Assembly (NCBI GenBank): GCA_002327255.1
Contig: DCUM01000165.1
Span: 40,427-104,426, forward strand
Reading direction: 5' to 3'
Length of the DNA stretch: 64,000 nucleotides
Source: a bacterium UBA2214
GTDB lineage: Bacteria > Zhuqueibacterota > Zhuqueibacteria > Residuimicrobiales > Residuimicrobiaceae
Position numbers and translations under genes: made by a program
The notes under the pieces: generated by a model
What the model saw: only the letters and a program-made list of their open reading frames with translations
The model's database searches: none
What the model was told of the DNA's origin: nothing
Part shown: positions 1 to 64,000 of the stretch, one piece after another
How positions within the stretch are numbered: the stretch's first letter is position 1
Layout of the letters: each line of letters opens with the position of its first letter

Positions 1-1320
1 TTGGCGGTGAAGACGATCTGACCACAGGCGCCGCCGGGACCGGCGGGCAGGCCTTTGGCGACGGGTGTCGATTTCTTTTCCACGTTGGGATCGACGATCG
101 GGTGCAGCAGTTCGTCGAGTTGCGCCGGGGAGAGGCGCAGCACCGCGGTCTTTTCATCGATCAGCTTTTCCTTGAGCATATCCATCGCCATGTTGAGGGC
201 GGCGGTGCCGGTGCGTTTGCCGACGCGGCACTGCAGCATCCACAAGCGGCCTTCCTGGATGGTGAATTCAATATCCAGCATGTCGTGGAAGTGTTTTTCC
301 AGATCGAGGCGGATTTTATCGAGCTCTTTGTAGGTACTGGCCATGCCCTTCTGCAGGGAAACCAGGTGCTTGTTCTGTTCGTTCTTGGTGGCTTCATTTA
401 AGGGCGCCGGGGTGCGGATGCCTGCGACCACATCCTCGCCCTGGGCGTTGATGAGCCATTCGCCGTAGAACTTGTTCTGGCCGGTGGCCGGATTACGGCT
501 GAAGGCCACACCGGTGGCGGAAGATTCGCCCATATTGCCGAACACCATGGACTGCACGGTGACGGCGGTGCCCCATTCATCGGGAATGCCTTCGATGCGG
601 CGGTAGGAGACCGCGCGGCGGCCGTTCCAGCTCGAAAAGACGGCGCCGACGCCGCCCCACAATTGCTTTTTGGCGTCATCCGGGAATTCCTTGCCCAGAA
701 CTTCCTTGACCTTCTTCTTGAACTGTTCCACCAGAACCTTGAGGTCTGCGCTGGTCAGATCGGTATCCTGGGTATAACCCTTATCCTTTTTCATTTTGGC
801 CATGAGGTGTTCCAGCTGCACGCGGATGCCTTTGCCCTCGGCCGGTTCGATGCCCGCGGCCTTTTCCATAACCACATCCGAGTACATCATGATCAGACGG
901 CGGTAGGCGTCATAGACGAAGCGTTCGTTGTTGGTCTTTTTCGCCAGCCCTTTGATGGTTTTGCTGGTCAGGCCGACATTGAGGACGGTTTCCATCATGC
1001 CCGGCATGGAACTGCGGGCGCCTGAACGGACCGAAATGAGCAGTGGATTCTTGTCATCGCCGAATTTGGCGCCCATGATTTTTTCGACCTGCTGCAGCGC
1101 GGCGTTCACCTGCTGTTCGAGTTCGACGGGATATTTTTTGCCGTGCTTATAATAATGGGTGCAAACCTCGGTGGTGATGGTGAATCCGGCGGGTACGGGG
1201 ATCGCCAGATTCGCCATTTCAGCAAGATTGGCACCCTTGCCTCCCAAGAGTTCTTTCATGTCCGCTTTGCCTTCGGCTTTTCCACCGCCGAAGGAGTAGA
1301 CATATTTCGCTTTAGCCATT
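1..1320 (-). CDS. ppdK: Pyruvate, phosphate dikinase, N-terminal ~440 aa (partial; C-terminus lies outside the window)
   Basis: Reverse-complement translation from the ATG at 1318-1320 reads MAKAKYVYSFGGGKAEGKADMKELLGGKGANLAEM..., the PPDK N-terminal ATP-grasp signature. A GGAGG RBS sits 8 nt upstream. The frame stays open to position 1, which is why the ORF track does not list it. Confidence 0.85.
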
Positions 1321-1357
1321 GAATCCTCCTCATGTGACCATAAGAAATGATGGGTTA

Positions 1358-3130
1358 TTATTTTTTTGCTTCGTTGTTTAACAATTGACTGTAGGCAGTT
1401 GTATCCGTGAGTACTTCAATACTCCTGATCACGGCGGAGTCGCTGACAAAGTAACTGCGCCAGTATTCGTCGCGTCCGAAGAGCTTGCCGGCGATTTCCA
1501 TCTGCAGGGAAAGCTTGATATCGTCTCTGGCTGCGAGGCGATCGCGCGCCTTGAGCGATTCTAAGGTCTGTTTGATGGCAGCCACCTGGGACTCGATTAG
1601 TGGCAAAAATTTGTTTTCCCGGGCGGCTTTTTCCAGCTTTTCCACTTCCGCATAGCCGTCGGGTTTGTAATCGAATTTTTTCGTCTGGCAAAAAGCGTGG
1701 AACTCTTCGATCATGGCGTCATCGACTTTAAAATCGCGTGGCACATCTCCATGCCGGGAGATGTAATCAAGGCTGAAATTGAAAAACATCGAGCGGCGCA
1801 ACAACTCCAGTTCGTAGCGGCTGATCTTGTCCAATTTGACCTCGATGTCGGGCTTCAAGCCACCGCCGCCGAGGACCGGGCGCTGATTTCTCGTAGAGAA
1901 AATCTTGAGCGGCTTCTCTTCCTTCTTCTCTTCCTCTTTAAGGGTACCGGTTTCCTCATCAGCATCTACCTCATCCTCTCCGGCTACTTCACGGGCGGCC
2001 GCGGTGGTATCGGCGTTGACAAAGACGGAATTGGGGCCGCGATTAAAGACCTGGGGCTTTTGGATATTGCGCCCGCTGGGCGTGAAATACTGCATGGTGG
2101 TGATCTTGAGCTGCGCTTCACCGCGACGATCCAGCGGGACGACGGTCTGCACCAGACCCTTGCCAAAGGTCGGCATGCCGATCAGAACGCCACGATCGAG
2201 GTCCTGGATGGCGCCAGCGACGATCTCCGAGGAAGAGGCGCTGTAGCCGTCCACCAGAACGACCAGGGGCAAACTGCCGAGGACAGGCTCCTTGCGTGAG
2301 CGGAATTCCTGGCGTTTGTAATCGCCGCGGCCTTCGGTATAGACGATGAGATCGCCTTTGTTGACGAAATTTTCCGCCACCGCGGCAGCCGCATCGAGGA
2401 GGCCGCCGGGATTGCCGCGCAAATCGAGTACGAGTGACTGCAGGCCCTGATCCTTCAGTTTTTGGATCGCTTCGCCGATCTGGTCGCCGGCGCTGCGATT
2501 GAAACTGCTCAGTTTGACCAGACCGACACCCGGCGCGACAAAACCCGAAAACTGAATATCGGTGACCTTGATCTCATCGCGGATGAGGGTGAAAGTCAGC
2601 GCCTGTTCATCGCCAAAGCGTTTGATTTTGATGGTCACCTCGCTGCCCTTCTCCGTGCCGCGCAGACGGTGTGCGGTCTCGGAGAGGCGTTCCCCCTTGG
2701 TACTCTTGCCATCGATTTCAATGATCTGATCGCCTTCACGAATCCCGGCGCGAAAGGCGGGGCTGTCCGGAAAGGGCTGCTCACCCACCGTGGCCCAGCC
2801 ATTACGGATTTGGATGCGCATGCCGACGCCATAATATTTCCCCCGGGTGATGATCTCCAGTTCATCCTTGCCGTCCTCCTCGAGGAACACCGAGTAAGGA
2901 TCGAGACGATCCAGCATGCCGTTGATGCCGGCGCGAATGAATTTTTCCGCGTCGACCTCTTCGATATAACGGTCATTGATCTCCTGATAAATCTGGCCGA
3001 AGAGCTTGATATTTTTCATGGCCTGATAATAGGGATCCTGTTTTTCTTTTTGCGGGGAGGCCGCAAAGGCGCTCCCGGTACCCACCAAAACCAAAATGAG
3101 GGCGGCCAGATACACAGGTTTAATTTTCAT
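1358..3130 (-). CDS. ctpA: Carboxy-terminal processing peptidase (S41 family) with a PDZ domain, secreted
   Basis: 590-aa ORF with a signal peptide (MKIKPVYLAALILVLVGTGSAFA), a PDZ region (GDQIIEIDGKST) and S41 motifs (VLVDGYSASSSEIVAGAIQD...FGKGLVQ). Confidence 0.85.
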   Translation of the reverse strand: MKIKPVYLAALILVLVGTGSAFAASPQKEKQDPYYQAMKNIKLFGQIYQEINDRYIEEVDAEKFIRAGINGMLDRLDPYSVFLEEDGKDELEIITRGKYYGVGMRIQIRNGWATVGEQPFPDSPAFRAGIREGDQIIEIDGKSTKGERLSETAHRLRGTEKGSEVTIKIKRFGDEQALTFTLIRDEIKVTDIQFSGFVAPGVGLVKLSSFNRSAGDQIGEAIQKLKDQGLQSLVLDLRGNPGGLLDAAAAVAENFVNKGDLIVYTEGRGDYKRQEFRSRKEPVLGSLPLVVLVDGYSASSSEIVAGAIQDLDRGVLIGMPTFGKGLVQTVVPLDRRGEAQLKITTMQYFTPSGRNIQKPQVFNRGPNSVFVNADTTAAAREVAGEDEVDADEETGTLKEEEKKEEKPLKIFSTRNQRPVLGGGGLKPDIEVKLDKISRYELELLRRSMFFNFSLDYISRHGDVPRDFKVDDAMIEEFHAFCQTKKFDYKPDGYAEVEKLEKAARENKFLPLIESQVAAIKQTLESLKARDRLAARDDIKLSLQMEIAGKLFGRDEYWRSYFVSDSAVIRSIEVLTDTTAYSQLLNNEAKK

Positions 3131-3798
3131 ATTTCTCCTTCTCCAAGATCTCTACCGGTTAAGATCCTCTGGAATCGGCTCACGAAGAGCTGCCAGATAT
3201 GACGCTGAATTTCGGCGATGGAGCGATCGCCGGGAATGAGGGCAACGCGCAACGGTTCCGCCTCGGCAATGCGCAAATAGCCCTGCCGCACGCGTTCCTG
3301 AAAGGCAAGACCGGCGGACTCCATGCGATCCGCTCCCCCCAGACGCTTGACGATCCGCTTGCGAATGAGCCGGGGATCGGCATCGATGATGCAGGTCAAA
3401 TCGGGGAGCAGGCCGCCGGACCCCATCCGATTGGCGGCCTCAACCAGCTGCAAATCGAGCTGCCGGCCATATCCCTGATAAGCGGTTGTGGAATCGAAAA
3501 AACGATCGCAGACCACGATGCGATTTTCCTCAAGGGCCGGTTTGATCTGCTGCGCAACCATCTGGGCCCGGGCGGCTTCATAGAGCAGCAATTCGCTCCA
3601 GGGGCTCATCTCGGTGTGCTGCCTGTCGAGCAGGATGGCGCGAATGCGTTCCGAGATCGCATTGGCGCCGGGATCCCGAAGCGCGGTGACGGTGAAGCCG
3701 GATTGCTGCAGCTGCGCGATGAACAGGCTCGCCTGCGTCGATTTGCCGGAACCATCACACCCTTCAAAGGTGATGAAAAGTCCCCGCTTGTCCGTCAT
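3127..3798 (-). CDS. tmk: Thymidylate kinase
   Basis: P-loop FITFEGCDGSGKSTQ plus a DRF/lid region. Start trimmed to the MTDKRG Met so it abuts the upstream MATE stop. 4-bp overlap with ctp. Confidence 0.85.
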   Translation of the reverse strand: MTDKRGLFITFEGCDGSGKSTQASLFIAQLQQSGFTVTALRDPGANAISERIRAILLDRQHTEMSPWSELLLYEAARAQMVAQQIKPALEENRIVVCDRFFDSTTAYQGYGRQLDLQLVEAANRMGSGGLLPDLTCIIDADPRLIRKRIVKRLGGADRMESAGLAFQERVRQGYLRIAEAEPLRVALIPGDRSIAEIQRHIWQLFVSRFQRILTGRDLGEGEI

Positions 3799-5147
3799 TT
3801 CTGCAGGCATGGTTCTTCTTCCCGCCAGCTGCCGCCGGCAAATCGCAGCAAATTGAGTCCGAAACGAATCGTTTCATCCAGGCTCTGCACGCCCCAGATG
3901 CCGTAGATGCCCCAGCCGAGGATGAAGGCCGAAACCCAGTTAAAACCGACTTCCAGAATCAGCACAAAAACGATGGTCAGCCACATCAGCCATTTCAGGT
4001 CGCCGACGCCGCGCAGATTGCCCGAAACGACATTGTTCAGCGCCTTGGGAATCTGGGCGAATGCAAAGAAAAAGATGGCCATTTGCCCCAAAGCCACCAC
4101 CTGCGGATCGGCGGTAAAAATGGTGATCAAAGAACGTGAAAAAAGAATCAGGGTCGCGACGATACCGAGCACCAGCACCGCCATGACGCGGTGGGCGGTG
4201 CGCGCCATGCGATAGGCGAGCACGCTGTCGGCAGCGCCGAGGTTCTTGCCCATCTGACTCATGGCCGCCAGACTGAATCCCATATAAACCATGGAGAGCA
4301 GCGATTGAATGCGCACAAACAGGGTGTGCGTCGAGAGAACAATAACCCCGATTTTGGCGGCATAGCCGGTGACAACCAGCTGCCCCAACGCCCAGGTCAG
4401 TTGTTCAATGGTGGTCGGCAGTCCCGATTTGAACAGCATTTTAAAGCTCTCCCAGCGGGGTGAAGCCAGTTCCCGGAAGGAGAGAAAGACCGAAACCTTG
4501 CGTTTTCGCAGCAGATAGAAAGTCACAAAAAAACCGACGCTGTGGGCGATGCCCACTGCCAGCGCCGCGCCCTGAACGCCCAGCCTGGGAATACCGAACC
4601 AGCCGAATATTAAAACCGGACAGAGAAGAAGGTTAATCCCGTTGATGAGGACGTTGATGGTCATCGAATGGCGGGTATCGCCGATCGCGCGGATGATGCC
4701 TACGGCCACAAAATTGGTAATCAGCAAGGGGGCAAAGAGAGCGACCGTCCGCAAATAGGTCACCCCCGCCGTGCGCGCCATGACACTCTCCCCCTCTTCA
4801 ATCAATTTGAAAAGGTGAATGGCTCCGGAATACCACATCACGGCAAAGACAAAAGACATGACGATACCCATCATCATGGCCTGGCCAAAGATATGGTTGG
4901 CCTGAAAATGCTCCTGTGCGCCCAAATGGCGATTGATGATGATGCTGGCGCCGACGACGAAGGTCAGCAGTATGGAAAAGAACACCAGTATGATCTGAAT
5001 GGCCATGCCGACACCCGCAAAGGCGGCCGCACTCACTTTGCCGATGAAAATCGCTTCGATCGTCCACATGAAAGTCTGCGACGAAAGGTCGATCACCGCC
5101 GGCAAGGAGGTTTTCAGGATCGTTTTTATGGGTGTCGTTTTCTTCAA
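3795..5147 (-). CDS. MATE-family multidrug/oligosaccharide efflux transporter
   Basis: 450 aa, 12 predicted TM segments, MatE-like N-terminus (LKTSLPAVIDLSSQTFMWTIEAIFIG). Confidence 0.8.
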   Translation of the reverse strand: MKKTTPIKTILKTSLPAVIDLSSQTFMWTIEAIFIGKVSAAAFAGVGMAIQIILVFFSILLTFVVGASIIINRHLGAQEHFQANHIFGQAMMMGIVMSFVFAVMWYSGAIHLFKLIEEGESVMARTAGVTYLRTVALFAPLLITNFVAVGIIRAIGDTRHSMTINVLINGINLLLCPVLIFGWFGIPRLGVQGAALAVGIAHSVGFFVTFYLLRKRKVSVFLSFRELASPRWESFKMLFKSGLPTTIEQLTWALGQLVVTGYAAKIGVIVLSTHTLFVRIQSLLSMVYMGFSLAAMSQMGKNLGAADSVLAYRMARTAHRVMAVLVLGIVATLILFSRSLITIFTADPQVVALGQMAIFFFAFAQIPKALNNVVSGNLRGVGDLKWLMWLTIVFVLILEVGFNWVSAFILGWGIYGIWGVQSLDETIRFGLNLLRFAGGSWREEEPCLQK

Positions 5148-5198
5148 GAGTTACCAACTTTATAGAGCTTGCCCGGGAGGTCGCAGCCGTTGTGTCCC

Positions 5199-5247
5199 AA
5201 AAAGTTAAAATATCCCTGCCGGAGTGCCAAGGCACCCCGGCAGGGAT
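5199..5247 (-). terminator. Rho-independent terminator downstream of the inositol-phosphate synthase gene
   Basis: Perfect 11-bp inverted repeat ATCCCTGCCGG...CCGGCAGGGAT (5212-5247) with an inner GTGCC/GGCAC pair. On the minus strand it is followed by ATTTTAACTTTTT. Confidence 0.5.
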
Positions 5248-5272
5248 GATGATCAACATTGAGAGCGCCGGT

Positions 5273-6586
5273 TCAATCGTAATATTCAAGTCCCAGATGG
5301 GTGATGAGATCTTCACCGCGCAGGAAGCGGAGGGTGTTTTTGAGTTTCATCAGCTGGATGAATACATCGTGTTCCGGATAAAGGCCGGGAAGGGTCATCG
5401 GACTTTTGTAGAAGAACGAGAGCCACTCCTGGATGCCTTTCATGTTGGCACGCTGGGCGAGGTCCATGAACAGGGCCAGATCGAGGACAATGGGCGCCGC
5501 CAGAATGCTGTCGCGGCAAAGAAAATTGATCTTGATCTGCATGGGATAGCCCAACCACCCAAAGATATCGATATTGTCCCAGCTCTCCTTGTTATCACCG
5601 CGCGGTGGATAGTAATTGATGCGCACCTTGTGATAGACGTTGGCATAGAGATCGGGATTGAGTTCAGGCTGGAAGATGGTATCGAGCACGGAAAGTTTCG
5701 ACACTTCCTTGCTTTTGAAGGATTCGGGATCGTCGAGCACTTCGCCATCGCGGTTGCCGAGGATATTGGTGGAGAACCATCCCGAAACCCCCAATTGTTT
5801 GGCTTTCAGACCCGGCGCAATCAGGGTTTTCATGAAGGTCTGTCCCGACTTGAAATCCTTGCCACTGATGGGGACGTTGTGCTGTTTCGCCAGCTCGAGC
5901 ATGGCGGGGATGTCGATGGTCACGTTGGGAGCGCCGTTGGCAAAGGGCACGCCGGATTTGATGGCGGCATAGGCATAGATCATGCTCGGGGCGATGGCGA
6001 TGTGATTTTCGACCATGGCCTTTTCAAAAGCGTCGAGCGAATCGTACGCCGGATGGTGCTGCTCATAAATCTCGGTGCTCGCGCACCAGACTATCACGAT
6101 GCGCTCGAGTTTGTGTTCGGCCTTGAACTGTGCAATATCTTTCATGAGCAGCTCGGCCAGTTCCATCTTGTTCTTGCCCTGCTTGACATGGGAGCCTTCG
6201 AGGCGTTTCACATAATACTTGTCAAAGACCGCTTTCATCGGCTTGACCGATTCCAGTTCGGGACGTACTTTCTCGATATCGCTGGGTTGCAGCACGCCGG
6301 CCGTCATAGCCGCTTCATAAGCGTTATCGGCAAAGATGTCCCAGGCCGCAAACACGATGTCATTGAGGTCTGCAAGCGGAACAAATTCCCTGATTTTGGG
6401 GACGCGATTCTCGGTGCGTTTGCCGAGGCGAATGGTACCCAATTGCGTGAGAGATCCGATGGGCTTTGCCAGCCCTTTGCGCACCAGTTCAACGCCGGCG
6501 ACAACAGTTGTGGCCACCGCGCCGAGGCCAACCAGCATGACGCCTAATTTGCCTTTGGCTTCATCAATTTTTACGCCTTTCTCCAT
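5273..6586 (-). CDS. ino1: myo-Inositol-1-phosphate synthase (MIPS, archaeal/bacterial type)
   Basis: Rossmann N-terminus GVMLVGLGAVATTVVAG and family-typical blocks (NGAPNV, SGKDFKSGQT, GWLGYPMQIKINFLCRDSILAAPIVLD). Start set at the MEKGVKIDEAKG Met. Confidence 0.85.
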   Translation of the reverse strand: MEKGVKIDEAKGKLGVMLVGLGAVATTVVAGVELVRKGLAKPIGSLTQLGTIRLGKRTENRVPKIREFVPLADLNDIVFAAWDIFADNAYEAAMTAGVLQPSDIEKVRPELESVKPMKAVFDKYYVKRLEGSHVKQGKNKMELAELLMKDIAQFKAEHKLERIVIVWCASTEIYEQHHPAYDSLDAFEKAMVENHIAIAPSMIYAYAAIKSGVPFANGAPNVTIDIPAMLELAKQHNVPISGKDFKSGQTFMKTLIAPGLKAKQLGVSGWFSTNILGNRDGEVLDDPESFKSKEVSKLSVLDTIFQPELNPDLYANVYHKVRINYYPPRGDNKESWDNIDIFGWLGYPMQIKINFLCRDSILAAPIVLDLALFMDLAQRANMKGIQEWLSFFYKSPMTLPGLYPEHDVFIQLMKLKNTLRFLRGEDLITHLGLEYYD

Positions 6587-6673
6587 GAACGAACAGCTCC
6601 TTTCAAGCAAATGATTATGATATCAGAACCAGCCCCGCTCCTGTTCGGAGTTGGAAGCATCTTTGATTCCGGT

Positions 6674-7024
6674 TCAGGAAATGATACGATTCTGCGCATC
6701 GACATGAATGATGTGCGGTATAAAGGTTTTCAATTCGGTTTCATCGAGCTGCGCATAGGCGATGATGATGATGAGATCATTTTTTGACGCCCAGCGGGCC
6801 AGGGCGCCATTGATGCACACCATCCCGCTGTCCGCTTCGCCCGCGATGAGATAGGTCTCGGCGCGGGTGCCGTTGTTGATGTTGAGCACGTGCACCTGCT
6901 CATAAGGCAACAGACCCGCGGCCTCCATGAGGGTCTTGTCCAGCGTCAGGCTGCCTTCATAATCGAGCCGGGTGTCGGTGATGCGGGCGCGATGAATTTT
7001 GGCGTGGCACAGGGTCCTCAACAT
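6674..7024 (-). CDS. panD: Aspartate 1-decarboxylase
   Basis: 116 aa. MLRTLCHAKIHRARITDTRLDYEGSLTLD contains the G-S self-processing site of pyruvoyl-dependent PanD. Confidence 0.85.
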   Translation of the reverse strand: MLRTLCHAKIHRARITDTRLDYEGSLTLDKTLMEAAGLLPYEQVHVLNINNGTRAETYLIAGEADSGMVCINGALARWASKNDLIIIIAYAQLDETELKTFIPHIIHVDAQNRIIS

Positions 7025-7042
7025 GCTGCGACTCCGTATCCG

Positions 7043-7699
7043 TTAAACATCGTGATCCGTATCGGCCGGCAGTTTTTTCCACTTGTCGGCATTTTCCGCC
7101 AGCCAGATGTAAACGATGCGCTGAATGGCCGTGAAATTGGCAAAGACGGCAATGAGCAGCAGGGCGCCGACCAGCCAGGCGTCGGAGACCAGAGCGCCGA
7201 TGCTGATGGCGATGAGCCGTTCGGGGCGCTGCATCAAACCCACCCGGCATTCCAGTCCCAGGCCCTCGGCGCGGGCGCGAACATAGCTGACCATCAGGGA
7301 GCCGGCGATACCAACGAAGACGATCATGGAAACCAGCAATCCGTATTCCGCGCCATGACTGGTTTCGTTGACAAAATAGTAGGCAATGCCGAAAAACACC
7401 ATGATCTCGGCGTAGCGGTCCAGCGTGGAATCGTATAACGCGCCGAATTTGGTCACGCGGTTTGAGGCGCGCGCCACGGCACCGTCGAGCATGTCCAGAA
7501 ATCCGGTCAGCAGCAGCAGCACGGCGCCCCGGACCAGTTCGCCGCGGCCAAAGGCGATGGCGGCAAAGATGCTGACGAAAAACGAACAGGTGGTCAACCA
7601 GTTCGGATTCAATTTCAAACGCACCAGGACGCGTATCAACGGCGTGAGCAAATTTTTGAATTGGTTTTTTATTACAGGGGGTATCAGCTCAATTTTCAT
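7043..7699 (-). CDS. CDP-alcohol phosphatidyltransferase, phosphatidylinositol-phosphate synthase-like
   Basis: Multi-TM protein with a complete D(x)2DG(x)2AR(x)8G(x)3D(x)3D motif: DMLDGAVARASNRVTKFGALYDSTLD. MIPS lies one gene away. Confidence 0.75.
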   Translation of the reverse strand: MKIELIPPVIKNQFKNLLTPLIRVLVRLKLNPNWLTTCSFFVSIFAAIAFGRGELVRGAVLLLLTGFLDMLDGAVARASNRVTKFGALYDSTLDRYAEIMVFFGIAYYFVNETSHGAEYGLLVSMIVFVGIAGSLMVSYVRARAEGLGLECRVGLMQRPERLIAISIGALVSDAWLVGALLLIAVFANFTAIQRIVYIWLAENADKWKKLPADTDHDV

Positions 7700-8436
7700 T
7701 TCGTTGTTTCTTTCTCTTGCGGGTGTTTGCCGGCGCCACCGGCCAGGACCACAAACTCCCCTTTGCGCGGAATGCCGGCCATCTCGTTCAGCAATCCGGA
7801 CAAGTTGCCGCGGATGGTTTGTTCAAATTTTTTGCTGATTTCGCGTACCAGCACCATCGGCCGGTCTCCGAGGATTTCATACAGTTCATGAAGCAGTTTC
7901 TCGATGCGCTGTGGTGATTCATAAAACACCAGGGTCCGCGTCTCGTCACAAAGCTGCTCGAGTCTTTTGCGACGGCCCTTCTTGTGCGGCAAAAAACCCT
8001 CAAAGACGAACCGGTCACAGGGTAAACCGGAAATGATCAGAGCAGGTACGAAGGCGGTGGCGCCGGGTATGGCGATCACCGCCAAGCCGGCCGTCACAGC
8101 AGCGCGCACCAGATAGAAACCGGGATCAGAGATACCCGGGGTGCCGGCATCCGAGATGAGGGCAACCGACTGGCCTTGCTGCAAACGCGCGACGATCTGT
8201 GGTGCGACGCTGGATTCGTTATGGTCATGATAACTGATCAATGGCGTGCGAATGCCATACTGCGTCAGCAAGATCCGGCTGGTTCTGGTATCCTCGGCGG
8301 CGATCACATCCACAGCGCAAAGGATATCCAGCGCCCGCAGCGAGATATCGCGCAAGTTCCCGATCGGTGTGCTGACGAGGTACAGGGTACCCGGCATGAT
8401 TTCGTTTTTTTCCGGACGCTGCCAATCCATAGCCAT
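7696..8436 (-). CDS. rsmI: 16S rRNA (cytidine1402-2'-O)-methyltransferase
   Basis: Tetrapyrrole-methylase fold motifs: LYLVSTPIGNLRDISLRALDIL...VIAAEDTR...SDAGTPGISDPG. Confidence 0.85.
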   Translation of the reverse strand: MAMDWQRPEKNEIMPGTLYLVSTPIGNLRDISLRALDILCAVDVIAAEDTRTSRILLTQYGIRTPLISYHDHNESSVAPQIVARLQQGQSVALISDAGTPGISDPGFYLVRAAVTAGLAVIAIPGATAFVPALIISGLPCDRFVFEGFLPHKKGRRKRLEQLCDETRTLVFYESPQRIEKLLHELYEILGDRPMVLVREISKKFEQTIRGNLSGLLNEMAGIPRKGEFVVLAGGAGKHPQEKETTK

Positions 8437-8590
8437 GGTACACCCCGTCAGATCGATTCTTCATGATTAAAACCTATTATATTACAAAAAATTAGGCAAA
8501 AAGTCAATAAAAAGGATGCCCTTGATCCGGCCCGCCCCGGCAAACGCTTTCCATTTTCCGGTCTGCAGACAGGACGGTGTGCCATCGCCG

Positions 8591-9976
8591 TCAGCCGCTC
8601 AGGCACGCTGCGCAGCGGTTGTGGCCACACCAGCGCTGTTGCAGCTGCAACAGGCCTTGCGCGTGATGACCAGTGAGAACGGGGGCAGGGGTCCGGGTAT
8701 CGAGTTTGAGGCGGCGGTAAACGGCGCGTTGGGTCACACTCTCTTCACCCGCAGGACAGTGGGTATAGAGGGCGCAGGCCCTGGCGCGCAGGTGGCCATC
8801 TTCACATTCACCGGCATAGGCGGCGAGGATGGGCAGCAGGACATTGATGACGAGGTTTCGGCTGCGTGCCGGGCCGACCAGGCAGGCGCAACGACCTGGC
8901 GTGCGTGAAACCGCCCGGCGGCCAAAGTGATAATGGGTACACCAGTAACCCCGCGCCTCAACGCGTCCTATCTCTGTCAGAGCGCGCAGCGCATTGGCCG
9001 GATCAGATGAACGTTTGCTGATTCCCAGTAGCGGATGCAAAAAACCGCTTTCGCGATAGCGTACCGCCAGGGCTGCCGCGGCCGCCAGTCGCCGCGTCGG
9101 GAAATTATTGGGCCGCAGGCGGAAGAACTGCCAGCACTCCGGCTCCAGGACATCGATCTTGCCGCGGTCGCGCCACTGCGCGAACAGATGCGCCAGGCGT
9201 GCCGGATAGGAGGGTGTACCATGGACAGAGGTTTGCGTGCTCTCTTCCAGCAAGCCCGCCGCACCAAACAGGAGGGCCTCGCAAAGCTCCACAGCCGGAT
9301 CGTCCGCCATCGTTGCGACCGCCTGCCACAGCAGCGTCACAGGCAGGACGAAAGCGAGGCGGCGGAAAGGCAACCCGTTTTTGCCATAGCCCAAACCCGA
9401 CAAAAGACCATAATAGAGTATCTGCTCCCAGCTGTGATCCGGCCGCAGTTCGAGAAAACTGGCCTGGTGCTGCTCGAAGCGTTCCCCGCCGCGGCGCGCC
9501 AATTGCGCCATGATAAAAGGCGTCTCCCGTTCCGAGAGGGCGCATGAAAAAGACGACGACGCGCTCTCATCCGGGGACGTGGTATCAGGCCGCCAATCCG
9601 GCAGACTCAACGTCAAAGCCACCGAACCATCCTGGCGCTGCGTGACGTAATCGGGGGGACAAGATTTGAAGACCAGATGCAGAAGGACCTGATTATAGCG
9701 GCGGTCGAGATGGTGGTGGTGTGTATACCACTCCCGGGGCGTGTTGTGGATTTCTACGTCGCCGCGATGGAGCGCGCCATCGATGCGCACGAGCGCGTTG
9801 AGGAAATCGGGGCCGGCATCATGATTGCGCGTGCCGCATTCGATGATGTGCAAAATACGTCCATCGCTGCTTGTGAACGCCCGCCTGTGGTCCGCGAGGC
9901 GTTGCCACAAGGTATAAAGGTGCTCTTCGCGCGCCGCTTCGATGCGCTCCATATCATGCTCTCCCGCCGTGACCAT
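8591..9976 (-). CDS. Hypothetical protein, possibly DUF2851 family
   Basis: 461 aa, His-rich motifs (ECGTRNHDAGPDF, EIHNTPREWYTHHHH) and a C-terminal Cys cluster. Family assignment is from memory only. Confidence 0.4.
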   Translation of the reverse strand: MVTAGEHDMERIEAAREEHLYTLWQRLADHRRAFTSSDGRILHIIECGTRNHDAGPDFLNALVRIDGALHRGDVEIHNTPREWYTHHHHLDRRYNQVLLHLVFKSCPPDYVTQRQDGSVALTLSLPDWRPDTTSPDESASSSFSCALSERETPFIMAQLARRGGERFEQHQASFLELRPDHSWEQILYYGLLSGLGYGKNGLPFRRLAFVLPVTLLWQAVATMADDPAVELCEALLFGAAGLLEESTQTSVHGTPSYPARLAHLFAQWRDRGKIDVLEPECWQFFRLRPNNFPTRRLAAAAALAVRYRESGFLHPLLGISKRSSDPANALRALTEIGRVEARGYWCTHYHFGRRAVSRTPGRCACLVGPARSRNLVINVLLPILAAYAGECEDGHLRARACALYTHCPAGEESVTQRAVYRRLKLDTRTPAPVLTGHHAQGLLQLQQRWCGHNRCAACLSG

Positions 9977-9995
9977 GCGGCAGCGGTTTTACGCA

Positions 9996-10307
9996 TCACG
10001 AGATCGGCGGCGCCGGGGCTGGCGGAATTTTTTCAGCCTCCCTGGCCGCCAACTGCTCATCCAGAGCCTGTATTTTTTTGAACAACTCCTGCACTTCCGG
10101 ATCTTCGGCGATGGGGACATCGGGATGGTGCGACAGCAATTCAAAGGTGCGCCCGCCCAATTCGTAAAACAATCGTTCAATTTCCCGTTTGAGGCCGAGG
10201 ACATCGATATGGTGTCGAATGTTTTTGCCCATCATGCCGGTTTTCTCGACAACCAGCGTGACGCTTTCCCGCAAGCCTTTGTGTAATTCACCAAACAGCG
10301 AAGCCAT
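9996..10307 (-). CDS. Small hypothetical coiled-coil protein (phasin-like?)
   Basis: About 104 aa from MASLFGELHKGL, charged and helical. No recognisable catalytic motif. Confidence 0.35.
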   Translation of the reverse strand: MASLFGELHKGLRESVTLVVEKTGMMGKNIRHHIDVLGLKREIERLFYELGGRTFELLSHHPDVPIAEDPEVQELFKKIQALDEQLAAREAEKIPPAPAPPIS

Positions 10308-10329
10308 CACCCTGCTCCTCAATGCAAAC

Positions 10330-12561
10330 TCAATTTCCCGACAGAAGGCAAACCTTCTCTACGGTGTGTTTTGATCCATAAACAAATTCAATAAAATAGA
10401 GGCCACTCGCGACGGTATCATGCCGGGCGTCTCTGCCATTCCACAGGATGGGGTATCTGCCCGCCGTCGCCTCACCCTGATACAGCGTACGCAGCTTCTG
10501 TCCCATTGTGTTGTAAACCGTTATGGTCAGCCGCTGCGCGGATGTCGAGGTCACCGGAATCTCATAATCGATATTGGTTGAATAGCGGAAGGGATTGGGA
10601 TAGGGCCGCGAAACGCGAAAAGCGATGGGCGGCTGGTCATCGGGATCTTCCGGCAACTCTTCAAGCCGAAGGAGGGCAGCGGCGGCGCAATTGATCTTGC
10701 CATAGCCCCATTGATCCTTTTTGGCGCCGCCCTGAGCCCTCGCCGTGTAGATCAGTGCCTGTTTGATGCGCGAGGCGGGCGCCTCGGGATATTTTTCCAG
10801 CAGCAGGGCGACGGTGCCGCTGACGTGGGGCGCGGCCATGCTCGTCCCCAGAGACAAGGCATGCACGCCATCGGGCAGCACAAAGGCATTGGGATAGGAG
10901 ACATCCGGCGAGTTGAAGATGCTGTAATACCCCCCGGGCCTGGCCTCCTGCGACAGCGAGCTGCCGATGATGCGGCCCGGCGCGGTGATTTCGGGTTTGA
11001 TGCGGTCATCACGGCTCGGTCCGGCCCCGGAAAATTCGGCGACCTCGCCGATGATGATAGTACCCTGCGTATCGATGGTCAAATTGTTGCCGTCCAGATC
11101 CTTCCAGGTCTCGCGCGTGGTGTAGGCACCCACCGTGATCGCACTTTTACTCGTGCCCGGGATGGTTAATGACATGCGATCGCTGACGCCCGTCTTGAAA
11201 ACCGCCTCCATACTCACGCTCGCCAGCCAAAAGTGCACCTCGCCGGCGCGGCCGCTCAATTTGACGGTCCATTCTCCCGCGTACGGCAAAACCCCCAGGT
11301 CATCACAGACTTCGATGATGATTTCCTTATCCTGGTTGAAGGGACTGACGCCCGGCTGGATATCGCTGCCCTCTTCGTAATAACCATTCCAGATCAGTAC
11401 CTGGCCATCGCTGCTGTTGCGGCCGAGATATTTGCCGTCGTTGACGGGTCCAAAGGTCTCGCCGCGCGGCGAGATGACCGTCACACTGAGCGAATGCGTG
11501 CCATCATACCAGCCGTCGAGTACAAAATGATCGTTGCCGGAACCGGCGTTGGGCGTATACTCCGGCACGGAGACGGAGATCTGGGCGCTGGAGGAGGTCA
11601 GCGAGGCCTGGGCGTGCGTCTTTTTGCCGCCTTCATTGCCGGCGGCGACGACCACGACGCGACCCGGCCCGGAGAGATCATCGATGTAACGCTCCACCGC
11701 GGTGGTACCGTCATGGGCGCCGAAATTGGTGCCAAAGCTCAGGTTGACGACGCAGGGCATGCCGAGCAGGGTGGCGACGCTGTCGATGAAGCTGATGGCG
11801 AGCAGCTGGTCGGTGCTGCTGAATTCCGACTTTAAGGCATTGCGGGTGGCCTTGACGGCAATCAGATTCGCCTGCGGCGCCACACCCGCAAAGGCGCCAT
11901 ATTCCGCGCCGCCGCCGCCGTTCCCTGCGGCGATGCCGGCGACGTGGGAACCGTGGCCGCTGTTATCTTTTTGCAACACCATCGGGTTTCCCGACAGCGC
12001 CGTATTGATCTGCGCCTCGTTATAGACCGTGCCCCCGTAATAGGAGCCGGGCGTGCTGAAATCGAGGATGTATTTGATGCGCGTTGCGCCATCCGCCGTA
12101 CGAAAATCGGGATGGGTGTAATCGATGCCGGAATCGACGATGCCGATGAGGACGTTTTTGCCGCTGAGGCCGGTTTGATCGCGCGCCTGCAGGGCGCCGA
12201 TCTCTTTCATGCTGATGTCCGCGACCGGCGTGGCGATCTGGCTGGCTTCGAGATAGCGCAAGCCGGGCACGTTCAGCAGAGCGTCCAGTTTGTCCACCGC
12301 CATGGTGACAATGGCCAGCTCGCCGCGCTGCCAGCGGATTTTTCCGCCCTGCGCTTCCATGTCGCGGCGGTGAAAGACGCCGGAGGCGATGACATCCACA
12401 GAGTGGCTGGCAGACTGTCTGGCCAGTGCCTCCGCATTCTGTTGTTTAAACCGCATCATGCCAAGGGATGCATCCATGCGCGCTGTTTGCGCCCATGATA
12501 CCCCGCACAGGGCCAGCATCATCATCATGAGCACTCGCCCAAAACGTTTCCCGGTCATCAC
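10330..12561 (-). CDS. Secreted S8 (subtilisin-family) serine peptidase with a T9SS C-terminal sorting domain
   Basis: Signal peptide. Asp block IGIVDSGIDYTHPDF, His block SGHGSHVAGIAAG, Ser block GTSMAAPHVSG. C-terminal ~80 aa (ITVYNTMGQKLRTLYQGE...SGLYFIEF) resembles a type-A Por secretion CTD. Confidence 0.8.
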   Translation of the reverse strand: MMTGKRFGRVLMMMMLALCGVSWAQTARMDASLGMMRFKQQNAEALARQSASHSVDVIASGVFHRRDMEAQGGKIRWQRGELAIVTMAVDKLDALLNVPGLRYLEASQIATPVADISMKEIGALQARDQTGLSGKNVLIGIVDSGIDYTHPDFRTADGATRIKYILDFSTPGSYYGGTVYNEAQINTALSGNPMVLQKDNSGHGSHVAGIAAGNGGGGAEYGAFAGVAPQANLIAVKATRNALKSEFSSTDQLLAISFIDSVATLLGMPCVVNLSFGTNFGAHDGTTAVERYIDDLSGPGRVVVVAAGNEGGKKTHAQASLTSSSAQISVSVPEYTPNAGSGNDHFVLDGWYDGTHSLSVTVISPRGETFGPVNDGKYLGRNSSDGQVLIWNGYYEEGSDIQPGVSPFNQDKEIIIEVCDDLGVLPYAGEWTVKLSGRAGEVHFWLASVSMEAVFKTGVSDRMSLTIPGTSKSAITVGAYTTRETWKDLDGNNLTIDTQGTIIIGEVAEFSGAGPSRDDRIKPEITAPGRIIGSSLSQEARPGGYYSIFNSPDVSYPNAFVLPDGVHALSLGTSMAAPHVSGTVALLLEKYPEAPASRIKQALIYTARAQGGAKKDQWGYGKINCAAAALLRLEELPEDPDDQPPIAFRVSRPYPNPFRYSTNIDYEIPVTSTSAQRLTITVYNTMGQKLRTLYQGEATAGRYPILWNGRDARHDTVASGLYFIEFVYGSKHTVEKVCLLSGN

Positions 12562-12614
12562 CCTTCTCCGCCAGATAGGACTATTCCAGTGAATTCACAA
12601 GCCAGGCAGCTGAT

Positions 12615-14027
12615 TCATTCTACATTCGATATGCCGCGATGGATTTCCAGCAATTCCTGCCAGTTGGGATTATAGTTCTCGCCGCGCATGGTGCTGTGCA
12701 CCAGCGTATAGGTACCCTGATTTTTGAGATCGATGAAGACAAAGTTCACGCCTCCCTGAATCGCATCGTACGTCCAGATTTGATAGCCCCTGCCGGTGCT
12801 GCTGGAAGGATAACGATCGATATCGGAAGGGATGCCATAGAGCATGGCGGCGCGGCCGCGGTCTGTCTTCCAGCCGGCGGAACCCTCCCTGAAATTGCTG
12901 TTGGCATATTCCGCGCGCTGCAGATACTCCTGACGGAATTCATTGAGCGGCGTGCCGGGGTCGGGGTCGCGCAGCCGCCAGAACATGCTCAAAAAGGAAC
13001 GCATCGCCCTGGTGGTGTTGAGCTGGGCCAGCAGTTTTTGCGTCTCCCGGTCCGCCAGGTAATGGATGTACCGGATTTCGCGGGCGACCTGGACCGAATC
13101 GAGAGCCTCATAGAATGCCACGCCGCGCGCCGTCTCCGGATCGCTTTCGCTCTCCGTCGGGGTATAGGATGGATGGGAGAAATAAAAACGTTTCCGGGTA
13201 TAGGTGACGCGCGTCTCCCCGGAATCGGCGACCGCAAAATAGAGCCAGTACCAGCCGCTCGGCAGCGGGGTGAGAGGCACCCATCCCACTTCGATCATGG
13301 TGTCGCCCGACCTGGGGCGCAAGCGCTTTTTTTCGGGAATCTTTTCAATTTTATACCCATTGTCGTCGCCGAGCCAATAGAGTATCTGGTAATGGTGGTG
13401 TGCGATGTTTTCCGCGAGATTGTACAACTCGACGTAAAACCACAGCATGCTGGACGCTTCCGAGTAGTAGCGCGCGATATTGGGCGTCACTTCGATATTG
13501 TTTTTGATGAGCACCGGACTCGATGAGGCGTCGGCATTTTGTATTTTGGTGCAGAGCACCAGATCGCTGAGTGCGAGCGCGTCTCCCGCGATGGCTTCAT
13601 TCCTGATCGGCATCACGACGCTGTCCGCATGGGTGCCGGACGGGTCGGTGACTCTGATCCTGGCCTGGTAATCCCCGGGCACCAGCGTATAGCGCAGCAG
13701 ATCGATGCGGTTCTGTTGCTGCCACGAGGTATCCTTTTTCGAGAAGAGCATGCGCCAGCGTTTTTGATCGATGGGCGCATCCTCCTTTTCCAGAGTGAAA
13801 TCGATCACCAGCGAGCAGACGCTATCCGCCGCGGCCGTGGAAAAGAGTTCCCACTTGAGCGGATTGATGTTGTAAAAAATCTCGACATTGGTTTCCGTGG
13901 CAGTGCCGCGGAAACGGGCATAATCAGTCTGAACAATGGCTGTCTCCTCCGCATGGAGGACAAAGCAGAGACTGATTAGTGAGATAATGAGAAGGGCCCG
14001 GAACTGGTACATGATCGATCCTTTCAA
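12615..14027 (-). CDS. GWxTD domain-containing secreted protein
   Basis: 470 aa with a signal peptide and the eponymous motif NFREGSAGWKTDRGRAAMLYG near the C-terminus. Confidence 0.7.
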   Translation of the reverse strand: MKGSIMYQFRALLIISLISLCFVLHAEETAIVQTDYARFRGTATETNVEIFYNINPLKWELFSTAAADSVCSLVIDFTLEKEDAPIDQKRWRMLFSKKDTSWQQQNRIDLLRYTLVPGDYQARIRVTDPSGTHADSVVMPIRNEAIAGDALALSDLVLCTKIQNADASSSPVLIKNNIEVTPNIARYYSEASSMLWFYVELYNLAENIAHHHYQILYWLGDDNGYKIEKIPEKKRLRPRSGDTMIEVGWVPLTPLPSGWYWLYFAVADSGETRVTYTRKRFYFSHPSYTPTESESDPETARGVAFYEALDSVQVAREIRYIHYLADRETQKLLAQLNTTRAMRSFLSMFWRLRDPDPGTPLNEFRQEYLQRAEYANSNFREGSAGWKTDRGRAAMLYGIPSDIDRYPSSSTGRGYQIWTYDAIQGGVNFVFIDLKNQGTYTLVHSTMRGENYNPNWQELLEIHRGISNVE

Positions 14028-14190
14028 TGGTGCACGGTCGTGCCGAAATGACTTGCCTATAATGTAATAAATAAATAATCATGAAGCAAAAGAAAAAGCC
14101 GGAGCGGCCAGGCGTGTGCGGATGAAGCGGTGAGGCGCGCGGAGAAAAGAGGTTCGGCGGTGTTAATGGCAGAGCTCTCTTTCAGTAAAC

Positions 14191-14223
14191 AAAAAGCGGG
14201 TGGCCGAGGAGCAGCCACCCGCT
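14191..14223 (-). terminator. Rho-independent terminator after the PorV-like barrel gene
   Basis: Plus strand AAAAAGCGGGTGGCcgaggagcaGCCACCCGC. On the minus strand this is a 9-bp GC stem followed by TTTTT. Confidence 0.55.
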
Positions 14224-14245
14224 GTGATCAGAAAGTCCGTGCAGA

Positions 14246-15286
14246 TCAGAAGCCGATCTTCACCGTGAACATCTGATTGCTGTCAAAGACTTCGACGAAG
14301 CGGTAGGCGTAATCGAGGGTCAGATCGATGCCGCCCATATCCTTGTGGAAACCGGCGCCGAAGCTCGGTCCGTAGATATAGTCCCAGCCATCCGGTACAT
14401 CCATGCCCATGGTGTAGCCACCGCGCAGGAAGACCATATTTCTGAAACTGTACTCCAGACCCATCTTGTTGTCGTCGAATGAAAAGTTATTGTTCTGGAA
14501 CATGTAAGAACCCGTGATGGTGCCCATTTCGCCAAAGTCGTGCGTATAGGCAAGGCCGATCTCGAGCGCCGAAGGAAGTTCAAAGCTCGCCGGATCGACT
14601 TTCAGGCTGGTGCTGGGACGCGCACCATCATCCATTTTGCCCTGGCCGGTCAAACCGGAACCATCATAGGTCATGTTGCCGCCGAGGTTGCGCAAGGCCA
14701 TACCGAAACTGAGTCCATTGATGCCGGCGAAATTGACGTATTGCACACCGACATCCACGGCCAGCGTGCTGGCGCCGACGCGTTTGATTTCTTCATGGAC
14801 CAGATTCACATTGACGCCGAAAGAGACGTTATCGGTGAGGCCTTTGGCATAGGTCACGCCGAGGGTGAAGAAACTCGGCGAGAACATCATGCCCGTGCCA
14901 TCGGGATTGTCGGCCGTGGTGACTTCGATGTCACCGATGGACATGGCTTTCAATCCGAAACCGAGATGGCCGAAACCACCCAGATTGGCGTCTACTGCCA
15001 CGGTGTTCACACTCATATCGGCAATGTAGCCCATATGGGTGAACATGGCGGTGGCTGCAGCGTCCGAACGGGCCAGACCCGCCGGGTTCCAGTAGATGGC
15101 CTCTACGCCGGTGGCCGTAGCGGTCATTGCGCCGCCCATGGCTAAGCCCCGGGCGCCGACCGGAATGAGCAGTTGCGGCGCCGAGGACGTTCCCACGCGA
15201 TCATTTCCGCCGGCGAATCCCGCTGAACTGGCCAGCAGAGTGAAAGCCATGAGGAGAGCGAAAACTCGGAATACTGTTCGCATCAT
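14246..15286 (-). CDS. PorV/PorQ-family (FadL-like) outer-membrane beta-barrel protein
   Basis: 346 aa, signal peptide, N-terminal LLIPVGARGLAMGGAMTATATGVEAIYWNPAGLA typical of PorV/PorQ/FadL-like barrels. Alternating-residue strands and an aromatic C-terminal residue (F). Confidence 0.6.
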   Translation of the reverse strand: MMRTVFRVFALLMAFTLLASSAGFAGGNDRVGTSSAPQLLIPVGARGLAMGGAMTATATGVEAIYWNPAGLARSDAAATAMFTHMGYIADMSVNTVAVDANLGGFGHLGFGLKAMSIGDIEVTTADNPDGTGMMFSPSFFTLGVTYAKGLTDNVSFGVNVNLVHEEIKRVGASTLAVDVGVQYVNFAGINGLSFGMALRNLGGNMTYDGSGLTGQGKMDDGARPSTSLKVDPASFELPSALEIGLAYTHDFGEMGTITGSYMFQNNNFSFDDNKMGLEYSFRNMVFLRGGYTMGMDVPDGWDYIYGPSFGAGFHKDMGGIDLTLDYAYRFVEVFDSNQMFTVKIGF

Positions 15287-15328
15287 ATTATTAAAGCTCC
15301 TATTTTTTTGTCGTTCATCGCCGGGTTA

Positions 15329-18300
15329 TCAATAGACTTCGATGAATTCTTGCTCGCGCACCAGGGCGACTTTGATGATTTTGGCCTTGGCGATCTTGGG
15401 CATGTCGATGTGAGCGATATAGATGCCGCTCGCCACCGGCAGATTGTTGTGGTTGGTCAGGTCCCAGCGCAGGAATTGGGTAGGATCTTCCTTTTCCAGG
15501 ACTTTGACCAGGCTGCCGGCCAGATCAAATATCTTCACGGTCGCATATTGGGGCATGTGGTTGAACGTCACGAAGCGGTTGACCGGATTGGTTTCGCGCG
15601 GATTAAAGCCGTAGTAGGGATTCGGGAAGACCTTAATCGCTTCGATATCCGTACCCGCGACGCTGGCAGTATAGGTGCTCGCCTTGGTGCTGAATTTGAA
15701 GACATCAGCCGCCGTGTTCGGGAGTTTCGCCAAAAAGCGGAACTGGTCACCCGCTTTGGGGGCCGCACTGGGGCCGCGGCGCGCCGCCAGGCTCCAGTAC
15801 ATCACCGGATAGTCACCGTCGAGCAGTGAAGTCATCAGGGCCGGTTTGCTATCCGCCGTGTATACGGTCTCAAAGATCCACAGCCATTCGCGCGGGCCGG
15901 CCGAAGCGGTGTTGCTGCCTGCCGGTGCCGCGAGCGTATAATCGGGCGGCCAGTACTTGCCGTCCACCAGACCGGCGGCGACGTTGTTCTCCATGAAACC
16001 GATATCGAGCTGCTTGCCGGTGACTTCATCGATGGCGACGAACGGAACGACGCGGCGATCCTGAAACACCCACCCGGGTGAGGGGTTGACGATGAACGGG
16101 GCGAATTCGGGTTTGGCCGGAGCCGATGTGGCCGCACGCAGATAGCGGTAAGCCATGGACGAATTGGGATCGTTGGGATTCTTGAGATTGCCCTGGGCAT
16201 CCGTCTCGGCGAACTTTAGCAGGACGGGATGAATCTCACTGGCGACACTGCCCAGGCCCCAGAAATCGGTGTATTCAAAGCCGTCGCACATGGCGCCATT
16301 GAATTGGCTCAAGCCGTAATCACCGGCACCTCCGGCCCAGGTCCACCAGCGGTTGGCAGCCGGTATGGCTTCCCATCCCGCCATGCCGGGCAATGAGCCG
16401 TATTCCTGCACGACCACACCGTTGAAGACGGGGCTGTTGGCGCCAAAGGTGGCCGGATCTTCATAGACTTCCTGAAAGATCGCCTTGTTCGCCGTGGCGT
16501 TGTAGAGCGACCAGAAGGTACTGTCGTTGCGCACCTTGAAATAGACTTCGTAATTGGCGTCAATGGTTTTGGTGGGATCCACCACCGTGGCGATGATTTC
16601 ACCATTGGAAGGTCCGACATGTTCCACTTCGAGAACCTCGCCATCGACGTGCATGTAGCGCACGCCGGGGTTGGGCGATTGCGGCACGGCTTTGAGGACC
16701 ACCGGGGTGCTTTCCAGCGCATGCACCGGCACTTCGGGATCGCCGTTATTGTTGTAGGCGGTGACCACGAAAAAGTACTCGGTGCCGTTCACCAGCGGTT
16801 TGCCGGTGAAGACGTCCTGGGTGATCACGAACGAACGGGAAAGACCCGTGTTGGTGCCGAACTTGACCGGTTTGTTGACGATGTAGCCGCTCGATGGATC
16901 AAACTGCAGGTCAAAGATGGTCGAGACCAGGTTATCGACATCGATGGTGGCCAGACGCCTTCCTTCGCTCAGCTGGGCGCTGGCGCTGGGCAGCTGATAG
17001 ACCACATACCCTTCGAAATGGTACCCCAAAAAGTTCTGGGTCTCGATCTCGTTGAGCAGCTCGTGATCTTCGCCCCAGTTGAGGACGATCTTTTGGTTGA
17101 GTTCGGCGACATGCACCTTGGGGGAGGGCGGCGCCACGGGGAGCACGAAAAAGTTATCGTACGCTGATTGTGCCGAGATGTCGTTGAACTTCATCACCGC
17201 CACGCTCGACTGACGGTCGCCGCCGAGGCCGAATACCGCGGCCACAACGACTTCCTGGGTATCACCATAGGCCAGCTTGAAGGGTCCGGTGATCATCTGC
17301 ATGCGGCGGTCGCCGGGGGTGAGGATGACGCCGTCGAGATCGCCGGTGCCCTGTACCGGATCGCCGGCCAGCGGGAAGCGGGTCGGATTGCCCTTGCCGT
17401 CAGTAAAAGCACTGGTGCCGGCCGGGATCAGTCCGTTCATCATGTTGTACCACTGCCGCGTGCCGTCATAGACGCCCTGGGGCGGATCGGTGATGGACGA
17501 ACCGGCGGCGAAATAGTTGAAGGCGCTCATCTTCAGGTTTTTGTAGCCATGGCGCAGCGTGCCGTTGAAAATGGCGACATCGTCCGGATTGCCGGTGGGG
17601 ACAATGGGGCCCTGGAGAAAGTCGTAGCCGCCGGCAGGCGGTGGCAACTCGAACTTGTCATAGTTGAGATCGCGCGCGTTGGCGTTGTAGACAAAGGAGA
17701 GGGCCAGCGTCGTATCGCAGCCGACGAAATCGTCGCCCGCTTCTCCGAGATCAGGGTCAGACCACGCCGCGAAGAAGCAGCTGTCGACATAGGCGTTGGT
17801 GGGGGTGTTTGACATGCCTTTGTACATCACCTTGTACTTTTTGAAGGCGACGTTGCCCAGCGCATCGGTGCGCTTGTAACCCCACAGGGTCACCTGCATC
17901 TCGATGCCGATGGGTTCGGAACCATAGAAATAACGGGTCTGGGCGGCACTGAGATCATTGACCACATACCAGATCATCTGATCGGCGCCCAACTCACCGG
18001 GTTCCTCGATTTCACCGGGGAAATCGATCTTGCCGTTGCCATTCAAATCCTGGGAGTACCCCAGATCGAGTCTGCCGTTGCCGTTGACATCATAGAACGG
18101 CGCGCCCTTCTGCCAGGGCCATTCGAACCAGTCTTTCTCGTACTGTGCCCGGATGGCGTCCACCTGGCCCGCGGTGACGGAAGAGAGGTTGGTTTCGTTA
18201 TATTCGGCGGCGTCCTGCACCAGGTCCGCTGTTTTGTAATCGCGGCGGATACGCCAGATGCGAACATCGGCCGCGTTTGGATTTTCCGCAACGCCCGGGC

Positions 18301-18652
18301 TGAGGATAGCGCCTGGCGTCAAACCGGTACGGTAAGCAGAACCACCCACGCGCAATTCCGGGGTCATGCCGTCTTTCACCATACCGCCCCACAGCAAGCC
18401 GGATTCATAGATCACCGCTGCGGTGAGACGGGGGAAGAAGGCGCCGGATTGACCGGACGGAGCCAGGGCGCCGTTGCCGGTATTGCGCATCCAGTAGGTC
18501 ACGTTATTGATGTTGAGCAACGTAATAACCGGACTGCCCGACGTTTTTTGCAGGGCAGCTTGCCTGTCCTGATCGTTTTTGGCCCAGGTCGCGGAGGAAA
18601 ACAACACCAGGGCCAACCCGGTAATTAATAGAACATATGCAAATTTTCTCAT
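15329..18652 (-). CDS. Large (1107 aa) secreted protein of unknown function with a T9SS type-A C-terminal sorting domain
   Basis: Signal peptide MRKFAYVLLITGLALVLFSSATWA. Repeated beta-rich segments. C-terminus YATVKIFDLAGSLVKVLEKED...WDLTNHNNLPVASGIYIAHIDMP matches the T9SS CTD pattern. No catalytic motif recognised. Confidence 0.7.
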   Translation of the reverse strand: MRKFAYVLLITGLALVLFSSATWAKNDQDRQAALQKTSGSPVITLLNINNVTYWMRNTGNGALAPSGQSGAFFPRLTAAVIYESGLLWGGMVKDGMTPELRVGGSAYRTGLTPGAILSPGVAENPNAADVRIWRIRRDYKTADLVQDAAEYNETNLSSVTAGQVDAIRAQYEKDWFEWPWQKGAPFYDVNGNGRLDLGYSQDLNGNGKIDFPGEIEEPGELGADQMIWYVVNDLSAAQTRYFYGSEPIGIEMQVTLWGYKRTDALGNVAFKKYKVMYKGMSNTPTNAYVDSCFFAAWSDPDLGEAGDDFVGCDTTLALSFVYNANARDLNYDKFELPPPAGGYDFLQGPIVPTGNPDDVAIFNGTLRHGYKNLKMSAFNYFAAGSSITDPPQGVYDGTRQWYNMMNGLIPAGTSAFTDGKGNPTRFPLAGDPVQGTGDLDGVILTPGDRRMQMITGPFKLAYGDTQEVVVAAVFGLGGDRQSSVAVMKFNDISAQSAYDNFFVLPVAPPSPKVHVAELNQKIVLNWGEDHELLNEIETQNFLGYHFEGYVVYQLPSASAQLSEGRRLATIDVDNLVSTIFDLQFDPSSGYIVNKPVKFGTNTGLSRSFVITQDVFTGKPLVNGTEYFFVVTAYNNNGDPEVPVHALESTPVVLKAVPQSPNPGVRYMHVDGEVLEVEHVGPSNGEIIATVVDPTKTIDANYEVYFKVRNDSTFWSLYNATANKAIFQEVYEDPATFGANSPVFNGVVVQEYGSLPGMAGWEAIPAANRWWTWAGGAGDYGLSQFNGAMCDGFEYTDFWGLGSVASEIHPVLLKFAETDAQGNLKNPNDPNSSMAYRYLRAATSAPAKPEFAPFIVNPSPGWVFQDRRVVPFVAIDEVTGKQLDIGFMENNVAAGLVDGKYWPPDYTLAAPAGSNTASAGPREWLWIFETVYTADSKPALMTSLLDGDYPVMYWSLAARRGPSAAPKAGDQFRFLAKLPNTAADVFKFSTKASTYTASVAGTDIEAIKVFPNPYYGFNPRETNPVNRFVTFNHMPQYATVKIFDLAGSLVKVLEKEDPTQFLRWDLTNHNNLPVASGIYIAHIDMPKIAKAKIIKVALVREQEFIEVY

Positions 18653-18712
18653 AGATGATCAAACCTCCAGTTTTAGAACGTGTAGTCAAAGCCCGTTGCT
18701 GACCACGGTTCC

Positions 18713-21700
18713 TTAGTAGTTGATGTACAGACCGACTCGGATCTCGCGCGGCTGTCCCCAAAGATCACCGGGATAACCCGCGATGGTCCAGTTTTGACCA
18801 TTCAGATCGTTAAATTTCTGCAACATCATCTTGTAGCCCGAACCGGTTTCAGAGGCGAGTTTCAGGCCGCTGAGGGATGGATCCGCCAAAAAGCCGTCGA
18901 TGTCCGAACCGGTGCGCGGCCAGACGTTGAGGATATTTTTGGTGTTGAGCAGGTTCTGGGCATAGATGTAGACATTGACGTCAAATTTGCCGATGGAGAT
19001 GGTCTTGTCCAGGCGGCCGTCGAGATAGAAGGTCCACGGCGTCATCGAAGAGCCGATGGGCTCGAGCGGACGGCGGGAGCGGGCATCGGAACCGTTGCCG
19101 GCTGCGCCGGACTGGGCATCGACCTGTCCAAGAGCGCCACCGCTGAGCGTGTAGGGGTGTCCGCTGCTGAACTTGAAGAGCAGATTGAGGCCGAGTCTCT
19201 CGAGGATCGGGCCGCCATCATCCTTGTCAAAGCGGTAATCGAGGTTGATGTTGCCGCTGTGGGGATGGTTGAAATAGGTCGGCGTGATGATCGTGATCTG
19301 ACGGGTTCCCTGATCCAGGGCCGCACTGCTTTGGTTGACATACGAACCGGTGCCGCGGGCGGTCTGGTAGGTATAGTTCACCCAGCCCATGACGCGGTTG
19401 ACGCGGCGCATGGTGTAGCGGAACTCGACGCCCTTGGAGGTCGAGAATCCACCATTGGTGGTGATGTCATAGGGCTGTACGCCCGACTCGGGAGACGTGA
19501 AGACACGCTGCGTCTGGAGTTGATCCTTGATGTCCTTGTAGAAGAGGGTGACATCGAAGGAGGCGTTGTCGGCGAATTGCTGATTGAATCCCACTTCGTA
19601 GGAGGTGGTGCGTTCCGGATCGATGCGGAAGGCGAACGGGTTGGTGAAAAAGTTACCCGAGGCGCCGATATTCATGGCGCGGTTCCACATCGAGCGGTAG
19701 ACCTGCGTCATCTGCGGCATCATGATGTACTTGCCCCACTGGAAGTGGAACTTGGTGCGATCGGTGACCGGGAAGGAGAAGCCCAGTCGCGGACTGACCG
19801 TGACAGACGCTTTCACTTTGTCATAAGCAGATTCCATCAACACGTTGTTCTGGCGATCGTAGCCGGGGTTGGTGTAATCCTTCGGTTCCCAGGTCTGCAT
19901 GTCATAATAGTCCAGACGCAGGCCCGAGTTGATCACCAGGTCCTTGTATTCATAGATATCATGCAAATAAGCGGCGCCGATGAGCGGATGGGGGGTCTTG
20001 TTGAAGAAGGGACCGCCGTCGGTCTCCTTGCCGAAGACGTCATAGCCGTAGATATTGGGCGCCAAAGAGATGAAGTACTGCTCCAGGGCGGCCGGATTCA
20101 GCAGGATGCCCGGATTGTTGCGCAGATAGAGATGAGAGCTGGCCGTTGTCGGCGCTGCGTAACTGCGCATGGTCCAGTACTGCATTTCACCGCCGAAGGT
20201 GAGGTTGTGGCGGTTGGTTTTCACCGTAAAGTCGAGGTTACCGCCGACATAGGAACGCTTGAAATAATTCAGCGAAGTGATCCAGGGACGTTCGGGGGCG
20301 GCAAAGGCGAAATCATAGATGCTGAGGGCGTAAGCCGGCTGAGCGTAACGGGCAAATGCGTTCGGGAAGCCCGCTTTGGCCTGCGCCAGGCTGTCGACAT
20401 AGGACCAGGCATCATCCTTGAAAAGGGGATCGTAGCTCTTGCCGCGGAAACCGCTGTGCGCCAGGCTCAGGGTATAGAAGGCGTTGGGCGAGAGGAAATG
20501 GGTCATCTTGGTGGTCAGCGTCATCTGGCTCTGCTCGTTGATGGAGCTGCGTTCGCGGCGCAGGAGGTTCGACAGCGGATCGCCGTTGCCGGACCAGCGG
20601 ATGTAGGAGCCGATGGCCGAGCCGCGCAGGGTGATGGATTTGCTCAGGTCATAGGTGAGGACGCCATTGTAATTGTAGCGGTTGCGCTGGTTGTTCCACG
20701 GGATGATACCGCCTTTCCAGTCCAGCACCTGCACGGTATCGCCATTGCCACCGAGCAGACCGGAATCCACCAGCTGCATGATCTGGCCGTCTTGGAGCAC
20801 GGTCTTGTTGTGTTCCAGCGTGAAGGGTTCCCAGAAGTTGCGGCTCTGGTCGCGGTCAAAGCGGTTTTCGCCCGCCACAAAGAATTTTACCTTCTTGTTG
20901 GTGTAGGGCACGGGGCCGCTGGCGGTGAGCACATAATCGGAATAACCATAGGAATAGGTGTCGAGGAATTTCTCACCCGGAGTGGCGAGCTGGTCGGTCT
21001 CGAGGCGGAGGCTGAAGCGGTAATCCGGCGTGCCGCTCTTGAGCACCGAAGCGATGATACCGCCGCTGGCGCCGCCGTACTGGGCGGTATAACCACCGGC
21101 CTGCATCTGCACTTCTTCCAGGGCTTCCGGAATCACCGTGGCCATGTTGCTGGCGCTGGAAATGCCAAAAGCGCCCGAAGAACCGACGACGTCGCGGGTA
21201 TTGACGCCTTCGACGTAATAGCCGACCGCGTCGCCGCGGCTGCCGCGGATGTAGTAGACGCCATCCTGCGTGACCACGCCGGGATTGAGCGCTGCGGCGG
21301 CGGTGACGCCACGGATGGGCAGGTTTTCAATCTGTTCCGTATTGAGAATACGGGTGGTATTGGTCGAGGTCTTTTCGATCAGGGGGCGTTCACCGATGAT
21401 GGTGATCTCCTGCCCCTGCAGCACCGAGGGCGTCATGTTGACGGTGACGCGTTCGGTCAGACCGATGCGAACACGAATGTTCTCGATTCTCATGGTGGCA
21501 TACCCGACAAAAGTCGCCTGCAGGGTATAGACGCCGACCGGGATGTTCTGGATATAGAACTCTCCGTTCACATCGCTGGCAGCGCCATAGGTGGTGCCCA
21601 CGAGCAACACATTGGTGCCAGGCAACGGCTCACCCGTTTCTTTGTCCTTGACAACACCCGAGATTCGTCCCGATGTGGTCTGGGCGAACCCGGGAATGGT

Positions 21701-21763
21701 GAGCATATAGAGCATGACAATTGCCAAGACGGCCGATAATAGAAAATGACGATGTCGAAACAT
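18713..21763 (-). CDS. TonB-dependent outer-membrane receptor (SusC/RagA-like) with an N-terminal carboxypeptidase-regulatory-like domain
   Basis: 1016 aa. Signal peptide, then SGRISGVVKDKETGEPLPGTNVLLVGTTYGAASDVNGEFYIQNIP (CarboxypepD_reg), a plug region, a long barrel, and a terminal ...RVGLYINY aromatic C-terminus. Confidence 0.85.
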   Translation of the reverse strand: MFRHRHFLLSAVLAIVMLYMLTIPGFAQTTSGRISGVVKDKETGEPLPGTNVLLVGTTYGAASDVNGEFYIQNIPVGVYTLQATFVGYATMRIENIRVRIGLTERVTVNMTPSVLQGQEITIIGERPLIEKTSTNTTRILNTEQIENLPIRGVTAAAALNPGVVTQDGVYYIRGSRGDAVGYYVEGVNTRDVVGSSGAFGISSASNMATVIPEALEEVQMQAGGYTAQYGGASGGIIASVLKSGTPDYRFSLRLETDQLATPGEKFLDTYSYGYSDYVLTASGPVPYTNKKVKFFVAGENRFDRDQSRNFWEPFTLEHNKTVLQDGQIMQLVDSGLLGGNGDTVQVLDWKGGIIPWNNQRNRYNYNGVLTYDLSKSITLRGSAIGSYIRWSGNGDPLSNLLRRERSSINEQSQMTLTTKMTHFLSPNAFYTLSLAHSGFRGKSYDPLFKDDAWSYVDSLAQAKAGFPNAFARYAQPAYALSIYDFAFAAPERPWITSLNYFKRSYVGGNLDFTVKTNRHNLTFGGEMQYWTMRSYAAPTTASSHLYLRNNPGILLNPAALEQYFISLAPNIYGYDVFGKETDGGPFFNKTPHPLIGAAYLHDIYEYKDLVINSGLRLDYYDMQTWEPKDYTNPGYDRQNNVLMESAYDKVKASVTVSPRLGFSFPVTDRTKFHFQWGKYIMMPQMTQVYRSMWNRAMNIGASGNFFTNPFAFRIDPERTTSYEVGFNQQFADNASFDVTLFYKDIKDQLQTQRVFTSPESGVQPYDITTNGGFSTSKGVEFRYTMRRVNRVMGWVNYTYQTARGTGSYVNQSSAALDQGTRQITIITPTYFNHPHSGNINLDYRFDKDDGGPILERLGLNLLFKFSSGHPYTLSGGALGQVDAQSGAAGNGSDARSRRPLEPIGSSMTPWTFYLDGRLDKTISIGKFDVNVYIYAQNLLNTKNILNVWPRTGSDIDGFLADPSLSGLKLASETGSGYKMMLQKFNDLNGQNWTIAGYPGDLWGQPREIRVGLYINY

Positions 21764-21787
21764 TTATTCCTCCATCTCCACGAATAA

Positions 21788-22480
21788 TTAGTCAATGTAG
21801 AATTTTTGGGCTGATAGCGAAGCCTTGGGATTGTAGAGAACCACCAGATTGCCCGCTCCAGCTACGGGAGAAATCTCCATTTTGTACCATTCGTTGTTGG
21901 CGCTATCCAGGAAGCGAACCGTATAGTTGTAACCGGTTCCGGGGAAATGCTTGCCCACGGTCCTGGCAAAGGCCAAAGAGGCGCTGAGGGTTTCCGTGGT
22001 GGTGGAACCGTCAGCCGTTTTGGTTTTGACTAGGTCGACTTTGAAGGATGCGTCTGGACACATCTGGGCGACAAAGATGGCCATCTGGTCCGATGGCACC
22101 GGTTTGTACAACAGATGTTCCTGGAGTCTGAGGAACCGGCTGCTGTTGGCCGCATTCTTGGTGGCGACGAAATAGGTGCCCTGGAAATCGGTGGTGACCG
22201 CCAGGGTATCAGCGGCTTCGGAACCGGCCTGAAAAGCATATCTACCAGCGTTGACGGTCTGGTAATTCGTGCCTTTTCCCGGCGCCAAAGTGCCCACACT
22301 CTTTCCATCGAATTTCACGTCCAAGCTGCCCAGGTCAGCTGCCGTATTGATGATACGAACCTTTGCCTTGAGGACCGGCATGTTAATCCCGTCGGTCGGA
22401 ATTTGCACGCAGCTTACGACAAAGATCATAAGCAGGCAAGCCGAACCGATCAGGAGTAACCTTTTCAAGCTTGATTTCAT
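21788..22480 (-). CDS. DUF4397-like lipoprotein, putative surface partner of the TonB-dependent receptor
   Basis: 230 aa, lipoprotein signal (LLMIFVVSC), repeated RxxN beta segments (VRIINTAADLGSLDV...). Immediately upstream of, and co-oriented with, the receptor gene. Confidence 0.5.
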   Translation of the reverse strand: MKSSLKRLLLIGSACLLMIFVVSCVQIPTDGINMPVLKAKVRIINTAADLGSLDVKFDGKSVGTLAPGKGTNYQTVNAGRYAFQAGSEAADTLAVTTDFQGTYFVATKNAANSSRFLRLQEHLLYKPVPSDQMAIFVAQMCPDASFKVDLVKTKTADGSTTTETLSASLAFARTVGKHFPGTGYNYTVRFLDSANNEWYKMEISPVAGAGNLVVLYNPKASLSAQKFYID

Positions 22481-23203
22481 AATCTCTTACTCTCCTCAAA
22501 TTCGTTCACTTTCTGTTCTTGAAAGGAAAACTGGCCGATGAACTCATGCGGCGTGATTTGTGAAACCTTTCACCTTCTGGTGCGTAAAACAGTCATAAAA
22601 GGTTCGATGTGTGTGACCTCCTCTTTTTTATACCTCTGGCTTGATTAAGGTTGCGTTGGTTGAACTGTCCCAATAAAAAGCATTCCTGCATATCCATGCG
22701 GGGCTTCCCATACCCATCAGCTGCACAATGATGGCAAAAACCGCATTTTCATGCAGTCGAATGTTGAATTCAATTTGATTATTTTATGATGTAAACAACT
22801 TGAGACGGGAAATTGAGCACGATCATCAGCAACACATTGACGCATGCGTTAATCCTCTTTTCCATTCAACGACCATGAATGAGAATAAGGCTTCTAGCCT
22901 GACACCTTATGGGGCCAAAATTTTCTTTTAAAAAAGTGCTGAAACGCAAATAACCGGTCAATTGGTGACAACTTTCTACTCTTTTGGGGCCATGGGAAAT
23001 CAAGATGGTTTAATTACTGCAATTACAATTAATTATAGACAGGCTGCAAATTGAAGTGCCAAAGCAATAATTATTAGTATGTTGAGGTATATATTTTAGC
23101 CAAATAAAATAATAACCTGCTCGATACCGCCCAATATAAACAAATTTGAACTCGCCGTCAAGTTTTTTTTCTCGTTTTCGTCATTAATCTTCATAACTTT
23201 ACT
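22481..23203 (-). promoter_or_regulatory. About 720 bp AT-rich non-coding leader with a candidate sigma70-type promoter
   Basis: GC drops to roughly 38 %. No ORF of 60 aa or more. On the minus strand, TTGACG-17 nt-TATATT (about 23120-23150) reads toward the DUF4397 gene. An 8-bp direct repeat TGGGGCCA occurs at about 22906 and 22985. A GGAGAG RBS precedes the ATG at 22480. Confidence 0.4.
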
Positions 23204-23788
23204 TCACCGCAAATACCCCGTTATATTCCTCCACAGCGCCTCCTTACCCGCTTTGGTATGGGCTGAAAACGCCAGCAGAGTCTCCAGATCAAAGCCCGGC
23301 TGCGCATGCCGCAATTCTTCCAGGCGTTTGCGCAACTGCTGATTCGACAATTTATCGGCTTTGGTAGCCACCACCACATACGCCATCCCCTGCGTCCGCA
23401 GCCACGCCAGCAGCTGTAAATCCAGTTCCGAGAGCGCGTGGCGGATGTCGACCAGCACCACCACCAGGCGTAGTGATTCCGAGACGCCGAGATAGGTCTC
23501 GATCAGGCCCTGCCACGCCTGACGCAGGGTCCGGGAGGATTTGGCATAGCCATATCCCGGCAGATCGACAAAGTAAAATTGCTGATTGATGAGATAAAAA
23601 TTGAGGGTTTGCGTTTTGCCGGGCGTGGCGCTGACATAGGCCAGGCGCAGGCGATTGACGAGGGCGTTGAGCAGACTCGATTTGCCGACATTGGAGCGCC
23701 CGGCAAAGGCGATCTGGGGCAAGCGGTCGCGCGGCAAGTCTTCAACCCGGGCCACGCACCGGGCAAATTCAACCGAGGTGATCTTCAT
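23204..23788 (-). CDS. engB: Ribosome-biogenesis GTPase YsxC/EngB
   Basis: G1 GRSNVGKSSLLNAL, G3 DLPGYG, G4 TKADK. Start set to the ATG at 23786-23788 (MKITSVEF), preceded by a GGGAG RBS. Confidence 0.85.
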   Translation of the reverse strand: MKITSVEFARCVARVEDLPRDRLPQIAFAGRSNVGKSSLLNALVNRLRLAYVSATPGKTQTLNFYLINQQFYFVDLPGYGYAKSSRTLRQAWQGLIETYLGVSESLRLVVVLVDIRHALSELDLQLLAWLRTQGMAYVVVATKADKLSNQQLRKRLEELRHAQPGFDLETLLAFSAHTKAGKEALWRNITGYLR

Positions 23789-23849
23789 GGTCGCTCCCGA
23801 GTACAGCACAGAAAGTGTGCTGTATCATTTTCTCTGCACTTGCGGCCTG

Positions 23850-25124
23850 TTACGCCGCGGATTCCACAGAGTCCTTATCCGCGGCAGCGGTTTTGCGCCG
23901 CTTGAAGACCGGCTCCCCCTGCTTCTTCACCACAGCGGCGGTGATGCGGCAAGCGCTGATCTCCTTGCGCGACGGCAGCTGATACATGATCGACAGCATG
24001 GTCTCTTCCATGACCGAACGCAGGCCGCGCGCTCCGGCGCGCCGTTTCCGGGCGATGCGCACGATCTCGCGCAACGCCTCCTCCTCGAACTCCAACTCCA
24101 CCTCATCCAGCGCCAATAACTTGACATACTGCCGCGTCAGGGCGTTTTTGGGCTCGGTGAGGATTTTCAGCAAAGCCTCGTCATCGAGTTCATCCAGCGT
24201 GCACAGCACCGGCAAGCGGCCGGCGAGTTCCGGGATCAAGCCGAATTGCAGCAAGTCCTCCGGCTCCACCTGGTGCAGGATGGTGCTGATTTGCGTCTTT
24301 TCGTTCCTGTTCTCGGCGCCGAAGCCAAACGATTTTTTATCGAGACGGCTGCCGATCAGCTTCTCCAGCGACTCGAAGGCGCCCCCGCAGATGAAGAGGA
24401 TATTCTGGGTGTTGATGTTGATGAATTCCATCTCCGGATGCTTGCGGCCGCCTTTGGGGGGGACCGATGCCACGGTGCCTTCGAGAATTTTCAGCAGCGC
24501 CTGCTGCACGCCCTCTCCGGAGACGTCCCGGGTGATGGAGGGGTTGCCGCTCTTGCGAGCGATCTTGTCCAGTTCATCGATGTAGACGATGCCGCGTTCG
24601 GCGCGTTCGAGATTGTAGTCGGCCGCCTGCAGCAATCGCACCAGGATATTTTCCACATCCTCGCCGACATAGCCCGCTTCGGTCAGCGTGGTGGCGTCGG
24701 CAATGGTGAAGGGCACCTGGAGAAAACGCGCCAGCGTCTGCGCGATGAGCGTCTTGCCGGTCCCGGTCGGACCGATCAGCAGCACATTGCTTTTTTCCAG
24801 GAGGACGTCATCGCTGATGGCCGCATGGTCGATGCGTTTATAGTGGTTGTAGACCGCCACCGCCACGGTTTCCTTGGCACGCTCCTGTCCGATGACAAAG
24901 CGATCCAGCTCCGTCTTGATCTGTTCCGGGGTTGGAATGGGCCCCAGCGCCGTGGTGCTGCGCCGCGATTTTTCGCGCGCAACGATCTTGTCCGCGATGG
25001 CCACGCATTCGTTGCAGATGGTCACATCGGGACCGGTCACGATGGTTTCGACCTGCTGGCTGTTTTTGCCGCAGAACGAACAGATCACCAGACGGCGGTT
25101 GCCTTTATTGCGCTGATCTATCAT
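23850..25124 (-). CDS. clpX: ATP-dependent Clp protease ATP-binding subunit ClpX
   Basis: N-terminal zinc-binding CSFCGK...ICNECV, Walker [19 protein letters not shown], Walker [11 protein letters not shown]. Confidence 0.9.
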
Positions 25125-25139
25125 AGCGATGCCACCCTC

Positions 25140-25748
25140 TTATTTGGCCTTTTTGGTTTTGTGGCCGTCTTTGCGAATCATCAGTTCATCGATGATGCCA
25201 TAGGTTTTGGCTTCCTCGGCGCTCATAAAAAAATTGCGATCCGTATCCTTGACGATCCGCTCCAGCGGTTGTCCGCTATGGCTGGCGAGAATTTCGTTGA
25301 GTTTCTGGCGGATGACGAGAATTTCCCTGGTCTGTATTTCGATATCGGTCGCCTGGCCTTGCGCGCCGCCCATGGGCTGGTGGATCATGATGCGGGAATG
25401 GGGCAGGGCAAAGCGCTTGCCTTTGGCGCCGGCGGCCAGCAGCAGGGCGCCCATGCTCGAGGCCTGGCCGATGCAGATGGTGGAGACATCCGGTTTGATG
25501 TGCTGCATGGTATCGTAGATGGCCAGGCCCGAACTGACCAGGCCGCCCGGACTGTTGATATAGAGATAGACATCCTTTTCAGGATCTTCGGCGTCGAGAA
25601 AGAGCAACTGCGCGATGGCCAGGCTGGCCACCGTGTCATCGATGGCGCTGCCCAGAAAGATGATGCGCTCCTTGAGCAGGCGCGAAAAAATATCATAGGC
25701 GCGTTCGCCGCGGCCGGTCTGTTCTATGACGATTGGTACGAGTCCCAT
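25140..25748 (-). CDS. clpP: ATP-dependent Clp protease proteolytic subunit ClpP
   Basis: Catalytic Ser block [17 protein letters not shown] and His block [13 protein letters not shown], immediately upstream of clpX. Confidence 0.9.
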
Positions 25749-25996
25749 GATTTCTCCTGATTTTCATGATGTATAACCCATTGCGGGAGGCCTGTGCAGG
25801 GGTCTTTGATGCCGCCCTGGAATACCCGAGCACATCCATATGGCTCGGCGACCTGCATCCGCCCTCCGCACAGGGTGTCGGCAAATGTTCTGTGGTCCTT
25901 GCCCACGCAGCGGGTTGCCCCCGGGTTGGGTTGGCGCCCCACTGAAAAACCGCCTGGGGCTTGTCTGGCGACAAGGCCCGGCGCAAACCCCTCCTT

Positions 25997-27289
25997 CTAT
26001 TCAGACTGGGCGTTCTCTTCCTTCTCCGGATAGAGCGGCTTGTGGAGCTCGGTGATTTTGGCCTGTGCGATCAGGAACGCCTGAACCTTCTCGTCCTCCA
26101 TCTCATCGCGCAGGCGTTCGCGCTGCTCTTTGCTGTTGCGAATCTCTTCGGCGCGTTTGACAGCTTCCCCATCCCCGGCAGCCACTTCCCGGAGTCGCGC
26201 TTCCAGTTCTTCGTCGCTGATGGTCAATTGCAATTGTTGCACCAGTTGCTCGCGAATGAGATACCACTTGACATTGCGGACCGCGGAGACGCGGTAATAG
26301 GCGCGCAGATCGTCATCGGCCACCGCCTCTTTGCTTTTCTTCTTGAACTCGCTCACCAGCAATTCGACATAGTTATCCACCATGGAGGCCGGCGCCTCGA
26401 GGTCGACGCGTTTGACCAATTCATCGATCAGCGCGTGCTCGAAGCGCGAGCGCGTCTCCATCCCGGCCTGCGCCTGCAGCCGGGTGAGAATGTCCTGGCG
26501 CAGTTCCGCCATCGTGGTGAAAGCGCCCAAATCCCTGGCAAATTCATCATCCAGTTCCGGCAGCCTTCTCTCCTTGATCTCCTTGACGGTGACCTGGAAA
26601 TACTTCTCCTCAGCCTGGGTACCCTTTTCGGCATCTGCCGGCAGCGGGAACCTGACGCGGCGCTCTTCACCCGCACGAACGCCAACCAGCTGGGATGTAA
26701 TCTCCGGACGCTCTTCCTGAAGCCACAAGACCTCATTCTCATAGCGCTTGCCCACCACGGGGATGCCGCTGCCATCGACTTCCTGCATGTCGGCGACCAC
26801 AAAGTGTCCCGCCCGGGCTTCGCCCTCGACCGTAAAGATCATGGCATGGCGCGTTTGCAGGGTTTTCAGGGTGCGGTCGACATCCGTTTCGGATACCGTC
26901 AGGATCTCCTTTTCCACTTCCATCCCTTTGTACCCGGCGACTTCAAAAACCGGGCGCACATCGAAATGGATGGCGAAAGTCAATCCATTGCTCTCATCAA
27001 ATTGCAGGTCCCGCACTTCGGGGGTATTGATGGTGTCGAACTCGTTTTCCTTGAAGAGGCGATCGTAGGCTTCGCGGATGTAGGGATGAAAGATTTCGGA
27101 CTCGATGGTCTTGCCGAACATTTTTTTGACCAGATGGGCGGGAACGCGGCCTTTGCGGAATCCCTCCAATTTCACCGATTTGCCATAGTGTTCGTATTTC
27201 CGGTCGAGCTGGGGTTTGACGAGCTCCGCGGGCACCTTGAATTCCGCACAGCGGTGCCAATTGGGTTGTGCGCTAATTTGATATTCCAA
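25997..27289 (-). CDS. tig: Trigger factor (ribosome-associated PPIase chaperone)
   Basis: 430 aa. Ribosome-binding motif GFRKGRVPAHLVKKMFG, and the canonical tig-clpP-clpX gene order. Confidence 0.85.
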   Translation of the reverse strand: MEYQISAQPNWHRCAEFKVPAELVKPQLDRKYEHYGKSVKLEGFRKGRVPAHLVKKMFGKTIESEIFHPYIREAYDRLFKENEFDTINTPEVRDLQFDESNGLTFAIHFDVRPVFEVAGYKGMEVEKEILTVSETDVDRTLKTLQTRHAMIFTVEGEARAGHFVVADMQEVDGSGIPVVGKRYENEVLWLQEERPEITSQLVGVRAGEERRVRFPLPADAEKGTQAEEKYFQVTVKEIKERRLPELDDEFARDLGAFTTMAELRQDILTRLQAQAGMETRSRFEHALIDELVKRVDLEAPASMVDNYVELLVSEFKKKSKEAVADDDLRAYYRVSAVRNVKWYLIREQLVQQLQLTISDEELEARLREVAAGDGEAVKRAEEIRNSKEQRERLRDEMEDEKVQAFLIAQAKITELHKPLYPEKEENAQSE

Positions 27290-27438
27290 GCGTTGATCCT
27301 TTATATGGTTGAGTGCATCCGTTTCAAGACCATCCCGAACACATCCCGTCGAAAAAAAATCGCCGGATGCCAGTTGGACGCATACGACGACAGGATTGAA
27401 CCGTCAACGGCATCGGCCGGCGCCACGACGGGATGGGG

Positions 27439-27521
27439 TGCGAGAGGGGGGACTCGAACCCCCAAGTCCTTGGGACACCAGATCCTAAGTCTGGCGCGTC
27501 TGCCAATTCCGCCACTCTCGC
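27439..27521 (-). tRNA. tRNA-Leu (anticodon TAG), long variable arm
   Basis: Reverse complement folds as a cloverleaf: acceptor GCGAGAG/CTCTCGC, D-arm GCG-GAATTGGCAGA-CGC, anticodon stem CCAGA/TCTGG with loop CTTAGGA (anticodon TAG), a 14-nt variable arm, T-arm GGGGG-TTCGAGT-CCCCC, discriminator A. Confidence 0.8.
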
Positions 27522-27585
27522 CGCAAACATGGAGTTTAATATAAAAATTTTACCCTTCAAAGTCAATCGCTTTTTCCGCACTCCT

Positions 27586-29646
27586 TCAGCGATTGATCAC
27601 CCGGACGTTGCGCGGCGGCGCCGGCGGGGTGACATCGATATCCGGACTCTGCCCGAGGAAACGGAATCGCATGGCATCGGCGATCACAGCGCCATCGGCG
27701 CCGCTGTTGCTGATCCTGACCGCGGCGCCACGGCCCGCCGGCAAAAAAACCACCCCGAGACGGTTCCAGCGGCCGAGATCGATACGCTGGTTGATGGTTC
27801 CGGAAGATTTCACCTGTCCGCTGACCACAATCTCCCAGGGCACATTGCCGGCTTCCTGGACGCTCCCCGCGCTGCCGCCCACCCAGCCATGCCACTCGCT
27901 GATTTCATAATACCCGGCGACACCGATGAACGGCGTGAAGGTGGCCGTGGCGGGTGATGCCGGGTTGTAGGCAGCGGCATAGCCGATGCCATCCTCGCTG
28001 TCATCGCTCCATTGCGAATAGCAGGGATTCCGCGTCGCATCGTAGGTTTCCGAGGAGGGATCCTTGATCTGTGTCCAGGCCCCCTGCAACACCACCGCAT
28101 CACTGGCCGGCGAAGTGTCGTTGTTGTAGCAATTACCCACGATGATATCGGAGACCACTGTATCCGGTGAAGAGACCAGGATGATCCCGTCGCCTTTGAT
28201 GTATTTGGGGGGCTCGGCCGCCGTGCCCTGCAGGGTGACATTGGTGAAGCGTTCGCCGTTATTGAACACCGGGTCCTGGCCGCCGAGCAGGCGGTGATAG
28301 GGACCGGCGTAGCCGCTGAGACTGCGCAGATGGGCGTCTTCGACGGTGATTGTGTTGCCGGTGGGATTACAGACCGCCACGCCGCGTTGAAAAAATCGCG
28401 CCCAGCCACCATTGCTCATCTTCTGCGGCGCGGAAACAGGCGTGCCGAGATCACAATCGAATTCATCATAATAGAGCGAGATATAATAATAATCGCCAAA
28501 GGTGCGGCCGTAGTACCCGCCCCCCATCAGCGCGGTCGTGAGCCCGTAGCGCATGTAGGCAAATTTGTTCTTGGCATAGGCGCGACGGTGCTCCGGATCG
28601 TAATCCTCGATCATGGTGTAAACCGGCGCGTGGGCCTCTTCCCAGAGCCGGTTGACCCGTACCATCTCCTCCCAGGTGGAGGCGAAACGCATGAAACCTT
28701 CCCACATCATGCCGTCACAGAGCGCAATGCCGTAATTTTCCTCCGCGGCGCCGGTGTTGGTGGCGATGACCGCGGGTTTGCCGGGATTGACCTGTAACAG
28801 CTTCTCCCGCTCATACTTGAGCATTTTGTCGACACCATCCGCCCACTGCGCATTGACCCATTTGAGTCCGTGCTCGGCGAAATCATCGACGCGGTTGTAA
28901 TCCAGATCGATGCCGCCCGATATATCCTCACGCCAGAAGGCGAAACGGAAGGCATCGTAAAAAACGCCGTCGAACCGGCTGAAATCCTGTTTGCTGATCT
29001 CGAAGCGTTTGTCGATGAAATGTTTCCACACCGGGATGCCCCCGACCAGCGGTGCGAAGGGCGTGATATTGTGCAGCATGCCGAAACCGACAAAACGCAC
29101 CGGCGTTTTGAGCGAGTCGTTCAGCGGATGGATGCGGTGCAGGGAAAGATCGCCGGAGGTGATGACACCCACAAAACTCGTGTCGGTGACATCGTTATAA
29201 ATGAACCATTCATCGCCGCCGATCATGGCAAAGCGATATTTATCCGCGCGCGTCGGGAAGCCAGCGGTCGAGGTCACGAATATCTCCGTATCGCCCGGTT
29301 TTGCCTCCCGCGTCAGGCGCGGCATCTGCGGCCGGTAGACAAAACATGCGGGGGGGAAACTGCCGGGCCAAACGCCCTGGCGGCTGGTACCGAGAATGAC
29401 GATATGGGGGTTGAGGGCGCGGATGGCGTCATTGAGGGCATACGCATGCGGGCCGGCGCCCCCATGGATGGCCAGATCGTAACGCGCCATAAAGTGTTCA
29501 ATCGCACCCCCGGAGATGCCGGCTGGCCGCTGAAACATGATTTTCGGATAGCTGTCGAAGGCCGCGCCACTCCACGCTGCCCAGGTCCATACCAGGAGCA
29601 GCAGTGCAATGCCCCTCCAGTTGTGCTTGTTGTTGCCGTGTTTCAC
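27586..29646 (-). CDS. Secreted protein with a putative glycoside-hydrolase-like TIM-barrel domain and a C-terminal beta-sandwich region
   Basis: 686 aa with a signal peptide (LLLLVWTWAAWSGAA). Central region rich in conserved D/E/W/Y residues as in GH-like families. C-terminal segment ISNSGADGAVIADAMRF resembles carbohydrate-binding or autoinhibitory modules. No firm family call. Confidence 0.45.
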   Translation of the reverse strand: MKHGNNKHNWRGIALLLLVWTWAAWSGAAFDSYPKIMFQRPAGISGGAIEHFMARYDLAIHGGAGPHAYALNDAIRALNPHIVILGTSRQGVWPGSFPPACFVYRPQMPRLTREAKPGDTEIFVTSTAGFPTRADKYRFAMIGGDEWFIYNDVTDTSFVGVITSGDLSLHRIHPLNDSLKTPVRFVGFGMLHNITPFAPLVGGIPVWKHFIDKRFEISKQDFSRFDGVFYDAFRFAFWREDISGGIDLDYNRVDDFAEHGLKWVNAQWADGVDKMLKYEREKLLQVNPGKPAVIATNTGAAEENYGIALCDGMMWEGFMRFASTWEEMVRVNRLWEEAHAPVYTMIEDYDPEHRRAYAKNKFAYMRYGLTTALMGGGYYGRTFGDYYYISLYYDEFDCDLGTPVSAPQKMSNGGWARFFQRGVAVCNPTGNTITVEDAHLRSLSGYAGPYHRLLGGQDPVFNNGERFTNVTLQGTAAEPPKYIKGDGIILVSSPDTVVSDIIVGNCYNNDTSPASDAVVLQGAWTQIKDPSSETYDATRNPCYSQWSDDSEDGIGYAAAYNPASPATATFTPFIGVAGYYEISEWHGWVGGSAGSVQEAGNVPWEIVVSGQVKSSGTINQRIDLGRWNRLGVVFLPAGRGAAVRISNSGADGAVIADAMRFRFLGQSPDIDVTPPAPPRNVRVINR

Positions 29647-29822
29647 CGTATACCTCCCATCCCTTCCGTATTGATTGATTCACAAACACAAGGCCACAGA
29701 GTATATGAAACGAATCGTTTAGCCCGGATGATTCATAAACCTGATAATATAAGGCCCAATATAGTATAACCGTATGATAAAGATCAATATTTCATAACGT
29801 TATACTGTTTCGAACGCATTAA

Positions 29823-29919
29823 GGCACAAAGCACACCAGGGGCACAAAGAAGCAAATTACCCGACTTTTACAATGCTTCCAAAACCTCGCTCCACGCCAT
29901 TCTTCGTGCCTTTGTGGCC
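29823..29919. promoter_or_regulatory. Repeated 9-mer (GGCACAAAG x2 direct, GCCACAAAGG inverted) plus an AGTATAAC/GTTATACT inverted repeat, upstream of the GH-like gene
   Basis: GGCACAAAG at 29823 and 29841. Reverse complement of 29908-29919 is GGCCACAAAGGC. The 8-bp inverted repeat is at 29763-29805. The 480-bp gap 29647-30126 is AT-rich. Confidence 0.3.
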
Positions 29920-30126
29920 TCGCGGGTGTGTTACTGACTTTTTGCGACAGCCCTCTATCATTGATTTATTGTCTGTTAACTTGCTTTGCTGTGCTGCCTT
30001 GCGGCACGGTGACTGCTAAATCTGGCGCAATCTGTCGCAAAGCAACATGGCCAGATTCAACCGTAAAATCCCTGTTTTGCAATGGGCTGGCGCCAAGAAA
30101 GCAGATGGCCCCGGCCCGCGTTTGCC

Positions 30127-31545
30127 CTACAAATAATAGCGTTCGATCAGTATGTACGACGCCCAGGCCAGACTCACGACAACGCCCAAAACGCCGGCGA
30201 GTATCCAGGCCCGTCCGGGCCTGACGCGGCGATGCACGAAGTGGTTCTGAAAGAGCAGCCAGAAAAAAGGCGCCGCGGGAATAAAGTATCTTCCCGAGAT
30301 ACCGTGCACATAGGCATCCCCCACCGGAGAATTGACCAGATAGAGTGCCAGGGCGGTGACGCCGGCGACACCGGACACCACCAGGGCGAGCACGATGCGC
30401 TGCCGCACAGAAAGGCTGCCTTCGTGATTGAGAACGGCGGCAACGGCAATGAGCAGTAAAAAAACCGCAATAATCGGCAGCGGCAACAGGGTATCGAGCC
30501 ATCCCAACTGTCCGACATGGGAGCGGATATAGAACAGCTTAAACACCCAAAAAGAACGCAGCGCAGCGCCGATAAAGAGCATGGGGCTGGCCACAACCGC
30601 CTGCGACTGTTTGTCATAGCTGGCCCAGGGTTCCAGCCAGTTGAGATCCTGTTGCGCCAGGGACTTCCATCCCCAGGTGATGGCGAGCGCCGCCAGCACC
30701 ATGAGGATCCATAACATCCATTGCCTGCGCCGGCTGGCGAATTTCTGCGCCGGCAGCAGCAGGAATACCACGGCAAAGAGGGCAAAACCCGGTTTAGAGA
30801 AAGCGATCACCAGTGTCAACAAAAACAACCCTCCGTACTGGGGCCGGCTCAATACGCCCGGATCGTGCGCGAATTTGAGGGTGCAGGCCAATAGCAGAAA
30901 ACAAAAGGCATTGATAAATCCATCCTGATGCACGGCCCCGGCGAGAAAAATGCTCATCGGCATCAGCGCAATCAGGGCCATGACCCATTTCCCGGTGGGC
31001 GTCAGGCGCAGGGCGCTGACCATCACCACCAGCCACAGCGCGAGATGGGCGAAACGTCCCAGATACATCATCACCAGGGGCGATACGTTCCCTGTTTTTC
31101 CGATCCAGATGGCCACAATGGCCGGCAGATAGGCCGGCGGTGGATAGATGGCGGAGGCTGAAAATTCATAAAAGGCCTTCTCCTCCGCCTGCAACGGCAG
31201 CCGCAAATAGTGCCATACTTTATCCAGGTCCTGACGCTGATCGCGTGAATGGAAGGCCATGCCGGGATTGATGCGATCCATGGTTTCGATCACGCTGACG
31301 GGCAGGGAATCCCCCATGGTGTTCTCATGCTTGATCGCAAAGAGCCGGCCATCGGAGAGCTGATAGGCGCGGCAGAAGTGGCGGTTTTCGTCCGGCGCCT
31401 GAAAGGGGGGCGTGATCAGCGCCCACAGGATCGAAAAGAGCGCGCCGATGATCAAAAAGAGCTGCGCCGGCGCGCGCCCCGTGCCCAACCAGGTCATGAG
31501 GGCCTGCCTGGCAGTATGACTTCTTGACAATACCTGGTTTTTCAT
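30127..31545 (-). CDS. DUF2142-like polytopic membrane protein (GT-C-like, putative glycan-transferase accessory protein)
   Basis: Start taken at MKNQVLSR. Roughly 12 predicted TM segments. First periplasmic loop carries PFQAPDENRHFCRAYQLSDG. 4-bp overlap with the upstream GT-C gene. Confidence 0.5.
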   Translation of the reverse strand: MKNQVLSRSHTARQALMTWLGTGRAPAQLFLIIGALFSILWALITPPFQAPDENRHFCRAYQLSDGRLFAIKHENTMGDSLPVSVIETMDRINPGMAFHSRDQRQDLDKVWHYLRLPLQAEEKAFYEFSASAIYPPPAYLPAIVAIWIGKTGNVSPLVMMYLGRFAHLALWLVVMVSALRLTPTGKWVMALIALMPMSIFLAGAVHQDGFINAFCFLLLACTLKFAHDPGVLSRPQYGGLFLLTLVIAFSKPGFALFAVVFLLLPAQKFASRRRQWMLWILMVLAALAITWGWKSLAQQDLNWLEPWASYDKQSQAVVASPMLFIGAALRSFWVFKLFYIRSHVGQLGWLDTLLPLPIIAVFLLLIAVAAVLNHEGSLSVRQRIVLALVVSGVAGVTALALYLVNSPVGDAYVHGISGRYFIPAAPFFWLLFQNHFVHRRVRPGRAWILAGVLGVVVSLAWASYILIERYYL

Positions 31546-33341
31546 GGTTCGCGCACCTTGAATATCTTGATTTCGGGGCCGGGATGCTGCGGGGTCGGTT
31601 TGAGGTGATAGATCAGATCGGCATAGGTGTCGATCTCCGCATAGGCTTTGCGCTCGGCGAGGATGCCATCCTCCTGAATCGGCCTTTTCCACAGCTTGTC
31701 GCTGACTATGAGATACTCGGCGTCGTGGCGGCGCACATACGCCTCGTTCACAGAGTCGGCAAAGGTGAAATTGACGTTATGCACCGCATAGCCGGCCAGC
31801 TCGAGCTCGGGCGTATACTGTTCGCGGAGAATGCGCGCCTCCTGCGGCAGGTTGGCGACCGCCCAGTTATAGGCCAGTTTTCGCGTCTGGGTTTTGAGCA
31901 GGTAGGCATCAAACGCATAACTCTTCTGCAGCATGGAAATCGCCGGTATGAGCAGAAAAACGGCCACCATTCCCGCCAGGACGCCGGCCCGGGCGACGGC
32001 GGGACGGATTTTCAGCGCCAGCCAATCCATCGCGCGCACGATCGCCAGTCCGGCCCAGAGGGCGAGGATAGGCAGCATCGGCACCATGTAGCGGTCGAAC
32101 ATGAGTCGCCACGATCCGAGATAGAAATAATAGGTCAGGGCGTAAACGGCGACAACGATCCAGCTGATTTTCGCGCGCCACAGACTGAGCAGCAGCCCCG
32201 CCACGGCGGCGGCCATCAGAATCGTGCCGAAATTATCGTGCAGATAGAAAAAGTTGGTGATGTAACCGGGCGCCGACGCGGCGAACATGCCGCTCCAGCT
32301 CGACTGACTGATGACCATCTGGAAGAGAAAGTCATGCAGGAAGGCTTTATGGTCGAGAATGGCATAGGGCGTGGTCACGAAAAAGGCGAACACGGCAACA
32401 CCCACCAGGAGCAGAATGCGCCGGATTTCCGGCAGCCAGAGTCGCAGGGTATAGCCGAGCACCATCACACCGGCAAAGACCACAGCCGCCAGTTTGGGCG
32501 CCATGGCGTGGACGCGCGGGACGATCTCGTCGAAATATTTGATCCACAACTCGACGCGAATGGTATTGAGCAGCATACCGGCCCAGTGCTCAAAATGATG
32601 CAGCAGCAAAAAGAGCGCGGTCGCCAGAAAGGCAGCGATGGCCGCCGTTATCAGCAAGCGGCGCCCGGCACGCCACTCCCGGCTGAGAATGGACAACCAT
32701 TGCAGCTGATGGGTTTTGGCGACTGCATGGAGATGCGCGGTCAGAATGGCCAAAAAGACGACCGCTCCCGGGATTTTGATCGAAACGGTCAATCCGAAAA
32801 AGAGACCGGTGAGTACATACGCTGCGGTCGTACGTTCATCGACGAGCCGCAGCGTAGCCCAAAGCGTCAGGATGAGAAAAAACGTCAGCGGCACATCCGT
32901 GGTGGCAAAATGGCTGTGGATGACGTGCAGGGGGCTGACCGTGAGCAGAAAAGCCGCCACCAACCCGACGCGACGATCGTACAGCTTCCGGCCCAGGCGC
33001 GCCGTCGCCCACAGGCTGGCGAGGCCGAAGAGCACCACGGTCACACGGCAAATCGTATAGAGGGTTGAGAGGTCGTCGCGGCCGCTGAAAAAGAGGAAAT
33101 AGATGCGCTCGATGAGGTACATGATGTACATGAGCAAGGAGGGATAGAGAAAATTATGCGGATTGAAATCTCCGCCAAAGAACTGGCGCGTGGCCAGCAC
33201 CAGCACCCATTCATCATTGTGATAGGCCATGGGCAGACCGAAGCGGATGCCGAGCAACCGCAACAGGGCGCCGAGCACGAGCAACAGGCCGAGCACCCAT
33301 CCCGCCAGGTTGCCATCCTTTTTCCCGCTGCGATCGATCAT
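31542..33341 (-). CDS. GT-C-fold membrane glycosyltransferase, PMT/ArnT-like (GT39/GT83)
   Basis: 599 aa, polytopic. First extracytoplasmic loop carries HNDE...FLYPSLLMY (the DE/loop-1 motif of ArnT/PMT enzymes). Soluble C-terminal domain. Confidence 0.6.
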   Translation of the reverse strand: MIDRSGKKDGNLAGWVLGLLLVLGALLRLLGIRFGLPMAYHNDEWVLVLATRQFFGGDFNPHNFLYPSLLMYIMYLIERIYFLFFSGRDDLSTLYTICRVTVVLFGLASLWATARLGRKLYDRRVGLVAAFLLTVSPLHVIHSHFATTDVPLTFFLILTLWATLRLVDERTTAAYVLTGLFFGLTVSIKIPGAVVFLAILTAHLHAVAKTHQLQWLSILSREWRAGRRLLITAAIAAFLATALFLLLHHFEHWAGMLLNTIRVELWIKYFDEIVPRVHAMAPKLAAVVFAGVMVLGYTLRLWLPEIRRILLLVGVAVFAFFVTTPYAILDHKAFLHDFLFQMVISQSSWSGMFAASAPGYITNFFYLHDNFGTILMAAAVAGLLLSLWRAKISWIVVAVYALTYYFYLGSWRLMFDRYMVPMLPILALWAGLAIVRAMDWLALKIRPAVARAGVLAGMVAVFLLIPAISMLQKSYAFDAYLLKTQTRKLAYNWAVANLPQEARILREQYTPELELAGYAVHNVNFTFADSVNEAYVRRHDAEYLIVSDKLWKRPIQEDGILAERKAYAEIDTYADLIYHLKPTPQHPGPEIKIFKVREP

Positions 33342-34297
33342 GACGGCACTTCCCGCAGCCAGCCGTTTTCTTCCAGTACCCGCCGCAACTCCCGGACAAA
33401 AAGAGCCGTGTACTGGCGGGCGCCCGTTTCATTCATGTGAATGACATCGGAGAACAGAGCGCGCTCCTGAAACTCGGGATACGATTCGCTCGTCATCTCG
33501 ATGAACGGCACCTGCAGCTCATCCGCCAATGCCCGATAAAAATCGAGGATCTGGCGTATCTTCGCAGAAGTGGGCGTCACCGCCGGAGAATAACAGAACA
33601 CCACCGCAACCCCGGCATCCCGGGCGGAGCGCACAAATTCCCTGAGAATCCCGATACGATAGGGATCGTACGGCACCCGGGGATTGGCATCGAGATCATC
33701 GGGGAAATGGTTGGTATCGCGGAATCTGGTTTGGCCGATGAAGACGAAACCGTTGTCCATGCCTGCGGCATCCTTGAAATAATTATCGGCGATGCTCAGC
33801 AGGCGGGAATTATAGCGGTAGAGCCGGGAGCAGAGTTTGAGTTCTTCACCGGGTTTGCCCCGGGTCAGCAGCTTGCGCACCTGCGGATAATCGGCATAGG
33901 GCGCCAGCGCGCTCATGCGTCCGAGTTCCTGGTCAAGCGGTTCGGATTGGGTCACATAATTGGGCAGCAAATCGAGGAGAATGAGCCGGGGTTTACAGGT
34001 TTCCAGCACCATCTGCTCGAGGGCATAGGCATAGAGGAGGTATTGGCCGTTGGCGCCGGCATTGAAAACGCTCAGCTGCAGAGTGTCCTGCATGATCGAG
34101 GGTATGTAGGAGCGGAAGGCGCGTGAGGAGCCCAGGATGACCACGTCATGGGGCCGGCTCAGCAACCAGTTCTCCTTGGACCAGTTTTCGCCGTACAGGG
34201 TGCGCTTGAAAAAATAGCCGATCGCCGATCCCAGGCCGAAATCGACCGCCGCCAGAATCAGAAGGAAAGCCAGCAATTTGAGCAGAAACCGGCGCAT
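33338..34297 (-). CDS. DltD/AlgJ-like SGNH-type protein, probable partner of the MBOAT acyltransferase
   Basis: N-terminal TM anchor, then DVVILGSSRAFRSYIPS... This gene is translationally coupled to the upstream MBOAT gene, the usual AlgI/AlgJ or DltB/DltD arrangement. Confidence 0.45.
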   Translation of the reverse strand: MRRFLLKLLAFLLILAAVDFGLGSAIGYFFKRTLYGENWSKENWLLSRPHDVVILGSSRAFRSYIPSIMQDTLQLSVFNAGANGQYLLYAYALEQMVLETCKPRLILLDLLPNYVTQSEPLDQELGRMSALAPYADYPQVRKLLTRGKPGEELKLCSRLYRYNSRLLSIADNYFKDAAGMDNGFVFIGQTRFRDTNHFPDDLDANPRVPYDPYRIGILREFVRSARDAGVAVVFCYSPAVTPTSAKIRQILDFYRALADELQVPFIEMTSESYPEFQERALFSDVIHMNETGARQYTALFVRELRRVLEENGWLREVPS

Positions 34298-34301
34298 GGC
34301 T

Positions 34302-35741
34302 CTAGAATTGAAAATAGATGAATTGACTGCCATTGAAGATACCCATGAGTAAAATCACCACCACGGTGGTCACATAAGCGGCCCAGCGCAGCGGCCGGGA
34401 GCGTTCGTCAAGAAAACGTCCCAGGGGGATGTTTTCGTGAAAAATATCCACTGCCAGCAGCATGGCCACCGCCATCAGCCCATAGACGAATTGATCCGTC
34501 GCGGGTACATAGAGTGAAGTGTAATCGCTTGAAAATATTTTCGCAACAATGTGCCGGGCATCACCGAGGCTGTTGGCACGAAAGAAAATCCAGGCAAAAT
34601 TGGCCAATTGATAGGTGATAAAGAGGGCCAACGCCTGGCGCGCCTTGGCGGGGATATGCCAGGCTGCTGCCCGTTCATCGCACCACGCTTTGCTAAAACG
34701 CGAGCTGACGGCATAGAGTCCATGGAGTGCGCCCCAGATCATGAAGGTCCAGTTGGCGCCGTGCCAGATGCCGCTGACGAAAAAGACGATGAACAGATTC
34801 AGATACATCCGCGGCACCGCAACGCGGTTACCGCCGAGCGGAATGTAGACGTAATCGCGAAACCAGGTCGAGAGCGAGATATGCCAGCGGTGCCAGAATT
34901 CCGGAATGGAGCGGGAGAAATAGGGCCGTTCGAAATTACGCATCAGTTGAAATCCCATCACGCGCGCGGCGCCGATGGCGATATCGGTATAGCCGGAAAA
35001 ATCACAGTAAATCTGAAAGCCGAAGAGATAGGTGGCGACCAAAAGCGTCAGGCCGCTGTGGGGATCGGGATTGTTATACACCGCATTGACATAGATCGCA
35101 AGGCGGTCGGCGACGACGAGCTTTTTGAAAAATCCCCACAGCATCAGCCGCAATCCGGAAGCGACGCGCGCGCCATCCCACTCCACCTTGCGCAGGAATT
35201 GCGGCATGAGGTTGCTGGCGCGTTCGATGGGACCGGCGACGAGCTGGGTGAAAAACGTCACAAACAAGGCGTAACGGCCAAAATGGCGCTGTACTTCCAT
35301 TTTATCACGATAGACATCGATGGAATAACTCAACGCCTGAAAGGTATAAAAAGAGATGCCGACGGGCAGCAACACCTCGAGCAGTGGCATTTGCAGCGGC
35401 CAATTGATAAAATCAGCCGCATCCTGCAAGGAACGCGAGAAGAAATTGAAATATTTGAACGTGAAGAGGATGCCGAGATTGATGACCAGACTCAACAGCA
35501 AATATTTGCGCCGCGGCTTGCGCTCTTTATGCCGGCCCATCCGCAACGCGCTCCAGTAGGATACCACCAGCGTGATCATCAACAACACGACATATTCCGC
35601 TTTCCAGCACATGTAAAAATAGAGGCTGGCACCCAACAGCAGCACCCAGCGATGGCGGTGCGGCAGCGCAAAATAGGCCACAACCACCAAGATGAAAAAC
35701 CAGACAAATTGCATGGAATTGAAGAGCATGCTCGATCTCAA
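34302..35741 (-). CDS. Membrane-bound O-acyltransferase (MBOAT; AlgI/DltB family)
   Basis: 479 aa polytopic protein with the MBOAT catalytic His block FWHRWHISLSTWFRDYVYIPLGGNR and an N-terminal MQFVWFFILVVVAYF typical of AlgI/DltB. Confidence 0.8.
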   Translation of the reverse strand: MRSSMLFNSMQFVWFFILVVVAYFALPHRHRWVLLLGASLYFYMCWKAEYVVLLMITLVVSYWSALRMGRHKERKPRRKYLLLSLVINLGILFTFKYFNFFSRSLQDAADFINWPLQMPLLEVLLPVGISFYTFQALSYSIDVYRDKMEVQRHFGRYALFVTFFTQLVAGPIERASNLMPQFLRKVEWDGARVASGLRLMLWGFFKKLVVADRLAIYVNAVYNNPDPHSGLTLLVATYLFGFQIYCDFSGYTDIAIGAARVMGFQLMRNFERPYFSRSIPEFWHRWHISLSTWFRDYVYIPLGGNRVAVPRMYLNLFIVFFVSGIWHGANWTFMIWGALHGLYAVSSRFSKAWCDERAAAWHIPAKARQALALFITYQLANFAWIFFRANSLGDARHIVAKIFSSDYTSLYVPATDQFVYGLMAVAMLLAVDIFHENIPLGRFLDERSRPLRWAAYVTTVVVILLMGIFNGSQFIYFQF

Positions 35742-36151
35742 GATTTAGAGTGGGAGGATTCGTTCTCTCGCGATTTGGCCTGTGAGAGCTGCCAGATCTG
35801 CTGGCGCAGCAAGGCGACCTCCTGAGCCAGTTTGGTCAGCTGCTGCTCCGATTTGCACGCCTTGATCGAAAAGTAGAGACTGACCAGGGTGAATAGGCCG
35901 AAGATGATCGGAATCATCAAGGCGGGCGCATAGGCAATCCCTGCCAGCACCGCCAGTCTTTCCAGCAGTTCCCGATTGGACGAAAAGAGGATGAGCAGCA
36001 CGGGAATGATCATCCACGCCAGGGCAAATCGTTCGCTGAGCTTGCGCTGCCGCACCAGTTGTATGATGAAAAGCAAAAAAAGCAGGCCGGCGCCGATGGC
36101 CAGATATAAAATACGGTTGCCGTACATATAGGTGTGCGCTGTATCCGGCAT
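35738..36151 (-). CDS. Small DUF2304-like membrane protein
   Basis: About 137 aa from MPDTAHTYMYGN. Three or four TM helices plus a C-terminal coiled coil. Sits directly downstream of a GT2 gene, the typical DUF2304 context. Confidence 0.4.
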   Translation of the reverse strand: MPDTAHTYMYGNRILYLAIGAGLLFLLFIIQLVRQRKLSERFALAWMIIPVLLILFSSNRELLERLAVLAGIAYAPALMIPIIFGLFTLVSLYFSIKACKSEQQLTKLAQEVALLRQQIWQLSQAKSRENESSHSKS

Positions 36152-36152
36152 A

Positions 36153-36878
36153 CTATCTCCTCCGTCTGATTCTGACGATGATGATGGCAAAAATGACCTT
36201 GATCATGTACAGGAGCGTATTCAAGCCCTGGATCGAGGACTGGCCATGCTGACGTTCCTGCATGACGATGGGAACCTCGCCGAGCTTGTAGCCGTTCATG
36301 AGGAGTTCGATGGCGCATATCGGTTCCGGGTACTCCTGCGGATAATTACGGCGCAGATATTCGAGCGCGCGGCGGTTGTAGGCGCGAAAGCCCGAGGTGG
36401 GGTCGCTCACCCACTGCCCGGTGCCGAGGCGGATAATGGCGCCGAGCACACCACCGCCGATGCGGCGTGCCAGCGAAGAGACAATCTGGTTGCCCCTGGC
36501 GTAGCGCGAACCGATGACAGCATCCCAGCCATTTCTGCTCATGGCGTCGAGCAGGAGACCGATCTGTTGCGGCGGGTGCTGGCCATCGCCATCCACCTGA
36601 ACCGCGACGTCGTGGCCGTTTTCCCAGGCGTAGAGAAAACCGGTCTGCACGGCGCCGCCGATGCCGAGATTCACGGGCAGCGATACGTGGTTGATGCCCT
36701 CTTCGCGCAGAATGGCGGCGGTGGTATCCGTGGAACAATCGTTGACCACCAGCACCTCGATGCCGGGGTGGGCGGCAGCGGCCGCGTGCGCCACGGACGC
36801 GATACTCTTTTCCTCATTGAAGGCGGGAATGATCACCAGAATGCGAGGCGTGGCCATGGTCTTTTTGTTACCATCCAT
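36153..36878 (-). CDS. GT2 glycosyltransferase (polyprenyl-phosphate sugar synthase-like)
   Basis: ILVIIPAFNEEKSI...VVNDCSTD...VQVDGDGQHPP (DxD-type motifs). Confidence 0.75.
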   Translation of the reverse strand: MDGNKKTMATPRILVIIPAFNEEKSIASVAHAAAAAHPGIEVLVVNDCSTDTTAAILREEGINHVSLPVNLGIGGAVQTGFLYAWENGHDVAVQVDGDGQHPPQQIGLLLDAMSRNGWDAVIGSRYARGNQIVSSLARRIGGGVLGAIIRLGTGQWVSDPTSGFRAYNRRALEYLRRNYPQEYPEPICAIELLMNGYKLGEVPIVMQERQHGQSSIQGLNTLLYMIKVIFAIIIVRIRRRR

Positions 36879-36888
36879 AACAGGACTC

Positions 36889-37629
36889 TCAGGGTTGATA
36901 AATACGAAATTGTCCCAACTTCATTTTCTGAAGCCGGAAGGTCAAGGCCGTGCGCAAGACACCGAATCCATATTGGACGCTGCGACGGAAATTGATGGAC
37001 GAGGCCTCGGGAAAGTATTTGGTCGGACAGGAGACCTCACCGACGTTGAAATTGAAATAGATCGCCTGGGCGATCATTTCGTTGTCAAAAACAAAATCGT
37101 TGGAGCAGTGCTGCAAGGGCAAAGCAGAGAGCAGCTCCCGGGAAAATGCCCGGTAACCCGTATGGTATTCCGAGATTTTTTGTCCCAGGAGAATATTTTC
37201 AAAAAGGGTCAAAAAGCGGTTGCTGATGTATTTATACACCGGCATGCCGCCTTTGAGCGCACCGCCGGAGATGATGCGCGAGGCCAACACCATATCGTAT
37301 TGGCCGATGGCGACCATCGACGCCATGGCGGTGACGAGTTTGGGGGTGTACTGGTAATCCGGATGCAACATGACCACCACATCCGCGCCGCGGTTGGTCG
37401 CCTCACGATAGCAGGTTTTTTGATTGCCGCCATACCCCAGATTCTTTTCGTGGACAATCGTGGGAATGTTCAGTCTTTTCGCCACCGCCACCGTTGCGTC
37501 GGTGCTGGCATCATCGACCATGATCACTTCATCGACGATGTCATGGGGTATTTCGGCATAAGTTTGTTCCAGCGTTGCCGCCGCATTATAGGCCGGCAAA
37601 ACGACAATTACTTTCTTTCCGTGAATCAT
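36889..37629 (-). CDS. GT2 glycosyltransferase
   Basis: [14 protein letters not shown]...IMVDDASTD...HPDYQY, a GT-A fold. Confidence 0.75.
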
Positions 37630-37650
37630 ACGTTCTTCATTCCTGTTTGG

Positions 37651-38748
37651 TTAATGACATTCGTCCAGCAGACGATCGAATAGTGCTTCAAACTCCGCGA
37701 CTTGATGTTGCACGGTAAAGTGCGACTCCACCCGTTGCCGGCCGGCGCGCCCCATGCGCGCACGCAGTTCCGCATCCGCCGCGAGACGGTTCATGGCGCG
37801 CGCCAGGGCCTCGGGCTCCTCCTTCGCAACCAGCAGGCCGGTTTCGCCCTCCACCACCAGTTCGACCGTGCCTTCCACGGCGGTGGCGATGACGGGTTTG
37901 CCGGCGGCCATGGCTTCGAGTACGACATTGGGAAAACCCTCCCAGAGTGAGGGCAGGATAAAGACGTCAAAGGCCTCAAGCAGCCGCTGCACATCATCGC
38001 GCCGCCCCAGGAATTCGACCGCCGCTGCGATGCCCAACGCCCCAGCCTGCGCTTGCAGCGCCGGGCGCAGATCGCCGTCGCCGGCAAAGTGCCAGCGCGC
38101 CCCGGGATGTTGCGCCAGCACCGCGGGAATCGCCTTGAGCAGATGGGTGTGTCCCTTTTGATGCACCAGCCGTGCCACGGTTCCAAAACAGACGCCGGTC
38201 GACGGCGTCGTGCGCGGCGCCGGACGGAACTTGTCGAGATCGACGCCATAATAAATCGTCGAAAGGGCCTGCGGGTTCTGCCCCCGGTCTCGTATGATAA
38301 AGGGATGAATGGAATTGGAGACCGCAACCACATGGGTAAAACGGCGCGCCAGACGCCGGTAGGCCCATTTCTGATACCCTGACAAACGCCCGGTGATCAC
38401 TTCCCAGGAGACGAGTACCCCGGGCCGATAGAGGCAGGTGGCCAGCGCGGCCATGATGTCCGCATAAAAAAGCGTGCTCATCACCAGGTCGGTACGGTAT
38501 TTTCGCATGCACCCGGCGAGGCGCACAGGCAGGCTCAGATCAAAGCCGCAGCACTTTTTCAATACTTCGACCGGCAAACCGAGCGCCCGAAAGTGCTCCT
38601 CCAGCGCCCCACCCTGGCCCACACTCACGATGCTGATGTCGTATTTATCGCGGTTGAGGCGCTGCGCCAGCTCGAGCAACTTCAGCTCGCCGCCGCCGAC
38701 GCCAAAGCCATTGACGACCAGCAGAATTGATTTTTTCCCGGCCTGCAT
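37651..38748 (-). CDS. GT4 glycosyltransferase
   Basis: GT-B. N-terminal LLVVNGFGVGGGE and a C-terminal EX7E-like block (EGFPNVVLEAMAAGKPVIAT). Confidence 0.75.
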   Translation of the reverse strand: MQAGKKSILLVVNGFGVGGGELKLLELAQRLNRDKYDISIVSVGQGGALEEHFRALGLPVEVLKKCCGFDLSLPVRLAGCMRKYRTDLVMSTLFYADIMAALATCLYRPGVLVSWEVITGRLSGYQKWAYRRLARRFTHVVAVSNSIHPFIIRDRGQNPQALSTIYYGVDLDKFRPAPRTTPSTGVCFGTVARLVHQKGHTHLLKAIPAVLAQHPGARWHFAGDGDLRPALQAQAGALGIAAAVEFLGRRDDVQRLLEAFDVFILPSLWEGFPNVVLEAMAAGKPVIATAVEGTVELVVEGETGLLVAKEEPEALARAMNRLAADAELRARMGRAGRQRVESHFTVQHQVAEFEALFDRLLDECH

Positions 38749-39977
38749 TACATAAACTTTCTGTAGATGGATTCGATGCGTTGCAGATGCGCTTCGGGGC
38801 CAAAGAGCGTGACCGCCTTGTCGCGTCCGTGACGGCCCATTTCGGGCCAGCGTGGCGCTGCGGCCATCATGCGCCTCATGGCAGCCACCAGACTCTCTTC
38901 ATCACCCGCCGTGAACAACAGGCCGTCACGCTCCTCGTCGATCAATTCCGGGATGCCGCCGATGTTGGCGCCGAGCACCGCTTTGCCATGGGCCAGCGCT
39001 TCGTATATGCTCAACGGTGAATTGTCATACACCACCGAAGGCACCACCACGAACATCGCCCGCTTGACGATCTCGCGCAGCGACGCGCCGCTCTGGTAAC
39101 CGGAAAATTCGACATTTTCCATTCCGTTCTCGTGGACAAATGTTTTCAGCGCTTCCTCCAGCCGGCCCGTGCCGATCACCTTGAGGCGAATATCGGGCAG
39201 GTGTTTCATGGCACGGACCAGTTCGGCGATTCCTTTCTCATGGGAGAGCCTCCCCACGTAAACACAATAGCCATCATTCTCATAACAGGGCTCATAATGA
39301 TCGATGGGGATGGTATAGGGCAGCCACGCCACCTGTTCCTGCGGATAACCGTATTGGATCATTTTATCGCGCAGGAAGCGGCTCGGCGACAGGTACAGGT
39401 CCACCTGGCGGCGATAGGTGCGTAAAAAGCGATGCACATAGGACTCGGCGCTCACCAGCGCCGACGCGGGCAGTGACTGCCGGAAGCACCTTCCGGCGGT
39501 GGCATGCCAGAAATGTGCACCCGCGCAGCGTTCACAGACGCGGCCATGACGATCGAGAAAAAGATAGTCCGGACAGAGAATTTTGTATTCATGCAGGGTA
39601 AAGATCACCGGCAATTTTTTGCGTTTCAAAGAGAACAAGACCGAAGGCGAAAGATGGTGATAGACGCCATGGACATGGGCAATGTCCGGCCGTACCGCAT
39701 CGATCAGTAATTCGATGCGTTGCTGCGCCTGGCGGTTATAGATCACCCGCGCCGCCGCCCGCAGCCCGTTGATCACGCCGAGTCTGGCCAGTTCCCGGTC
39801 CGGTTCGAAATAATCGACAAAAAAGTCGCTGTACGGCGTGGCTTCATTGCGCGGATGGTGCATGGCGAAGGGGATGACCTCATGGCCGTGGCGCTGCAGC
39901 AATTCGCAGAGATTGAAGTAGTAGCGCTCTGCACCGCCCTCGATATAATAGAACTTGTGTACCATGAGAATTTTCAT
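38748..39977 (-). CDS. GT4 glycosyltransferase
   Basis: MKILMVHKFYYIEGGAERYY N-terminus. C-terminal VVPSVVYDNSPLSIYEALAHGKAVLGANIGGIPE. Confidence 0.75.
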   Translation of the reverse strand: MKILMVHKFYYIEGGAERYYFNLCELLQRHGHEVIPFAMHHPRNEATPYSDFFVDYFEPDRELARLGVINGLRAAARVIYNRQAQQRIELLIDAVRPDIAHVHGVYHHLSPSVLFSLKRKKLPVIFTLHEYKILCPDYLFLDRHGRVCERCAGAHFWHATAGRCFRQSLPASALVSAESYVHRFLRTYRRQVDLYLSPSRFLRDKMIQYGYPQEQVAWLPYTIPIDHYEPCYENDGYCVYVGRLSHEKGIAELVRAMKHLPDIRLKVIGTGRLEEALKTFVHENGMENVEFSGYQSGASLREIVKRAMFVVVPSVVYDNSPLSIYEALAHGKAVLGANIGGIPELIDEERDGLLFTAGDEESLVAAMRRMMAAAPRWPEMGRHGRDKAVTLFGPEAHLQRIESIYRKFM

Positions 39978-41188
39978 GCCGTCTTTTCTCCGCAGCGCTC
40001 CCTGCAGACCTGCAAACAGATTTTTTCATAGGCCTGCGCCTTGTGACCCCAGGTGTGCTGCTGCGCGATGGTCTGGCGCGCATTTTCCCCCATGGTGGCG
40101 GCAATTTCCGCATCTTCCAGCAGTCCGGAAATCGCCGAGATCAAGGCGTCAAAATCGCCCGCGGGGCAGAGTACCCCGTCCCAGCCGTCGCGTATGATGC
40201 GCGCCAGCTGACCGATGCGCGTGGTGACGACCGCCTTGCCCGCGGCCATGTATTCAAAGACCTTGACCGGCGAATAATAGAAGAACGGCAGATTGGGATA
40301 GGGCGCCAGCACCACATCCATCAGCTGCACAAAAGCGGGTATCTTTTCGTGGGGCACATACCCGGTGAGGACGACCCGATCACCGAGTCCCCGTTGCTCC
40401 AGATAATGCCGAATGTGAGGCTCCTGACCACCGCCGGAACCCACCAGAAGAAAATGGCAGTTGGGATATTTCTGAACGACGGTGGCGATGATCCGCAAGA
40501 GGTTATCGATGCCGTGCCAGACGCTCATGGAGCCGACAAAGCCGAGGACGGGGCCGTCTCCCAGACCATAGCGGGCGGCAAGAAATTCATCGCGAATTTG
40601 CGGCTGAAATTTTTCGATATCCGCGCCATTGCTGATTACGGCGGTACGCTCCGGATCGAGGCCATGCAAATTCGTGAAATAGCGCTGCAGTTCCCGGCTT
40701 TGCATGACGACAAAATCCGCATGATGCAGCACCCAGCGTTCAATCCAGCGTGGAATCACAGGGATGCGCCAATACTGTTTCTGAAAATGCAGCGCTTCGT
40801 AAAGCGGCGGACTGTCGGCCTCGATGATCACCGGCAAGTTGTATTTGCGCGCCGTTTTGATCGCGGAAAAAAGATAGAGATCGAGACGGGCGATGATCAG
40901 ATCGGGTTTGAACGATTCGACGTGTCCCGCTTCGATTTTTCTGAATTTCCAGTTCTCCACAAAGAGTTTGAGATCGTGTACCAGAAAAGCCAGGTGGCGC
41001 TTGAGAAAATCGCGCGCCGATGCCTTGAGGGTCCCGGGTGGCAAATGGCCGGGCTGGTCCTTGAACCATACCATCTTCACCTCATGGCCGGCTGCACGCA
41101 TGGCCTTGAAAAGCTCCATGGGTTTGATGGCCGATCCGAGGGAAGCGCCATAGATGTCATAGAGATAATTAAAGTAGACGATTCTCAT
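39974..41188 (-). CDS. GT4 glycosyltransferase
   Basis: GT-B with C-terminal LAPYPNLPFFYYSPVKVFEYMAAGKAVVTT. Confidence 0.7.
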   Translation of the reverse strand: MRIVYFNYLYDIYGASLGSAIKPMELFKAMRAAGHEVKMVWFKDQPGHLPPGTLKASARDFLKRHLAFLVHDLKLFVENWKFRKIEAGHVESFKPDLIIARLDLYLFSAIKTARKYNLPVIIEADSPPLYEALHFQKQYWRIPVIPRWIERWVLHHADFVVMQSRELQRYFTNLHGLDPERTAVISNGADIEKFQPQIRDEFLAARYGLGDGPVLGFVGSMSVWHGIDNLLRIIATVVQKYPNCHFLLVGSGGGQEPHIRHYLEQRGLGDRVVLTGYVPHEKIPAFVQLMDVVLAPYPNLPFFYYSPVKVFEYMAAGKAVVTTRIGQLARIIRDGWDGVLCPAGDFDALISAISGLLEDAEIAATMGENARQTIAQQHTWGHKAQAYEKICLQVCRERCGEKTA

Positions 41189-42605
41189 TTCGATTCCGCA
41201 AACGGTTTTTCATTTGCGCGATCTCCTGGCAGGAGATCGCGCCCAGGATGAAGAGCATGCCAAAATAGACCGCGACCGCAACGCCCGCCACCGCCCAGAC
41301 CTGTCCGTCGCGCAGCAGATAGACGACCAGACTCATCAGCGCGGCTGCTATGACGGCATCCCGCAAAAAACGAATCTCGGTGAGGCGGACGACGCGGTGG
41401 AAGGCGACGAACAGCGTCACGGTCAATACCACGGATTCAGTGATCAGGGAAGCCATGCTCGAGCCCACATGCGCCCAGCGCGGGATCAACAGGTAATTGA
41501 GGGTCGCGCTGAGAACGAGTCCACCGATCTGAATAAAAACCAGTTTTCCCTGGTTATTGGTCGCGCCAAAAACACCCGCCGTATAGATGTTCAAAAAAAG
41601 CACGGCAGCGGTACATCCCAGTATCTGCAGAGCCGGCACCGCCGGTGCGAACGCCTGACCGTAAAAGAGGACGATGATGGGCCGGCTCAACAGCAACACG
41701 CCCGGGATCATCGGCACGGCCAGAAACAGCAACCATTTGAAACCGCGGGTGAAAATGCGGTTCAATTCATCGGCAAAAACGCCGGCGCTGCGCGACAAGG
41801 CCGGAAAGGTGGCGATCATCAACACCGTCGGCACCATATTGGTGAAATCGATGAGACGATGCGCCGCTGAATACCAGCCCCAGTATTCAGCGCCCTTGAA
41901 CATCGACAACATCAGCATGTCGATGCGCGAATAGATCGTCGTCAAAAAGATCGATATGCCAAAAACGATCGCACCCCGCAGCATGGGGATAAATTCATGC
42001 AGACTGAAAGCCACCTGCGGTTTGACATATTTTTTAAAGAGCGGCCAGAGTGAAACCAGCAGACTGACCGCCGCCGCGGCGACAAACGCCCAGGAGAGCC
42101 CGCGCAAGCCGCCGCCCATCACCAGGGCAAGGATGCCGAGAAGCGTCGTCACTATCTTTTCGACGCTGAGCACAATCGATTCCCATTCCATCTCCTCAAA
42201 AGCGCGAAACAGGGCGATGGCGAGATCGCGAAAAGAACAGAGTACCGCATAGATGGTAAAAATCCAGATCGCCTCCACGGTCGCCGCATCATACGCCGCC
42301 AGATGCATATAAACCGCGACGAAAACGACGCTCACCGGGATCAGCGCCAGTTTCAGGCCCGCACTATAGGCGAAATAACGCTGGGCACGCTCCTTGTGCC
42401 TGGCGATTTCCCGGGTAACCCACATGTTCAGGCCAAGGTCGTCCACCAGCATGACAAAAAACATCACCGTGGTGGCGAGGCCGTAACTGCCGAAAGAGGC
42501 GGCGCCGAGGACGCGGGAAGCCACCGGCAGCAGCAGCATGGCCATGAGAATGCGCAGCCCCTGTCCGATGGAGACAAAAAAAGTATTCCAGCCAATGCTG
42601 CGCAC
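41169..42605 (-). CDS. wzx: Wzx-type oligosaccharide flippase (MOP superfamily)
   Basis: 478 aa, about 12-14 TM segments, N-terminal block NTFFVSIGQGLRILMAMLLLPVASRVLGAASFGSYGL typical of polysaccharide-biosynthesis (PST) proteins. Confidence 0.75.
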   Translation of the reverse strand: MRSIGWNTFFVSIGQGLRILMAMLLLPVASRVLGAASFGSYGLATTVMFFVMLVDDLGLNMWVTREIARHKERAQRYFAYSAGLKLALIPVSVVFVAVYMHLAAYDAATVEAIWIFTIYAVLCSFRDLAIALFRAFEEMEWESIVLSVEKIVTTLLGILALVMGGGLRGLSWAFVAAAAVSLLVSLWPLFKKYVKPQVAFSLHEFIPMLRGAIVFGISIFLTTIYSRIDMLMLSMFKGAEYWGWYSAAHRLIDFTNMVPTVLMIATFPALSRSAGVFADELNRIFTRGFKWLLFLAVPMIPGVLLLSRPIIVLFYGQAFAPAVPALQILGCTAAVLFLNIYTAGVFGATNNQGKLVFIQIGGLVLSATLNYLLIPRWAHVGSSMASLITESVVLTVTLFVAFHRVVRLTEIRFLRDAVIAAALMSLVVYLLRDGQVWAVAGVAVAVYFGMLFILGAISCQEIAQMKNRLRNRNENRLL

Positions 42606-42611
42606 GGCGCC

Positions 42612-44381
42612 TTACTCTCGCAACGCCGCTTTTTCAGGAGTCGGCGATGGCACGAGAAAGTTGGAGATCGCCAGATACTCCAGATGACCCTGGGTGAATG
42701 CGCGTATCGCATCACCCGGCGAACATACAATCGGTTCTTCGTGCATGTTGAAACTGGTGTTGATGACCGAACTCAAACCCGTCAATTTTTTGAACTCTTT
42801 GAGGATTTGGTAGTAAACCGGATTGTTCTTCTCCTCGATCAGCTGCGGCCGGGCGGTATTGTCGACATGAACCACCGCCGGACAACTCTTTTGCATCGAC
42901 TCGGTGCAATTGAAGGTGATGGTCATGAAGCGGGCGGGGTACTCGTTCTTCGCCACGCCGTGATAGTTCTCTTCCATGTCCTCATGCAACGTCACCGGTG
43001 CGAACGGCATGAACTCGGTGCGTTTGAGCTTGTGGTTGAGCCAATCATTGACCGATTTGTCGCCGGGCTGGTAGAGAATGGTGCGATTGCCGAGCGCACG
43101 GGGACCGTACTCCATGCGGCCGTCGAAGCGCGCGACCACGTGTCCTTTGTGCAGCAGATCGGCGATCACCGGGGCGATGTGATCGTGATGGCTGTACGCC
43201 AGACCGGCCTTTTTCAATTCCGTTTCGATTTCGGCATCGGAATAGGACGGCCCGAGATAGACATCATCGAGCCGCGGCATGGGTTCGACTTCCGGCCACC
43301 CCTGATGGTGGTAGTAGGCGTACAGCGCCGCGCCGGCCGGAATGCCATTATCACCCATGGCCGGAAAGATGAAAACGGATTGGGCATTCTTCAATTCGGC
43401 CACAGCCTGGTTGACGCGGACATTGGCGAAGACACCGCCGGCCATGACCACATCGATGGGGCCGGTTTTCTCCAGGAACTGCTCCACGTGCTGCGCCACG
43501 ACCCGCTCGGTCAGCACCTGGACACCGGCCGCCACATCGGCCGGCGAAAAATGTTCGAATACGCGCGGCAGGGCAGCGCGAAACTTGTCATAATTGGTGC
43601 GATGCGGATAAGCGTGCTGCGCCTGCTTCTCCGCCAGATAATATCGGAACTCACCATTTTCGAAACCGAACATCGCTGAAAACTCTTTGGCCACGTTTTC
43701 ATAGCTGCCGTGCGCCGCCAGGCCGGTTATTTTGCCCTCGTGACGCATGGGTTTGTAACCAAGATACCAGGTGATGAAATTATAAAAGAGGCCGGGGCTG
43801 TGATAACTGGAGATGGTTTTGATGTGGGAAAGCCGGCCCTGCTCACCGAGCCAGACTTGTCCGCACTGTCCATCGCCCTGACCGTCGAGCGTGACGATCA
43901 AAGCGCGCGTCCGGCCGGAGGTGAAGTAAGCGGCCGCCGCGTGGGAACGGTGATGATCCACCAGTTCCATGGGTTTGTGCTCCAGGCCCACTTCAGCCAG
44001 TAACTTTTTCACCCGCTGAAGGCGAAATTTGTTGTAAAAATAGGGATAATAGAACCAGTATTTATCCCAGGTGATGCTTTTGCTGAAGAGACTGGCCAGA
44101 ATCCATTTCCTGTTTTTCTGAACTTTCAAGAGATCGCGATGGACATAGCGCTGCAACTGCGCCGGCGGCATGATGCCGACGGCCACCTGGTCGATATTTT
44201 CCGGTGTGGAGCCGGTCATCTCCATGACAAGCTTTAAACTCAGAATCGGCGCGCCGTCCTCATTGCCATTGTGAAGTTTGATGCGTGAGAGCCGTTCCTC
44301 CTCGACAGCGGCGAGAATCACGCCATCCTCGATGATGGCACAGCCCGCGTTATGATCATCATAAATACCCAGAATACGCAT
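42612..44381 (-). CDS. Carbamoyltransferase (NodU/CmcH family)
   Basis: Start at MRILGIYDDHNAGCAII (ASKHA/YgjD-like N-domain). HHRSHAAAAYF and a C-terminal carbamoyl-adenylate-transfer domain. Confidence 0.8.
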   Translation of the reverse strand: MRILGIYDDHNAGCAIIEDGVILAAVEEERLSRIKLHNGNEDGAPILSLKLVMEMTGSTPENIDQVAVGIMPPAQLQRYVHRDLLKVQKNRKWILASLFSKSITWDKYWFYYPYFYNKFRLQRVKKLLAEVGLEHKPMELVDHHRSHAAAAYFTSGRTRALIVTLDGQGDGQCGQVWLGEQGRLSHIKTISSYHSPGLFYNFITWYLGYKPMRHEGKITGLAAHGSYENVAKEFSAMFGFENGEFRYYLAEKQAQHAYPHRTNYDKFRAALPRVFEHFSPADVAAGVQVLTERVVAQHVEQFLEKTGPIDVVMAGGVFANVRVNQAVAELKNAQSVFIFPAMGDNGIPAGAALYAYYHHQGWPEVEPMPRLDDVYLGPSYSDAEIETELKKAGLAYSHHDHIAPVIADLLHKGHVVARFDGRMEYGPRALGNRTILYQPGDKSVNDWLNHKLKRTEFMPFAPVTLHEDMEENYHGVAKNEYPARFMTITFNCTESMQKSCPAVVHVDNTARPQLIEEKNNPVYYQILKEFKKLTGLSSVINTSFNMHEEPIVCSPGDAIRAFTQGHLEYLAISNFLVPSPTPEKAALRE

Positions 44382-44465
44382 TCCCTGTCTCCTTATCCTG
44401 CTACCATTGATTGTTTTCAAACACGATTCAAAACGATGAACGGGTTTGCCCGTCCGCCCTTCGTC

Positions 44466-45791
44466 TCATCCGCCTCGCGCGCCAAAAGCCGGCGCGCGCC
44501 GGCTTTGCAGCAACGCTTTTTTGCGTTCCAGCAATTTGGCGCGCACGCGCGGATCCGCCAGCAGTTTGCGCTGATGCGCTTCGATTTTTGCCGCCACCAG
44601 GGTGATGCCAAAAACCATCCAGATATGGTTCTTGACATAGAGGTTGCGATAATCCGGTGACGGCAGCATGGCGATGGCAAAAGCGATAATGGCCGTGACG
44701 GCCGCCGACGATATATGATAGATGAACGGATCCTTGCTCTTGCGCTGTTTAAATCCCACATAGAGAAAAGAGGCAATGATCGCAATAAACAGGATCATTC
44801 CCGGATAGCCCGTTTCCGCGCCGATGAGCAGGTAGCTGCAATGAACGATTTGCAGACCCGCGGTTTGCTTGCTGACGAATTCCTTGTAGTTGTTGAGCCC
44901 GACGCCGGTGACGGGATGATCGTTCATGATGCGGATGGCATCCGCAGCAAGATTCTTGCGGCTCGAAGAGCGGTCGGACATCATCGAATCCTCCGCATCG
45001 CTGAAACGATCGATGATGATCGTTCCATAACGCAGCGCACCCAATAACGCCACCACAGCCATCAGCGCCAGCAGCCCGCGCGCCTTTTTTGTCAACGCCT
45101 TGCCGCGAAAAAAATCGATGGCGAACATGAGAACCATCGCACCCGCAAACCCAAGCCAGTTGGCGCGGTTGAGGGTTGCATACAGTGCCACCACGCCGAT
45201 GAAAAAGGCGGCGACATAAAAGGGATGGTATTTGGGACGCAGATAAACCGCCATGCGAAACGTCAACACCGACATCAGCGACATATAGAAGCCGGCCACA
45301 CTGGGATGCACGAAGGTCCCCATGGCCTGCCAACCCCAGAATTGTTCGCCGAGAATGCTCAACCCCACCGGACCGCGCAACCACTGGTGGATGGCGATGA
45401 GCCCTTCATAGAGCAGGCCAAATGCGAAACCCAAAAAAAAGTATTGCAAATCCTCCCTGGTGTTGACAAACAGGATAATGGCGAAAAAAATCAACAGCGC
45501 GCGCAGATTATAGACCAGTTCCTGATTGACAAAGGGCTTGTTCATGGCGAAAAAGACACCGGTGGCGGACCAGAGAAAAAAAAGTACGGTCAAGGCGATC
45601 GGCACCAGGGCCTGACGCGACTGTTTGATACGCTTGCGTCCGAGGATGAACAGCAGCAGCAACGGAACATCCACGATGTGTACAGGGTCCGCACCGGCGA
45701 TGTGCGCTGTCAAACTGGCAAAGGTCACGCCCTGCGCGATCGTCGCGAAAAAGGTCAATAAAAGCAAAATATATTTGGTATAACGGGCCAT
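44466..45791 (-). CDS. O-antigen ligase / Wzy-like polymerase-family membrane protein
   Basis: 441 aa polytopic protein with a large periplasmic loop containing ATLNRANWLGFAGAMVL (Wzy_C / O-antigen ligase signature Arg). Confidence 0.65.
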   Translation of the reverse strand: MARYTKYILLLLTFFATIAQGVTFASLTAHIAGADPVHIVDVPLLLLFILGRKRIKQSRQALVPIALTVLFFLWSATGVFFAMNKPFVNQELVYNLRALLIFFAIILFVNTREDLQYFFLGFAFGLLYEGLIAIHQWLRGPVGLSILGEQFWGWQAMGTFVHPSVAGFYMSLMSVLTFRMAVYLRPKYHPFYVAAFFIGVVALYATLNRANWLGFAGAMVLMFAIDFFRGKALTKKARGLLALMAVVALLGALRYGTIIIDRFSDAEDSMMSDRSSSRKNLAADAIRIMNDHPVTGVGLNNYKEFVSKQTAGLQIVHCSYLLIGAETGYPGMILFIAIIASFLYVGFKQRKSKDPFIYHISSAAVTAIIAFAIAMLPSPDYRNLYVKNHIWMVFGITLVAAKIEAHQRKLLADPRVRAKLLERKKALLQSRRAPAFGARGG

Positions 45792-45800
45792 ACCATCCCC

Positions 45801-47045
45801 TCATGCCGCAAGCCGGCTCTGCCAGCGCCGCCACAGCTCCCAAAGCGCCACGCCGGCAAAAAGAAACAACAGGGGCAACATTGGAATGCGATAACGCGGC
45901 ACCACCAGCATCAGCACATGCAAGGCCGTATAATAGCCGATCATCAAATAGATCAGCAACAACTCCCGCCATTTCCGCCTGCTGAGCCAGAGGCCGAAGA
46001 CCGAGAGGAGCAATAGCGGATAATAGGATAGCGCCAGAACCAGCTGCACCGCGGTGCCGCCCTGGCGCTTGCCCCCGGTCGGCGCCGACTCGTAGATCCA
46101 GAACCAGAAGCGTATCATTTTACGCCCCATCAATCCCAGCGTCGCCCAGGGTTGTTCCACGATGTTGTCAATGGCCTCCTGCCTGAGCCGCCGCTCCCGC
46201 TGCACCTGGTTCATGCCGGCGGTCATGCTGTCCATCAGCGCCATGGTCTCCCCGTAGCTGTATTTGCCATCCAGCGGCAGATAGTTGCCCGTCCACATGA
46301 CATCACCCGTCCCCACCGCGATGGGCACAAAGGCCTCAAAGACCACGTAATTTCGTATCGCCCAGGGGATGATGGGCATGACAAAAAAGAGGCCATAGAG
46401 GGTGACCTGACGCAGTACGGCGCGCGGCCGGTAACGCAGCAGCAGCGCGATGCCGAGCAAAACGGGCAGAAACAGCGTCACCCCCCGGGTCATGGTAACC
46501 AGGCCGGCGACCAGGCCCGCGATGGCCAGCCGTTTCCAGGAAGGCGCGGCCAGAGCGCGCACGGCCAGCCACAGCGTCGCCACGAAAAGAAAAATGAAAA
46601 CCGTCTCGGTATAGAGAAAGGTGTTGAGTACCACCAGCTCGGGCATGAAGAGCGCGAGCACAAAAGCGATCAAAGCCGGGCCGTGGTCAAAGTAGCTGCG
46701 CACCAGCAGATAAAGCAGCCACGCCGTCACACTCCCGAGCACAGCCTGCACCAGCTCGACCAGCAACGGCTGCACGCCGGCCAGGAAATAAACCGCCGCA
46801 AGAAAAAACGGATAAAGGGGTGCGACAAAACAACTGGGATTTATGCCATCCTGGCTGAATCCACGGCCTTCGATGAGATTGACCGCGATCCCGTGGTAGG
46901 TGGCGGCATCGAGGGCCGCCGCACCGCCGATATGCTGCGTCGCCAGGACGAATAACACCCGCGCCACCAGGCCGGCAAGGCCGATGCCCCACAGCGCGCG
47001 CCGGGTGTGCCGTTGCTGCATTCCCTGTCGTATGCGCTGGCTCAC
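45801..47045 (-). CDS. GT-C-fold membrane glycosyltransferase, ArnT/PMT-like
   Basis: 414 aa polytopic protein. First loop DAATYHGIAVNLIEGRGFSQDG matches the ArnT/PMT loop-1 pattern. Confidence 0.6.
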   Translation of the reverse strand: MSQRIRQGMQQRHTRRALWGIGLAGLVARVLFVLATQHIGGAAALDAATYHGIAVNLIEGRGFSQDGINPSCFVAPLYPFFLAAVYFLAGVQPLLVELVQAVLGSVTAWLLYLLVRSYFDHGPALIAFVLALFMPELVVLNTFLYTETVFIFLFVATLWLAVRALAAPSWKRLAIAGLVAGLVTMTRGVTLFLPVLLGIALLLRYRPRAVLRQVTLYGLFFVMPIIPWAIRNYVVFEAFVPIAVGTGDVMWTGNYLPLDGKYSYGETMALMDSMTAGMNQVQRERRLRQEAIDNIVEQPWATLGLMGRKMIRFWFWIYESAPTGGKRQGGTAVQLVLALSYYPLLLLSVFGLWLSRRKWRELLLIYLMIGYYTALHVLMLVVPRYRIPMLPLLFLFAGVALWELWRRWQSRLAA

Positions 47046-48691
47046 TGTGAATCCAATTCCTTTCTGACACGATACAATTCCAGTTCAGGGCTGATATGCA
47101 GATCGTTGGCCGGCGCCACCCGAACCATCAAATCGCAATGCCGCACCACCCAGTCGTAGAAACGCTCTCTCTGCGCGACGCGATCGGGATAGCGCTGCCG
47201 CGATTGCGGCCATTCATAGCGCCCGCGCGTAAAGCTGTCCAGAAGCAAATATTCAATCCGGTTTTCCACCACATAGTCTGAAGCATCCTGCGCCAGCGTG
47301 CGTTGCATGCCATGTGCGAACATTTTCGGCGCAATGCCGTAGACATCGTAGGCGCGACGGTAATCCGGCGAGCGGCGGATGATCCCGTAATTCAAATCGT
47401 GGATACTCAGCAGCGGCGGCGCAAATTCCTCGGTGCCGATCCGCGCCCCCTCGGCCAGGTTCTCCTCAATCCAGGTTTTTAATCGGGTTCTTGTATCAAT
47501 TTGATACAAAGCGAGATCGAAACGCAGCGATTGGGCCGCTTGCGGCAAGAGCGCAACGGCGACCATAACTACATTAAATATCAGTAAATTGCGTTTATCT
47601 GAAATACGATTGCACAGCATCACGACAAACTCAGCGGCAATAAGCAGCAAAAATGGCACCAAAGGCAGCAGATGGCGCATGGCCTTGTAGTTCATCTGGC
47701 CGATCACAGCATAAAGACAGAGTGGAAAAATCAGGACGAGCAGGTCGCGTTTTTCATGGCGCAGCAGAAAGAGAATAATCCCCGCGATGAACAGCAGGGT
47801 AATCCCCCAACCCAGACTGCCGGCGAAAGTGTTGTCATGGAAAAAACCATAACCCGGCGAATGATCGCCGGTGAAATAGGAAAAAAAGGATCCCCCCGAC
47901 CCCAACTTGCCGGTCTGTTCGAATTCGGCGGTGCCGACCACGCTCTGCCAGAAACGCCTGAAATCGATGAGCGGCAACGGGCAACCCAGCAGAAATGCGG
48001 TCGCCGTGGCGGCGGCGGCCAGCCAGAGGCGGCGCTCCCTGAGCCGCTGCATCATGCCTCTGACGAGGCCCTTGCGGGACAAACCGTCGGCCAGCAAATG
48101 GGCGGCGAGAATGGGCAAGACGATCAGTCCGGCATTGTATTTCGTGGCGACGGCCAGGCCCGCAAAAAGGCCCGCCAGAATGTAAGCCTTGCCTCCCTCC
48201 CGCCTGAAAATACCCGCACAGTAATAGAAAGAGAGGGCCACCAGCAGGGTCAACAGGGTATCCACAGTGCCAAAATGGGCGTTTTTGACCGGAAGAAAAG
48301 CGACCGCCCAGAAAGCCGCGGCCCACAATCCTGTCTGGCGTGAATAGAGTTTTTTCCCGGTGCGATACATGACCCAGATGGTGAGCAAACCGGCGCAGAG
48401 CGAAAGCCAGCGGCCGACGAGATGAAAATGGAACGGATGCAGATAATAATATTCCTTGACCGCGGCAAGGCTCGCGGTTGTTCCCGTGATGATCAGGCCA
48501 ATGATATAAAACCCGAAAGCGATTGCCAGCACAAACGCATACAAGGGAGGATATCCCTTGAGCAAAAACACGGTCTCCGACGACCAGTTGTGGTAATCCA
48601 GCAGATTGCCCGCATGATAGACCAGTTTCATCTCATCCGGATGATAACGAAAGGGATCGCCGAATCCGAGGCCGAGGAGACGCAGCAGCAA
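47042..48691 (-). CDS. GT-C-fold membrane glycosyltransferase, PMT/ArnT-like (second paralog)
   Basis: 549 aa. N-terminal loop FGDPFRYHPDEMKLVYHAGNL (HPDE acidic motif), many TM segments, globular C-terminal domain. Confidence 0.6.
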   Translation of the reverse strand: MLLRLLGLGFGDPFRYHPDEMKLVYHAGNLLDYHNWSSETVFLLKGYPPLYAFVLAIAFGFYIIGLIITGTTASLAAVKEYYYLHPFHFHLVGRWLSLCAGLLTIWVMYRTGKKLYSRQTGLWAAAFWAVAFLPVKNAHFGTVDTLLTLLVALSFYYCAGIFRREGGKAYILAGLFAGLAVATKYNAGLIVLPILAAHLLADGLSRKGLVRGMMQRLRERRLWLAAAATATAFLLGCPLPLIDFRRFWQSVVGTAEFEQTGKLGSGGSFFSYFTGDHSPGYGFFHDNTFAGSLGWGITLLFIAGIILFLLRHEKRDLLVLIFPLCLYAVIGQMNYKAMRHLLPLVPFLLLIAAEFVVMLCNRISDKRNLLIFNVVMVAVALLPQAAQSLRFDLALYQIDTRTRLKTWIEENLAEGARIGTEEFAPPLLSIHDLNYGIIRRSPDYRRAYDVYGIAPKMFAHGMQRTLAQDASDYVVENRIEYLLLDSFTRGRYEWPQSRQRYPDRVAQRERFYDWVVRHCDLMVRVAPANDLHISPELELYRVRKELDSQ

Positions 48692-48759
48692 CCCGGCGGC
48701 CAGGATGGCAAACAGCCATTTTCTCCCGGCGCCGATCCCGTCTGACTTAACAACCCTGT

Positions 48760-49863
48760 CTACGATTTTCCACCTCTGACTTTATGGAAGAGCGCCTCGT
48801 AATCTTCTGTCACCTTGTCCCAGGAGTAGTGCTGATGCACCCGTTGTTTGACGACTCTGCGGAAGTGCGCCACTTCCTGCGGATGGTCGAGGATAAACTG
48901 CAGCTGCCGGCGCAGGGAATCGGGTTCCCGGGTGGTGAAATAGACGCCCGCGTCCGCCAGCACTTCGCGATGTTCGGGCACATCATTGGCGAGTACACAG
49001 TTGCCATAGCCCATGCCCTCGAGCAAAGCCGGGTGGGTGCCGCCGACCTCGGTCGCCTGCACATAACAATAGGCATGCTGCTGCAGTTCCCGGTAACCCT
49101 GTCCAAACACATAGCCGGTGAAAAGGATGCGGGGGTCACGGGTGGCGCGCAGCCGGGTGATATAATCGCTGCTGTAGGGGGCATCGCCGACCATGACCAG
49201 TTTCATGCCGGTTTTCACCTGTTCAAAAGCTTCGACGACCCGATGGGCGTTGTTCTCCGGTTCCATGCGGCTCACATAGAGGACGTACTCGCGGCTCTGC
49301 AACTGCAGCCGATCCAGGATTTCCCGGGTTTCGATCGGCGTCTCGGGCGCTCCATAGGGGATGTAGGTCGATTCCTTTTGAAATTTTTCCAGATAATAGT
49401 TTTGCACCTCGCGGGCATCCGAGACGATGGCCGTGGGTAAAAAAGTGGCGAGATACTCGGATATCCGGTAGAACATTTTTCCAGCCCAGTTCCACTTCTG
49501 CCGTTTCCACTCCAGACCATCGACATTGAGAATGACGGGTTTGCCCATCACTCTCGGCAAAAAGGTAAAAATCGCGTTGGCGCTGTTGCAGATGAACACC
49601 ATATCATAACGCCGGAAAAAACTGTGCAAGGCGCAGAAACAGGTATGCGCCACGGTGTCGAGATACTTATGACTGATGGTGGGCAGGATGACGATGCGGA
49701 CGCCCTTGTACCAGGGCGAGCGATACGCAATGATGTTGCTGCGGCCATAGACCGTGACCTGATGTCCCTTTGCCACCAGCCGCGGCGCCATCTGTTCAAT
49801 AAAAGTCTCAAATCCCCCGTAATTGGCGGGGATGCCACGGATACCCATAATGGCGATTCTCAT
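48760..49863 (-). CDS. GT4 glycosyltransferase with a DUF1972-type N-terminal half
   Basis: MRIAIMGIRGIPANYGGFETFIEQ...MKLVMVGDAPYSSDY...EVGGTHPALLEGMGYGNCVLANDV. Confidence 0.7.
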   Translation of the reverse strand: MRIAIMGIRGIPANYGGFETFIEQMAPRLVAKGHQVTVYGRSNIIAYRSPWYKGVRIVILPTISHKYLDTVAHTCFCALHSFFRRYDMVFICNSANAIFTFLPRVMGKPVILNVDGLEWKRQKWNWAGKMFYRISEYLATFLPTAIVSDAREVQNYYLEKFQKESTYIPYGAPETPIETREILDRLQLQSREYVLYVSRMEPENNAHRVVEAFEQVKTGMKLVMVGDAPYSSDYITRLRATRDPRILFTGYVFGQGYRELQQHAYCYVQATEVGGTHPALLEGMGYGNCVLANDVPEHREVLADAGVYFTTREPDSLRRQLQFILDHPQEVAHFRRVVKQRVHQHYSWDKVTEDYEALFHKVRGGKS

Positions 49864-51347
49864 AGCGTGCCCCCCTCCAACTCCAGCGCAGGCGCCGTTT
49901 TTTTGCCGGCACGCCGCAGCAGGTCGCCCACTTCACGAAACAGGGAACGCTTGATCAGCCACAAGGCGCCCACATAGGCGGCGCCGCAGAGCACGCCGCC
50001 GGCGATGAGATTGAGCAGCATGGCGCCGGGCCACTGTGCATAGATCACAGTCCGCACCGCCAGGGCTACCAGAATCATGACAACACTGGCCACTGCAGCG
50101 GGCCACAACGCCTGAAAAAACTCTCGCATGGTCAGATCCGCCTGACGATTGGTGATGTATTGTATGACCGGGAATGTCAACAGGTATAATCCGGTATAGG
50201 CCGCGGAGGCGCCGACCAGACCGTACCGGCAACCCCAGTAGATGGCGCCGGCAAATGGCACCAGATAGAGCGAATTCCACCAAAACTCGATCTGCGGTTT
50301 GCCGCGCGCTTTCAAAACCGACCCACGAATCGTGCCCACCGATTTGAGCATGGCCATGGGAACCAGTATGATAAGCGGCAGCACCAGCTCTTTCCATTCA
50401 CTGCCCAATACCACCAGGACAAATTCCCGGGCATAGAGCGCCAGTCCCGTCAGAATCGGGAATGTGATCAGGGAGATGTAGCGCATCGAATGCACATATC
50501 CCCATTTGAACGACTTGAGGTCGGACTGCACCGCCGAAAATGCGGGGAAGGTCACGCGCGAGACGATACCGGAGAGGCGCGTCACCGGCAGTTTCACCAG
50601 CTGCATCGCCATGCCATAGACGCCGAGGGCGGAATCGCCGAGAAGCCGGCCGACGATGGTGATATCGGCGTTGGAATTGAGATAAAAAGCGACGTCGTTG
50701 CCGATGACTTTGCTGCTGAAACCGGCCAATTCCCTGAATTCCGGCCAGGCGAAATGGCGTTTGGGTTTGAAACCGCTGTAATGCCAGAACAGGAGCACGG
50801 CGGTCACATCGCGCACCAGCATGGCGATGACGAGGCTCCAAACCCCCTGGCCGCCCAGCGCCAGAGCGATCGCGATGAGGCCATAGACCACGGCGGAGAC
50901 CGTCTCGATGATGCCCAGCTTTTTGAAGGCCATCTCACGCACCAGCAGCGCCTTTTGCACCACGCAAAACGCATCGATGATGAAACCGAGAGCCAGCACG
51001 ATGACGACCGGCTGAATCGCCGGCGTGCGAAAAAAAGAACGCATCGGATAGGATGCCAATACCGAGATAATAAACAGCGTCACGCCGAATGCCAGACTGC
51101 CCCAGAAAAGGGAACTCAGGTGTCCGGCGTGGATGGCTGGTTTTTGCACGATGGCGGTGCCGAGACCGTTATCCGTCACGATTTGAATGGCGATGGTGAT
51201 CAGCGCCGCCATACTGACAAGGCCAAAATCGCTGGTACCGAGCAGGTTGGCGAGGATGATCATCACCACGGAAAGCACCGCCTGCATGGTCATCTTGGCC
51301 ATGCCGGTCCACAGCACCCCCTGCACCGTCTTCTGCTTCAGGCTCAT
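49860..51347 (-). CDS. Second Wzx-type flippase / polysaccharide-biosynthesis (PST) membrane protein
   Basis: 495 aa, 12-14 TM segments, N-terminus QGVLWTGMAKMTMQAVLSVVMIILANLLGTSDFGLVSMAALITIA. Confidence 0.7.
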   Translation of the reverse strand: MSLKQKTVQGVLWTGMAKMTMQAVLSVVMIILANLLGTSDFGLVSMAALITIAIQIVTDNGLGTAIVQKPAIHAGHLSSLFWGSLAFGVTLFIISVLASYPMRSFFRTPAIQPVVIVLALGFIIDAFCVVQKALLVREMAFKKLGIIETVSAVVYGLIAIALALGGQGVWSLVIAMLVRDVTAVLLFWHYSGFKPKRHFAWPEFRELAGFSSKVIGNDVAFYLNSNADITIVGRLLGDSALGVYGMAMQLVKLPVTRLSGIVSRVTFPAFSAVQSDLKSFKWGYVHSMRYISLITFPILTGLALYAREFVLVVLGSEWKELVLPLIILVPMAMLKSVGTIRGSVLKARGKPQIEFWWNSLYLVPFAGAIYWGCRYGLVGASAAYTGLYLLTFPVIQYITNRQADLTMREFFQALWPAAVASVVMILVALAVRTVIYAQWPGAMLLNLIAGGVLCGAAYVGALWLIKRSLFREVGDLLRRAGKKTAPALELEGGTL

Positions 51348-53110
51348 GGCCAGAGCTCCCGCGGCGGGTCGAGGCGTGCGGCGAGGGCGGCTTCAGGCAG
51401 CGCCGGCGCGCCGGCGAGGCGGTAGACGTCCACCCGCCATTTCGATCCCGGAACGGAAGCCAGCCTCTCGTAGCGTTCCGCCACCATGCGGTCGAGAAAA
51501 GCGCGATAGCGGGAAAACTTTTTCTCGGTGTACCCATCCATGATGATGAAAAGCGGCGGCGCCTCCTCAAAATCGCTTTCAAAGTGCGGATCATATTTCA
51601 TAAAGAAAAGCGTCGGATGCGACACCCCGCCCCAGGGCTGCAGTCCGGAGGTATGGGTCCAGATCATGGCGCCGCTGAGGACGGTGTCGCTGCGTTGGCC
51701 CTGCTGCTGCAAAAGTGCCACCACCCGATCGAGTGTCCGCGGCGACCAGCCGCATTCGTATTTGGGCCCGATGACGCTGCCGGAAACCGAAGCCGTCATC
51801 ATCAGCACCGCCAAACCGGCCGCCGTGAGCGGCGCGGTCTCACGCGCAAAGGCGTAGCGGCGGATGAGCAGCACCGCTGCGCTGATCACGACAGCCGCAA
51901 CCACGTGTCCCCACAGCGGCCAGCGCCACTGCCACATCAGGCGCTGCGCCAGGAAGAGCAGGACGAAGAGTCCGCTCACCGTCACAAAACGCTGCAGCAG
52001 ATGCCGGCCCTGCAGCGATCCTCTGATCACCGGAACGGCCAAAATCAGCCAGGCGGGCAGACTCTCCAGGAAATACTGGCTGTAAAAGCCGCGACTCGCC
52101 GACTGAAAAGCATAGGCGAGGAGCAAAATAAAGATCCACAGGGCCAGGAAGAGATAAGCCGGATCTTTCCCGGGTTTGTTTCTCTTGGACAGATAACGTC
52201 CCAGACTCCAGAGAGCGGCTGTCACAATGAAGAAAGAAAAGAGGATGGATTCCCTCCACGCGCGCAGGGTATAACCGACCTCCTGATCCAGAATCCGGAA
52301 TCCTTCACGATCGACAATGCGCATGGCCGCGGGTAGAATCCCGAGGCTGTGGGCCACCCGGTTCCAAACCAGATTCAGCGGATTGAGTTGTGAAAAAAGC
52401 ATCTGCTCGAACGTCAGTGCACCCCCATAAAACCACAGGACCACAGCGCCTACCAGCGCAAACCCCGCGCTGAACACGGCAATTTTTTGCCAGACAAGGC
52501 GTTTGCAAAAGCCCTCCCCAATCCAGAGGCAGAGGACGACGGCGACGGGCAGATAGAGTGTCGATTGACGCACGTAAAAAGCGAGGGCGGCGCTCATCCC
52601 CGCGAGGAGGAGCAAGTCCCATCGCCGCGGCTGCTGCAGCGTCCGTATGAAAAGCCAGGCGCCGACGCAGACGAACAACACCGCCGGCATCTCGGTTTTT
52701 ACCACCGTAGACCAGATGAGGGTGTAGGGCAAAAAAAGATAGATGGCCGCAGCGAGCCAGCCGCTGGCCGCATCGAAGAGCTGCCGGACGATGAGATAGA
52801 TCATCCAGGCGATGGCCAGCGACGCGAAGAGCGGCAGCAGCCTACCGGCTGCGAGACTGGTGCCAAAGGCTTTGACGAAAAGCGCCAGCAGATAGGTATA
52901 GAGCGGCTGCCGTGAGGCATAATCGATGATGGGAACCATCCCCTGCCAGACCAGACGGGCGTCGAGCAGATGCGCGCCTTCGTCCGCGTTGATCCATCGC
53001 ACGGAGAGCAGCGCCAGGCGCAGGAGCAGGGCCAGAGCCAGGGTCACCAGCATCCACAGACCTGACTTTTCGCTCCAGTCGGAGCGTATTTGTTCAAGCC
53101 TGAACTTCAC
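51344..53110 (-). CDS. GT-C-fold membrane glycosyltransferase, PMT/ArnT-like, with a soluble C-terminal domain
   Basis: 588 aa. Loop-1 INADEGAHLLDARLVWQG acidic motif. Roughly 11 TM segments, then a ~200-aa globular tail. Confidence 0.55.
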   Translation of the reverse strand: MKFRLEQIRSDWSEKSGLWMLVTLALALLLRLALLSVRWINADEGAHLLDARLVWQGMVPIIDYASRQPLYTYLLALFVKAFGTSLAAGRLLPLFASLAIAWMIYLIVRQLFDAASGWLAAAIYLFLPYTLIWSTVVKTEMPAVLFVCVGAWLFIRTLQQPRRWDLLLLAGMSAALAFYVRQSTLYLPVAVVLCLWIGEGFCKRLVWQKIAVFSAGFALVGAVVLWFYGGALTFEQMLFSQLNPLNLVWNRVAHSLGILPAAMRIVDREGFRILDQEVGYTLRAWRESILFSFFIVTAALWSLGRYLSKRNKPGKDPAYLFLALWIFILLLAYAFQSASRGFYSQYFLESLPAWLILAVPVIRGSLQGRHLLQRFVTVSGLFVLLFLAQRLMWQWRWPLWGHVVAAVVISAAVLLIRRYAFARETAPLTAAGLAVLMMTASVSGSVIGPKYECGWSPRTLDRVVALLQQQGQRSDTVLSGAMIWTHTSGLQPWGGVSHPTLFFMKYDPHFESDFEEAPPLFIIMDGYTEKKFSRYRAFLDRMVAERYERLASVPGSKWRVDVYRLAGAPALPEAALAARLDPPRELWP

Positions 53111-53853
53111 GATTTTCGCGCCATGCAGAGCAGTGAGAGGCCAAATGGCAAATCGATGAAGCGCATGAGCCCATTCTCGAAATAGAGAATGCCCGTCAAC
53201 AGGGCGTTGAGCGGCGCAGCGATCTCATTGAGATCGGAGGTCCCCTCCTCATGGGGTTTGACACTTCTTTTGCGCAGCAAGCGCACAGCCGCCAGAGCCG
53301 GAAAGAGGACGGTGTTGCGATAGCTGAGCCTGATATCCGTGAAACCGGCACTGTGGAGTTTGCTGCGCATCTCGCGCCGGTTGAAGCGGTGCGCGGTATG
53401 AACCGCGGCATCATGGGAACTCTTGAGCGCATCATAGGCGGGCAAATTGAGAAGAACCAGACCGCCCGGACGCAGGGCGCGATGGATATCCTTGAGGACG
53501 GCCACATCATCGCGGATGCTGCGATGGCAGAGCACATCGAGAGAGAGGATGACATCAAAAGCATTCGCCGCAAAGGGGATTTCATTGATCGAGGCGCGTA
53601 CGAGCCGGTTGAGGCCGCGCTGGCGGCAGCAGACCAATCCATCCGCGGCAAAATCGAATCCGATTCCCGTGATACCCCTTTTTTTCGCAACGTGTTCGAG
53701 AATGCCCCCGGTACCGCATCCGGCATCGAGCAGAGAGGCAGCGGATGAAACGCCGGCCCGGGTCAACATGGTTGTCACCATATGACGAAGACCGTTATAC
53801 CACCAGTAGTGGTCTTCGAGATGATACATGACAGAATATTCTTGTTTTTCCAT
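53107..53853 (-). CDS. Class I SAM-dependent methyltransferase
   Basis: Motif I LLDAGCGTGGI. Post-I acidic residue and motif II VILSLDVLCH. Start set at MEKQEYSVMYH. Confidence 0.75.
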   Translation of the reverse strand: MEKQEYSVMYHLEDHYWWYNGLRHMVTTMLTRAGVSSAASLLDAGCGTGGILEHVAKKRGITGIGFDFAADGLVCCRQRGLNRLVRASINEIPFAANAFDVILSLDVLCHRSIRDDVAVLKDIHRALRPGGLVLLNLPAYDALKSSHDAAVHTAHRFNRREMRSKLHSAGFTDIRLSYRNTVLFPALAAVRLLRKRSVKPHEEGTSDLNEIAAPLNALLTGILYFENGLMRFIDLPFGLSLLCMARKS

Positions 53854-53984
53854 TACTCCTGCCGCTGTTCGCACACTTCCCAACCCGGATAAACCGGAAC
53901 CGTTGCAGGGTGGGTTGGCCGACTTGCGCTCGGCGTTCCCAGGCCAGCTACTTGTTCTCTGGTGCCATCGCTACACGGCACCCT

Positions 53985-54019
53985 GCAACTGCCTGCCGCC
54001 AACTGCCTGCTGCCAACTG
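53985..54019. repeat. Short tandem repeat, about 2.5 copies of a ~13-bp unit (GCCAACTGCCTGC), in an intra-operon gap
   Basis: Direct reading: gcaactgcctgcc gccaactgcctgct gccaactg. A GGTGCC...GGCACC hairpin lies 20 nt away. Confidence 0.4.
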
Positions 54020-54039
54020 AAACACAGGCGGGTCTCCCT

Positions 54040-54094
54040 GCATCTATTGCCATTTTGCAAAAAAAAACCAGAAACTAACCCTCAAACCGGTTTA
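54040..54094 (-). terminator. Candidate weak intrinsic terminator/attenuator at the 3' end of the aminotransferase gene
   Basis: On the minus strand AAACCGG...(15-nt loop containing the TAG stop)...CTGGTTT, followed by T9. The stem is AT-rich, so this is weak. Confidence 0.3.
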
Positions 54095-55175
54095 TCACTT
54101 CAGCCACAAAGCCTACTTCGTCATCACTCAACTCGGGATAAATCGGCAGCGACAGAATCTCCGCAGCGTACTGCTCAGCAAGGGGGAAGGAACCCCTCGG
54201 CAAGCCGAGTTCCTTATAGGCATTTTGAAGATGACAGGGAACCGGATAGTGAATCTGCGTTCCGATGCCGTATTCGGTGAGATGTTTTCGGAGTTTGTCA
54301 CGCTGCGCACAGCGGATCACGTAGAGATGAAAAACGTGATAGACATCGGCCTGCTGCCCGGGCGTGATGATTTTGTCATTCCTGATTTCGCGGTCATAAA
54401 TGGCCGCCATCTGGCGGCGGCGCACATTCCAGGTTTCCAGATAGGGCAGCTGGGCCGAGAGGATGGCGGCTTGCATTTCATCCAGGCGGCTGTTAAATCC
54501 CTTGATCTCATGATAATAACGTTCGAGCTGGCCATAATTCCGCAGCAGCCTGATCTGCTCGGCAAAGCGGTTGTCGCGCGTCACCACCATGCCGGCATCA
54601 CCGAATGCGCCGAGATTTTTGCTGGGATAAAAACTGAAGCATCCGTAGGCGCCGAAGGTTCCGGCTTTGCGGCCTTTGAAGGCGGCACCATGGGCTTGAC
54701 AGGCGTCTTCGATGAGCGCCAATCCATGGCGGTCAGCGATCTCGGTCAACGCCTCGATGGCGCAGAGATTGCCATAGAGATGCACGGGAATGATGGCACG
54801 TGTACGCGGGGTGATGCAGCGCTCCACCAGTTTGACATCCATACAAAATGAAGCGGGATCGATATCCACAAACACCGGCACGCCGCCGGCAAACGAGATG
54901 GCCGAGAGCGTCGGCACCGCGGTGTTGGGCACGGTGATGACTTCGTCGCCCGGCTTGACGCCGGCGGCGACCAGCGCCAGATGCAGGGCTTCGGTACCGG
55001 AGCCAACGCCGATCGCATGCCCAACGCCCAGATATTGCGCAAATTCCGCTTCAAAGCGTTCAAGCTCCTTGCCCAAAATAAACCAGCCGCTGGCGAGTAC
55101 GCGAGCCGCCGCTTTGTCTATATCCGTCTGAATGCTGCGATAATGTCTTCTCAAATCTCCAAATGGAACCCGCAT
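54075..55175 (-). CDS. DegT/DnrJ/EryC1/StrS-family PLP-dependent sugar aminotransferase (ArnB/perosamine-synthase-like)
   Basis: 366 aa. Motifs GWFILGKELERFEAEFAQYLG, AIGVGSGTEAL and the PLP-lysine block FSFYPSKNLGAFGDAG. Confidence 0.85.
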   Translation of the reverse strand: MRVPFGDLRRHYRSIQTDIDKAAARVLASGWFILGKELERFEAEFAQYLGVGHAIGVGSGTEALHLALVAAGVKPGDEVITVPNTAVPTLSAISFAGGVPVFVDIDPASFCMDVKLVERCITPRTRAIIPVHLYGNLCAIEALTEIADRHGLALIEDACQAHGAAFKGRKAGTFGAYGCFSFYPSKNLGAFGDAGMVVTRDNRFAEQIRLLRNYGQLERYYHEIKGFNSRLDEMQAAILSAQLPYLETWNVRRRQMAAIYDREIRNDKIITPGQQADVYHVFHLYVIRCAQRDKLRKHLTEYGIGTQIHYPVPCHLQNAYKELGLPRGSFPLAEQYAAEILSLPIYPELSDDEVGFVAEVINRFEG

Positions 55176-55185
55176 AAAAAAAACC

Positions 55186-56859
55186 TCATTCCGTTCGATT
55201 CAGTTTATCAACCCGATAAATATACGCATAACGTGGCCCGGCCGAGATGGACTCCAGCAGCGTAAATCCCGGCAGCGTTTCGCCCACACCGAGAAAAGCG
55301 ATTGTTTCCAGCCGCCGGTTCTTGTTGACCCATTCCGACCAGGCTGTATGCTGGCTCGCCATGAGATTATAGCTCAACCAGGCCACGTGACTGATGTTCT
55401 GCTGTTTCAGCCAGGGGTGCAATTCCTGCGGCGGCAACTGCGGTGCATCGGTGAGCCGGAAAAAGGCGTCCTGCGGATCCAGCCCGGTATAGTAAGCCAC
55501 TATATTCGGCTGCGACACCAGCAGACGATTTCCTGCGGTGTAATTTTTCTCAAACCACTCTCCCACCAGCCGGAATTCGGCTTTGGCATAGTAGAGTTCA
55601 AAGAGCTCGTTGCGGGTGCGGGAGTTGATATGAAAAGCCAGAAAGATCATCACGCTGACCGCCATAAAAAAAGTCGCCAGACTCTTGACTCTGAATCGTG
55701 GCCAATGAAAAAAGAAAAGCGGTGCCACATAGGCCAGCATCCATACCCAGGAAGGCTGATATTGCGGGTACGGAGAACGGGTGACGATCAGGACATAGAC
55801 GGTAGCGCTCAAAACGCCAATGGCGAGAGCCAGACAGGTTTTCCTGGCCTGGCGACATTTCTGTGACAACCGTGAATGGCGCAGCTGCTCGCGGCCCCAC
55901 CAGCACAATTGAGCGACGCCGTGAACCAGAAATATCAACGCCACCCAGGCGGCCATGACCATATAATCGCTCCCGGAGAAGGGCCATACGACATGCAGGG
56001 CGACAAAGGAGACGAGATAGATGATCAATGCCAGCGTGCTGCGCGCATCGCGGCGCCACAGCGCGAGAAAACCCGCCACGAACAGGAGCGCGCCGAGCAG
56101 GACCCAAACTTTAAACCAGGAGACCGGTAAAAAACCGAACAGTTCGGTTAAAAACATGTAGACAAAATGGAAGTTGAGCGAATAACCGGAAAAATAATCG
56201 CCATAGTTGCTGCCCGGCTCACCGGAACCCTGGAAAAACGTCCACATCACGATGAACAAGGATGAAACGATGGCCAACAGCAAGGAGCGTTTTTTATCGC
56301 GCCCAAAGAAGAAATCAGCGACAAAAAAAGCGGCGATGGCCAGGATGCCCTCATAGCGCACCAGCGTGGCCAGGAAAGCGATGAGATAGGCGCGGCGGTC
56401 GCCACGCAGGTAGCGTTCAAAAGCCCACAGGATCAAAACGGTCAACACGATTTCCGGCTTCGGCTTCAGGGCCATGCGCAGTGTGGAGACATGAAACGCC
56501 CAGATCCACACCACCCAGGGGGCGCTGGAGCGCGCGTAGCGGCGCGTAATGCGCCACAGCAGCCACAGTGCCAGCAAAGCGGACAGGACGCCCAGCGTCT
56601 CCGCTGCATACAGCTCCGCATGGTCGCCGGGCATCATGGTCGAAATGAATGCGATCAGCATGGGATAGAGCGGCGGCCGTTTGAAGTGATCCGGCCACTC
56701 CATGTTGCGCAGGCTGTTTGCCTTTTCGGCATAATCAAAAAAGTCGCTGTCCGGCACCAGGAAATGATTCACCTGCAACACGATTTGCACTGCAAAAACC
56801 GCAAACAGAATCAGCAGAAACCAGGTGGCGGGAACGTTTTTATCAATTTTTCCGAGCAT
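55186..56859 (-). CDS. GT-C-like polytopic membrane protein (fifth PMT/ArnT-like paralog)
   Basis: 557 aa. First loop NHFLVPDSDFFDYAEKANSL (acidic DxD-like motif), more than 10 TM segments, soluble C-terminal domain. Confidence 0.45.
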   Translation of the reverse strand: MLGKIDKNVPATWFLLILFAVFAVQIVLQVNHFLVPDSDFFDYAEKANSLRNMEWPDHFKRPPLYPMLIAFISTMMPGDHAELYAAETLGVLSALLALWLLWRITRRYARSSAPWVVWIWAFHVSTLRMALKPKPEIVLTVLILWAFERYLRGDRRAYLIAFLATLVRYEGILAIAAFFVADFFFGRDKKRSLLLAIVSSLFIVMWTFFQGSGEPGSNYGDYFSGYSLNFHFVYMFLTELFGFLPVSWFKVWVLLGALLFVAGFLALWRRDARSTLALIIYLVSFVALHVVWPFSGSDYMVMAAWVALIFLVHGVAQLCWWGREQLRHSRLSQKCRQARKTCLALAIGVLSATVYVLIVTRSPYPQYQPSWVWMLAYVAPLFFFHWPRFRVKSLATFFMAVSVMIFLAFHINSRTRNELFELYYAKAEFRLVGEWFEKNYTAGNRLLVSQPNIVAYYTGLDPQDAFFRLTDAPQLPPQELHPWLKQQNISHVAWLSYNLMASQHTAWSEWVNKNRRLETIAFLGVGETLPGFTLLESISAGPRYAYIYRVDKLNRTE

Positions 56860-56948
56860 CTCAAATAACTCTTGAGCTAGAGAACTAGCGCCGTGTCAAT
56901 CAACGAACCCTCCCCCCTGCGTCGTCATCAGAACACACGCTGCAACCA

Positions 56949-57956
56949 TCACGACCAATAGTGTGCTTTGTGCTGTTTGTAAAAGGCAACCGTCTTTTCG
57001 AGACCGGTTTTCATGTCGGTGCGATAGCGCCACCCCAATACCGCGCGAATCTTGCGGTAATCGGCGTAAAAATCGCCGATATCGATGCGCTTCTTCTCGG
57101 CCGGAAAGGGCACCATCTCGAAATTGCCGCCCCCGGCCGTTTGCAGCAGCAGTTTGACGAAATCAGCCAGCATCATGGGCTCATCACCGCCGAGGTTGTA
57201 GATGCTGCCGTTGCAATCATCGAAGGCGGCAGCCAGACAGAAAGCATCGACCACGTCATCCACATAATTAAAATCGCGAATCTGCTTGCCATCGCCGAAG
57301 AGGCGGATGGTTTCGCCCTCGATGGCCTGACGGATGAAGACGCTGATAAAACCCTGGCGATTGTGTTTCATCAGTTGCCGCGGCCCATAGGTATTGGTCA
57401 GCCGCAGCGAAGTGGCACGGATGCCGTAGACGTTGTTGTAGAGGATGTGATACCACTCGCCGGCCATCTTGTTGATGCCATTGACGTCGGTCGGGTGCTG
57501 CGGATGTTTTTCATCCACCGGCAGATAGTCCGGTTTGCCGTACTGCTGCCGGGTGCCGGCAAAGACGATCTTCACATCCGGATTGTTGTGGCGGCAGGCT
57601 TCCAGCATGGAGAGCTGCGAGCGGCAGTTGATCTCGAGATCGGTGTAGGGATCCTCCATGCTGTCGATGTGACTCACCTGTCCGGCCAGATTGAAGATGA
57701 AATCCTGATCTTTGACCAGATAATTCATGCTGTATTGATCACGGATATCCGCGATGTTGATCTGTACCTGCTTTTCGACCCCCGCAACGTTGAAGAGATT
57801 GCCCCCATACTGCGGAAGCAACGAATCCACGATCAATACCCGGGCATCATACGATACCAGCCGGTGCGCCAGATTGCTGCCGATGAAACCCAGGCCGCCG
57901 GTGATCAGGCACTTCTTGCCCCTGAACGTTTTCGGCAGTTGCTCACGCTTTGGCAT
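56949..57956 (-). CDS. NAD-dependent sugar-nucleotide epimerase/dehydratase (SDR; UDP-glucuronate decarboxylase / 4-epimerase-like)
   Basis: Rossmann motif CLITGGLGFIGSNLAHRLV. Catalytic region VNGINKMAGE (YxxxK). Confidence 0.8.
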   Translation of the reverse strand: MPKREQLPKTFRGKKCLITGGLGFIGSNLAHRLVSYDARVLIVDSLLPQYGGNLFNVAGVEKQVQINIADIRDQYSMNYLVKDQDFIFNLAGQVSHIDSMEDPYTDLEINCRSQLSMLEACRHNNPDVKIVFAGTRQQYGKPDYLPVDEKHPQHPTDVNGINKMAGEWYHILYNNVYGIRATSLRLTNTYGPRQLMKHNRQGFISVFIRQAIEGETIRLFGDGKQIRDFNYVDDVVDAFCLAAAFDDCNGSIYNLGGDEPMMLADFVKLLLQTAGGGNFEMVPFPAEKKRIDIGDFYADYRKIRAVLGWRYRTDMKTGLEKTVAFYKQHKAHYWS

Positions 57957-58668
57957 TACGGCCCTCCCCGCGTACGACCAGCCGCAACCAGAGTTTTGAA
58001 AAATCCCGGGCGACGTGATAGAGACGGCTAAAGTTGAAGAACTGCGACTTGCCGGAAGAGCGGAAAAAATGGTTGACCCCGACCTCGGCGAATTTGCTTC
58101 CCTGACGGCTGATCTTGTGAATCATCTCCACGCAGATGGTGCCACTGTTGGAGGTCAATTCGATGGTGTCGAAAATCTTGCGGCGCATGAGCCGGAAGTC
58201 GCAATCCACATCGGTGATCGGCAGGGCAAAGAGCAGTTTGGCGGTGTACTGATAGATCTTGCCGAGCACGACGCGATAAAACGGGTCGTGGCGTTTGATC
58301 TTGAAGCCGTTGACAACATCGACGCCATCGTTCATGGCAGCGGCGAGGAGTAACAACTGGCGCACATCGTACTGCGCATCGCCATCGGTGTAAAAAATAA
58401 AATCCTTGCGCGCTTCCTTGAAACCGGTGCGGAGTGCGCCGCCGTAGCCGCGATTTTGTTCATGGTGAATGACGCGAATCTGCGGAAATCGTGACTCCAA
58501 AAAAGTGAGGATTTCCTGGGTCTTTTCTTCGCTGCCGTCATCCACCAGGATCACTTCATAGTCGTCGGTAATTTTCTCCGCAGCGGTGATGGCCTGGGCC
58601 GCCATCGAGGTGATGGTGCCCCAATCATTGTAGACCGGGAAAAATATCGACAGAGAAGACAATTTCAT
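57943..58668 (-). CDS. GT2 glycosyltransferase (polyprenyl-phosphate HexNAc synthase-like)
   Basis: Start at MKLSSLSIFFPVYNDW. DxD block ILVDDGSEEKT...YTDGDAQYD. The start overlaps the stop of the downstream deacetylase gene (ATGA-type coupling). Confidence 0.75.
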   Translation of the reverse strand: MKLSSLSIFFPVYNDWGTITSMAAQAITAAEKITDDYEVILVDDGSEEKTQEILTFLESRFPQIRVIHHEQNRGYGGALRTGFKEARKDFIFYTDGDAQYDVRQLLLLAAAMNDGVDVVNGFKIKRHDPFYRVVLGKIYQYTAKLLFALPITDVDCDFRLMRRKIFDTIELTSNSGTICVEMIHKISRQGSKFAEVGVNHFFRSSGKSQFFNFSRLYHVARDFSKLWLRLVVRGEGRNAKA

Positions 58669-58672
58669 GGCG

Positions 58673-59578
58673 CTATCGGGAAGAGTGTTCATCGATTTCT
58701 CGCTTGGTGTTAAGGTGCGCACGGATGGCGATCCGTTTGATGCCGGCTTGTTGCACGGCGCCTTTTAGCGTTTCATCACAGAGCAGGCGCTGCTCCTCAA
58801 ATCTATGCCATTCTATACTGCCTTTGGCGCCAGTTTGCGGATGGAATGCCGGATGCACCATCCATTCGTTGACGCCGCTGCCCAGGGAGTGCAGCAAGTC
58901 CATGAAGGTTCGCTGTTTGTCCCGGCTGGCATACCAGACCATGCCGCGAAAATGGCCGGCGTGCGCAAAAGAACGATAATAGCGCCGGCTGGCCCAGAGG
59001 GCCATCAGGCCCTGCTGCAGGGCAGCGCCAAACCCGCGGCCCCCCCGGCAGCGGCCTTCACTGCGGAGCGAAAGCTGTCGCACCCACCTCAGACCATATT
59101 CGCGGGCCAGCGGCGCCACAACGGCGGCGACGCGCGGCAAGAGATGAATGTGATGGTGGCTGTCGAGATGAGCGACCTGGAGTCCCGACGTCAGCAACCG
59201 CTCCATCTGCGCCCGGAATTCTCTTTCCATCGCACCCTGAGTCACCCGCCCGGCGAGAAGGCGCTGCGTCATGATCCACTTGCCCGGAAATAGCCCATTC
59301 CCGTTGGTCATCCTGGAGGTATCCGCAGCGTGTGCAAGCGCTCCGCCCGATGTGAAGTTGAGATGCAAGCCGACGTCCCATCCTTCACAGCATGCCCATG
59401 CACAAGCCTGTTCAAAAGCCGGGCCATTGGCCATCATGGACGTGCTGGTCACCATGCCGGTCTGATAACAGCGTTTGATGCCTTCGTTGACGGCCTGAGA
59501 CGCGCCGAGATCATCGGCGTGCACCACCAGGAGCGCTTCGCCGCCGCGCCGGAAGGCCTCCGCCACGGGCGCCTCCAT
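58673..59578 (-). CDS. YdjC/ChbG/HpnK/NaxD-family carbohydrate deacetylase
   Basis: N-terminal LLVVHADDLGASQAVNEGIKRCYQTGMVTSTSMMANG is the YdjC-superfamily metal-binding signature (D-D...H). LDSHHHIH provides the second His cluster. Confidence 0.75.
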   Translation of the reverse strand: MEAPVAEAFRRGGEALLVVHADDLGASQAVNEGIKRCYQTGMVTSTSMMANGPAFEQACAWACCEGWDVGLHLNFTSGGALAHAADTSRMTNGNGLFPGKWIMTQRLLAGRVTQGAMEREFRAQMERLLTSGLQVAHLDSHHHIHLLPRVAAVVAPLAREYGLRWVRQLSLRSEGRCRGGRGFGAALQQGLMALWASRRYYRSFAHAGHFRGMVWYASRDKQRTFMDLLHSLGSGVNEWMVHPAFHPQTGAKGSIEWHRFEEQRLLCDETLKGAVQQAGIKRIAIRAHLNTKREIDEHSSR

Positions 59579-60909
59579 CAGATGTCTTTTTCCCTGGGCG
59601 TCTTTTTTGCGCCCATCTGGGCGGTAAAAAAATCGTGCAAATCATCCAGGCATTTCGCGGCATCGAACACAGCAGCGACGCGCTTGCGCGCCGCTTTGCC
59701 GATTCTGGCGGCTTTGTGCGGCGTTTCCGCCAGCTCGCGGATCACCCGGGCCAAGGCTTCGGGGCTGGTCTCCTCGAGGAGGATTCCGCTTTTGCCATCC
59801 TCGATCAGTTCGGGGATGCCCGAAACCGGCGTTGATATCACCGGGACTTCCATGGCCATGGCTTCGGCGATGACATTGGGAATGCCGTCGCGATTGCCGG
59901 TTTCGTCGATGATGCAGGGCAGCACAAAAAGTGCGGCCTCGCGGTAGCGCTCGATCACTTCACTGGGCGGCATGTAGCCGCTGATCTCGACGACATCCAT
60001 GAGATGGTTGAGGCGGATGAAGAGTTCCAGCCGCGGCCGTTCCGGGCCGTCACCGATGATCAGACATTTGAAATCAAACTGTTGATCCCGCAAAATTTTG
60101 CAGGCGTGCAGCAGGACCGCCATGCCCTTTTTGGGCACCAGCCTGCCGACGGAGAGAATGGCGGGCACGGATGTTCCCTGCCTGCGTCCGGGCGTCATGG
60201 CGCGCCAGTCGGCGCCATGGTAATTGACGAAAATTTTCTCCGCATCCAGTTCCGGAAAATGCTCGAGGAGATAACGTTTGTTGTACCGGGTACAGGTGAC
60301 AATGAATTGGGCGCGCGCCAGTTTCTTGTCGAAAATGACTTGGGGGGTGAAGATATCATAGGCGTGGGCCGTAAAACTGAAAGGGACATCGATCAGCATG
60401 GCCGCCAGCATGGCCAGGCTCGCCGCGGAATCGGCAAACTGGGCGTGAATTATGCGGTAGCCTTTGCCGAGCAACCGGAAGGCGGTCGGCACGATGAGCA
60501 CAAAATGGAGCAGCACATTCTGGCGCTGCTCCTTATCCAACTCGCGTTTATGGACAGCGACTTGCCAGAGTGAGCCGATCAACGCGGCGCCGCGCGTACG
60601 GTTGCGCCAGGCGAACCAAAAGGTGCGCCACCAGGTCCGCGGATGACGAAACAGGAAATAAAAATGCTTTTTAACCAGATCATGGGCGCGAACCGATGGA
60701 AGAATGTAGTGCGTACCCTCGATCAGCTCCGGCACTTCTTTATTCTCCAGTCCCTGCGGCGGACGGTTCAACGCATAGGTGTCCAGGGTCAGTCCGCGCG
60801 CCCGCAAACCGATCACTTCATTGATGATGAAGCGTTCGGAGAGGCCCGGGAAAAAATTGAGAAAGAGTGCGACGCGCTGTCCGGTGCGTTTTTTCCTTGC
60901 AGCACACAT
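59578..60909 (-). CDS. GT4 glycosyltransferase
   Basis: 443 aa GT-B with LPCIIDETGNRDGIPNVIAEAMAMEVPVISTPVSGIPE. Confidence 0.75.
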   Translation of the reverse strand: MCAARKKRTGQRVALFLNFFPGLSERFIINEVIGLRARGLTLDTYALNRPPQGLENKEVPELIEGTHYILPSVRAHDLVKKHFYFLFRHPRTWWRTFWFAWRNRTRGAALIGSLWQVAVHKRELDKEQRQNVLLHFVLIVPTAFRLLGKGYRIIHAQFADSAASLAMLAAMLIDVPFSFTAHAYDIFTPQVIFDKKLARAQFIVTCTRYNKRYLLEHFPELDAEKIFVNYHGADWRAMTPGRRQGTSVPAILSVGRLVPKKGMAVLLHACKILRDQQFDFKCLIIGDGPERPRLELFIRLNHLMDVVEISGYMPPSEVIERYREAALFVLPCIIDETGNRDGIPNVIAEAMAMEVPVISTPVSGIPELIEDGKSGILLEETSPEALARVIRELAETPHKAARIGKAARKRVAAVFDAAKCLDDLHDFFTAQMGAKKTPREKDI

Positions 60910-60926
60910 ATGAAAACGATCTCCCC

Positions 60927-61928
60927 CTACTCGGTGATATATTCAGAATAGCGTTTTTGATAAAAAGCGACGGTGCGGGCGATGCCGCTCTTCAAGTCAA
61001 CCTGCGGTTGCCAGCCCGTATACCGCGCCATTTTTTCGAAAGATACCACAAACTTGCGAATGTCGATGCTCTCCCGCTCCGGCGGAAACGGAACATGCAC
61101 CCAGGTGCCTTTTCCCACCCCCGCGATGACGCCGCGCACCATATCGAGAAAGATCGTCTCGATCCCCGAACCGATCATGAATACTTGCTGATTGGTCTCA
61201 GCGCACAACGCCGCGCGGACAAAGGCGTCGACCACATCATCGACGTGGATATAGTCGCGGGTCTGCAATCCGTCGCCATAGACAGTGATCGCCTTTTCGT
61301 GCATGGCATTGCGGATGAACCAGTTGAGGATGCCGTAAAATCCGTGATGCATCTGGCAACGCGGCCCGTAGACGTTGTTGAGGCGCAATGAAGTCACCGG
61401 AAATCCGTATATTTTTCCGAACAGGAAAAGATACTTCTCGGCGGCCATTTTGTTGATGCCGTAGACATCGGTGGGGTGTTGCGGATGCGCCTCGTCGACG
61501 GGCGTATAGAGCGGCTCGCCGATCTGACCGCGGCTCCCCGCGAACACGACGCGGGCGCAGCGATTGTGCGCCGCCAGGGCGCGGCAGAGATTCAGGGTGC
61601 CGTCGCAGTTGATGGCCACATCGAGCGCGGGATCGGACATCGATATCTCGCGGCCGACCTGGGCCGCGAGATGAAAAATATAATCCACTTCGAGAACATG
61701 GGTGCTGAGCAACCCATAATCGCGGACATCGCCGCGCACGAACTGCACCTGCTCCCTGATCTCCTTGATATTCGCCGGATTCCAGCCATAAGGATCCAGA
61801 CAGGCATCAAAAATGGTTACCTGGGCGCCTTCCTGAACCAGGCGCTGCGCCAGATTACTGCCGATGAAACCCAGCCCTCCGGTGATGAGTACCTTTTTGC
61901 CATTCATTTGGGAGAAATCCACCTGCAT
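60927..61928 (-). CDS. NAD-dependent sugar-nucleotide epimerase/dehydratase (SDR), paralog of the 56949-57956 gene
   Basis: Start at MQVDFSQMNGKKVLITGGLGFIGSNLAQRLV. Shares long identical blocks with the other SDR (HPQHPTDV.GINKMA.E, SLRL.N.YGPR, DGLQ/GKQ.RD..HVDDVVDAF). Confidence 0.8.
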   Translation of the reverse strand: MQVDFSQMNGKKVLITGGLGFIGSNLAQRLVQEGAQVTIFDACLDPYGWNPANIKEIREQVQFVRGDVRDYGLLSTHVLEVDYIFHLAAQVGREISMSDPALDVAINCDGTLNLCRALAAHNRCARVVFAGSRGQIGEPLYTPVDEAHPQHPTDVYGINKMAAEKYLFLFGKIYGFPVTSLRLNNVYGPRCQMHHGFYGILNWFIRNAMHEKAITVYGDGLQTRDYIHVDDVVDAFVRAALCAETNQQVFMIGSGIETIFLDMVRGVIAGVGKGTWVHVPFPPERESIDIRKFVVSFEKMARYTGWQPQVDLKSGIARTVAFYQKRYSEYITE

Positions 61929-61929
61929 G

Positions 61930-62988
61930 TCAACGCATTTCCTCGATAATATGTGCCAATGATTCGCCAATCCGCTGCAGGGTGCAGTGTTCCCTGAAGA
62001 CGCGATATCCTCCAGCCGCGATACGCTCGCGCAGTGCCGCATCCTCTCTGAGTTTGAGGATGGCTTCCGCCAACGCCGCCGGATTGGCGCGATCGATCAA
62101 ATAGACGCTTTCCCCGTGTTGCAGCAGTTCCTGCACCGGCTCATTGCGCGCTGTAATTAAAGGTTTTGCCATGGCGATGGACTCCACCACCTTGTTGGTC
62201 GTCACGCGCAAAACCCGGTCGTTATCGCCAAAAATGCCGAGGCACAAATCCGCCTGCGCGATGCGGTTCGCCAATTCGGCGTATGAGACCGGATCATAAA
62301 ACCTCACATTGGTCACATCCAATGATTTTGCCAGTCTTTGATCCTCGGCCCAGGTGATGCCGCGGCCGATGACGCGAAACTCGAGATCCTTTTCAGCGCG
62401 CAACAGGTGCGCCGCCTCGAGGATATACTTGATGCCATGGAACGGAGCATATTCACCATGGAAATGAACCAGAAATTTATCCGTATCCTTGCTGACGACG
62501 CGGGGATAAATGATGGTATCATCCACCGCCAGAAAAATGCGGCGCATCCGCGCCGGTTCCACGGCAAAGGTACGGCAGAAAAAATCGATGTGCGCCTGCG
62601 TCTCGAGGACGACGACATCCGACATGCGGTAGGAGAGCCGGTCGCTCCAGCCATAAAGACGCGCTTTGAGGCTTCCGGGTCTGGCTATGCCGCGATCATA
62701 AACCATGGTATCCAGCGTGGTGATGTACATATCGAACAGCAGCGGCTTGCGGGTCACCAGACGCACAAACGGCAACAGTATCTGACCATAAAAGCCGACG
62801 ATGACCAGGTCGCAGTGCCGGGCCTGACGCAGGACCCGCCACACCAGTCCCGGATAATGCCGGAAGGATCGATCCGGAGGAAAACAACCGATGACTTCAT
62901 ATCCCTGGCGTTCCAGGGCAGCACAGAGAATATGAGTGCGTGAATAGGAGCGTTCGCGGCCAGCCACGAAGAGAATGCGCTTTTTCAA
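61930..62988 (-). CDS. GT4-like (GT-B) glycosyltransferase
   Basis: 352 aa. [18 protein letters not shown]-terminus. C-terminal [23 protein letters not shown]. Confidence 0.65.
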
Positions 62989-63959
62989 ACCCTGGCACCC
63001 GGCTCTTTCTCACCCTTCTCCAGTTTTAGATCGAGCTTGCGAATGCGATAAAGGGTGCTTTCGATCAAACGACGGTTAAATCCAATCAGATCGGCGAGGA
63101 GGCCGATGATGAAAACCTGAAAACCAACGATGAGCAGGACGGCGGCAAGAATCAGGGACTGGATGTGCCCCATGCCGCCCGTGGTGATGTAAAAAAAGAG
63201 AAAGCGCAAACCGATGAGAAAGCCGGCGCCAAAGACGATCGCGCCGATGTAGGAAAACATCTTCAGGGGCTCATACATGGAATAGATGCGCGTGATGGTG
63301 GTCATGGAACGTTTGATATAATTCCAGTTGCCGCTGAAGAGACGCGATTCGCGCAGTTTGGCGTTGGTACGCACCGGCACATGGGCGATGGCGAGATTCT
63401 TTTTGCCCGCCTGGATGATGGTTTCGAGCGTATAGGTAAAACGGGACACCACATTCATCTGCAGGGCGGCTTCGCGGCTCAGTGCCCTGAATCCACTGGT
63501 TGCATCCGGAATCGCGGTGTCGGAAACCTGGCGCACCACCCAGCTGCCGAGACGCTGCAGCCGTTTTTTCGTCCAGGAAAAATGGTCAATGCCGACAGTA
63601 TTGCGGTCACCGACCACCAGCTCGGCTTCACCGCACAGGATCGGCCGCACCAGCTGGCGGATGTCTTCGCCGCAGTACTGATTGTCCGCATCGGTATTGA
63701 CGATGATATCGGCGCCGAGGCGCAGGGAAGCGTCCAGTCCCACCATGAAGCCGTTGGCCAGTCCCTTGTTCTTGGTGACACGGACGATGTGGTTCACGCC
63801 GTGGCGGCGGGCCACTTCCGCCGTGCCGTCACTGCTGCCGTCATCGATGATGAGGAATTCGATGGTATCGATGCCATCGATCTGCCGGGGCAGATCGGCC
63901 AGGGTCAGCGGCAGGGTCTCCGCTTCGTTGTAACAGGGTATTTGGATGATCAGTTTCAC
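62985..63959 (-). CDS. GT2 polyprenyl-phosphate glycosyltransferase (DPM1/GtrB/ArnC-like) with C-terminal TM helices
   Basis: [12 protein letters not shown]...[10 protein letters not shown]...NTDADNQY (DxD), plus two C-terminal TM helices ([15 protein letters not shown]...[20 protein letters not shown]) typical of lipid-phosphate sugar synthases. Confidence 0.8.
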
Positions 63960-64000
63960 AGCCTAGTTAAGAATCTCCTCTATATTGTAATCCTTGATTT

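Follow-up and report, generated by a model that had tools for sequence, protein, structure and literature searches.

Positions 30127-63959 of the window (the whole stretch of 64,000 nucleotides analysed here) probably encode an assembly line, conserved within the lineage, that builds an envelope glycan with many decorations in a KSB1/Calditrichota-type (FCB) diderm and in which three-component periplasmic glycosylation would run several times in parallel. This reading was built on directly established protein families, folds, motifs, gene linkage and conservation. The sequence-only reading had already proposed periplasmic, lipid-monosaccharide-dependent glycosylation, and matches of the GT2 proteins to lipid-sugar synthases, together with the families and fold of the GT-C transferases, point the same way. 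It had further regarded the combination as undescribed, which applies to scale and lineage but not to the principle, since earlier work presented three-component systems as widespread, some of the loci encoding more than one GT-C (PMC11127046). The novelty lies in the copy number, in conservation at phylum level and in the GT-C family of protein U557 (see below). The locus would represent a known kind of mechanism, present in an unusual number of copies in an uncultured KSB1-type bacterium.

An ORF check recovered 28 co-directional genes, all on the minus strand (as are all genes located below), and these matched the publicly available gene calls for the source contig. Every previously listed ORF was present, exactly or within a few codons; called starts were shorter than the longest ORF in three genes (DUF2142, 30127-31497; PMT2_d, 51344-53053; GT2_c, 57943-58692). 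Thirteen of the 27 junctions overlapped and eight more spanned at most 25 nt (together 21/27), which agrees with the proposed ~34-kb single-strand locus of about 28 coupled genes. Pfam gathering (curated) cut-offs were exceeded by 26 of the 28 proteins, the exceptions being U557 (no match) and the SGNH protein (sub-threshold). The families were PMT_2 (four), DUF2142, Glycos_transf_2 (four), Glycos_transf_1/GT4 (six), Polysacc_synt (two, Wzx), Wzy_C, DegT, Epimerase (two SDRs), Carbam_trans_N/C, Methyltransf_11, MBOAT, YdjC and DUF2304; all GT4s, Wzx flippases, the Wzy_C protein, the aminotransferase and both SDRs named beforehand were thereby recognized. As suspected, the locus passes the right window edge: it extends at least 10 kb further, with three more GT2s and one TMEM260-like GT-C, giving ~7 GT2s and 7 GT-Cs in the whole locus (four and six in the window). 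Within the ~46 kb examined, neither an initiating phosphoglycosyltransferase nor a chain-length regulator or an outer-membrane exporter was found, and the locus has no small dedicated flippase (GtrA, ArnE/F); these absences weigh against the main reading.

More than ten KSB1/Calditrichota MAGs share the gene order, with orthologues 30-87% identical, which argues that the glycan belongs to the core of the lineage and that this is not a variable O-antigen locus. The genes for YdjC, GT2_c, SDR_a, U557 and DegT remained grouped in more than ten MAGs, with local rearrangement, and a homologous locus (L031) keeps the downstream half. In distant relatives, PMT2_c is flanked by a GT2 gene and a DUF2304 gene, and a stand-alone minimal module (DUF2142–NTP-transferase–SDR–DegT–acetyltransferase–GT2–DUF2304) occurs in L029/L030. 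The lineage labels of the closest homologues and T9SS markers in the window also support the initial description of the genome as FCB-type.

The four GT2s had been taken for polyprenyl-phosphate sugar synthases, and similarity searches support them as candidates. All seven GT2s of the locus displayed Und-P/Dol-P sugar synthases as top NCBIfam matches, and such enzymes also ranked best in PDB comparisons of the four in-window proteins. None reached an NCBIfam equivalog cut-off, scores being far lower, so that these matches do not fix sugar identity; identity among the paralogues did not exceed 31%, an indication that they are old and their specificities distinct. GT2_a (36153-36878, Pfam GT2 1.1e-24) is PpgS/GacI-like, with PpgS (4.3e-25) as top NCBIfam match, DPMS (3e-16) and ArnC (3e-13) as top PDB matches over residues 11-228, and a single C-terminal hydrophobic segment on the TM scan. 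Next downstream comes its partner, a small DUF2304 membrane protein (35738-36190, Pfam 7.9e-19, 4 TM) of the GacJ/Rv3632 type, and the two resemble the characterised GacI/GacJ and PpgS/Rv3632 pairs, in which the DUF2304 protein GacJ stimulates GacI and Rv3632 stimulates PpgS (10.1101/180810). GT2_b (36889-37629, Pfam GT2 4.3e-22; NCBIfam AglJ 4e-17, PpgS 3e-16) is the weakest assignment, its PDB similarity to DPMS (1.4e-8) being confined to the GT-A domain. GT2_c (57943-58692, Pfam GT2 1.1e-29) is ArnC-like (top NCBIfam match 3.7e-23; PDB 3e-20, residues 10-231). GT2_d (62985-63959, Pfam GT2 8.6e-22) is of the GtrB/ArnC/AglJ type, with full-length matches to AglJ in NCBIfam (4e-36) and to ArnC (7e-15) and GtrB (1e-10) in PDB; it is the third of three tandem genes of its type, the other two lying past the window edge, as seen in L003. 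PDB alignments of GT2_a, GT2_c and GT2_d extended beyond the GT-A core and reached the interface-helix region. The C-terminal helices and synthase signatures by which the assignment was to be judged support it, with exceptions: GT2_d possesses two such helices (238-256 and 269-287), as in GtrB/ArnC and in the GT2s up1 and up2 beyond the edge, and GT2_a has its DUF2304 partner, whereas the TM scan detected no helix in GT2_b, GT2_c or the upstream 253-aa GT2.

The claim of six GT-C-type transferases was confirmed, five by Pfam and U557 by predicted structure and Foldseek; the possibility that they belong to unrelated transporter families was dismissed on the same evidence. They comprise a DUF2142 GT-C-fold transferase (30127-31497, called 456 aa, 230 bits) and four PMT_2-type proteins with Pfam PMT_2 scores of 57-64 bits and no detectable relative in a PDB sequence search. 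PMT2_a (31542-33341; PMT_2 2.7e-15, PMT 5e-9) has ~11 TM and a C-terminal soluble domain, whereas PMT2_b (45801-47045; PMT_2 2.7e-17) is a short form without this domain and weakly matches the NCBIfam LA_3751/3752 family. PMT2_c (47042-48691; PMT_2 2.9e-16, PMT 1.3e-7) probably starts upstream of its called TTG: the in-frame stretch at ~48724-48692 codes for TM1; no canonical start codon precedes this helix. The fourth is PMT2_d (51344-53053, called 569 aa; PMT_2 2.2e-17). All seven GT-Cs of the locus carry an acidic motif directly behind TM1, e.g. NDE in PMT2_a, HPDE in PMT2_c and ADE in PMT2_d.

Protein U557 (55186-56859) found no family match in Pfam or NCBIfam, yet its AF2 model (pLDDT 91.8) predicts a GT-C fold. 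Foldseek placed ArnT first (5f15, E 1.4e-7, TM 0.53-0.55), followed by STT3, ALG12, AftB and ALG9. Its family numbered 545 representatives (E<=1e-3) among 1.84 billion proteins and conserves V-P-[E/D]-S-D-F-F-D behind TM1, with V35, P36, S38, D39, F40, F41 and D42 invariant. Around U557 lie a DegT-family sugar aminotransferase (54075-55175, Pfam 7e-125) similar to PseC (2.5e-79) and ArnB (9.7e-71), both under NCBIfam cut-offs; SDR_a (56949-57956, Pfam Epimerase 1.5e-50) of the NDP-sugar 4,6-dehydratase/epimerase family (NCBIfam dTDP-glucose 4,6-dehydratase 1e-43, under cut-off); and a YdjC-family carbohydrate deacetylase (58673-59566, Pfam 1.2e-57; PDB chitooligosaccharide deacetylase 3.6e-18), analogous to NaxD/LgmC, whose gene adjoins GT2_c or U557 in every relative. 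NaxD is a YdjC-family deacetylase acting on Und-P-GalNAc, and the YdjC–GT2–SDR–GT-C–DegT sub-module matches the characterised Arn, Lgm and Flm/NaxD systems.

The six cytoplasmic GT4s are GT4_a (37651-38748, Glycos_transf_1 4e-44; NCBIfam stp2-like 1.5e-64, under cut-off), GT4_b (38748-39977, Glyco_trans_1_4 1e-26), GT4_c (39974-41188, Glyco_trans_1_4 1.2e-29), GT4_d (48760-49863), GT4_e (59578-60909, Glycos_transf_1 1.2e-36) and GT4_f (61930-62988, Glyco_trans_1_4 9.8e-17). GT4_d has a DUF1972 N-domain (5.5e-17) and is Cps2T/WchF-like (NCBIfam Cps2T 3.4e-50, under cut-off); characterised relatives of this kind act on an Und-PP-sugar primer. SDR_b (60927-61928, called 333 aa, Epimerase 2.5e-49) belongs to the NDP-sugar dehydratase/epimerase family. 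Both flippases are of the MOP family: Wzx_a (41169-42605, Polysacc_synt 2.5e-36, 13 TM) and Wzx_b (49860-51347, Polysacc_synt_3 1.9e-76), the latter above the NCBIfam MOP flippase cut-off (280.8 against 273 bits). That two Wzx proteins would have to serve an oligosaccharide and as many as seven lipid-linked donors speaks against the main reading, as does the absence of Wzx_b from the closest relatives (L005-7 and L009). The Wzy_C-domain protein (44466-45791, 1.1e-18, ~8+ TM; no match in a PDB sequence search) is of polymerase, ligase or O-oligosaccharyltransferase type.

From these components we infer substrates, step order, acceptor and flippase assignments as follows. An Und-PP-linked primer would be extended by the six GT4s, GT4_d being of the primer-acting type, and the initiating phosphoglycosyltransferase would be encoded outside the locus, like that of streptococcal rhamnopolysaccharide loci. 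A Wzx flippase would export the lipid-linked oligosaccharide for polymerisation or ligation by the Wzy_C protein. In a parallel arm, each GT2 would load one sugar on undecaprenyl phosphate and, once flipped, these single sugars would be added to the glycan at the periplasmic face by the GT-Cs. The GT2_a–DUF2304 pair probably supplies DUF2142 and/or PMT2_a. The YdjC–GT2_c–SDR_a–U557–DegT branch may make a 4-keto/4-amino (HexNAc-type) nucleotide sugar and move it to Und-P, where YdjC would de-N-acetylate it before the ArnT-like U557 transfers the cationic amino sugar. Precedents are GacI/J/K/L, NaxD and three-component systems with several GT-Cs.

Alternatively, the sugars could be transferred to protein or to lipid A/core. 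In the former case, PMT_2, TMEM260-like and DUF2142 GT-Cs would put single Und-P sugars directly on Ser/Thr residues of secreted proteins, S-layer proteins or T9SS cargo, in the manner of actinobacterial Pmt working with Ppm1, and Wzy_C would be a PglL-type O-oligosaccharyltransferase moving the GT4-built oligosaccharide to proteins. PMT2_a and PMT2_c do pass the Pfam PMT (protein mannosyltransferase) cut-off, Wzy_C is common to PglL-type enzymes, T9SS genes are nearby and phylum-wide conservation recalls the general O-glycosylation loci of Bacteroidota. One upstream GT-C is TMEM260-like, TMEM260 being a protein O-mannosyltransferase (PMC10214176). Yet Pfam revealed no MIR or TPR acceptor-binding domains among the locus genes, and the 208 bits of Wzx_b on the NCBIfam 'O-glycosylation flippase' model are far under its 720-bit cut-off, the generic MOP model fitting better. 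Since U557 most resembles ArnT (lipid acceptor), DUF2142 and DUF2304 systems characterised to date decorate polysaccharides, and MBOAT/SGNH, carbamoyl and methyl decoration are typical polysaccharide features, we consider protein acceptors unlikely.

An LPS locus, with Wzy_C as WaaL ligase, GT4s making core/O-units and ArnT-like GT-Cs adding cationic or neutral sugars to lipid A and core, would accommodate the fold of U557 beside ArnB-like, ArnC-like and NaxD-like genes, the synteny (lipid A/core structures being lineage-conserved) and, through Lpt export, the absence of Wzz and export machinery from the locus. It appears quite improbable, given that lipid A and Kdo/heptose core genes (Lpx, WaaA/C/F) were not found in the locus, that seven GT-Cs far outnumber the one or two that modify lipid A in any known system, and that GT4_d and the GacI/J-like pair indicate a polymer on Und-PP. 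Least credible is an ordinary strain-variable O-antigen/capsule island, or chance neighbouring of unrelated glycan pathways, without special coupling between GT2s and GT-Cs: two Wzx genes could mean two pathways and GT2, GT4, Wzx and Wzy are standard O-antigen content, but gene content and order are conserved at the above orthologue identities, unlike in hypervariable loci, 21 of the 27 junctions overlap or nearly abut, GT2 and GT-C genes again lie side by side in rearranged relatives and in the minimal module, and Wza/Wzc/Wzz were not found in the window locus or its upstream extension.

Finishing of the proposed envelope glycan would involve periplasmic O-acylation, carbamoylation and methylation. 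Three decoration enzymes had been announced, an undercount since at least five were found, YdjC included. A DltB/AlgI-like MBOAT membrane O-acyltransferase (34302-35741, Pfam 1.6e-26; NCBIfam DltB 2.3e-45, under cut-off) is followed by an SGNH/GDSL-like, DUF1574-like protein with a one-TM N-terminal anchor (33338-34333; sub-threshold Lipase_GDSL_2 1.2e-6, DUF1574 8e-5), its probable periplasmic O-acyltransferase partner; this pair is also conserved in L031. The others are a NodU/CmcH-type O-carbamoyltransferase (42612-44420, Carbam_trans_C 4.5e-59, Carbam_trans_N 8.5e-40) and a SAM-dependent methyltransferase (53107-53853, Methyltransf_11 2.9e-17). Trimming of the glycan may fall to the GHL15 and GH172 hydrolases on the flanks. 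The GHL15 glycoside-hydrolase-like protein with a Golvesin_C domain (27586-29646; 6.8e-19 and 3.8e-12, respectively) probably marks the downstream end of the locus, because L031 terminates in the same protein type at the same end. Beyond this gene lie those for trigger factor, ClpP and ClpX.

The glycan-assembly locus comprised 28 minus-strand ORFs of the window in one unbroken run (30127-63959). Public gene calls (ENA ERZ27315072 k141_1140936, 274 kb) agreed with this organization, three genes being given shorter starts. At called coordinates, 13 of the 27 gene junctions overlapped and another 8 were 25 nt or less apart; the sequence-only reading was therefore correct in describing the genes as mostly overlapping or translationally coupled. 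In the Pfam HMM annotation, 26 of the 28 products exceeded the gathering threshold of a family. Transferases were represented by one DUF2142, four PMT_2, four Glycos_transf_2 and six GT4 proteins, and both Wzx flippases (Polysacc_synt, two) and a Wzy/ligase-type protein (Wzy_C, one) were encoded. The other assigned products were a DegT protein, two NDP-sugar SDRs, a NodU-type carbamoyltransferase, a SAM methyltransferase, an MBOAT protein, a YdjC protein and a DUF2304 protein. The SGNH-like partner of MBOAT scored under its Pfam threshold, and the called start of its gene differed from that of the 331-aa ORF. Promoter and terminator scans returned consensus noise only and no operon boundaries, the sigma-70 consensus not being expected to fit FCB bacteria.

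The locus is followed downstream by the genes for trigger factor, ClpP and ClpX. The GHL15/Golvesin_C hydrolase-like gene at the locus end (27586-29646) is probably a member, since a GHL15 gene also ends L031, a homologous locus of another genome. At the other end, where the locus had been described as running off the right edge, the same strand goes on for at least 10 kb further. This continuation (L003, 20-7895, same strand) encodes YdjM, a STELLO-like protein, a 253-aa GT2, a GH172 (DUF2961) hydrolase with a Big_1 domain, a TMEM260-like GT-C (polytopic membrane glycosyltransferase) and a polysaccharide deacetylase. Two GtrB/ArnC-type GT2s with two C-terminal TM helices each are also found beyond the right edge, one of them scoring 194 bits with the ArnC model. 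In every relative, YdjM heads the three tandem GtrB-type GT2 genes. The observed length of the locus thus amounts to about 46 kb, GHL15 and the 10-kb upstream stretch included, and it could reach further; synthase candidates of the GT2 type and GT-Cs number about seven each.

The interpretation of the polytopic proteins as GT-Cs was upheld by profile scores, folds and a common motif. The four PMT2 proteins reached 57.4, 63.9, 60.5 and 64.2 bits with Pfam PMT_2, against a cut-off of 26.1. Fold checks were run on the two candidates outside PMT_2, i.e. U557 (55186-56859, minus strand) and the DUF2142 protein. U557, a protein of 557 aa with about nine TM segments, had no Pfam or NCBIfam match, remained under the PMT_2 threshold and gave no match in a profile search against PDB sequences. 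Its family comprised 37 clusters at 90% identity, and a search of 1.84 billion proteins gave 545 representatives (E<=1e-3). Of nine sampled members, one barely reached PMT_2 and the other eight were without Pfam match. The AlphaFold model of U557, based on a 32-sequence alignment, was of high confidence (pLDDT 91.8, pTM 0.91) and its best PDB structural match was ArnT (E 1.4e-7, TM 0.53-0.55), the other matches being STT3, ALG12, AftB, ALG9 and EmbA, all of them GT-Cs. Foldseek E-values for the DUF2142 model (pLDDT 94) were weak, yet nearly all matches were GT-Cs, with ALG12 on top. Directly after TM1, the U557 alignment displayed the motif V-P-[E/D]-S-D-F-F-D, invariant at all positions except E/D, and an Asp/Glu motif was found right behind the first TM helix in seven out of seven GT-C candidates (one of them upstream of the window). 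GT-C catalytic residues sit right after TM1 in ArnT, PglB and PMT structures. The candidates agree in this respect with the transferase of three-component systems, a polytopic GT-C whose catalytic acidic residues lie in the first extracytoplasmic loop. Fold and motif together ruled out that these proteins are transporters. Three PMT_2 proteins and the Wzy_C protein gave no match to PDB sequences. Full-length U557 homologues with 23-24% identity also occurred in archaeal Methanoperedens MAGs (L025, L026), without the bacterial gene context.

The GT2s had been read as polyprenyl-phosphate sugar synthases. Best NCBIfam matches of all seven were ArnC, DPMS, GtrB, PpgS, AglJ or PgfS; for the four GT2s of the window they were PpgS, a haloarchaeal Dol-P hexose transferase, AglJ, ArnC and PgfS. 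All these scores were far under equivalog cut-offs, and NCBIfam returned no above-threshold equivalog for any GT2, GT4, SDR or aminotransferase. Likewise, the best PDB sequence matches of the window GT2s were Pyrococcus DPMS, three ArnC structures and GtrB. Alignments of GT2_a, GT2_c and GT2_d extended past the GT-A core, and the synthase assignment was least secure for GT2_b (36889-37629). Two C-terminal TM helices were present in GT2_d (62985-63959) and the two upstream GT2s, i.e. three out of seven, and GT2_a displayed one hydrophobic C-terminal segment. The remaining three, including GT2_b and GT2_c (57943-58692), were without TM helix. This does not refute a synthase role, because the PpgS and haloarchaeal models, of 226 and 213 positions, are as short as these proteins, and because GacI works through its DUF2304 partner GacJ; PpgS likewise has a DUF2304 partner (10.1101/180810). 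The GT2s are best regarded as candidate Und-P sugar synthases. The GT2_a gene (36153-36878) overlaps the DUF2304 gene (35738-36190) by 38 nt; this pair recurred in L029 to L031, and both genes were near each other in L019 and L024.

Three observations tied the GT2s to the GT-Cs. A stand-alone module in L029 and L030 (10001-16003) combined DUF2142, nucleotidyltransferase, SDR, DegT, hexapeptide acetyltransferase, GT2 and DUF2304 genes; this set resembles a minimal three-component system, with an N-acetylated amino-deoxy sugar as its apparent substrate. The YdjC, GT2_c, SDR_a, U557 and DegT genes stayed adjacent despite internal reordering (L011, L015, L017). In more distant relatives (L019, L024), GT2 and DUF2304 genes surrounded that of PMT2_c, a PMT_2-type GT-C. 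Within the window, the Arn-like parts are contiguous (54075-59566) and co-conserved: YdjC, GT2_c with ArnC as best match, DegT with ArnB (9.7e-71) and U557 with its ArnT-like fold. By analogy, GT2_a with DUF2304 would map onto GacI/GacJ and PpgS/Rv3632, and the YdjC–GT2_c–SDR_a–U557–DegT set onto Arn, Lgm and Flm/NaxD. In the last of these, the YdjC-family enzyme NaxD removes the acetyl group of Und-P-GalNAc, and the amino sugar is then transferred by a GT-C.

A U557 profile scan with one genome per species yielded 24 loci, whose ORFs were mapped to window genes by phmmer and blastp. Gene content and order were conserved across more than 10 MAGs at 30-87% identity, several loci being rearranged subsets. 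At least seven MAGs kept the order YdjM–GT2–GT2–GT2_d–GT4_f–SDR_b–GT4_e–YdjC–GT2_c–SDR_a–U557–DegT, followed by PMT2_d–(Wzx_b)–GT4_d–PMT2_c–PMT2_b; the Wzy_C and carbamoyltransferase genes came next in five loci, i.e. all those reaching far enough. The downstream half was kept in L031 at 44-79% identity (GT4–GT4–GT2_b–GT2_a–DUF2304–MBOAT–SGNH–PMT_2–…–DUF2142–…–GHL15). Cytoplasmic enzymes were mostly 58-87% identical (SDR_a 75-87%; GT4_e down to 42%), and GT-Cs (29-70%) and YdjC (30-41%) were generally below these partners.

Variable gene content among related species, as in O-antigen and capsule loci, was not observed and order was kept instead. Synteny maintained at 30-87% identity is thus unlike such islands and ruled out a hypervariable O-antigen island. 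Expansion by recent tandem duplication of GT2 and GT-C genes was likewise ruled out, as paralogues within the locus displayed at most 31% identity (GT2s) or at most 40% over short local stretches (GT-Cs). Such low identity argues for old paralogues with distinct specificities rather than recent duplication.

Some loci showed individual features. In L009, L013 and L017, the periplasm-facing GT-Cs and YdjC generally diverged faster from their window counterparts than the cytoplasmic partners did. The Wzx_b flippase gene (49860-51347) was absent from the four closest loci (L005, L006, L007 and L009), fragmented in L013 and present in the more distant L015, L017 to L021 and L024. An extra gene of L031 (8415-9998), absent from the window, codes for a 527-aa protein without Pfam match between PMT_2 and DUF2142. 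L031 also carries SDR and DegT genes (11457-13619) between DUF2142 and GHL15, where the window has a 480-nt gap (29647-30126) instead.

The locus is best read as about seven repeats of the known three-component scheme of periplasmic glycosylation, all acting on one conserved glycan. From the observed families, folds, motifs and linkage we infer the substrates, the order of steps, the acceptor and the flippase roles as follows. GT4 enzymes would build an Und-PP-linked oligosaccharide, among them GT4_d (Cps2T/WchF-like), which is of a type acting on an Und-PP-sugar primer; the gene for the primer enzyme would lie outside the locus, like that of GacO in streptococci. The oligosaccharide would be flipped by Wzx and polymerised or ligated by the Wzy_C protein, while GT2s would load Und-P with single sugars, to be added by the GT-Cs in the periplasm. 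Neither the locus genes nor the 10 kb upstream contained an initiating phosphoglycosyltransferase, Wzz or Wza/Wzc (no Bac_transf, Glycos_transf_4, Wzz or Poly_export). Similarly, no GtrA-, SMR- or ArnE/F-type small flippase gene was present within 30127-63959, where the only inter-gene gaps above 90 nt (480 and 221 nt) leave no room for one. Flippase candidates in the locus are thus limited to two Wzx/MOP proteins, versus up to seven Und-P-sugars, and one of the two, Wzx_b, is missing from the closest relatives. This shortage, the lack of an initiating enzyme and the atypical start of PMT2_c weaken the scheme, whose acceptor may be a polysaccharide, a protein or lipid A/core.

A bolder proposal, which we regard as improbable, would have a conserved envelope glycan or lipoglycan of KSB1/Calditrichota-type bacteria built at the periplasmic face for its main part, and not just for its side branches. 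About seven GT-Cs would act in sequence, each with its own Und-P-monosaccharide, possibly on a lipid anchor other than Und-PP, and U557 would represent a new GT-C family (at CAZy level) for a de-N-acetylated amino sugar. Such an anchor is conceivable because an initiating phosphoglycosyltransferase is absent from the locus and inositol-phospholipid genes are located 22 kb away. If true, this would be a diderm bacterial counterpart, in one operon, of the ER-lumenal ALG pathway or of mycobacterial LM/LAM assembly. The genes for myo-inositol-1-phosphate synthase (5273-6610) and a CDP-alcohol phosphatidyltransferase (7043-7699), both on the minus strand, are 433 nt apart and about 22 kb from the locus, and as a pair suggest inositol phospholipid synthesis.

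The nearest functional relatives are streptococcal, lactococcal and mycobacterial systems. GacI/GacJ/GacK/GacL of Streptococcus pyogenes (also S. mutans SccN/P and lactococcal Csd) share a GT2 with DUF2304 activator, a Wzx-family flippase, a polytopic GT-C that would decorate an Und-PP-based polymer, a WchF/GacB-like DUF1972 GT4 and an initiating enzyme outside the locus. Yet, the present locus belongs to a diderm FCB host, encodes Wzx/Wzy_C instead of an ABC transporter, is without rhamnose genes, displays seven GT2s and seven GT-Cs versus one to three, and adds carbamoyl, methyl and acyl decoration. Mycobacterial arabinogalactan/LAM systems (Ppm1, PpgS/Rv3632/Rv3779, Emb/Aft/PimE) likewise use many GT-Cs supplied with polyprenyl-phosphate monosaccharides; the best NCBIfam match of GT2_a was PpgS, itself with a DUF2304 partner, and the DUF2142 and U557 models resembled AftB, EmbA and PimE. 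Mycobacterial genes are scattered on the chromosome and use decaprenyl-P-Araf/Man, whereas a single operon of an unrelated diderm phylum is concerned here, without evidence for arabinofuranose or mannose donors.

The YdjC–GT2–SDR–GT-C–DegT set has the same parts list as Arn (ArnB/C/A/D/T), Bordetella LgmABC and Francisella FlmF2/NaxD/FlmK. It differs by the lack of ArnT/PMT_2 sequence membership of U557, the absence of a formyltransferase and of ArnE/F, and its position inside a large polysaccharide-type operon. Gtr-type O-antigen glucosylation and three-component systems are said to have been covered by Mann and Whitfield in 2016. Gtr-type glucosylation and GT136 pentofuranose systems share a lipid-linked monosaccharide synthase, a flippase and a periplasmic GT-C acting after polymerisation (PMC11127046). 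The three-component principle was called widespread, with multi-GT-C loci in Xanthomonas and Bacillus (Kelly et al. 2024, PMC11127046). Gtr and GT136 systems are antigen-diversifying add-ons of one to few modules, which are often carried by phages or variable between strains, contrary to the conserved core operon of about seven modules without GtrA- or MATE-type flippase observed here. In the ER-lumenal ALG pathway (ALG3/9/12/6/8/10, Dol-P-Man/Glc), a GT-C series also extends one lipid-linked glycan after a cytoplasmic GT4/GT-B phase and flip, and the DUF2142 model had ALG12 as its best structural match; this likeness is one of fold and logic only, with no sequence relationship, and polymerase/ligase as well as acyl, carbamoyl and methyl decoration are added here.

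Lipid-linked single-sugar periplasmic glycosylation is usually regarded as a one-module add-on diversifying O-antigen or teichoic acid, the mycobacterial wall, with many GT-Cs whose genes are dispersed in the genome, being the main exception. The importance of the present locus lies in about seven synthase–transferase pairs in one coupled operon, conserved across an uncultured FCB phylum. This implies a core envelope polymer whose structure would be largely decided outside the cytoplasm. The FCB-type host was supported by T9SS/FCB markers in the left half of the window, where a minus-strand block (10330-21763) encodes an S8 protease with Por_Secre_tail, a GWxTD protein, PorV, a 1107-aa protein without Pfam match and a CarboxypepD_reg+Plug outer-membrane protein. 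The closest U557 and DUF2142 homologues came from MAGs labelled candidate division KSB1 or Calditrichota, KSB1 having been proposed as phylum Zhuqueibacterota of the FCB superphylum (PMC11683472). The locus was not described in the literature searched on DUF2142, on glycosyltransferases of KSB1/Zhuqueibacterota or on GT-C O-glycosylation in Bacteroidota. The sequence-only reading, sound in both observation and interpretation, had considered the combination undescribed. This applies to its scale of about seven plus seven in a single coupled operon, its conservation as a core locus in an uncultured FCB lineage and the U557 family together with its link to YdjC, none of which was found in the searched literature; the mechanism class is established and no new mechanism is revealed. 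U557 stands for a GT-C family of about 500 representative clusters that is linked to a YdjC deacetylase and has no existing model. The divergent GT2/GT-C pairs of the locus are compact and clonable as a set, which suits them to work on donor and acceptor specificity, and the locus also offers a genomic marker for KSB1/Calditrichota envelope biology.

The start of PMT2_c (47042-48691, minus strand) was atypical. The in-frame sequence ahead of the called TTG (48692-48784, minus strand) encodes its TM1, and this frame, open to a stop at 48784-48782, contains no ATG, GTG or TTG; the sole upstream ATG (48720) is in another frame. The N-terminus of PMT2_c homologues was 15-30 residues longer, which suggests a non-canonical start (ATC or CTG), a 1-nt indel or an assembly error.

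Follow-up and report, generated by a model that had tools for sequence, protein, structure and literature searches.

A conserved operon for a cell-surface glycan, exceeding 36 kb and lying mostly inside the window analysed here (a stretch of 64,000 nucleotides), encodes six distantly related GT-C proteins, A to F. Each of them probably transfers a different sugar to a surface glycan, on the outer side of the cytoplasmic membrane. We put at roughly 60% the probability that a single glycan made by a Wzx/Wzy pathway receives its decoration through several three-component extracytoplasmic glycosylation branches working in parallel. The original prediction had described five polytopic proteins, A to E, all of which were found on the minus strand where it had placed them. 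The span that it gave, 45801-56859, leaves out A, and its count overlooked both the sixth GT-C, the DUF2142 protein F, and the donor-synthesis genes, on which the case for the mechanism really rests.

The host is an uncultured bacterium of the FCB group, related to candidate division KSB1 (Zhuqueibacterota), and looks like a diderm from its PorV-like type IX secretion and TonB-receptor-like genes (14246-21763). Within the cluster (Table 1), genes are mostly spaced by -4 or -1 nt, and trigger factor, ClpP and ClpX (23850-27289) come after it. Flippase 1 passes the NCBIfam cut-off for MOP flippases (280.8 bits against 273) and shares a 4-nt overlap with the end of D, and the Wzy_C-family gene lies directly downstream of B. 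Pfam also recognised six GT4s (one Cps2T-like), a carbamoyltransferase, a methyltransferase, an MBOAT and SGNH pair and a GHL15 hydrolase-like protein. Pfam scans and gap inspection found no priming phosphoglycosyltransferase within the window, and neither the window's genes nor ORFs in its intergenic gaps included a dedicated GtrA- or SMR-type flippase. The NCBIfam scores of the GT2s, SDR enzymes, DegT and YdjC proteins all fall below equivalog cut-offs.

Table 1. Features of the glycan cluster in window coordinates, with the evidence for each assignment
Feature	Positions	Strand	Evidence
Operon-like glycan cluster, part within window	27586..63959	-	Pfam scans
GT-C F, 456 aa, DUF2142	30127..31497	-	GT-C fold of model
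GT-C A, 599 aa, PMT_2/PMT	31542..33341	-	Pfam PMT_2 2.7e-15, PMT 5.1e-09
DUF2304 small membrane protein, GacJ/Rv3632 family	35738..36190	-	Pfam DUF2304 7.9e-19
Small GT2, 241 aa, PpgS/GacI-like	36153..36878	-	NCBIfam best PpgS 4.3e-25, below cut-off
Small GT2, 246 aa, AglJ/PpgS-like	36889..37629	-	Pfam GT2 4.3e-22
MOP-family (Wzx-type) flippase 2	41169..42605	-	Pfam Polysacc_synt 2.5e-36
Wzy_C-family protein (O-antigen polymerase or ligase type)	44466..45791	-	Pfam Wzy_C 1.1e-18
GT-C B, 414 aa, PMT_2	45801..47045	-	Pfam PMT_2 2.7e-17, whole profile covered
GT-C C, PMT_2/PMT	47042..48766	-	Pfam PMT_2 2.9e-16, PMT 1.3e-07
MOP-family (Wzx-type) flippase 1	49860..51347	-	Pfam Polysacc_synt_3 1.9e-76
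GT-C D, 588 aa from GTG, PMT_2	51344..53110	-	Pfam PMT_2 2.2e-17
DegT/ArnB-type sugar aminotransferase, E sub-module	54075..55175	-	Pfam DegT 7.4e-125
GT-C E, 557 aa	55186..56859	-	AlphaFold fold match; profile links
SDR sugar-nucleotide dehydratase/epimerase (Epim2), E sub-module	56949..57956	-	Pfam Epimerase 1.5e-50
Small GT2, 259 aa, ArnC-like catalytic domain	57943..58722	-	NCBIfam best ArnC 3.7e-23, below cut-off
YdjC-family carbohydrate deacetylase	58673..59578	-	Pfam YdjC 1.2e-57
Second SDR enzyme of cluster	60927-62042	-	Pfam
GT2, 324 aa, two C-terminal TM helices as in ArnC/GtrB	62985..63959	-	NCBIfam AglJ 4.2e-36, ArnC 9.4e-18, below cut-offs

A to D are predicted GT-C enzymes on the basis of Pfam matches and hhalign profile links to E. 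All four exceed the gathering cut-off of PMT_2 (PF13231; 26.1 bits), with 57.4 bits for A, 63.9 for B, 60.5 for C and 64.2 for D, and A (36.5 bits) and C (31.8) also pass that of PMT (PF02366; 22.7), over positions 85-239 and 85-194, respectively, of a 245-position profile. In Pfam, PMT was not matched by B, D, E or F, and no MIR domain was reported. None of A to F matched the Pfam Arabinose_trans/GT87 families, which served as the test for GT53 and GT87, at E <= 0.01; none reached NCBIfam equivalog level or matched the ArnT model of that collection. Likeness to GT53-type (Emb/Aft) enzymes is confined to the fold level, AftB and AftA being among the fold matches. A close homolog of A is named 'glycosyltransferase family 39 protein' by NCBI, and annotation pipelines label the PMT_2/PMT families GT39/GT83-like; the profile of B orthologs was the only one to match the ArnT core, weakly (6.8e-7 in a seven-sequence database).

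E is tied to the other proteins at the profile-profile level only (97.8-98.7% hhalign probability against A-D), with zero matches in Pfam and NCBIfam (Pfam PMT_2 at E <= 0.01). In profile comparisons it stands closest to D and C of the same cluster, the alignment with D reaching 98.6% over 502 columns. The AlphaFold model of E is confident, and its top structure matches are all GT-C (ArnT, ALG12, Pmt4 and STT3), with ArnT the best in Foldseek; a phmmer search with E. coli ArnT matched none of the cluster proteins, and hhalign of the 54-member E profile against ArnT gave a probability of 0.6%. The E family, in which five residues are invariant (D39, P63, R168, Y219 and W435), numbers no fewer than 543 clusters at 50% identity. 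PMT_2 was matched by 1 of its 35 closest relatives (34 unrecognised) and by 4 of 54 diverse ones (50 unrecognised). Pfam thus scarcely recognises this GT-C family, which is uncharacterised. The DUF2142 protein is a sixth GT-C, as confirmed by the fold of its predicted model. Elsewhere, in another organism, a DUF2142 gene belongs to a compact set with an NTP-transferase, a dehydratase, a DegT protein, an acyltransferase, a GT2 and a DUF2304 protein. The models of E and F are both helical membrane bundles, and in each the first helix that follows TM1 is capped by the loop-1 Asp.

The acidic motifs that had been reported are all present just after TM1: YHNDE in A (aa 40-44; D43 at 33213-33215), LDAATYHG in B (DAATYHG, aa 46-52; D46 at 46908-46910), YHPDE in C (aa 16-20 of the listed ORF; D44 from the ATC start discussed below, 48635-48637), RWINADEGAHL in D (NADEG, aa 41-45; D43 at 52982-52984) and VPDSDFFDY in E (aa 35-43; D39 at 56743-56745). 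The corresponding segment of F is PPFQAPDE (D36 at 31390-31392). The view that each motif is different goes too far: the motifs are not independent, and profile-profile alignment identifies one homologous Asp in all five (D43 in A and in D, D44 in C and D46 in B, the last aligned with D39 in E). The residue after this Asp is E in A, C and D, A in B and F in E. The distinct specificities that had been argued for do not follow from motif divergence alone. Within families, conservation is strict: D43 and E44 are invariant in 23 orthologs of A, D46 in 7 of B, the loop-1 Asp in 12 full-length C sequences, DEG-x-HL with its central Asp in 16 orthologs of D, and D39 in 26 orthologs and 54 distant members of the E family; D36/E37 of F are almost invariant across its family (at least 90%). 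GT-C enzymes in general have a catalytic Asp after TM1 (PMC11279074), and the conserved loop-1 Asp would be the catalytic residue here as well.

A to E each have at least nine hydrophobic segments, the superfamily criterion being a polytopic membrane domain of 7-13 TM helices, and two to five K/R residues precede TM1 in each, so that by the positive-inside rule loop 1 would face outwards. Most of the five had been said to carry a soluble C-terminal domain, and tails of 128 (A), 163 (C), 140 (D) and 146 aa (E) follow the last TM segment; the tail of B is 9 aa, and B, like F, has no such domain. With pockets that would differ among the six and a C-terminal periplasmic domain in four of them, each GT-C is likely to have its own donor and/or linkage.

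The N-termini of two proteins need comment. Gene callers start D at 53053, giving 569 aa. The listed ORF of C (47042-48691; 549 aa, TTG start) misses most of TM1, and its start is probably an ATC at 48766-48764, the frame being open upstream, which would give 574 aa. The upstream in-frame sequence 'IVDRVVKSDG...KWLFAILAAG' parallels the N-termini of A and of orthologs, a GAGG lies 6 nt upstream of the ATC, and the ATC shares bases with the TAG stop codon of the gene before it. No canonical start codon precedes TM1 of C in this genome, and the protein may be poorly expressed or inactive.

Paralogs A-E share about 22-40% local pairwise identity. A-C, B-D and A-B are the only BLAST-significant pairs, and hhalign probabilities among the five are 96-100% (A versus C, 100%). 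At about 15 independent KSB1-type MAG loci, E, D, C and, in many cases, B have orthologs arranged in the same order, identity for E being 29-49%, and the reading frames of all GT-C copies are intact. These genes are ancient, deeply diverged lineages, namely the pairs A/C and B/D plus E. The earlier phrase 'expansion of paralogs', implying recent duplication, is not supported, and the accompanying statement that the copies are not redundant is borne out by this divergence and by the orthologous lineage that each has in many genomes.

Polyprenyl-phosphate-sugar-synthase-like GT2s number four in the window and six in the full cluster, two lying beyond the window. The GT2 of 241 aa, a candidate polyprenyl-phosphate-HexNAc synthase, is followed by the DUF2304 gene, whose product has four hydrophobic segments; GacJ/Rv3632-family (DUF2304) proteins activate synthases of this type (bioRxiv 10.1101/180810). 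The GT2 of 246 aa (NCBIfam AglJ 4.2e-17 and PpgS 2.9e-16, below cut-offs) is a candidate for a further lipid-phosphate-sugar synthase, and the small GT2s without TM helices could instead be ordinary cytoplasmic glycosyltransferases. The GT2 of 324 aa ends a tandem array of three copies, of which two lie past the right edge of the window; all three have the ArnC-like C-terminal TM pair (238-256 and 269-287 in the copy within the window, 238-256 and 270-288 in ArnC). The pairing of GT2s with GT-Cs varies, in that the GT2 and DUF2304 genes adjoin C or B, not F, in some relatives. The donors of the GT-Cs would be lipid-phosphate-linked sugars, and since the synthase-like GT2 genes are about as many as the GT-Cs, parallel decoration from different donors seems to fit better than sequential action from one donor.

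The clearest unit surrounds E, which in nearly all of the ~15 loci is flanked by the YdjC, small GT2, dehydratase and DegT genes; the small GT2 adjoins E in these loci, and distant E-family members adjoin a GT2 or a DegT gene. This GT2 (6.1e-23 with E. coli ArnC in phmmer) is the candidate polyprenyl-phosphate-sugar synthase of the sub-module. Epim2 is best matched by dTDP-glucose 4,6-dehydratase in NCBIfam (1.1e-43, below cut-off), and the DegT protein by E. coli ArnB in phmmer (1.6e-58) and by PseC (2.5e-79) and ArnB (9.7e-71) in NCBIfam, below cut-offs. The YdjC protein scores about 1e-39 against ChbG/HpnK-like models, also below cut-offs. NaxD, of the YdjC family, deacetylates undecaprenyl-phosphate-GalNAc ahead of GT-C transfer (PMC11279074); here YdjC, ArnC-like GT2 and GT-C are co-encoded in a layout kept in the ~15 loci. 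By analogy with NaxD, the YdjC protein is a candidate lipid-linked HexNAc deacetylase, and the donor of E would be an amino sugar.

We propose that a repeat unit would be built on a lipid carrier by the cytoplasmic GT4 and GT2 enzymes, exported by a Wzx-type flippase and polymerised or ligated by the Wzy-like protein. At the outer face of the cytoplasmic membrane, A-E (PMT_2 superfamily) and F (DUF2142) would then decorate this glycan, the acceptor presumably being a polysaccharide, with sugars carried on polyprenyl phosphate and supplied by the ArnC/GtrB/PpgS-like GT2s of the cluster. Catalysis would be common to all six, through the invariant Asp that opens the first juxtamembrane helix after TM1. 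E with its YdjC deacetylase, small ArnC-like GT2, sugar dehydratase and DegT aminotransferase would form one recognisable branch.

Other functions for part of this machinery must be weighed. The E sub-module might modify lipid A or the LPS core in the manner of Arn/Flm-NaxD/Lgm systems, placing a cationic amino sugar on lipid A phosphates and leaving the operon's polysaccharide alone. The ArnB- and ArnC-like neighbours, the YdjC deacetylase that is a hallmark of the NaxD route (PMC11279074) and the diderm look of the organism would all suit such a role, which we nevertheless regard as unlikely: E has no sequence-level link to ArnT even with a 54-member profile and no ArnT NCBIfam match, its closest profile relatives are its neighbours D and C, and the sub-module lies within a Wzx/Wzy polysaccharide operon together with which it has been conserved. 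Some GT-Cs, especially A and C, could instead be protein O-glycosyltransferases with secreted or surface proteins as their acceptors, by analogy with actinobacterial Pmt and streptococcal PgfM, and the passed PMT gathering score, the large C-terminal domains, the family 39 name and weak PgfS matches of the small GT2s point that way. The PMT matches, however, cover the shared core only and are weaker than those to PMT_2, neither a MIR domain nor an acceptor-protein gene is evident, and the neighbourhood (Wzx, Wzy, GT4s, O-acyl and carbamoyl transferases) is entirely of polysaccharide type, which makes this quite unlikely.

We consider about equally improbable the reading closest to the original prediction, in which the GT-Cs act in sequence, all drawing on one lipid-linked donor, and so make or lengthen a chain in the manner of the mycobacterial Emb/Aft enzymes with decaprenyl-phosphate-arabinose. 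Several GT-C arabinofuranosyltransferases do work on one galactan (PMC11279074), and AftB and AftA recur among our fold matches, but up to six candidate synthases beside a full Wzx/Wzy/GT4 backbone machinery favour several donors and side branches, and Arabinose_trans/GT87 matches are absent. That the copies are merely redundant or partly decayed paralogs without distinct roles is very improbable: the missing canonical start of C would be expected of decay, whereas the low identities, the few BLAST-significant pairs, the intact frames and the separate orthologous lineages, each with its own invariant loop-1 motif in many genomes, indicate otherwise.

The nearest known relatives of this arrangement are three-component systems. 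In these, a GT2 or other synthase attaches a sugar to polyprenyl phosphate, a flippase exports the product, and a GT-C with its catalytic Asp after TM1 transfers the sugar to a glycan exported beforehand (PMC11279074; bioRxiv 10.1101/180810); the prototypes are GtrA/GtrB/Gtr* of Shigella and Salmonella, GacI/GacJ/GacK/GacL of Streptococcus pyogenes and ORF15/ORF14/ORF12 (GT136) of Citrobacter. Our cluster has a GacI/GacJ-type pair of GT2, a candidate synthase, and DUF2304 protein, and two Wzx-type proteins that might move such donors, GacK being a precedent (bioRxiv 10.1101/180810). Unlike these prototypes, with one component of each kind, a single conserved operon here carries six GT-Cs together with as many as six synthase-like GT2s; unlike GtrA-type systems, it has no GtrA- or SMR-type flippase within the window. 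The PpgS-like GT2 and its DUF2304 partner also recall mycobacterial PpgS/Rv3632/Rv3779, which place GalN on arabinogalactan, and the several GT-Cs that would act on one envelope polymer recall, as do the AftB and AftA fold matches, the Emb/Aft enzymes; mycobacteria, however, rely on the single donor DPA, in contrast to the several donor synthases found here in one operon of a diderm FCB-group host. Clusters with several GT-Cs have been noted, unexplained, in Xanthomonas and Bacillus (PMC11279074).

E resembles ArnT (GT83) in its ~13 TM helices, loop-1 juxtamembrane helices and C-terminal periplasmic domain, and its neighbours (ArnB-like aminotransferase, ArnC-like GT2, SDR enzyme and YdjC protein) resemble those of the Arn pathway and of the Francisella FlmF2/NaxD/FlmK galactosamine pathway, in both of which a lipid-phosphate carrier hands over a deacylated amino sugar. 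Unlike the Arn pathway, the cluster has no equivalent of the ArnA formyltransferase or of an ArnD-type deformylase, and unlike ArnC, the small GT2 of E has no C-terminal TM pair. Also unlike ArnT loci, E sits in a polysaccharide operon and not in a lipid A modification locus, and no similarity to E. coli ArnT is detectable in its sequence.

The strategy itself is already known, and this cluster is an unusually elaborate case of it. More tentatively, the E family and its neighbours might represent a new Arn/NaxD-like route that supplies a deacylated, cationic amino-dideoxy sugar to a KSB1-type envelope, a possibility that we regard as less likely than not; the operon would then hold about six parallel lipid-phosphate-sugar/GT-C branches directed at one glycan. 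If this is true, some six branches on a single glycan would exceed any prototype system that we found described.

The five polytopic GT-C-type proteins singled out in the original prediction (A-E, Table) are all encoded on the minus strand where they had been placed, each with its acidic motif in loop 1, the first loop after TM1. Every one has at least nine hydrophobic segments, and most have a soluble C-terminal domain, as had been claimed: the tail past the last TM segment comprises 128-163 residues in A, C, D and E and nine in B. Between two and five K/R residues lie ahead of TM1 in each protein, so the motif-bearing loop would be periplasmic by the positive-inside rule. With ORFs, motifs, hydrophobic segments and tails all as described, the literal observation is confirmed and is non-random.

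Table. Coordinates of the features discussed (window positions, unless another genome is named)
Feature	Position	Strand	Length	Remarks
GT-C A	31542-33341	minus	599 aa	YHNDE, aa 40-44
GT-C B	45801-47045	minus	414 aa	DAATYHG, aa 46-52
GT-C C	47042-48691	minus	549 aa	YHPDE, aa 16-20
Likely ATC start of C	48766-48764	minus		
Region of likely start, C	48760-48766	minus		
GT-C D	51344-53110	minus	588 aa	NADEG, aa 41-45; called as 569 aa (start 53053)
GT-C E	55186-56859	minus	557 aa	VPDSDFFDY, aa 35-43
GT-C F, database protein	30127-31497	minus	456 aa	DUF2142
F, mechanical ORF	30127-31692	minus	521 aa	Too long
Operon	27586 to right window edge	minus		
GHL15-like protein	27586-29646	minus	686 aa	Last gene of cluster
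SGNH/GDSL-like protein	33338-34333	minus		
MBOAT	34302-35741	minus		
GT2, PpgS-matching	36153-36878	minus		
GT2, small	57943-58722	minus		
SDR	60927-62042	minus	371 aa	Called as 333 aa
GT2, long	62985-63959	minus	324 aa	
PorV-like protein	14246-15286			Type IX secretion
ORF without Pfam match	15329-18652		1107 aa	
TonB-receptor-like protein	18713-21763			CarboxypepD_reg + Plug
Low G+C segment	22001-24000			
E homolog, locus L026	5153-6853			Ca. Methanoperedens MAG
E-family region, locus L032	6110-9821			
DUF2142 module, locus L031	10001-16003			Another organism

Several gene starts required correction. From the upstream in-frame stop to TM1, none of ATG, GTG and TTG occurs in gene C, whose start is likely a non-canonical ATC; this has a GAGG core 6 nt before it and overlaps (ATCGTAG) the stop codon, TAG, of the GT4/DUF1972 gene that precedes C. 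C orthologs have Met at, or adjacent to, this position. Gene callers begin C at a downstream TTG and thereby cut TM1. D is likewise called shorter than its ORF, and the shorter call of the SDR gene explains its apparent 113-nt overlap.

The original prediction took the five different motifs as a sign of distinct acceptor or linkage specificities, which motif differences alone do not show. In single-sequence comparisons (phmmer), A and C were related at 6e-28, B and D at 2e-13 to 6e-15 and A and B weakly at 3e-6, and the other pairs appeared unrelated; with ortholog-built profiles (hhalign), every pair among A-E aligned at 96-100% probability, D and E over 502 columns including the C-terminal domain. 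In those alignments that cover loop 1, one Asp occupies a single column: D43 of A, D44 of C (574-aa numbering), D43 of D, D46 of B and D39 of E. This Asp is invariant among the orthologs of A (AYHNDEW, n=23), B ((L/M)D-x-x-TY, n=7), C (YHPDE-x-KLV, n=12 full-length), D (RWIN-x-DEG-x-HL, n=16) and E (VP-x-SDFF, n=26, two of them archaeal), and across 54 E-family members at 18-42% identity just five positions, this one among them, never vary. In the structural models, it caps the first helix after TM1, both in E (helix 38-51, TM1 9-29) and in F, a DUF2142 protein (helix 37-48, TM1 9-28). The proposed catalytic Asp of GT-C enzymes is located at this place (PMC11279074), and the first periplasmic loop of ArnT is made of the helices JM1 and JM2 (PMC7801869). 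The residue that follows the Asp is Glu in A, C, D and F, Ala in B and Phe in E. The five motifs are therefore five settings of a single homologous position, which in A-E is putatively catalytic.

The assignment of the set to the GT-C fold was right. A, B, C and D scored 57-64 bits against Pfam PMT_2 (gathering cut-off, 26.1 bits), and A and C also passed Pfam PMT, over the shared profile core only. Of the families proposed for comparison, GT39 found partial support, for A and C; membership in GT83/ArnT failed by sequence and that in GT53 and GT87 failed by Pfam. Pfam and NCBIfam scans of E returned no match. Single-sequence searches of solved structures with A, B, D and E gave no usable match, and neither did family profiles of E and of A, so a fold comparison was needed. 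The model of E, for which 37 homologs were collected and 35 aligned, is confident (pLDDT 92.3, pTM 0.92), and its top Foldseek match in the PDB was ArnT (5f15; E-value 1.2e-7, TM 0.53-0.55), followed by STT3, ALG12, AglB, PglB, AftB and ALG9. That these proteins are unrelated permeases, the outcome named at the outset as counting against a GT-C assignment, is excluded for E by the fold searches and very unlikely for A-D, given their Pfam matches and profile links to E. The profiles place E as a predicted outlier of the PMT_2 superfamily, and the PMT_2 Pfam model misses 50 of the 54 diverse E-family members. The segment D39-FFD-YAE of E and D-ETR-YAE of ArnT look alike by eye, but the 54-member E profile aligned with E. 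coli ArnT at a probability of 0.6%, and we keep the likeness as a tentative lead.

The overlooked sixth GT-C of the cluster, F, matches DUF2142 in Pfam at 5.1e-68. At its database length, its apparent 150-nt overlap with gene A vanishes. A profile link between F and A-E was rejected (hhalign probability at most 17%), and the link is by fold only; the modelled structure supports the notion that DUF2142 proteins are GT-C enzymes carrying a loop-1 PDE motif. In another organism, a DUF2142 gene stands at the head of a compact module of seven genes, followed by genes for an NTP-transferase, an SDR (dehydratase), DegT, a hexapeptide acyltransferase, a GT2 and DUF2304. The module has the look of a minimal, self-contained branch for N-acyl-amino-sugar glycosylation, and such a set is how a self-contained synthase/DUF2304/GT-C branch would be expected to appear.

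The window belongs to a metagenome contig 274 kb long. In a scan across species-representative genomes, E relatives were encoded at 24 loci, in MAGs labelled candidate division KSB1 (Candidatus Zhuqueibacterota, FCB group, at NCBI) and, for the remainder, under the labels Calditrichota, 'Cytophagia' and 'Actinomycetota' and in two Methanoperedens archaea. When all window genes were mapped, a single gene order was common to about 15 independent loci (E identity, 29-49%): three GT2s, GT4, SDR, GT4, YdjC, small GT2, SDR, E, DegT, (methyltransferase), D, Wzx, GT4/DUF1972, C, (B), Wzy and carbamoyltransferase. Each GT-C thus represents an old lineage conserved in its own right, which contradicts a paralog 'expansion' if recent duplication is meant; both the conservation of orthologs and the pairwise divergence speak against recent expansion and redundancy. 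The claim that the copies are non-redundant is supported, and distinct roles find support in ortholog conservation and in the matching donor-synthase-like genes, not in motif differences.

The operon is tightly packed, mostly with 4-nt overlaps. It comprises six GT-Cs, six GT4s (one Cps2T-like), two MOP-family (Wzx-type) flippases, one Wzy_C protein, two SDR sugar-nucleotide enzymes, a DegT aminotransferase, a YdjC deacetylase, a SAM methyltransferase, a NodU-like carbamoyltransferase, an MBOAT and SGNH pair and a GHL15 hydrolase-like protein. Several cluster GT2s resemble polyprenyl-phosphate glycosyltransferases. The long GT2 has two C-terminal TM helices positioned as in E. coli ArnC, as do two further tandem copies just beyond the window, and its matches to AglJ and ArnC are nearly full-length; the small GT2 matches ArnC at 6.1e-23. 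A third GT2 has the polyprenyl-phospho-GalNAc synthase PpgS as its best match, and a DUF2304 gene comes next. The DUF2304 family includes GacJ, activator of the Und-P-GlcNAc synthase GacI, and Rv3632, activator of PpgS, and in both systems the lipid-linked sugar is then used by a GT-C outside the membrane (bioRxiv 10.1101/180810).

Other genes of the operon and its surroundings deserve mention. Between A and the DUF2304 gene, the MBOAT and SGNH/GDSL-like genes form an overlapping pair, a layout reminiscent of extracytoplasmic O-acetylation pairs. Glycan-processing hydrolases are common at exopolysaccharide operon ends, and the last protein of the cluster, with GHL15 glycoside-hydrolase-like and Golvesin C-terminal domains, may be one. 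The only sizeable intergenic gaps held no GtrA- or SMR-type small flippase ORFs. To the left lie trigger factor, ClpP and ClpX; no priming phosphoglycosyltransferase or export genes were found on this side, which carries housekeeping and type IX secretion-like genes instead. There, the PorV-like gene, the ORF without Pfam match and the TonB-receptor-like gene form a group that fits an FCB-group diderm. One segment has a G+C content of 0.50, against 0.54-0.60 in the rest of the window.

Three-component extracytoplasmic glycosylation consists of a synthase, a flippase and a GT-C (PMC11279074). We propose that this logic is multiplied about six-fold within the operon and that the GT-Cs would decorate the glycan in parallel branches, with the cluster GT2s as candidate donor synthases; the sequential transfers on one polymer or protein envisaged originally are, in our view, less likely. 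As read from its genes, the set would function like the Gtr, Gac, Arn, Flm and PpgS systems. Multi-GT-C clusters exist in Xanthomonas and Bacillus and are still unexplained (PMC11279074). The literature on KSB1 polysaccharide clusters yielded no usable result.

For E, such a branch can be outlined. YdjC, a small ArnC-like GT2 and an SDR dehydratase-like enzyme adjoin E in nearly all loci, and DegT in most; more distant family members adjoin GT2 or DegT. In Francisella and Acinetobacter, NaxD, of the YdjC family, deacetylates undecaprenyl-phosphate-GalNAc, and a GT-C then adds galactosamine to lipid A (PMC11279074). These conserved neighbours and the NaxD precedent make an amino-sugar branch plausible, in which an N-acylated amino sugar would be built on a lipid carrier, deacylated by YdjC and transferred by E as a cationic sugar. 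Lipid A could be the acceptor by the Arn/Flm precedent, but the context favours the polysaccharide of the operon. Literature on the Bordetella deacetylase LgmC gave no usable result. A profile search over 1.84 billion representatives placed at least 543 clusters (50% identity) in the E family at E-values up to 1e-3, and 186 up to 1e-30. The homologs in two Ca. Methanoperedens MAGs (L026 and L027; 23-24% identity, motif VPNSDFFAF) could reflect cross-domain transfer or bin contamination; that of L026 stands alone amid SRP54, UbiX/UbiD, CarB and topoisomerase genes and, having no glycosylation neighbours, is uninformative on context. At L032, a distant member (606 aa) comes after an ArnC-sized GT2 (314 aa) and an unannotated 625-aa gene, whose product may be a second, tandem member.

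The operon is an elaborate case of an already known type of system that includes one poorly annotated GT-C family, and the accepted view of GT-C enzymes and three-component systems is left unchanged. The chief value lies in annotation and in a clear set of candidate enzyme-donor pairs open to test. The E family, labelled 'hypothetical' in databases, gains a modelled fold and a putative catalytic residue. Post-export glycan decoration bears on phage and predator evasion, on adhesion and, because GT-C/synthase pairs are modular tools, on glycoengineering; an uncultured phylum of the FCB group keeps a large operon through which it appears to invest heavily in such decoration of its surface.

What the first reader, a model, noticed from the sequence alone, without database searches (positions are those of the whole stretch)
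57943..59578. GT2 sugar-lipid synthase coupled to a YdjC/NaxD-type deacetylase: likely source of a polyprenyl-P-aminosugar donor
The GT2 start at 58668 overlaps the stop of the downstream deacetylase gene. The deacetylase carries the LLVVHADDLG...N.GI...SMMANG signature.

The same pairing underlies two known pathways. In Francisella, FlmF2 and NaxD make Und-P-GalN, which the ArnT-like FlmK transfers to lipid A. In hopanoid biosynthesis, HpnI and HpnK make a GlcN-hopanoid. Here the locus also contains five or six ArnT-like GT-C enzymes that could use such a lipid-linked aminosugar. The implied product is cationic aminosugar decoration of a surface glycan or lipid.
Basis: partly seen in the sequence, partly recalled or inferred. 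Interest (0 to 1): 0.7.

Follow-up and report, generated by a model that had tools for sequence, protein, structure and literature searches.

The report
Lipid-linked aminosugar module: deacetylase plus GT2
Inside a large surface-sugar gene cluster of an uncultured bacterium, a sugar deacetylase gene sits four bases upstream of a gene for a lipid-carrier sugar-loading enzyme, and comparison with hundreds of other genomes suggests the two prepare a positively charged sugar for the cell surface, which is a variant of a known route and not a new kind of system.

Summary
Both genes are real. The YdjC deacetylase (58673-59578, minus) has an intact Asp/His site and a confident YdjC fold. The 241-aa GT2 (57943-58668, minus) has no membrane helices, yet its best structural matches are all polyprenyl-phosphate glycosyltransferases (ArnC, DPMS, GtrB). 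The genes do not overlap: a 4-nt gap separates them, and YdjC is the upstream gene.

The core idea is supported by comparison, not by biochemistry.
- Among about 30%-identical YdjC relatives, 39 of 63 have an ArnC-like GT2 directly downstream, some with a GT-C and an MprF-like membrane gene.
- The nearest outgroup of this YdjC clade is a single-ORF GT2-YdjC fusion. More than 100 such fusion clusters exist, and in three of three contexts examined the fusion gene lies next to a PMT_2 GT-C.

- This GT2 family (54-90% identical across about ten phyla) normally lacks YdjC (74 of 80 loci).
- Its conserved partners are the next genes downstream: an atypical SDR (NxxxK) and a DegT aminotransferase.
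- YdjC is a fast-evolving add-on specific to the KSB1-like lineage.

The sugar is therefore probably not plain HexNAc, and transamination supplies at least one amine. Verdict: new variant of the NaxD/FlmF2/FlmK kind, moderate interest.

The parts
58673..59578 (-). YdjC-family sugar N-deacetylase (301 aa), cytoplasmic, with no TM helix and no signal peptide
   Evidence: Pfam PF04794, E 1.2e-57. Invariant D22, D23, H72, H137, H141, H143, E238 and H242 across 37 homologues and within the KSB1-like clade. AF2 pLDDT 90.8. Foldseek top hits are CmCBDA 8jqe, EF3048 2i5i, ChbG 7vi8 and TTHB029 2e67, with TM 0.69-0.82. No TM helix predicted.
57943..58668 (-). Short GT2 (241 aa) of the polyprenyl-phosphate glycosyltransferase class, lacking TM helices, called 'GT2s' here
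   Evidence: Pfam PF00535. Best sequence matches in the PDB are ArnC at 3e-20, then DPMS and GtrB. AF2 pLDDT 89.9. Foldseek ranks 1-24 are all ArnC, DPMS or GtrB, with TMq up to 0.80. No TM helix; amphipathic C-terminal helix at 213-232. Start at ATG 58668.
56949..57956 (-). Extended SDR ('SDR2', 335 aa), GalE-like, with NxxxK in place of the catalytic YxxxK. Conserved partner of GT2s.
   Evidence: Pfam Epimerase, E 1.5e-50. Best PDB matches are GalE 4zrm and 7ys8 and tyvelose 2-epimerase. Directly downstream of GT2s in 47 of 66 loci. Asn replaces the catalytic Tyr in 52 of 52 orthologues matched by the motif. Overlaps the GT2s stop by 14 nt.
55186..56859 (-). Polytopic membrane protein of 557 aa ('GTC557'), probably a GT-C transferase that uses the lipid-linked sugar
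   Evidence: About 10 predicted TM helices. Invariant PxSDFFD and KRPP motifs in the first loop region. Only a weak profile match to the window's PMT_2 protein (hhalign E 1.2e-3, probability 19.5%). No Pfam or PDB match. Contiguous with GT2s-SDR2 in the KSB1-like loci not cut short at that point, except L094.
54075..55175 (-). DegT/DnrJ/EryC1 sugar aminotransferase, conserved partner of GT2s
   Evidence: Pfam, E 7e-125. Best PDB matches are 3-aminotransferases (7b0d 420 bits, DesV, QdtB, WbpE), well above ArnB at 180-203 bits. Found within 2.6 kb downstream of GT2s in 48 of 66 loci.
53107..53883 (-). Class I SAM methyltransferase, a possible modifier of the same sugar
   Evidence: Pfam Methyltransf_11/25. 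Only generic PDB matches. A homologue lies within 4 kb of GT2s in about a dozen of the 80 loci from other lineages.
59578..60909 (-). GT4 glycosyltransferase (EpsE/WcaL-like) directly upstream of YdjC, the rival candidate partner
   Evidence: Pfam Glycos_transf_1. NCBIfam EpsE 171 bits, below cutoff. Its stop shares 1 nt with the YdjC start. GT4-YdjC adjacency is conserved in all KSB1-like loci except L002.
62985..63959 (-). GT2 with two C-terminal TM helices ('GT2L', AglJ/ArnC/GtrB-type), a second polyprenyl-phosphate sugar synthase and alternative partner of YdjC
   Evidence: NCBIfam AglJ 125 bits and ArnC 64 bits, both below cutoff. TM helices at 232-295. 89% identical in L002, where YdjC is kept but GT2s is absent.
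51344..53110 (-). PMT_2 (ArnT-like GT-C) protein. Three more lie at 47042-48691, 45801-47045 and 31542-33341, and a DUF2142 protein at 30127-31692.
   Evidence: Pfam PF13231, E 1e-15 to 1e-17; DUF2142, E 5e-68.

Best explanation
The block YdjC (58673-59578), GT2s (57943-58668), SDR2 (56949-57956), GTC557 (55186-56859) and DegT (54075-55175) is a lipid-carrier sugar-decoration module within a large Wzx/Wzy-type surface-glycan locus of a KSB1-like (FCB group) bacterium.

Proposed steps:
1. Inferred: SDR2 and DegT make a nucleotide-activated amino or acetamido-amino sugar.
2. Fold and family shown, substrate inferred: GT2s, a peripheral TM-less member of the ArnC/DPMS/GtrB class, transfers that sugar to polyprenyl phosphate on the cytoplasmic face.
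3. Active site and fold shown, substrate inferred: YdjC, a metal-dependent de-N-acetylase, removes an N-acetyl group from the lipid-linked sugar, as NaxD does with Und-P-GalNAc.
4. Inferred: after flipping, the adjacent GT-C-like protein, or one of the four PMT_2 proteins, transfers the now more cationic sugar to the glycan or another envelope acceptor.

YdjC is an accessory step added in the KSB1-like lineage to a much more widespread GT2s-SDR2-DegT pathway.

My confidence by step:
- YdjC is an active sugar deacetylase: about 0.85.
- GT2s loads polyprenyl phosphate: about 0.75.
- YdjC acts on a polyprenyl-P-linked sugar: about 0.6.
- That sugar is the GT2s product specifically: about 0.45.
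For: YdjC:
- Pfam hit, invariant catalytic and metal residues, confident YdjC fold.

GT2s:
- ArnC, DPMS and GtrB are the best sequence matches and the best structural matches.

Gene packing:
- 1-nt overlap, 4-nt gap and 14-nt overlap along GT4-YdjC-GT2s-SDR2.

Conservation in the KSB1-like lineage:
- YdjC lies directly upstream of GT2s in the window, L005, L006, L010, L011, L012, L013 and L094.
- In L015 and L036 only GTC557 lies between them.

Family level:
- Of 63 YdjC relatives with downstream sequence, 39 have a GT2 directly downstream, against 1 with a GT4.
- Ten of ten of those GT2s tested are full-length ArnC/PgfS-like proteins with two TM helices.
- L117, L143, L149 and L158 read GT-C, LPG_synthase_TM, YdjC, GT2, with Pfam confirming PMT_2 and LPG_synthase_TM in L117 and L143.

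Fusion evidence:
- The nearest outgroup of the KSB1-like YdjC clade is a single ORF joining a TM-less GT2 to YdjC (L097).
- Its GT2 half matches GT2s best among the window's GT2s.
- Of the 120 best-listed homologue clusters, at least 110 carry both PF00535 and PF04794, with identity down to 33%. 108 of 112 have no predicted TM helix.
- In three of three contexts examined the fusion gene lies next to a PMT_2/PMT GT-C.

Published precedent:
- NaxD, a YdjC-family enzyme, deacetylates Und-P-GalNAc before transfer to lipid A (PMC11279074, PMC12330716).
- FlmF2 and FlmK are the GT2 and the ArnT-like enzyme of that pathway (PMC2233673).
Against: - The GT2s family does not generally need YdjC. Only 6 of 80 loci have a YdjC within 10 kb, and all six are the closest relatives of the window.
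- The conserved partners of GT2s are SDR2 and DegT, so an amine can arise without deacetylation.
- No N-acyltransferase or formyltransferase is encoded at 30-64 kb. An Arn-style protect/deprotect cycle is therefore not evident, and whether the GT2s sugar carries an N-acetyl group at all is unknown.
- YdjC is the most diverged gene of the locus: 37-48% identity where neighbours show 60-90%.
- L002 keeps YdjC but lacks GT2s, SDR2, GTC557 and the GT4.
- The KSB1-like YdjC clade lies outside the large GT2-paired clade in an unbootstrapped NJ tree.
- GTC557 could not be placed in any GT-C family.
- No NaxD or LgmC sequence was available for direct comparison.
Confidence: 0.55

Rival explanations
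1. YdjC works with the GT4 encoded directly upstream (59578-60909). The GT4 adds GlcNAc or GalNAc to a lipid-linked oligosaccharide or glycolipid, and YdjC deacetylates that residue. This is the same logic as PIG-A/PIG-L, MshA/MshB or BshA/BshB. The downstream GT2 is then only a neighbour.
For: The GT4 stop and YdjC start share 1 nt. GT4-YdjC adjacency holds in every KSB1-like locus except L002. In L015 and L036 YdjC is adjacent to the GT4 but not to GT2s. A separate YdjC clade (L003, L090) sits in an operon of ATP-grasp/methyltransferase, YdjC and GT4.
Against: L002 keeps YdjC without this GT4. Among YdjC relatives a GT4 lies directly downstream in 1 locus and upstream in 2, against 39 and 4 for GT2. 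The fusion proteins join YdjC to a GT2, never to a GT4, among the 120 listed hits. L022 has a 40%-identical GT4 homologue plus the GT2s cassette and no YdjC.
Confidence: 0.15
2. YdjC is NaxD-like, but its synthase partner is the TM-bearing GT2L (62985-63959) working with PMT_2 (51344-53110). GT2s, SDR2, GTC557 and DegT form a separate cassette inserted next to YdjC.
For: In L002 the order is GT2L, GT1, SDR1, YdjC, DegT, PMT_2, with GT2s, SDR2 and GTC557 absent and YdjC catalytically intact. The usual partner of YdjC relatives is an ArnC-like GT2 with two TM helices, which is the architecture of GT2L.
Against: GT2L lies four genes away from YdjC. GT2L-PMT_2 sets occur without YdjC in Acidobacteriota loci. 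The fusion's GT2 half is TM-less and matches GT2s better than GT2L, 46 against 33 bits. The argument rests on a single MAG contig.
Confidence: 0.15
3. There is no dedicated coupling. YdjC is a loosely constrained accessory deacetylase acting on a soluble or nucleotide-linked N-acetyl sugar, or on the finished polymer. Its position beside GT2s is incidental in a crowded glycan locus.
For: YdjC is the fastest-evolving gene of the locus. Adjacency to some GT2 has about a 1-in-5 chance in this locus. The characterised family members ChbG and CmCBDA act on soluble chitobiose.
Against: Catalytic residues are invariant within the clade. The position is conserved across about ten related loci. YdjC-GT2 pairs and fusions are widespread. 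YdjC has no signal peptide, so it cannot act on an exported polymer. No sugar-uptake or catabolic genes lie nearby.
Confidence: 0.1

Closest known systems
Francisella and Acinetobacter NaxD with FlmF2 (GT2) and FlmK (ArnT-like GT-C); Bordetella LgmA/B/C is the GlcN analogue (the LgmA and LgmC roles are from my own knowledge, LgmB from PMC11401268)
   Same: A YdjC-fold deacetylase is encoded directly upstream of an ArnC-class GT2, with a GT-C transferase nearby. The Francisella locus tags are consecutive: flmF2 is FTN_0545 and flmK is FTN_0546 (PMC4688374), and naxD is FTN_0544 (my own knowledge). The proposed chemistry is the same: polyprenyl-P-HexNAc to polyprenyl-P-HexN, then periplasmic transfer (PMC11279074, PMC2233673).
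   Different: The GT2 here has no TM helices and belongs to a different, highly conserved family tied to an SDR and an aminotransferase. The setting is a Wzx/Wzy glycan locus with many GT-Cs, so the acceptor is probably not lipid A. Orthology to NaxD could not be tested. The YdjC is only about 30% identical to the ArnC-paired YdjCs.
Arn pathway (ArnB aminotransferase, ArnC GT2, ArnD deformylase, ArnT GT-C) for Und-P-L-Ara4N
   Same: It combines an aminotransferase, an SDR-type step, an ArnC-fold GT2, a de-N-acylase acting after lipid loading and a GT-C. ArnC is the best structural match of GT2s.
   Different: No formyltransferase or acetyltransferase is present. The deacylase is YdjC-fold, not CE4 (ArnD). 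The DegT resembles 3-aminotransferases more than ArnB. The SDR is GalE-like with NxxxK and is not an ArnA-type decarboxylase. GT2s scores 82 bits against the ArnC cutoff of 529.
Mycobacterial and corynebacterial GalN pathway: Rv3634c epimerase, PpgS (short GT2) with Rv3632, and Rv3779 GT-C
   Same: A short TM-less polyprenyl-P-HexNAc synthase, a GalE-like SDR and a GT-C. A deacetylation step is required there, and its enzyme is still unidentified (PMC9671496).
   Different: GT2s is not a PpgS equivalog (47 bits against a cutoff of 370). No Rv3632/GtrA-like small partner lies next to GT2s. The window's module also includes a DegT aminotransferase.
HpnI/HpnK (hopanoid GlcN) and ChbG (chitobiose deacetylase)
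   Same: The same YdjC fold and catalytic residues.
   Different: Both NCBIfam models score about 134 bits, below their cutoffs of 232.6 and 227. No hopanoid or chitobiose-PTS family appeared in any Pfam scan of the window. The GT2 partners of related YdjCs are ArnC-like and gave no HpnI match.

Membership tests
YdjC/ChbG carbohydrate deacetylase superfamily (PF04794) | Profile match above the curated cutoff | tested here: met
   196.3 bits against a cutoff of 29.7, covering 265 of 266 profile positions.
YdjC/ChbG carbohydrate deacetylase superfamily (PF04794) | YdjC fold | tested here: met
   AF2 pLDDT 90.8. Foldseek top 7 hits are all YdjC structures (8jqe, 2i5i, 7vi8, 2e67), with TM 0.69-0.82.
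YdjC/ChbG carbohydrate deacetylase superfamily (PF04794) | Conserved Asp-Asp and His residues of the metal and catalytic site | tested here: met
   D22, D23, H72, H137, H141, H143 and H242 are invariant in 37 sequences and in the 8 KSB1-like sequences. Metal-site geometry was not measured on the model.
NaxD/LgmC-type polyprenyl-P-HexNAc deacetylase | Encoded with an ArnC-class polyprenyl-phosphate GT2 | tested here: met
   A 4-nt gap separates it from GT2s. GT2s's best structural matches are ArnC, DPMS and GtrB. Caveat: GT2s lacks TM helices, and its family usually has no YdjC.
NaxD/LgmC-type polyprenyl-P-HexNAc deacetylase | ArnT-like GT-C transferase in the same locus | tested here: met
   Four PMT_2 proteins lie in the locus. 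The nearest candidate, GTC557, is itself unclassified.
NaxD/LgmC-type polyprenyl-P-HexNAc deacetylase | Sequence orthology to NaxD or LgmC | not tested
   No NaxD or LgmC sequence or model was available. The afdb50 library was not installed and the primary paper is not held.
NaxD/LgmC-type polyprenyl-P-HexNAc deacetylase | Deacetylates Und-P-HexNAc | not testable with these tools
   Requires an enzyme assay or lipid LC-MS.
HpnK (hopanoid-associated) | TIGR03473 score above cutoff and hopanoid gene context | tested here: not met
   133.7 bits against a cutoff of 232.6. No HpnI, HpnJ or SHC family appeared in any Pfam scan of the window.
ChbG chitin-disaccharide deacetylase | NF002559 score above cutoff and chb PTS operon context | tested here: not met
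   134 bits against a cutoff of 227. The context is glycan biosynthesis, not catabolism.
Polyprenyl-phosphate glycosyltransferases (ArnC/GtrB/DPMS class of GT2) | GT-A catalytic domain whose closest relatives are this class | tested here: met
   PDB phmmer gives ArnC 3e-20, DPMS 2.7e-15 and GtrB 8e-11. Foldseek ranks 1-24 are all of this class.
Polyprenyl-phosphate glycosyltransferases (ArnC/GtrB/DPMS class of GT2) | C-terminal transmembrane helices anchoring the enzyme | tested here: not met
   No TM helix was predicted in GT2s, only an amphipathic helix at 213-232. By the model lengths (226 and 213 positions), the PpgS and haloarchaeal dolichyl-phosphate hexose transferase families are similarly short. 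Human DPM1 is another short member (my own knowledge).
ArnC (Und-P-Ara4FN transferase) equivalog | NF007986 score above cutoff | tested here: not met
   82 bits against a cutoff of 529.
PpgS (polyprenyl-P-GalNAc synthase) equivalog | NF058614 score above cutoff | tested here: not met
   47.4 bits against a cutoff of 370.
GT-C glycosyltransferases (for 55186-56859) | Profile or fold match to a GT-C family | tested here: inconclusive
   No Pfam hit even at E 10. No PDB hit with a profile. hhalign against the window's PMT_2 gives E 1.2e-3 at probability 19.5%. It has about 10 TM helices and invariant SDFFD and KRPP motifs.

The most novel reading that the evidence does not exclude
In the KSB1-like lineage, a NaxD-type deacetylase may have been grafted onto the widespread and apparently uncharacterised GT2s-SDR2(NxxxK)-DegT pathway. 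The lipid-linked sugar would then carry one amine from transamination and a second from de-N-acetylation. The result would be a polyprenyl-P-diamino sugar used by a new, unclassified GT-C family (GTC557) to add a doubly cationic decoration to a surface glycan. A related possibility is that the atypical SDR and the DegT act on the lipid-linked sugar rather than on the nucleotide sugar, in the manner of DprE1/DprE2.
Probability: 0.2. Interest if true: 0.65.

Novelty: new variant of a known kind. Interest (0 to 1): 0.45.

Why it matters
Cationic aminosugar decoration of envelope glycans controls surface charge, resistance to cationic peptides and phage recognition. So far it is understood mainly for lipid A in a few proteobacteria.

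This locus and its relatives show three things.
- The combination of YdjC deacetylase, polyprenyl-P GT2 and GT-C is far more widespread than the NaxD and Lgm examples. It occurs as gene pairs, as more than 100 clusters of GT2-YdjC fusion proteins, and as GT-C-adjacent two-gene modules.
- TM-less GT2s take part in it.
- A very conserved GT2-SDR(NxxxK)-aminotransferase triad across about ten phyla remains uncharacterised.

YdjC enzymes are also a candidate class for the still-unidentified deacetylase of the mycobacterial GalN pathway (PMC9671496).

Tried and rejected
- Start/stop overlap of the two genes: rejected. The gap is 4 nt.
- HpnK or ChbG membership: rejected. Scores are below cutoff and the context is wrong.
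- Processive soluble GT2: rejected. Structural matches are polyprenyl-P GTs.
- YdjC as a decaying gene, suggested by 37-48% identity among 60-90% neighbours: rejected. All catalytic residues are invariant within the clade.
- An Arn-style N-acylation/deacylation cycle: no acyltransferase or formyltransferase was found at 30-64 kb.
- Phylogenetic placement to choose a partner: an NJ tree puts the KSB1-like YdjCs in their own clade. It is informative only in that the sister group is the fusion, and it has no bootstrap.
- Classifying GTC557 with Pfam at E 10, a PDB profile search and hhalign: inconclusive.
- Identifying the sugar from SDR2, DegT and the methyltransferase: only class-level hints, namely GalE-like, 3-aminotransferase-like and a generic methyltransferase.
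- A replacement deacetylase in L022: the 311-aa ORF there is another GT2.
- Literature search for the GT2-SDR-DegT triad: nothing relevant was found. PDB code 7B0D is not in the library.
- The NaxD primary paper is not held and the afdb50 fold library is unavailable, so NaxD itself could not be compared.

Full report
**What is in the sequence**

The span 57943-59578 holds two minus-strand ORFs. The first, 58673-59578 (301 aa), is a YdjC-family protein. Its Pfam PF04794 hit has E 1.2e-57 and 196 bits, and it carries the quoted LLVVHADDLG...NEGI...SMMANG signature. The second, 57943-58722, is a GT2 (PF00535, E 1.1e-29).

- The YdjC stop TAG lies at 58675-58673, followed by CGCC, then the ATG at 58668. 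That is a 4-nt gap, not an overlap.
- An independent JGI gene call on an identical 2.2-kb contig gives the same 241-aa GT2, and homologue N-termini agree with that start.
- YdjC is the upstream gene.
- Packing is tight throughout. The upstream GT4 stop shares 1 nt with the YdjC start, and the GT2 overlaps the next gene by 14 nt.

**The setting**

Everything from about 30 kb to the window end is on the minus strand and forms one glycan-biosynthesis locus. In transcription order it reads:
- GT2 with two TM helices ('GT2L', 62985-63959)
- GT4-like (61930-62988)
- SDR1 (60927-62042)
- GT4 (59578-60909)
- YdjC
- short GT2 ('GT2s')
- SDR2 (56949-57956)
- a 557-aa polytopic protein ('GTC557', 55186-56859)
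- DegT aminotransferase (54075-55175)
- methyltransferase
- PMT_2, Wzx, GT4, PMT_2, PMT_2, Wzy_C, carbamoyltransferase, Wzx
- three GT4s, two short GT2s, DUF2304, MBOAT, a GDSL-like protein, PMT_2, DUF2142

No N-acyltransferase or formyltransferase is present.

The first 30 kb carries type IX secretion markers (PorV, Por_Secre_tail), a TonB-dependent receptor and housekeeping genes. The closest named relatives of several genes are candidate division KSB1 MAGs. The source is therefore probably a KSB1-like, FCB-group diderm.

**The deacetylase**

- In a 37-sequence alignment, D22, D23, H72, H137, H141, H143, E238 and H242 are invariant. They are also invariant within the 8-member KSB1-like subfamily.
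- The AlphaFold model is confident (pLDDT 90.8).
- The seven best PDB matches are all YdjC structures: CmCBDA with Mn2+, EF3048, ChbG and TTHB029, with TM 0.69-0.82.
- The protein has no TM helix and no signal peptide, so it should act in the cytoplasm.
- It is not an HpnK or ChbG equivalog. Both models score about 134 bits against cutoffs of 232.6 and 227.
- It is a divergent member. Only two database clusters exceed 35% identity, at 98% and 48%.

**The GT2**

- By sequence, the best solved relatives are ArnC (3e-20), Pyrococcus DPMS and GtrB.
- By structure (pLDDT 89.9), Foldseek ranks 1-24 are all ArnC, DPMS or GtrB. Processive and soluble GT2s rank lower.
- It lacks the C-terminal TM helices of those enzymes and ends in an amphipathic helix.
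- It falls far below the equivalog cutoffs for ArnC and PpgS.

**What travels with the GT2**

GT2s belongs to a very conserved and abundant family. The top 120 database clusters are 56-100% identical.

A scan of 185,579 species genomes returned 80 loci at 54-90% identity. They come from KSB1, Calditrichota, Latescibacteria, Chloroflexota, Acidobacteriota, Hydrogenedentota, Sumerlaeota, WOR-3, Acidimicrobiia and others.

Of the 66 loci with at least 2.2 kb of downstream sequence:

| Arrangement | Loci |
|---|---|
| SDR2 orthologue directly downstream of GT2s | 47 |
| DegT orthologue within 2.6 kb downstream | 48 |
| Full GT2s-SDR2-DegT triad | 39 |
| GT2s directly followed by DegT | 9 |

A profile search found YdjC within 10 kb in only 6 of the 80 loci. 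All six are the window's closest relatives: L010-L013, L015 and L036.

The general partners of GT2s are therefore the SDR and the aminotransferase. YdjC is an addition specific to this lineage.

Two details bear on the sugar.
- DegT resembles 3-aminotransferases (7b0d, DesV, QdtB, WbpE) more than ArnB.
- SDR2 is GalE-like, but all 52 orthologues matched by the motif have NxxxK in place of the catalytic YxxxK. SDR1 keeps the Tyr.

**How YdjC behaves within the lineage**

Related loci are syntenic, and YdjC is always the most diverged gene.

| Compared locus | YdjC identity | Neighbouring genes' identity |
|---|---|---|
| L002 | 48% | 62-89% |
| L005 | 37% | GT2s and SDR2 81% |
| L010 | 39% | GT2s 90% |

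- YdjC lies directly upstream of GT2s in the window, L005, L006, L010, L011, L012, L013 and L094.
- In L015 and L036, GTC557 lies between them.
- L002 keeps an apparently active YdjC but lacks the GT4, GT2s, SDR2 and GTC557.
- L022, L020 and L007-L009 have the GT2s cassette without YdjC.

These patterns keep two rival partners alive: the upstream GT4 and the TM-bearing GT2L.

**What travels with YdjC in general**

A metagenome scan seeded with the KSB1-like YdjC alignment returned 80 loci with about 30%-identical YdjCs.
- Of 63 loci with downstream sequence, 39 have a GT2 directly downstream and 4 have one directly upstream. A GT4 lies downstream in 1 and upstream in 2.
- The partner GT2s are 314-440 aa, mostly with two C-terminal TM helices.
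- Ten of ten tested match the full ArnC model at 160-213 bits and gave no HpnI match.
- Thirteen of 55 loci have an LPG_synthase_TM (MprF-like) gene directly upstream.
- L117, L143, L149 and L158 read GT-C, LPG_synthase_TM, YdjC, GT2. Pfam confirmed PMT_2 and LPG_synthase_TM in L117 and L143.

This is the gene order of Francisella naxD-flmF2-flmK. NaxD is published as the YdjC-family enzyme that deacetylates Und-P-GalNAc (PMC11279074, PMC12330716), and FlmF2 and FlmK are the GT2 and the ArnT-like enzyme (PMC2233673).

**Fusion evidence**

In an NJ tree without bootstrap, the KSB1-like YdjCs form their own clade, and their sister is L096/L097.
- L097 is a single 550-aa ORF: a TM-less GT2 domain followed by a YdjC domain that is 33% identical to the window's YdjC. 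It lies directly after a PMT_2 gene.
- Its GT2 half matches GT2s best among the window's GT2s: 46 bits against 37, 33 and 25.
- A database search with it listed the 120 best homologue clusters. At least 110 of them are about 530-560 aa and carry both PF00535 and PF04794, with identity down to 33%. They come from several phyla.
- 108 of 112 of these proteins have no predicted TM helix.
- One hit is a GT2-PMT_2 fusion.
- In three of three contexts inspected (L097, L173/L174 and L175) the fusion gene abuts a PMT_2/PMT GT-C gene.

This is the strongest evidence here that a TM-less GT2 of this class, a YdjC deacetylase and a GT-C work as one pathway.

**Synthesis**

The most likely mechanism is as follows.
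1. SDR2 and DegT make a nucleotide amino or acetamido-amino sugar.
2. GT2s loads it onto polyprenyl phosphate.
3. YdjC removes an N-acetyl group from the lipid-linked sugar.
4. GTC557, or one of the PMT_2 proteins, transfers it to an acceptor outside the membrane.

What is shown: the folds, the intact active sites, the gene packing, the conserved neighbourhoods and the fusions. What is inferred: every substrate, the lipid acceptor, the order of steps, and that YdjC uses the GT2s product and not that of GT2L or the GT4.

I put about 0.6 on YdjC acting on a polyprenyl-P-sugar, and about 0.45 on that sugar being the GT2s product.

**Novelty and interest**

This is a new variant of the NaxD/FlmF2/FlmK (Lgm, Arn-like) kind. 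It differs in four ways:
- the synthase has no TM helices;
- it is coupled to a transamination branch with an atypical SDR;
- the candidate GT-C is unclassified;
- it sits in a Wzx/Wzy glycan locus in an uncultured phylum.

It is not categorically new. Interest is moderate. The by-products may deserve as much attention as the flagged pair: the widespread GT2-YdjC fusions next to GT-C genes, and the uncharacterised GT2-SDR(NxxxK)-DegT triad.

Noticed in passing
window 56949-57956 (minus); orthologues in L010-L089: The SDR directly downstream of GT2s has Asn where extended SDRs have the catalytic Tyr (PTDVNGINK in place of YxxxK). This holds in all 52 orthologues matched by the motif, from many phyla. 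The paralogue SDR1 (60927-62042) keeps the Tyr. The NAD-binding GxxGxxG motif, the Thr and the Lys are retained.
   Followed up: partly
window 54075-58668; loci L010-L089: GT2s, SDR2 and DegT form a strongly conserved three-gene unit (54-90%, 54-86% and 44-72% identity). It is complete in 39 of the 66 loci with enough downstream sequence, from about ten phyla including Chloroflexota, Acidobacteriota and Acidimicrobiia. A class I methyltransferase often accompanies it. One literature search for such a module found nothing relevant.
   Followed up: partly
L097:7176-8828; proteins P0203-P0314; L173-L175: Single-ORF fusions of a TM-less GT2 and a YdjC domain are widespread: at least 110 clusters, with identity down to 33%. 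In three of three contexts examined the fusion gene lies directly next to a PMT_2/PMT GT-C gene. P0318 is a GT2-PMT_2 fusion of 863 aa.
   Followed up: partly
L117:5378-9994, L143:5309-10033 (also L149, L158): Soil-metagenome operons read PMT_2 GT-C, LPG_synthase_TM (MprF-like, a possible flippase), YdjC, ArnC-like GT2. In L117 and L143 they are followed by DUF6807 and GFO/IDH/MocA genes, with a UDP-sugar dehydrogenase gene also nearby. This looks like a complete NaxD/Lgm-like module outside the proteobacterial pathogens.
   Followed up: partly
L003:6325-9940, L090:4322-7928, L091:4331-6861: A separate YdjC clade (Syntrophales-like MAGs) sits in an operon of an ATP-grasp/methyltransferase fusion (about 560 aa) and YdjC, followed by a GT4 in L003 and L090. 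The logic of GlcNAc transfer, deacetylation and ligation recalls mycothiol or bacillithiol synthesis.
   Followed up: no
L002 (GCA_963169875.1), locus 4853-20650: The closest syntenic relative (neighbouring genes 62-89% identical) lacks the GT4, GT2s, SDR2, GTC557 and the methyltransferase, but keeps a 48%-identical YdjC between SDR1 and DegT. This suggests gain or loss of GT2s-SDR2-GTC557 as a cassette.
   Followed up: partly
window 55186-56859 (minus): A 557-aa protein with about 10 TM helices and no Pfam, NCBIfam or PDB match. It has invariant PxSDFFD and KRPP motifs and homologues (33-49% identity) in KSB1- and Calditrichota-like loci, in most of them directly next to GT2s-SDR2. It may be an undescribed GT-C family.
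   Followed up: partly
window 35738-36190 (minus): A DUF2304 small membrane protein lies directly downstream of another short GT2 (36153-36878). It may be a membrane partner for a TM-less polyprenyl-P GT2, comparable to Rv3632 with PpgS.
   Followed up: no
window 33338-35741 and 42612-44420 (minus): An MBOAT gene with a GDSL/DUF1574-like gene, and a carbamoyltransferase, all within the same locus. The glycan is probably also O-acylated and carbamoylated.
   Followed up: no
window 5273-6610 and 7043-7699 (minus): A myo-inositol-1-phosphate synthase and a CDP-alcohol phosphatidyltransferase lie about 430 nt apart. This hints at inositol phospholipid synthesis in this bacterium.
   Followed up: no
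window 15329-18652 (minus): A 1107-aa ORF with no Pfam match, between a PorV-like gene and a TonB-dependent receptor-like gene.
   Followed up: no
L007-L009, locus 16521-16759: In loci labelled Deferribacteres, which read Wzy, GT2s, SDR2, DegT, PMT and have no YdjC, a CE4 (Polysacc_deac_1, the ArnD family) gene lies about 7.7 kb downstream. It could be a non-homologous replacement for the deacylase step.
   Followed up: no
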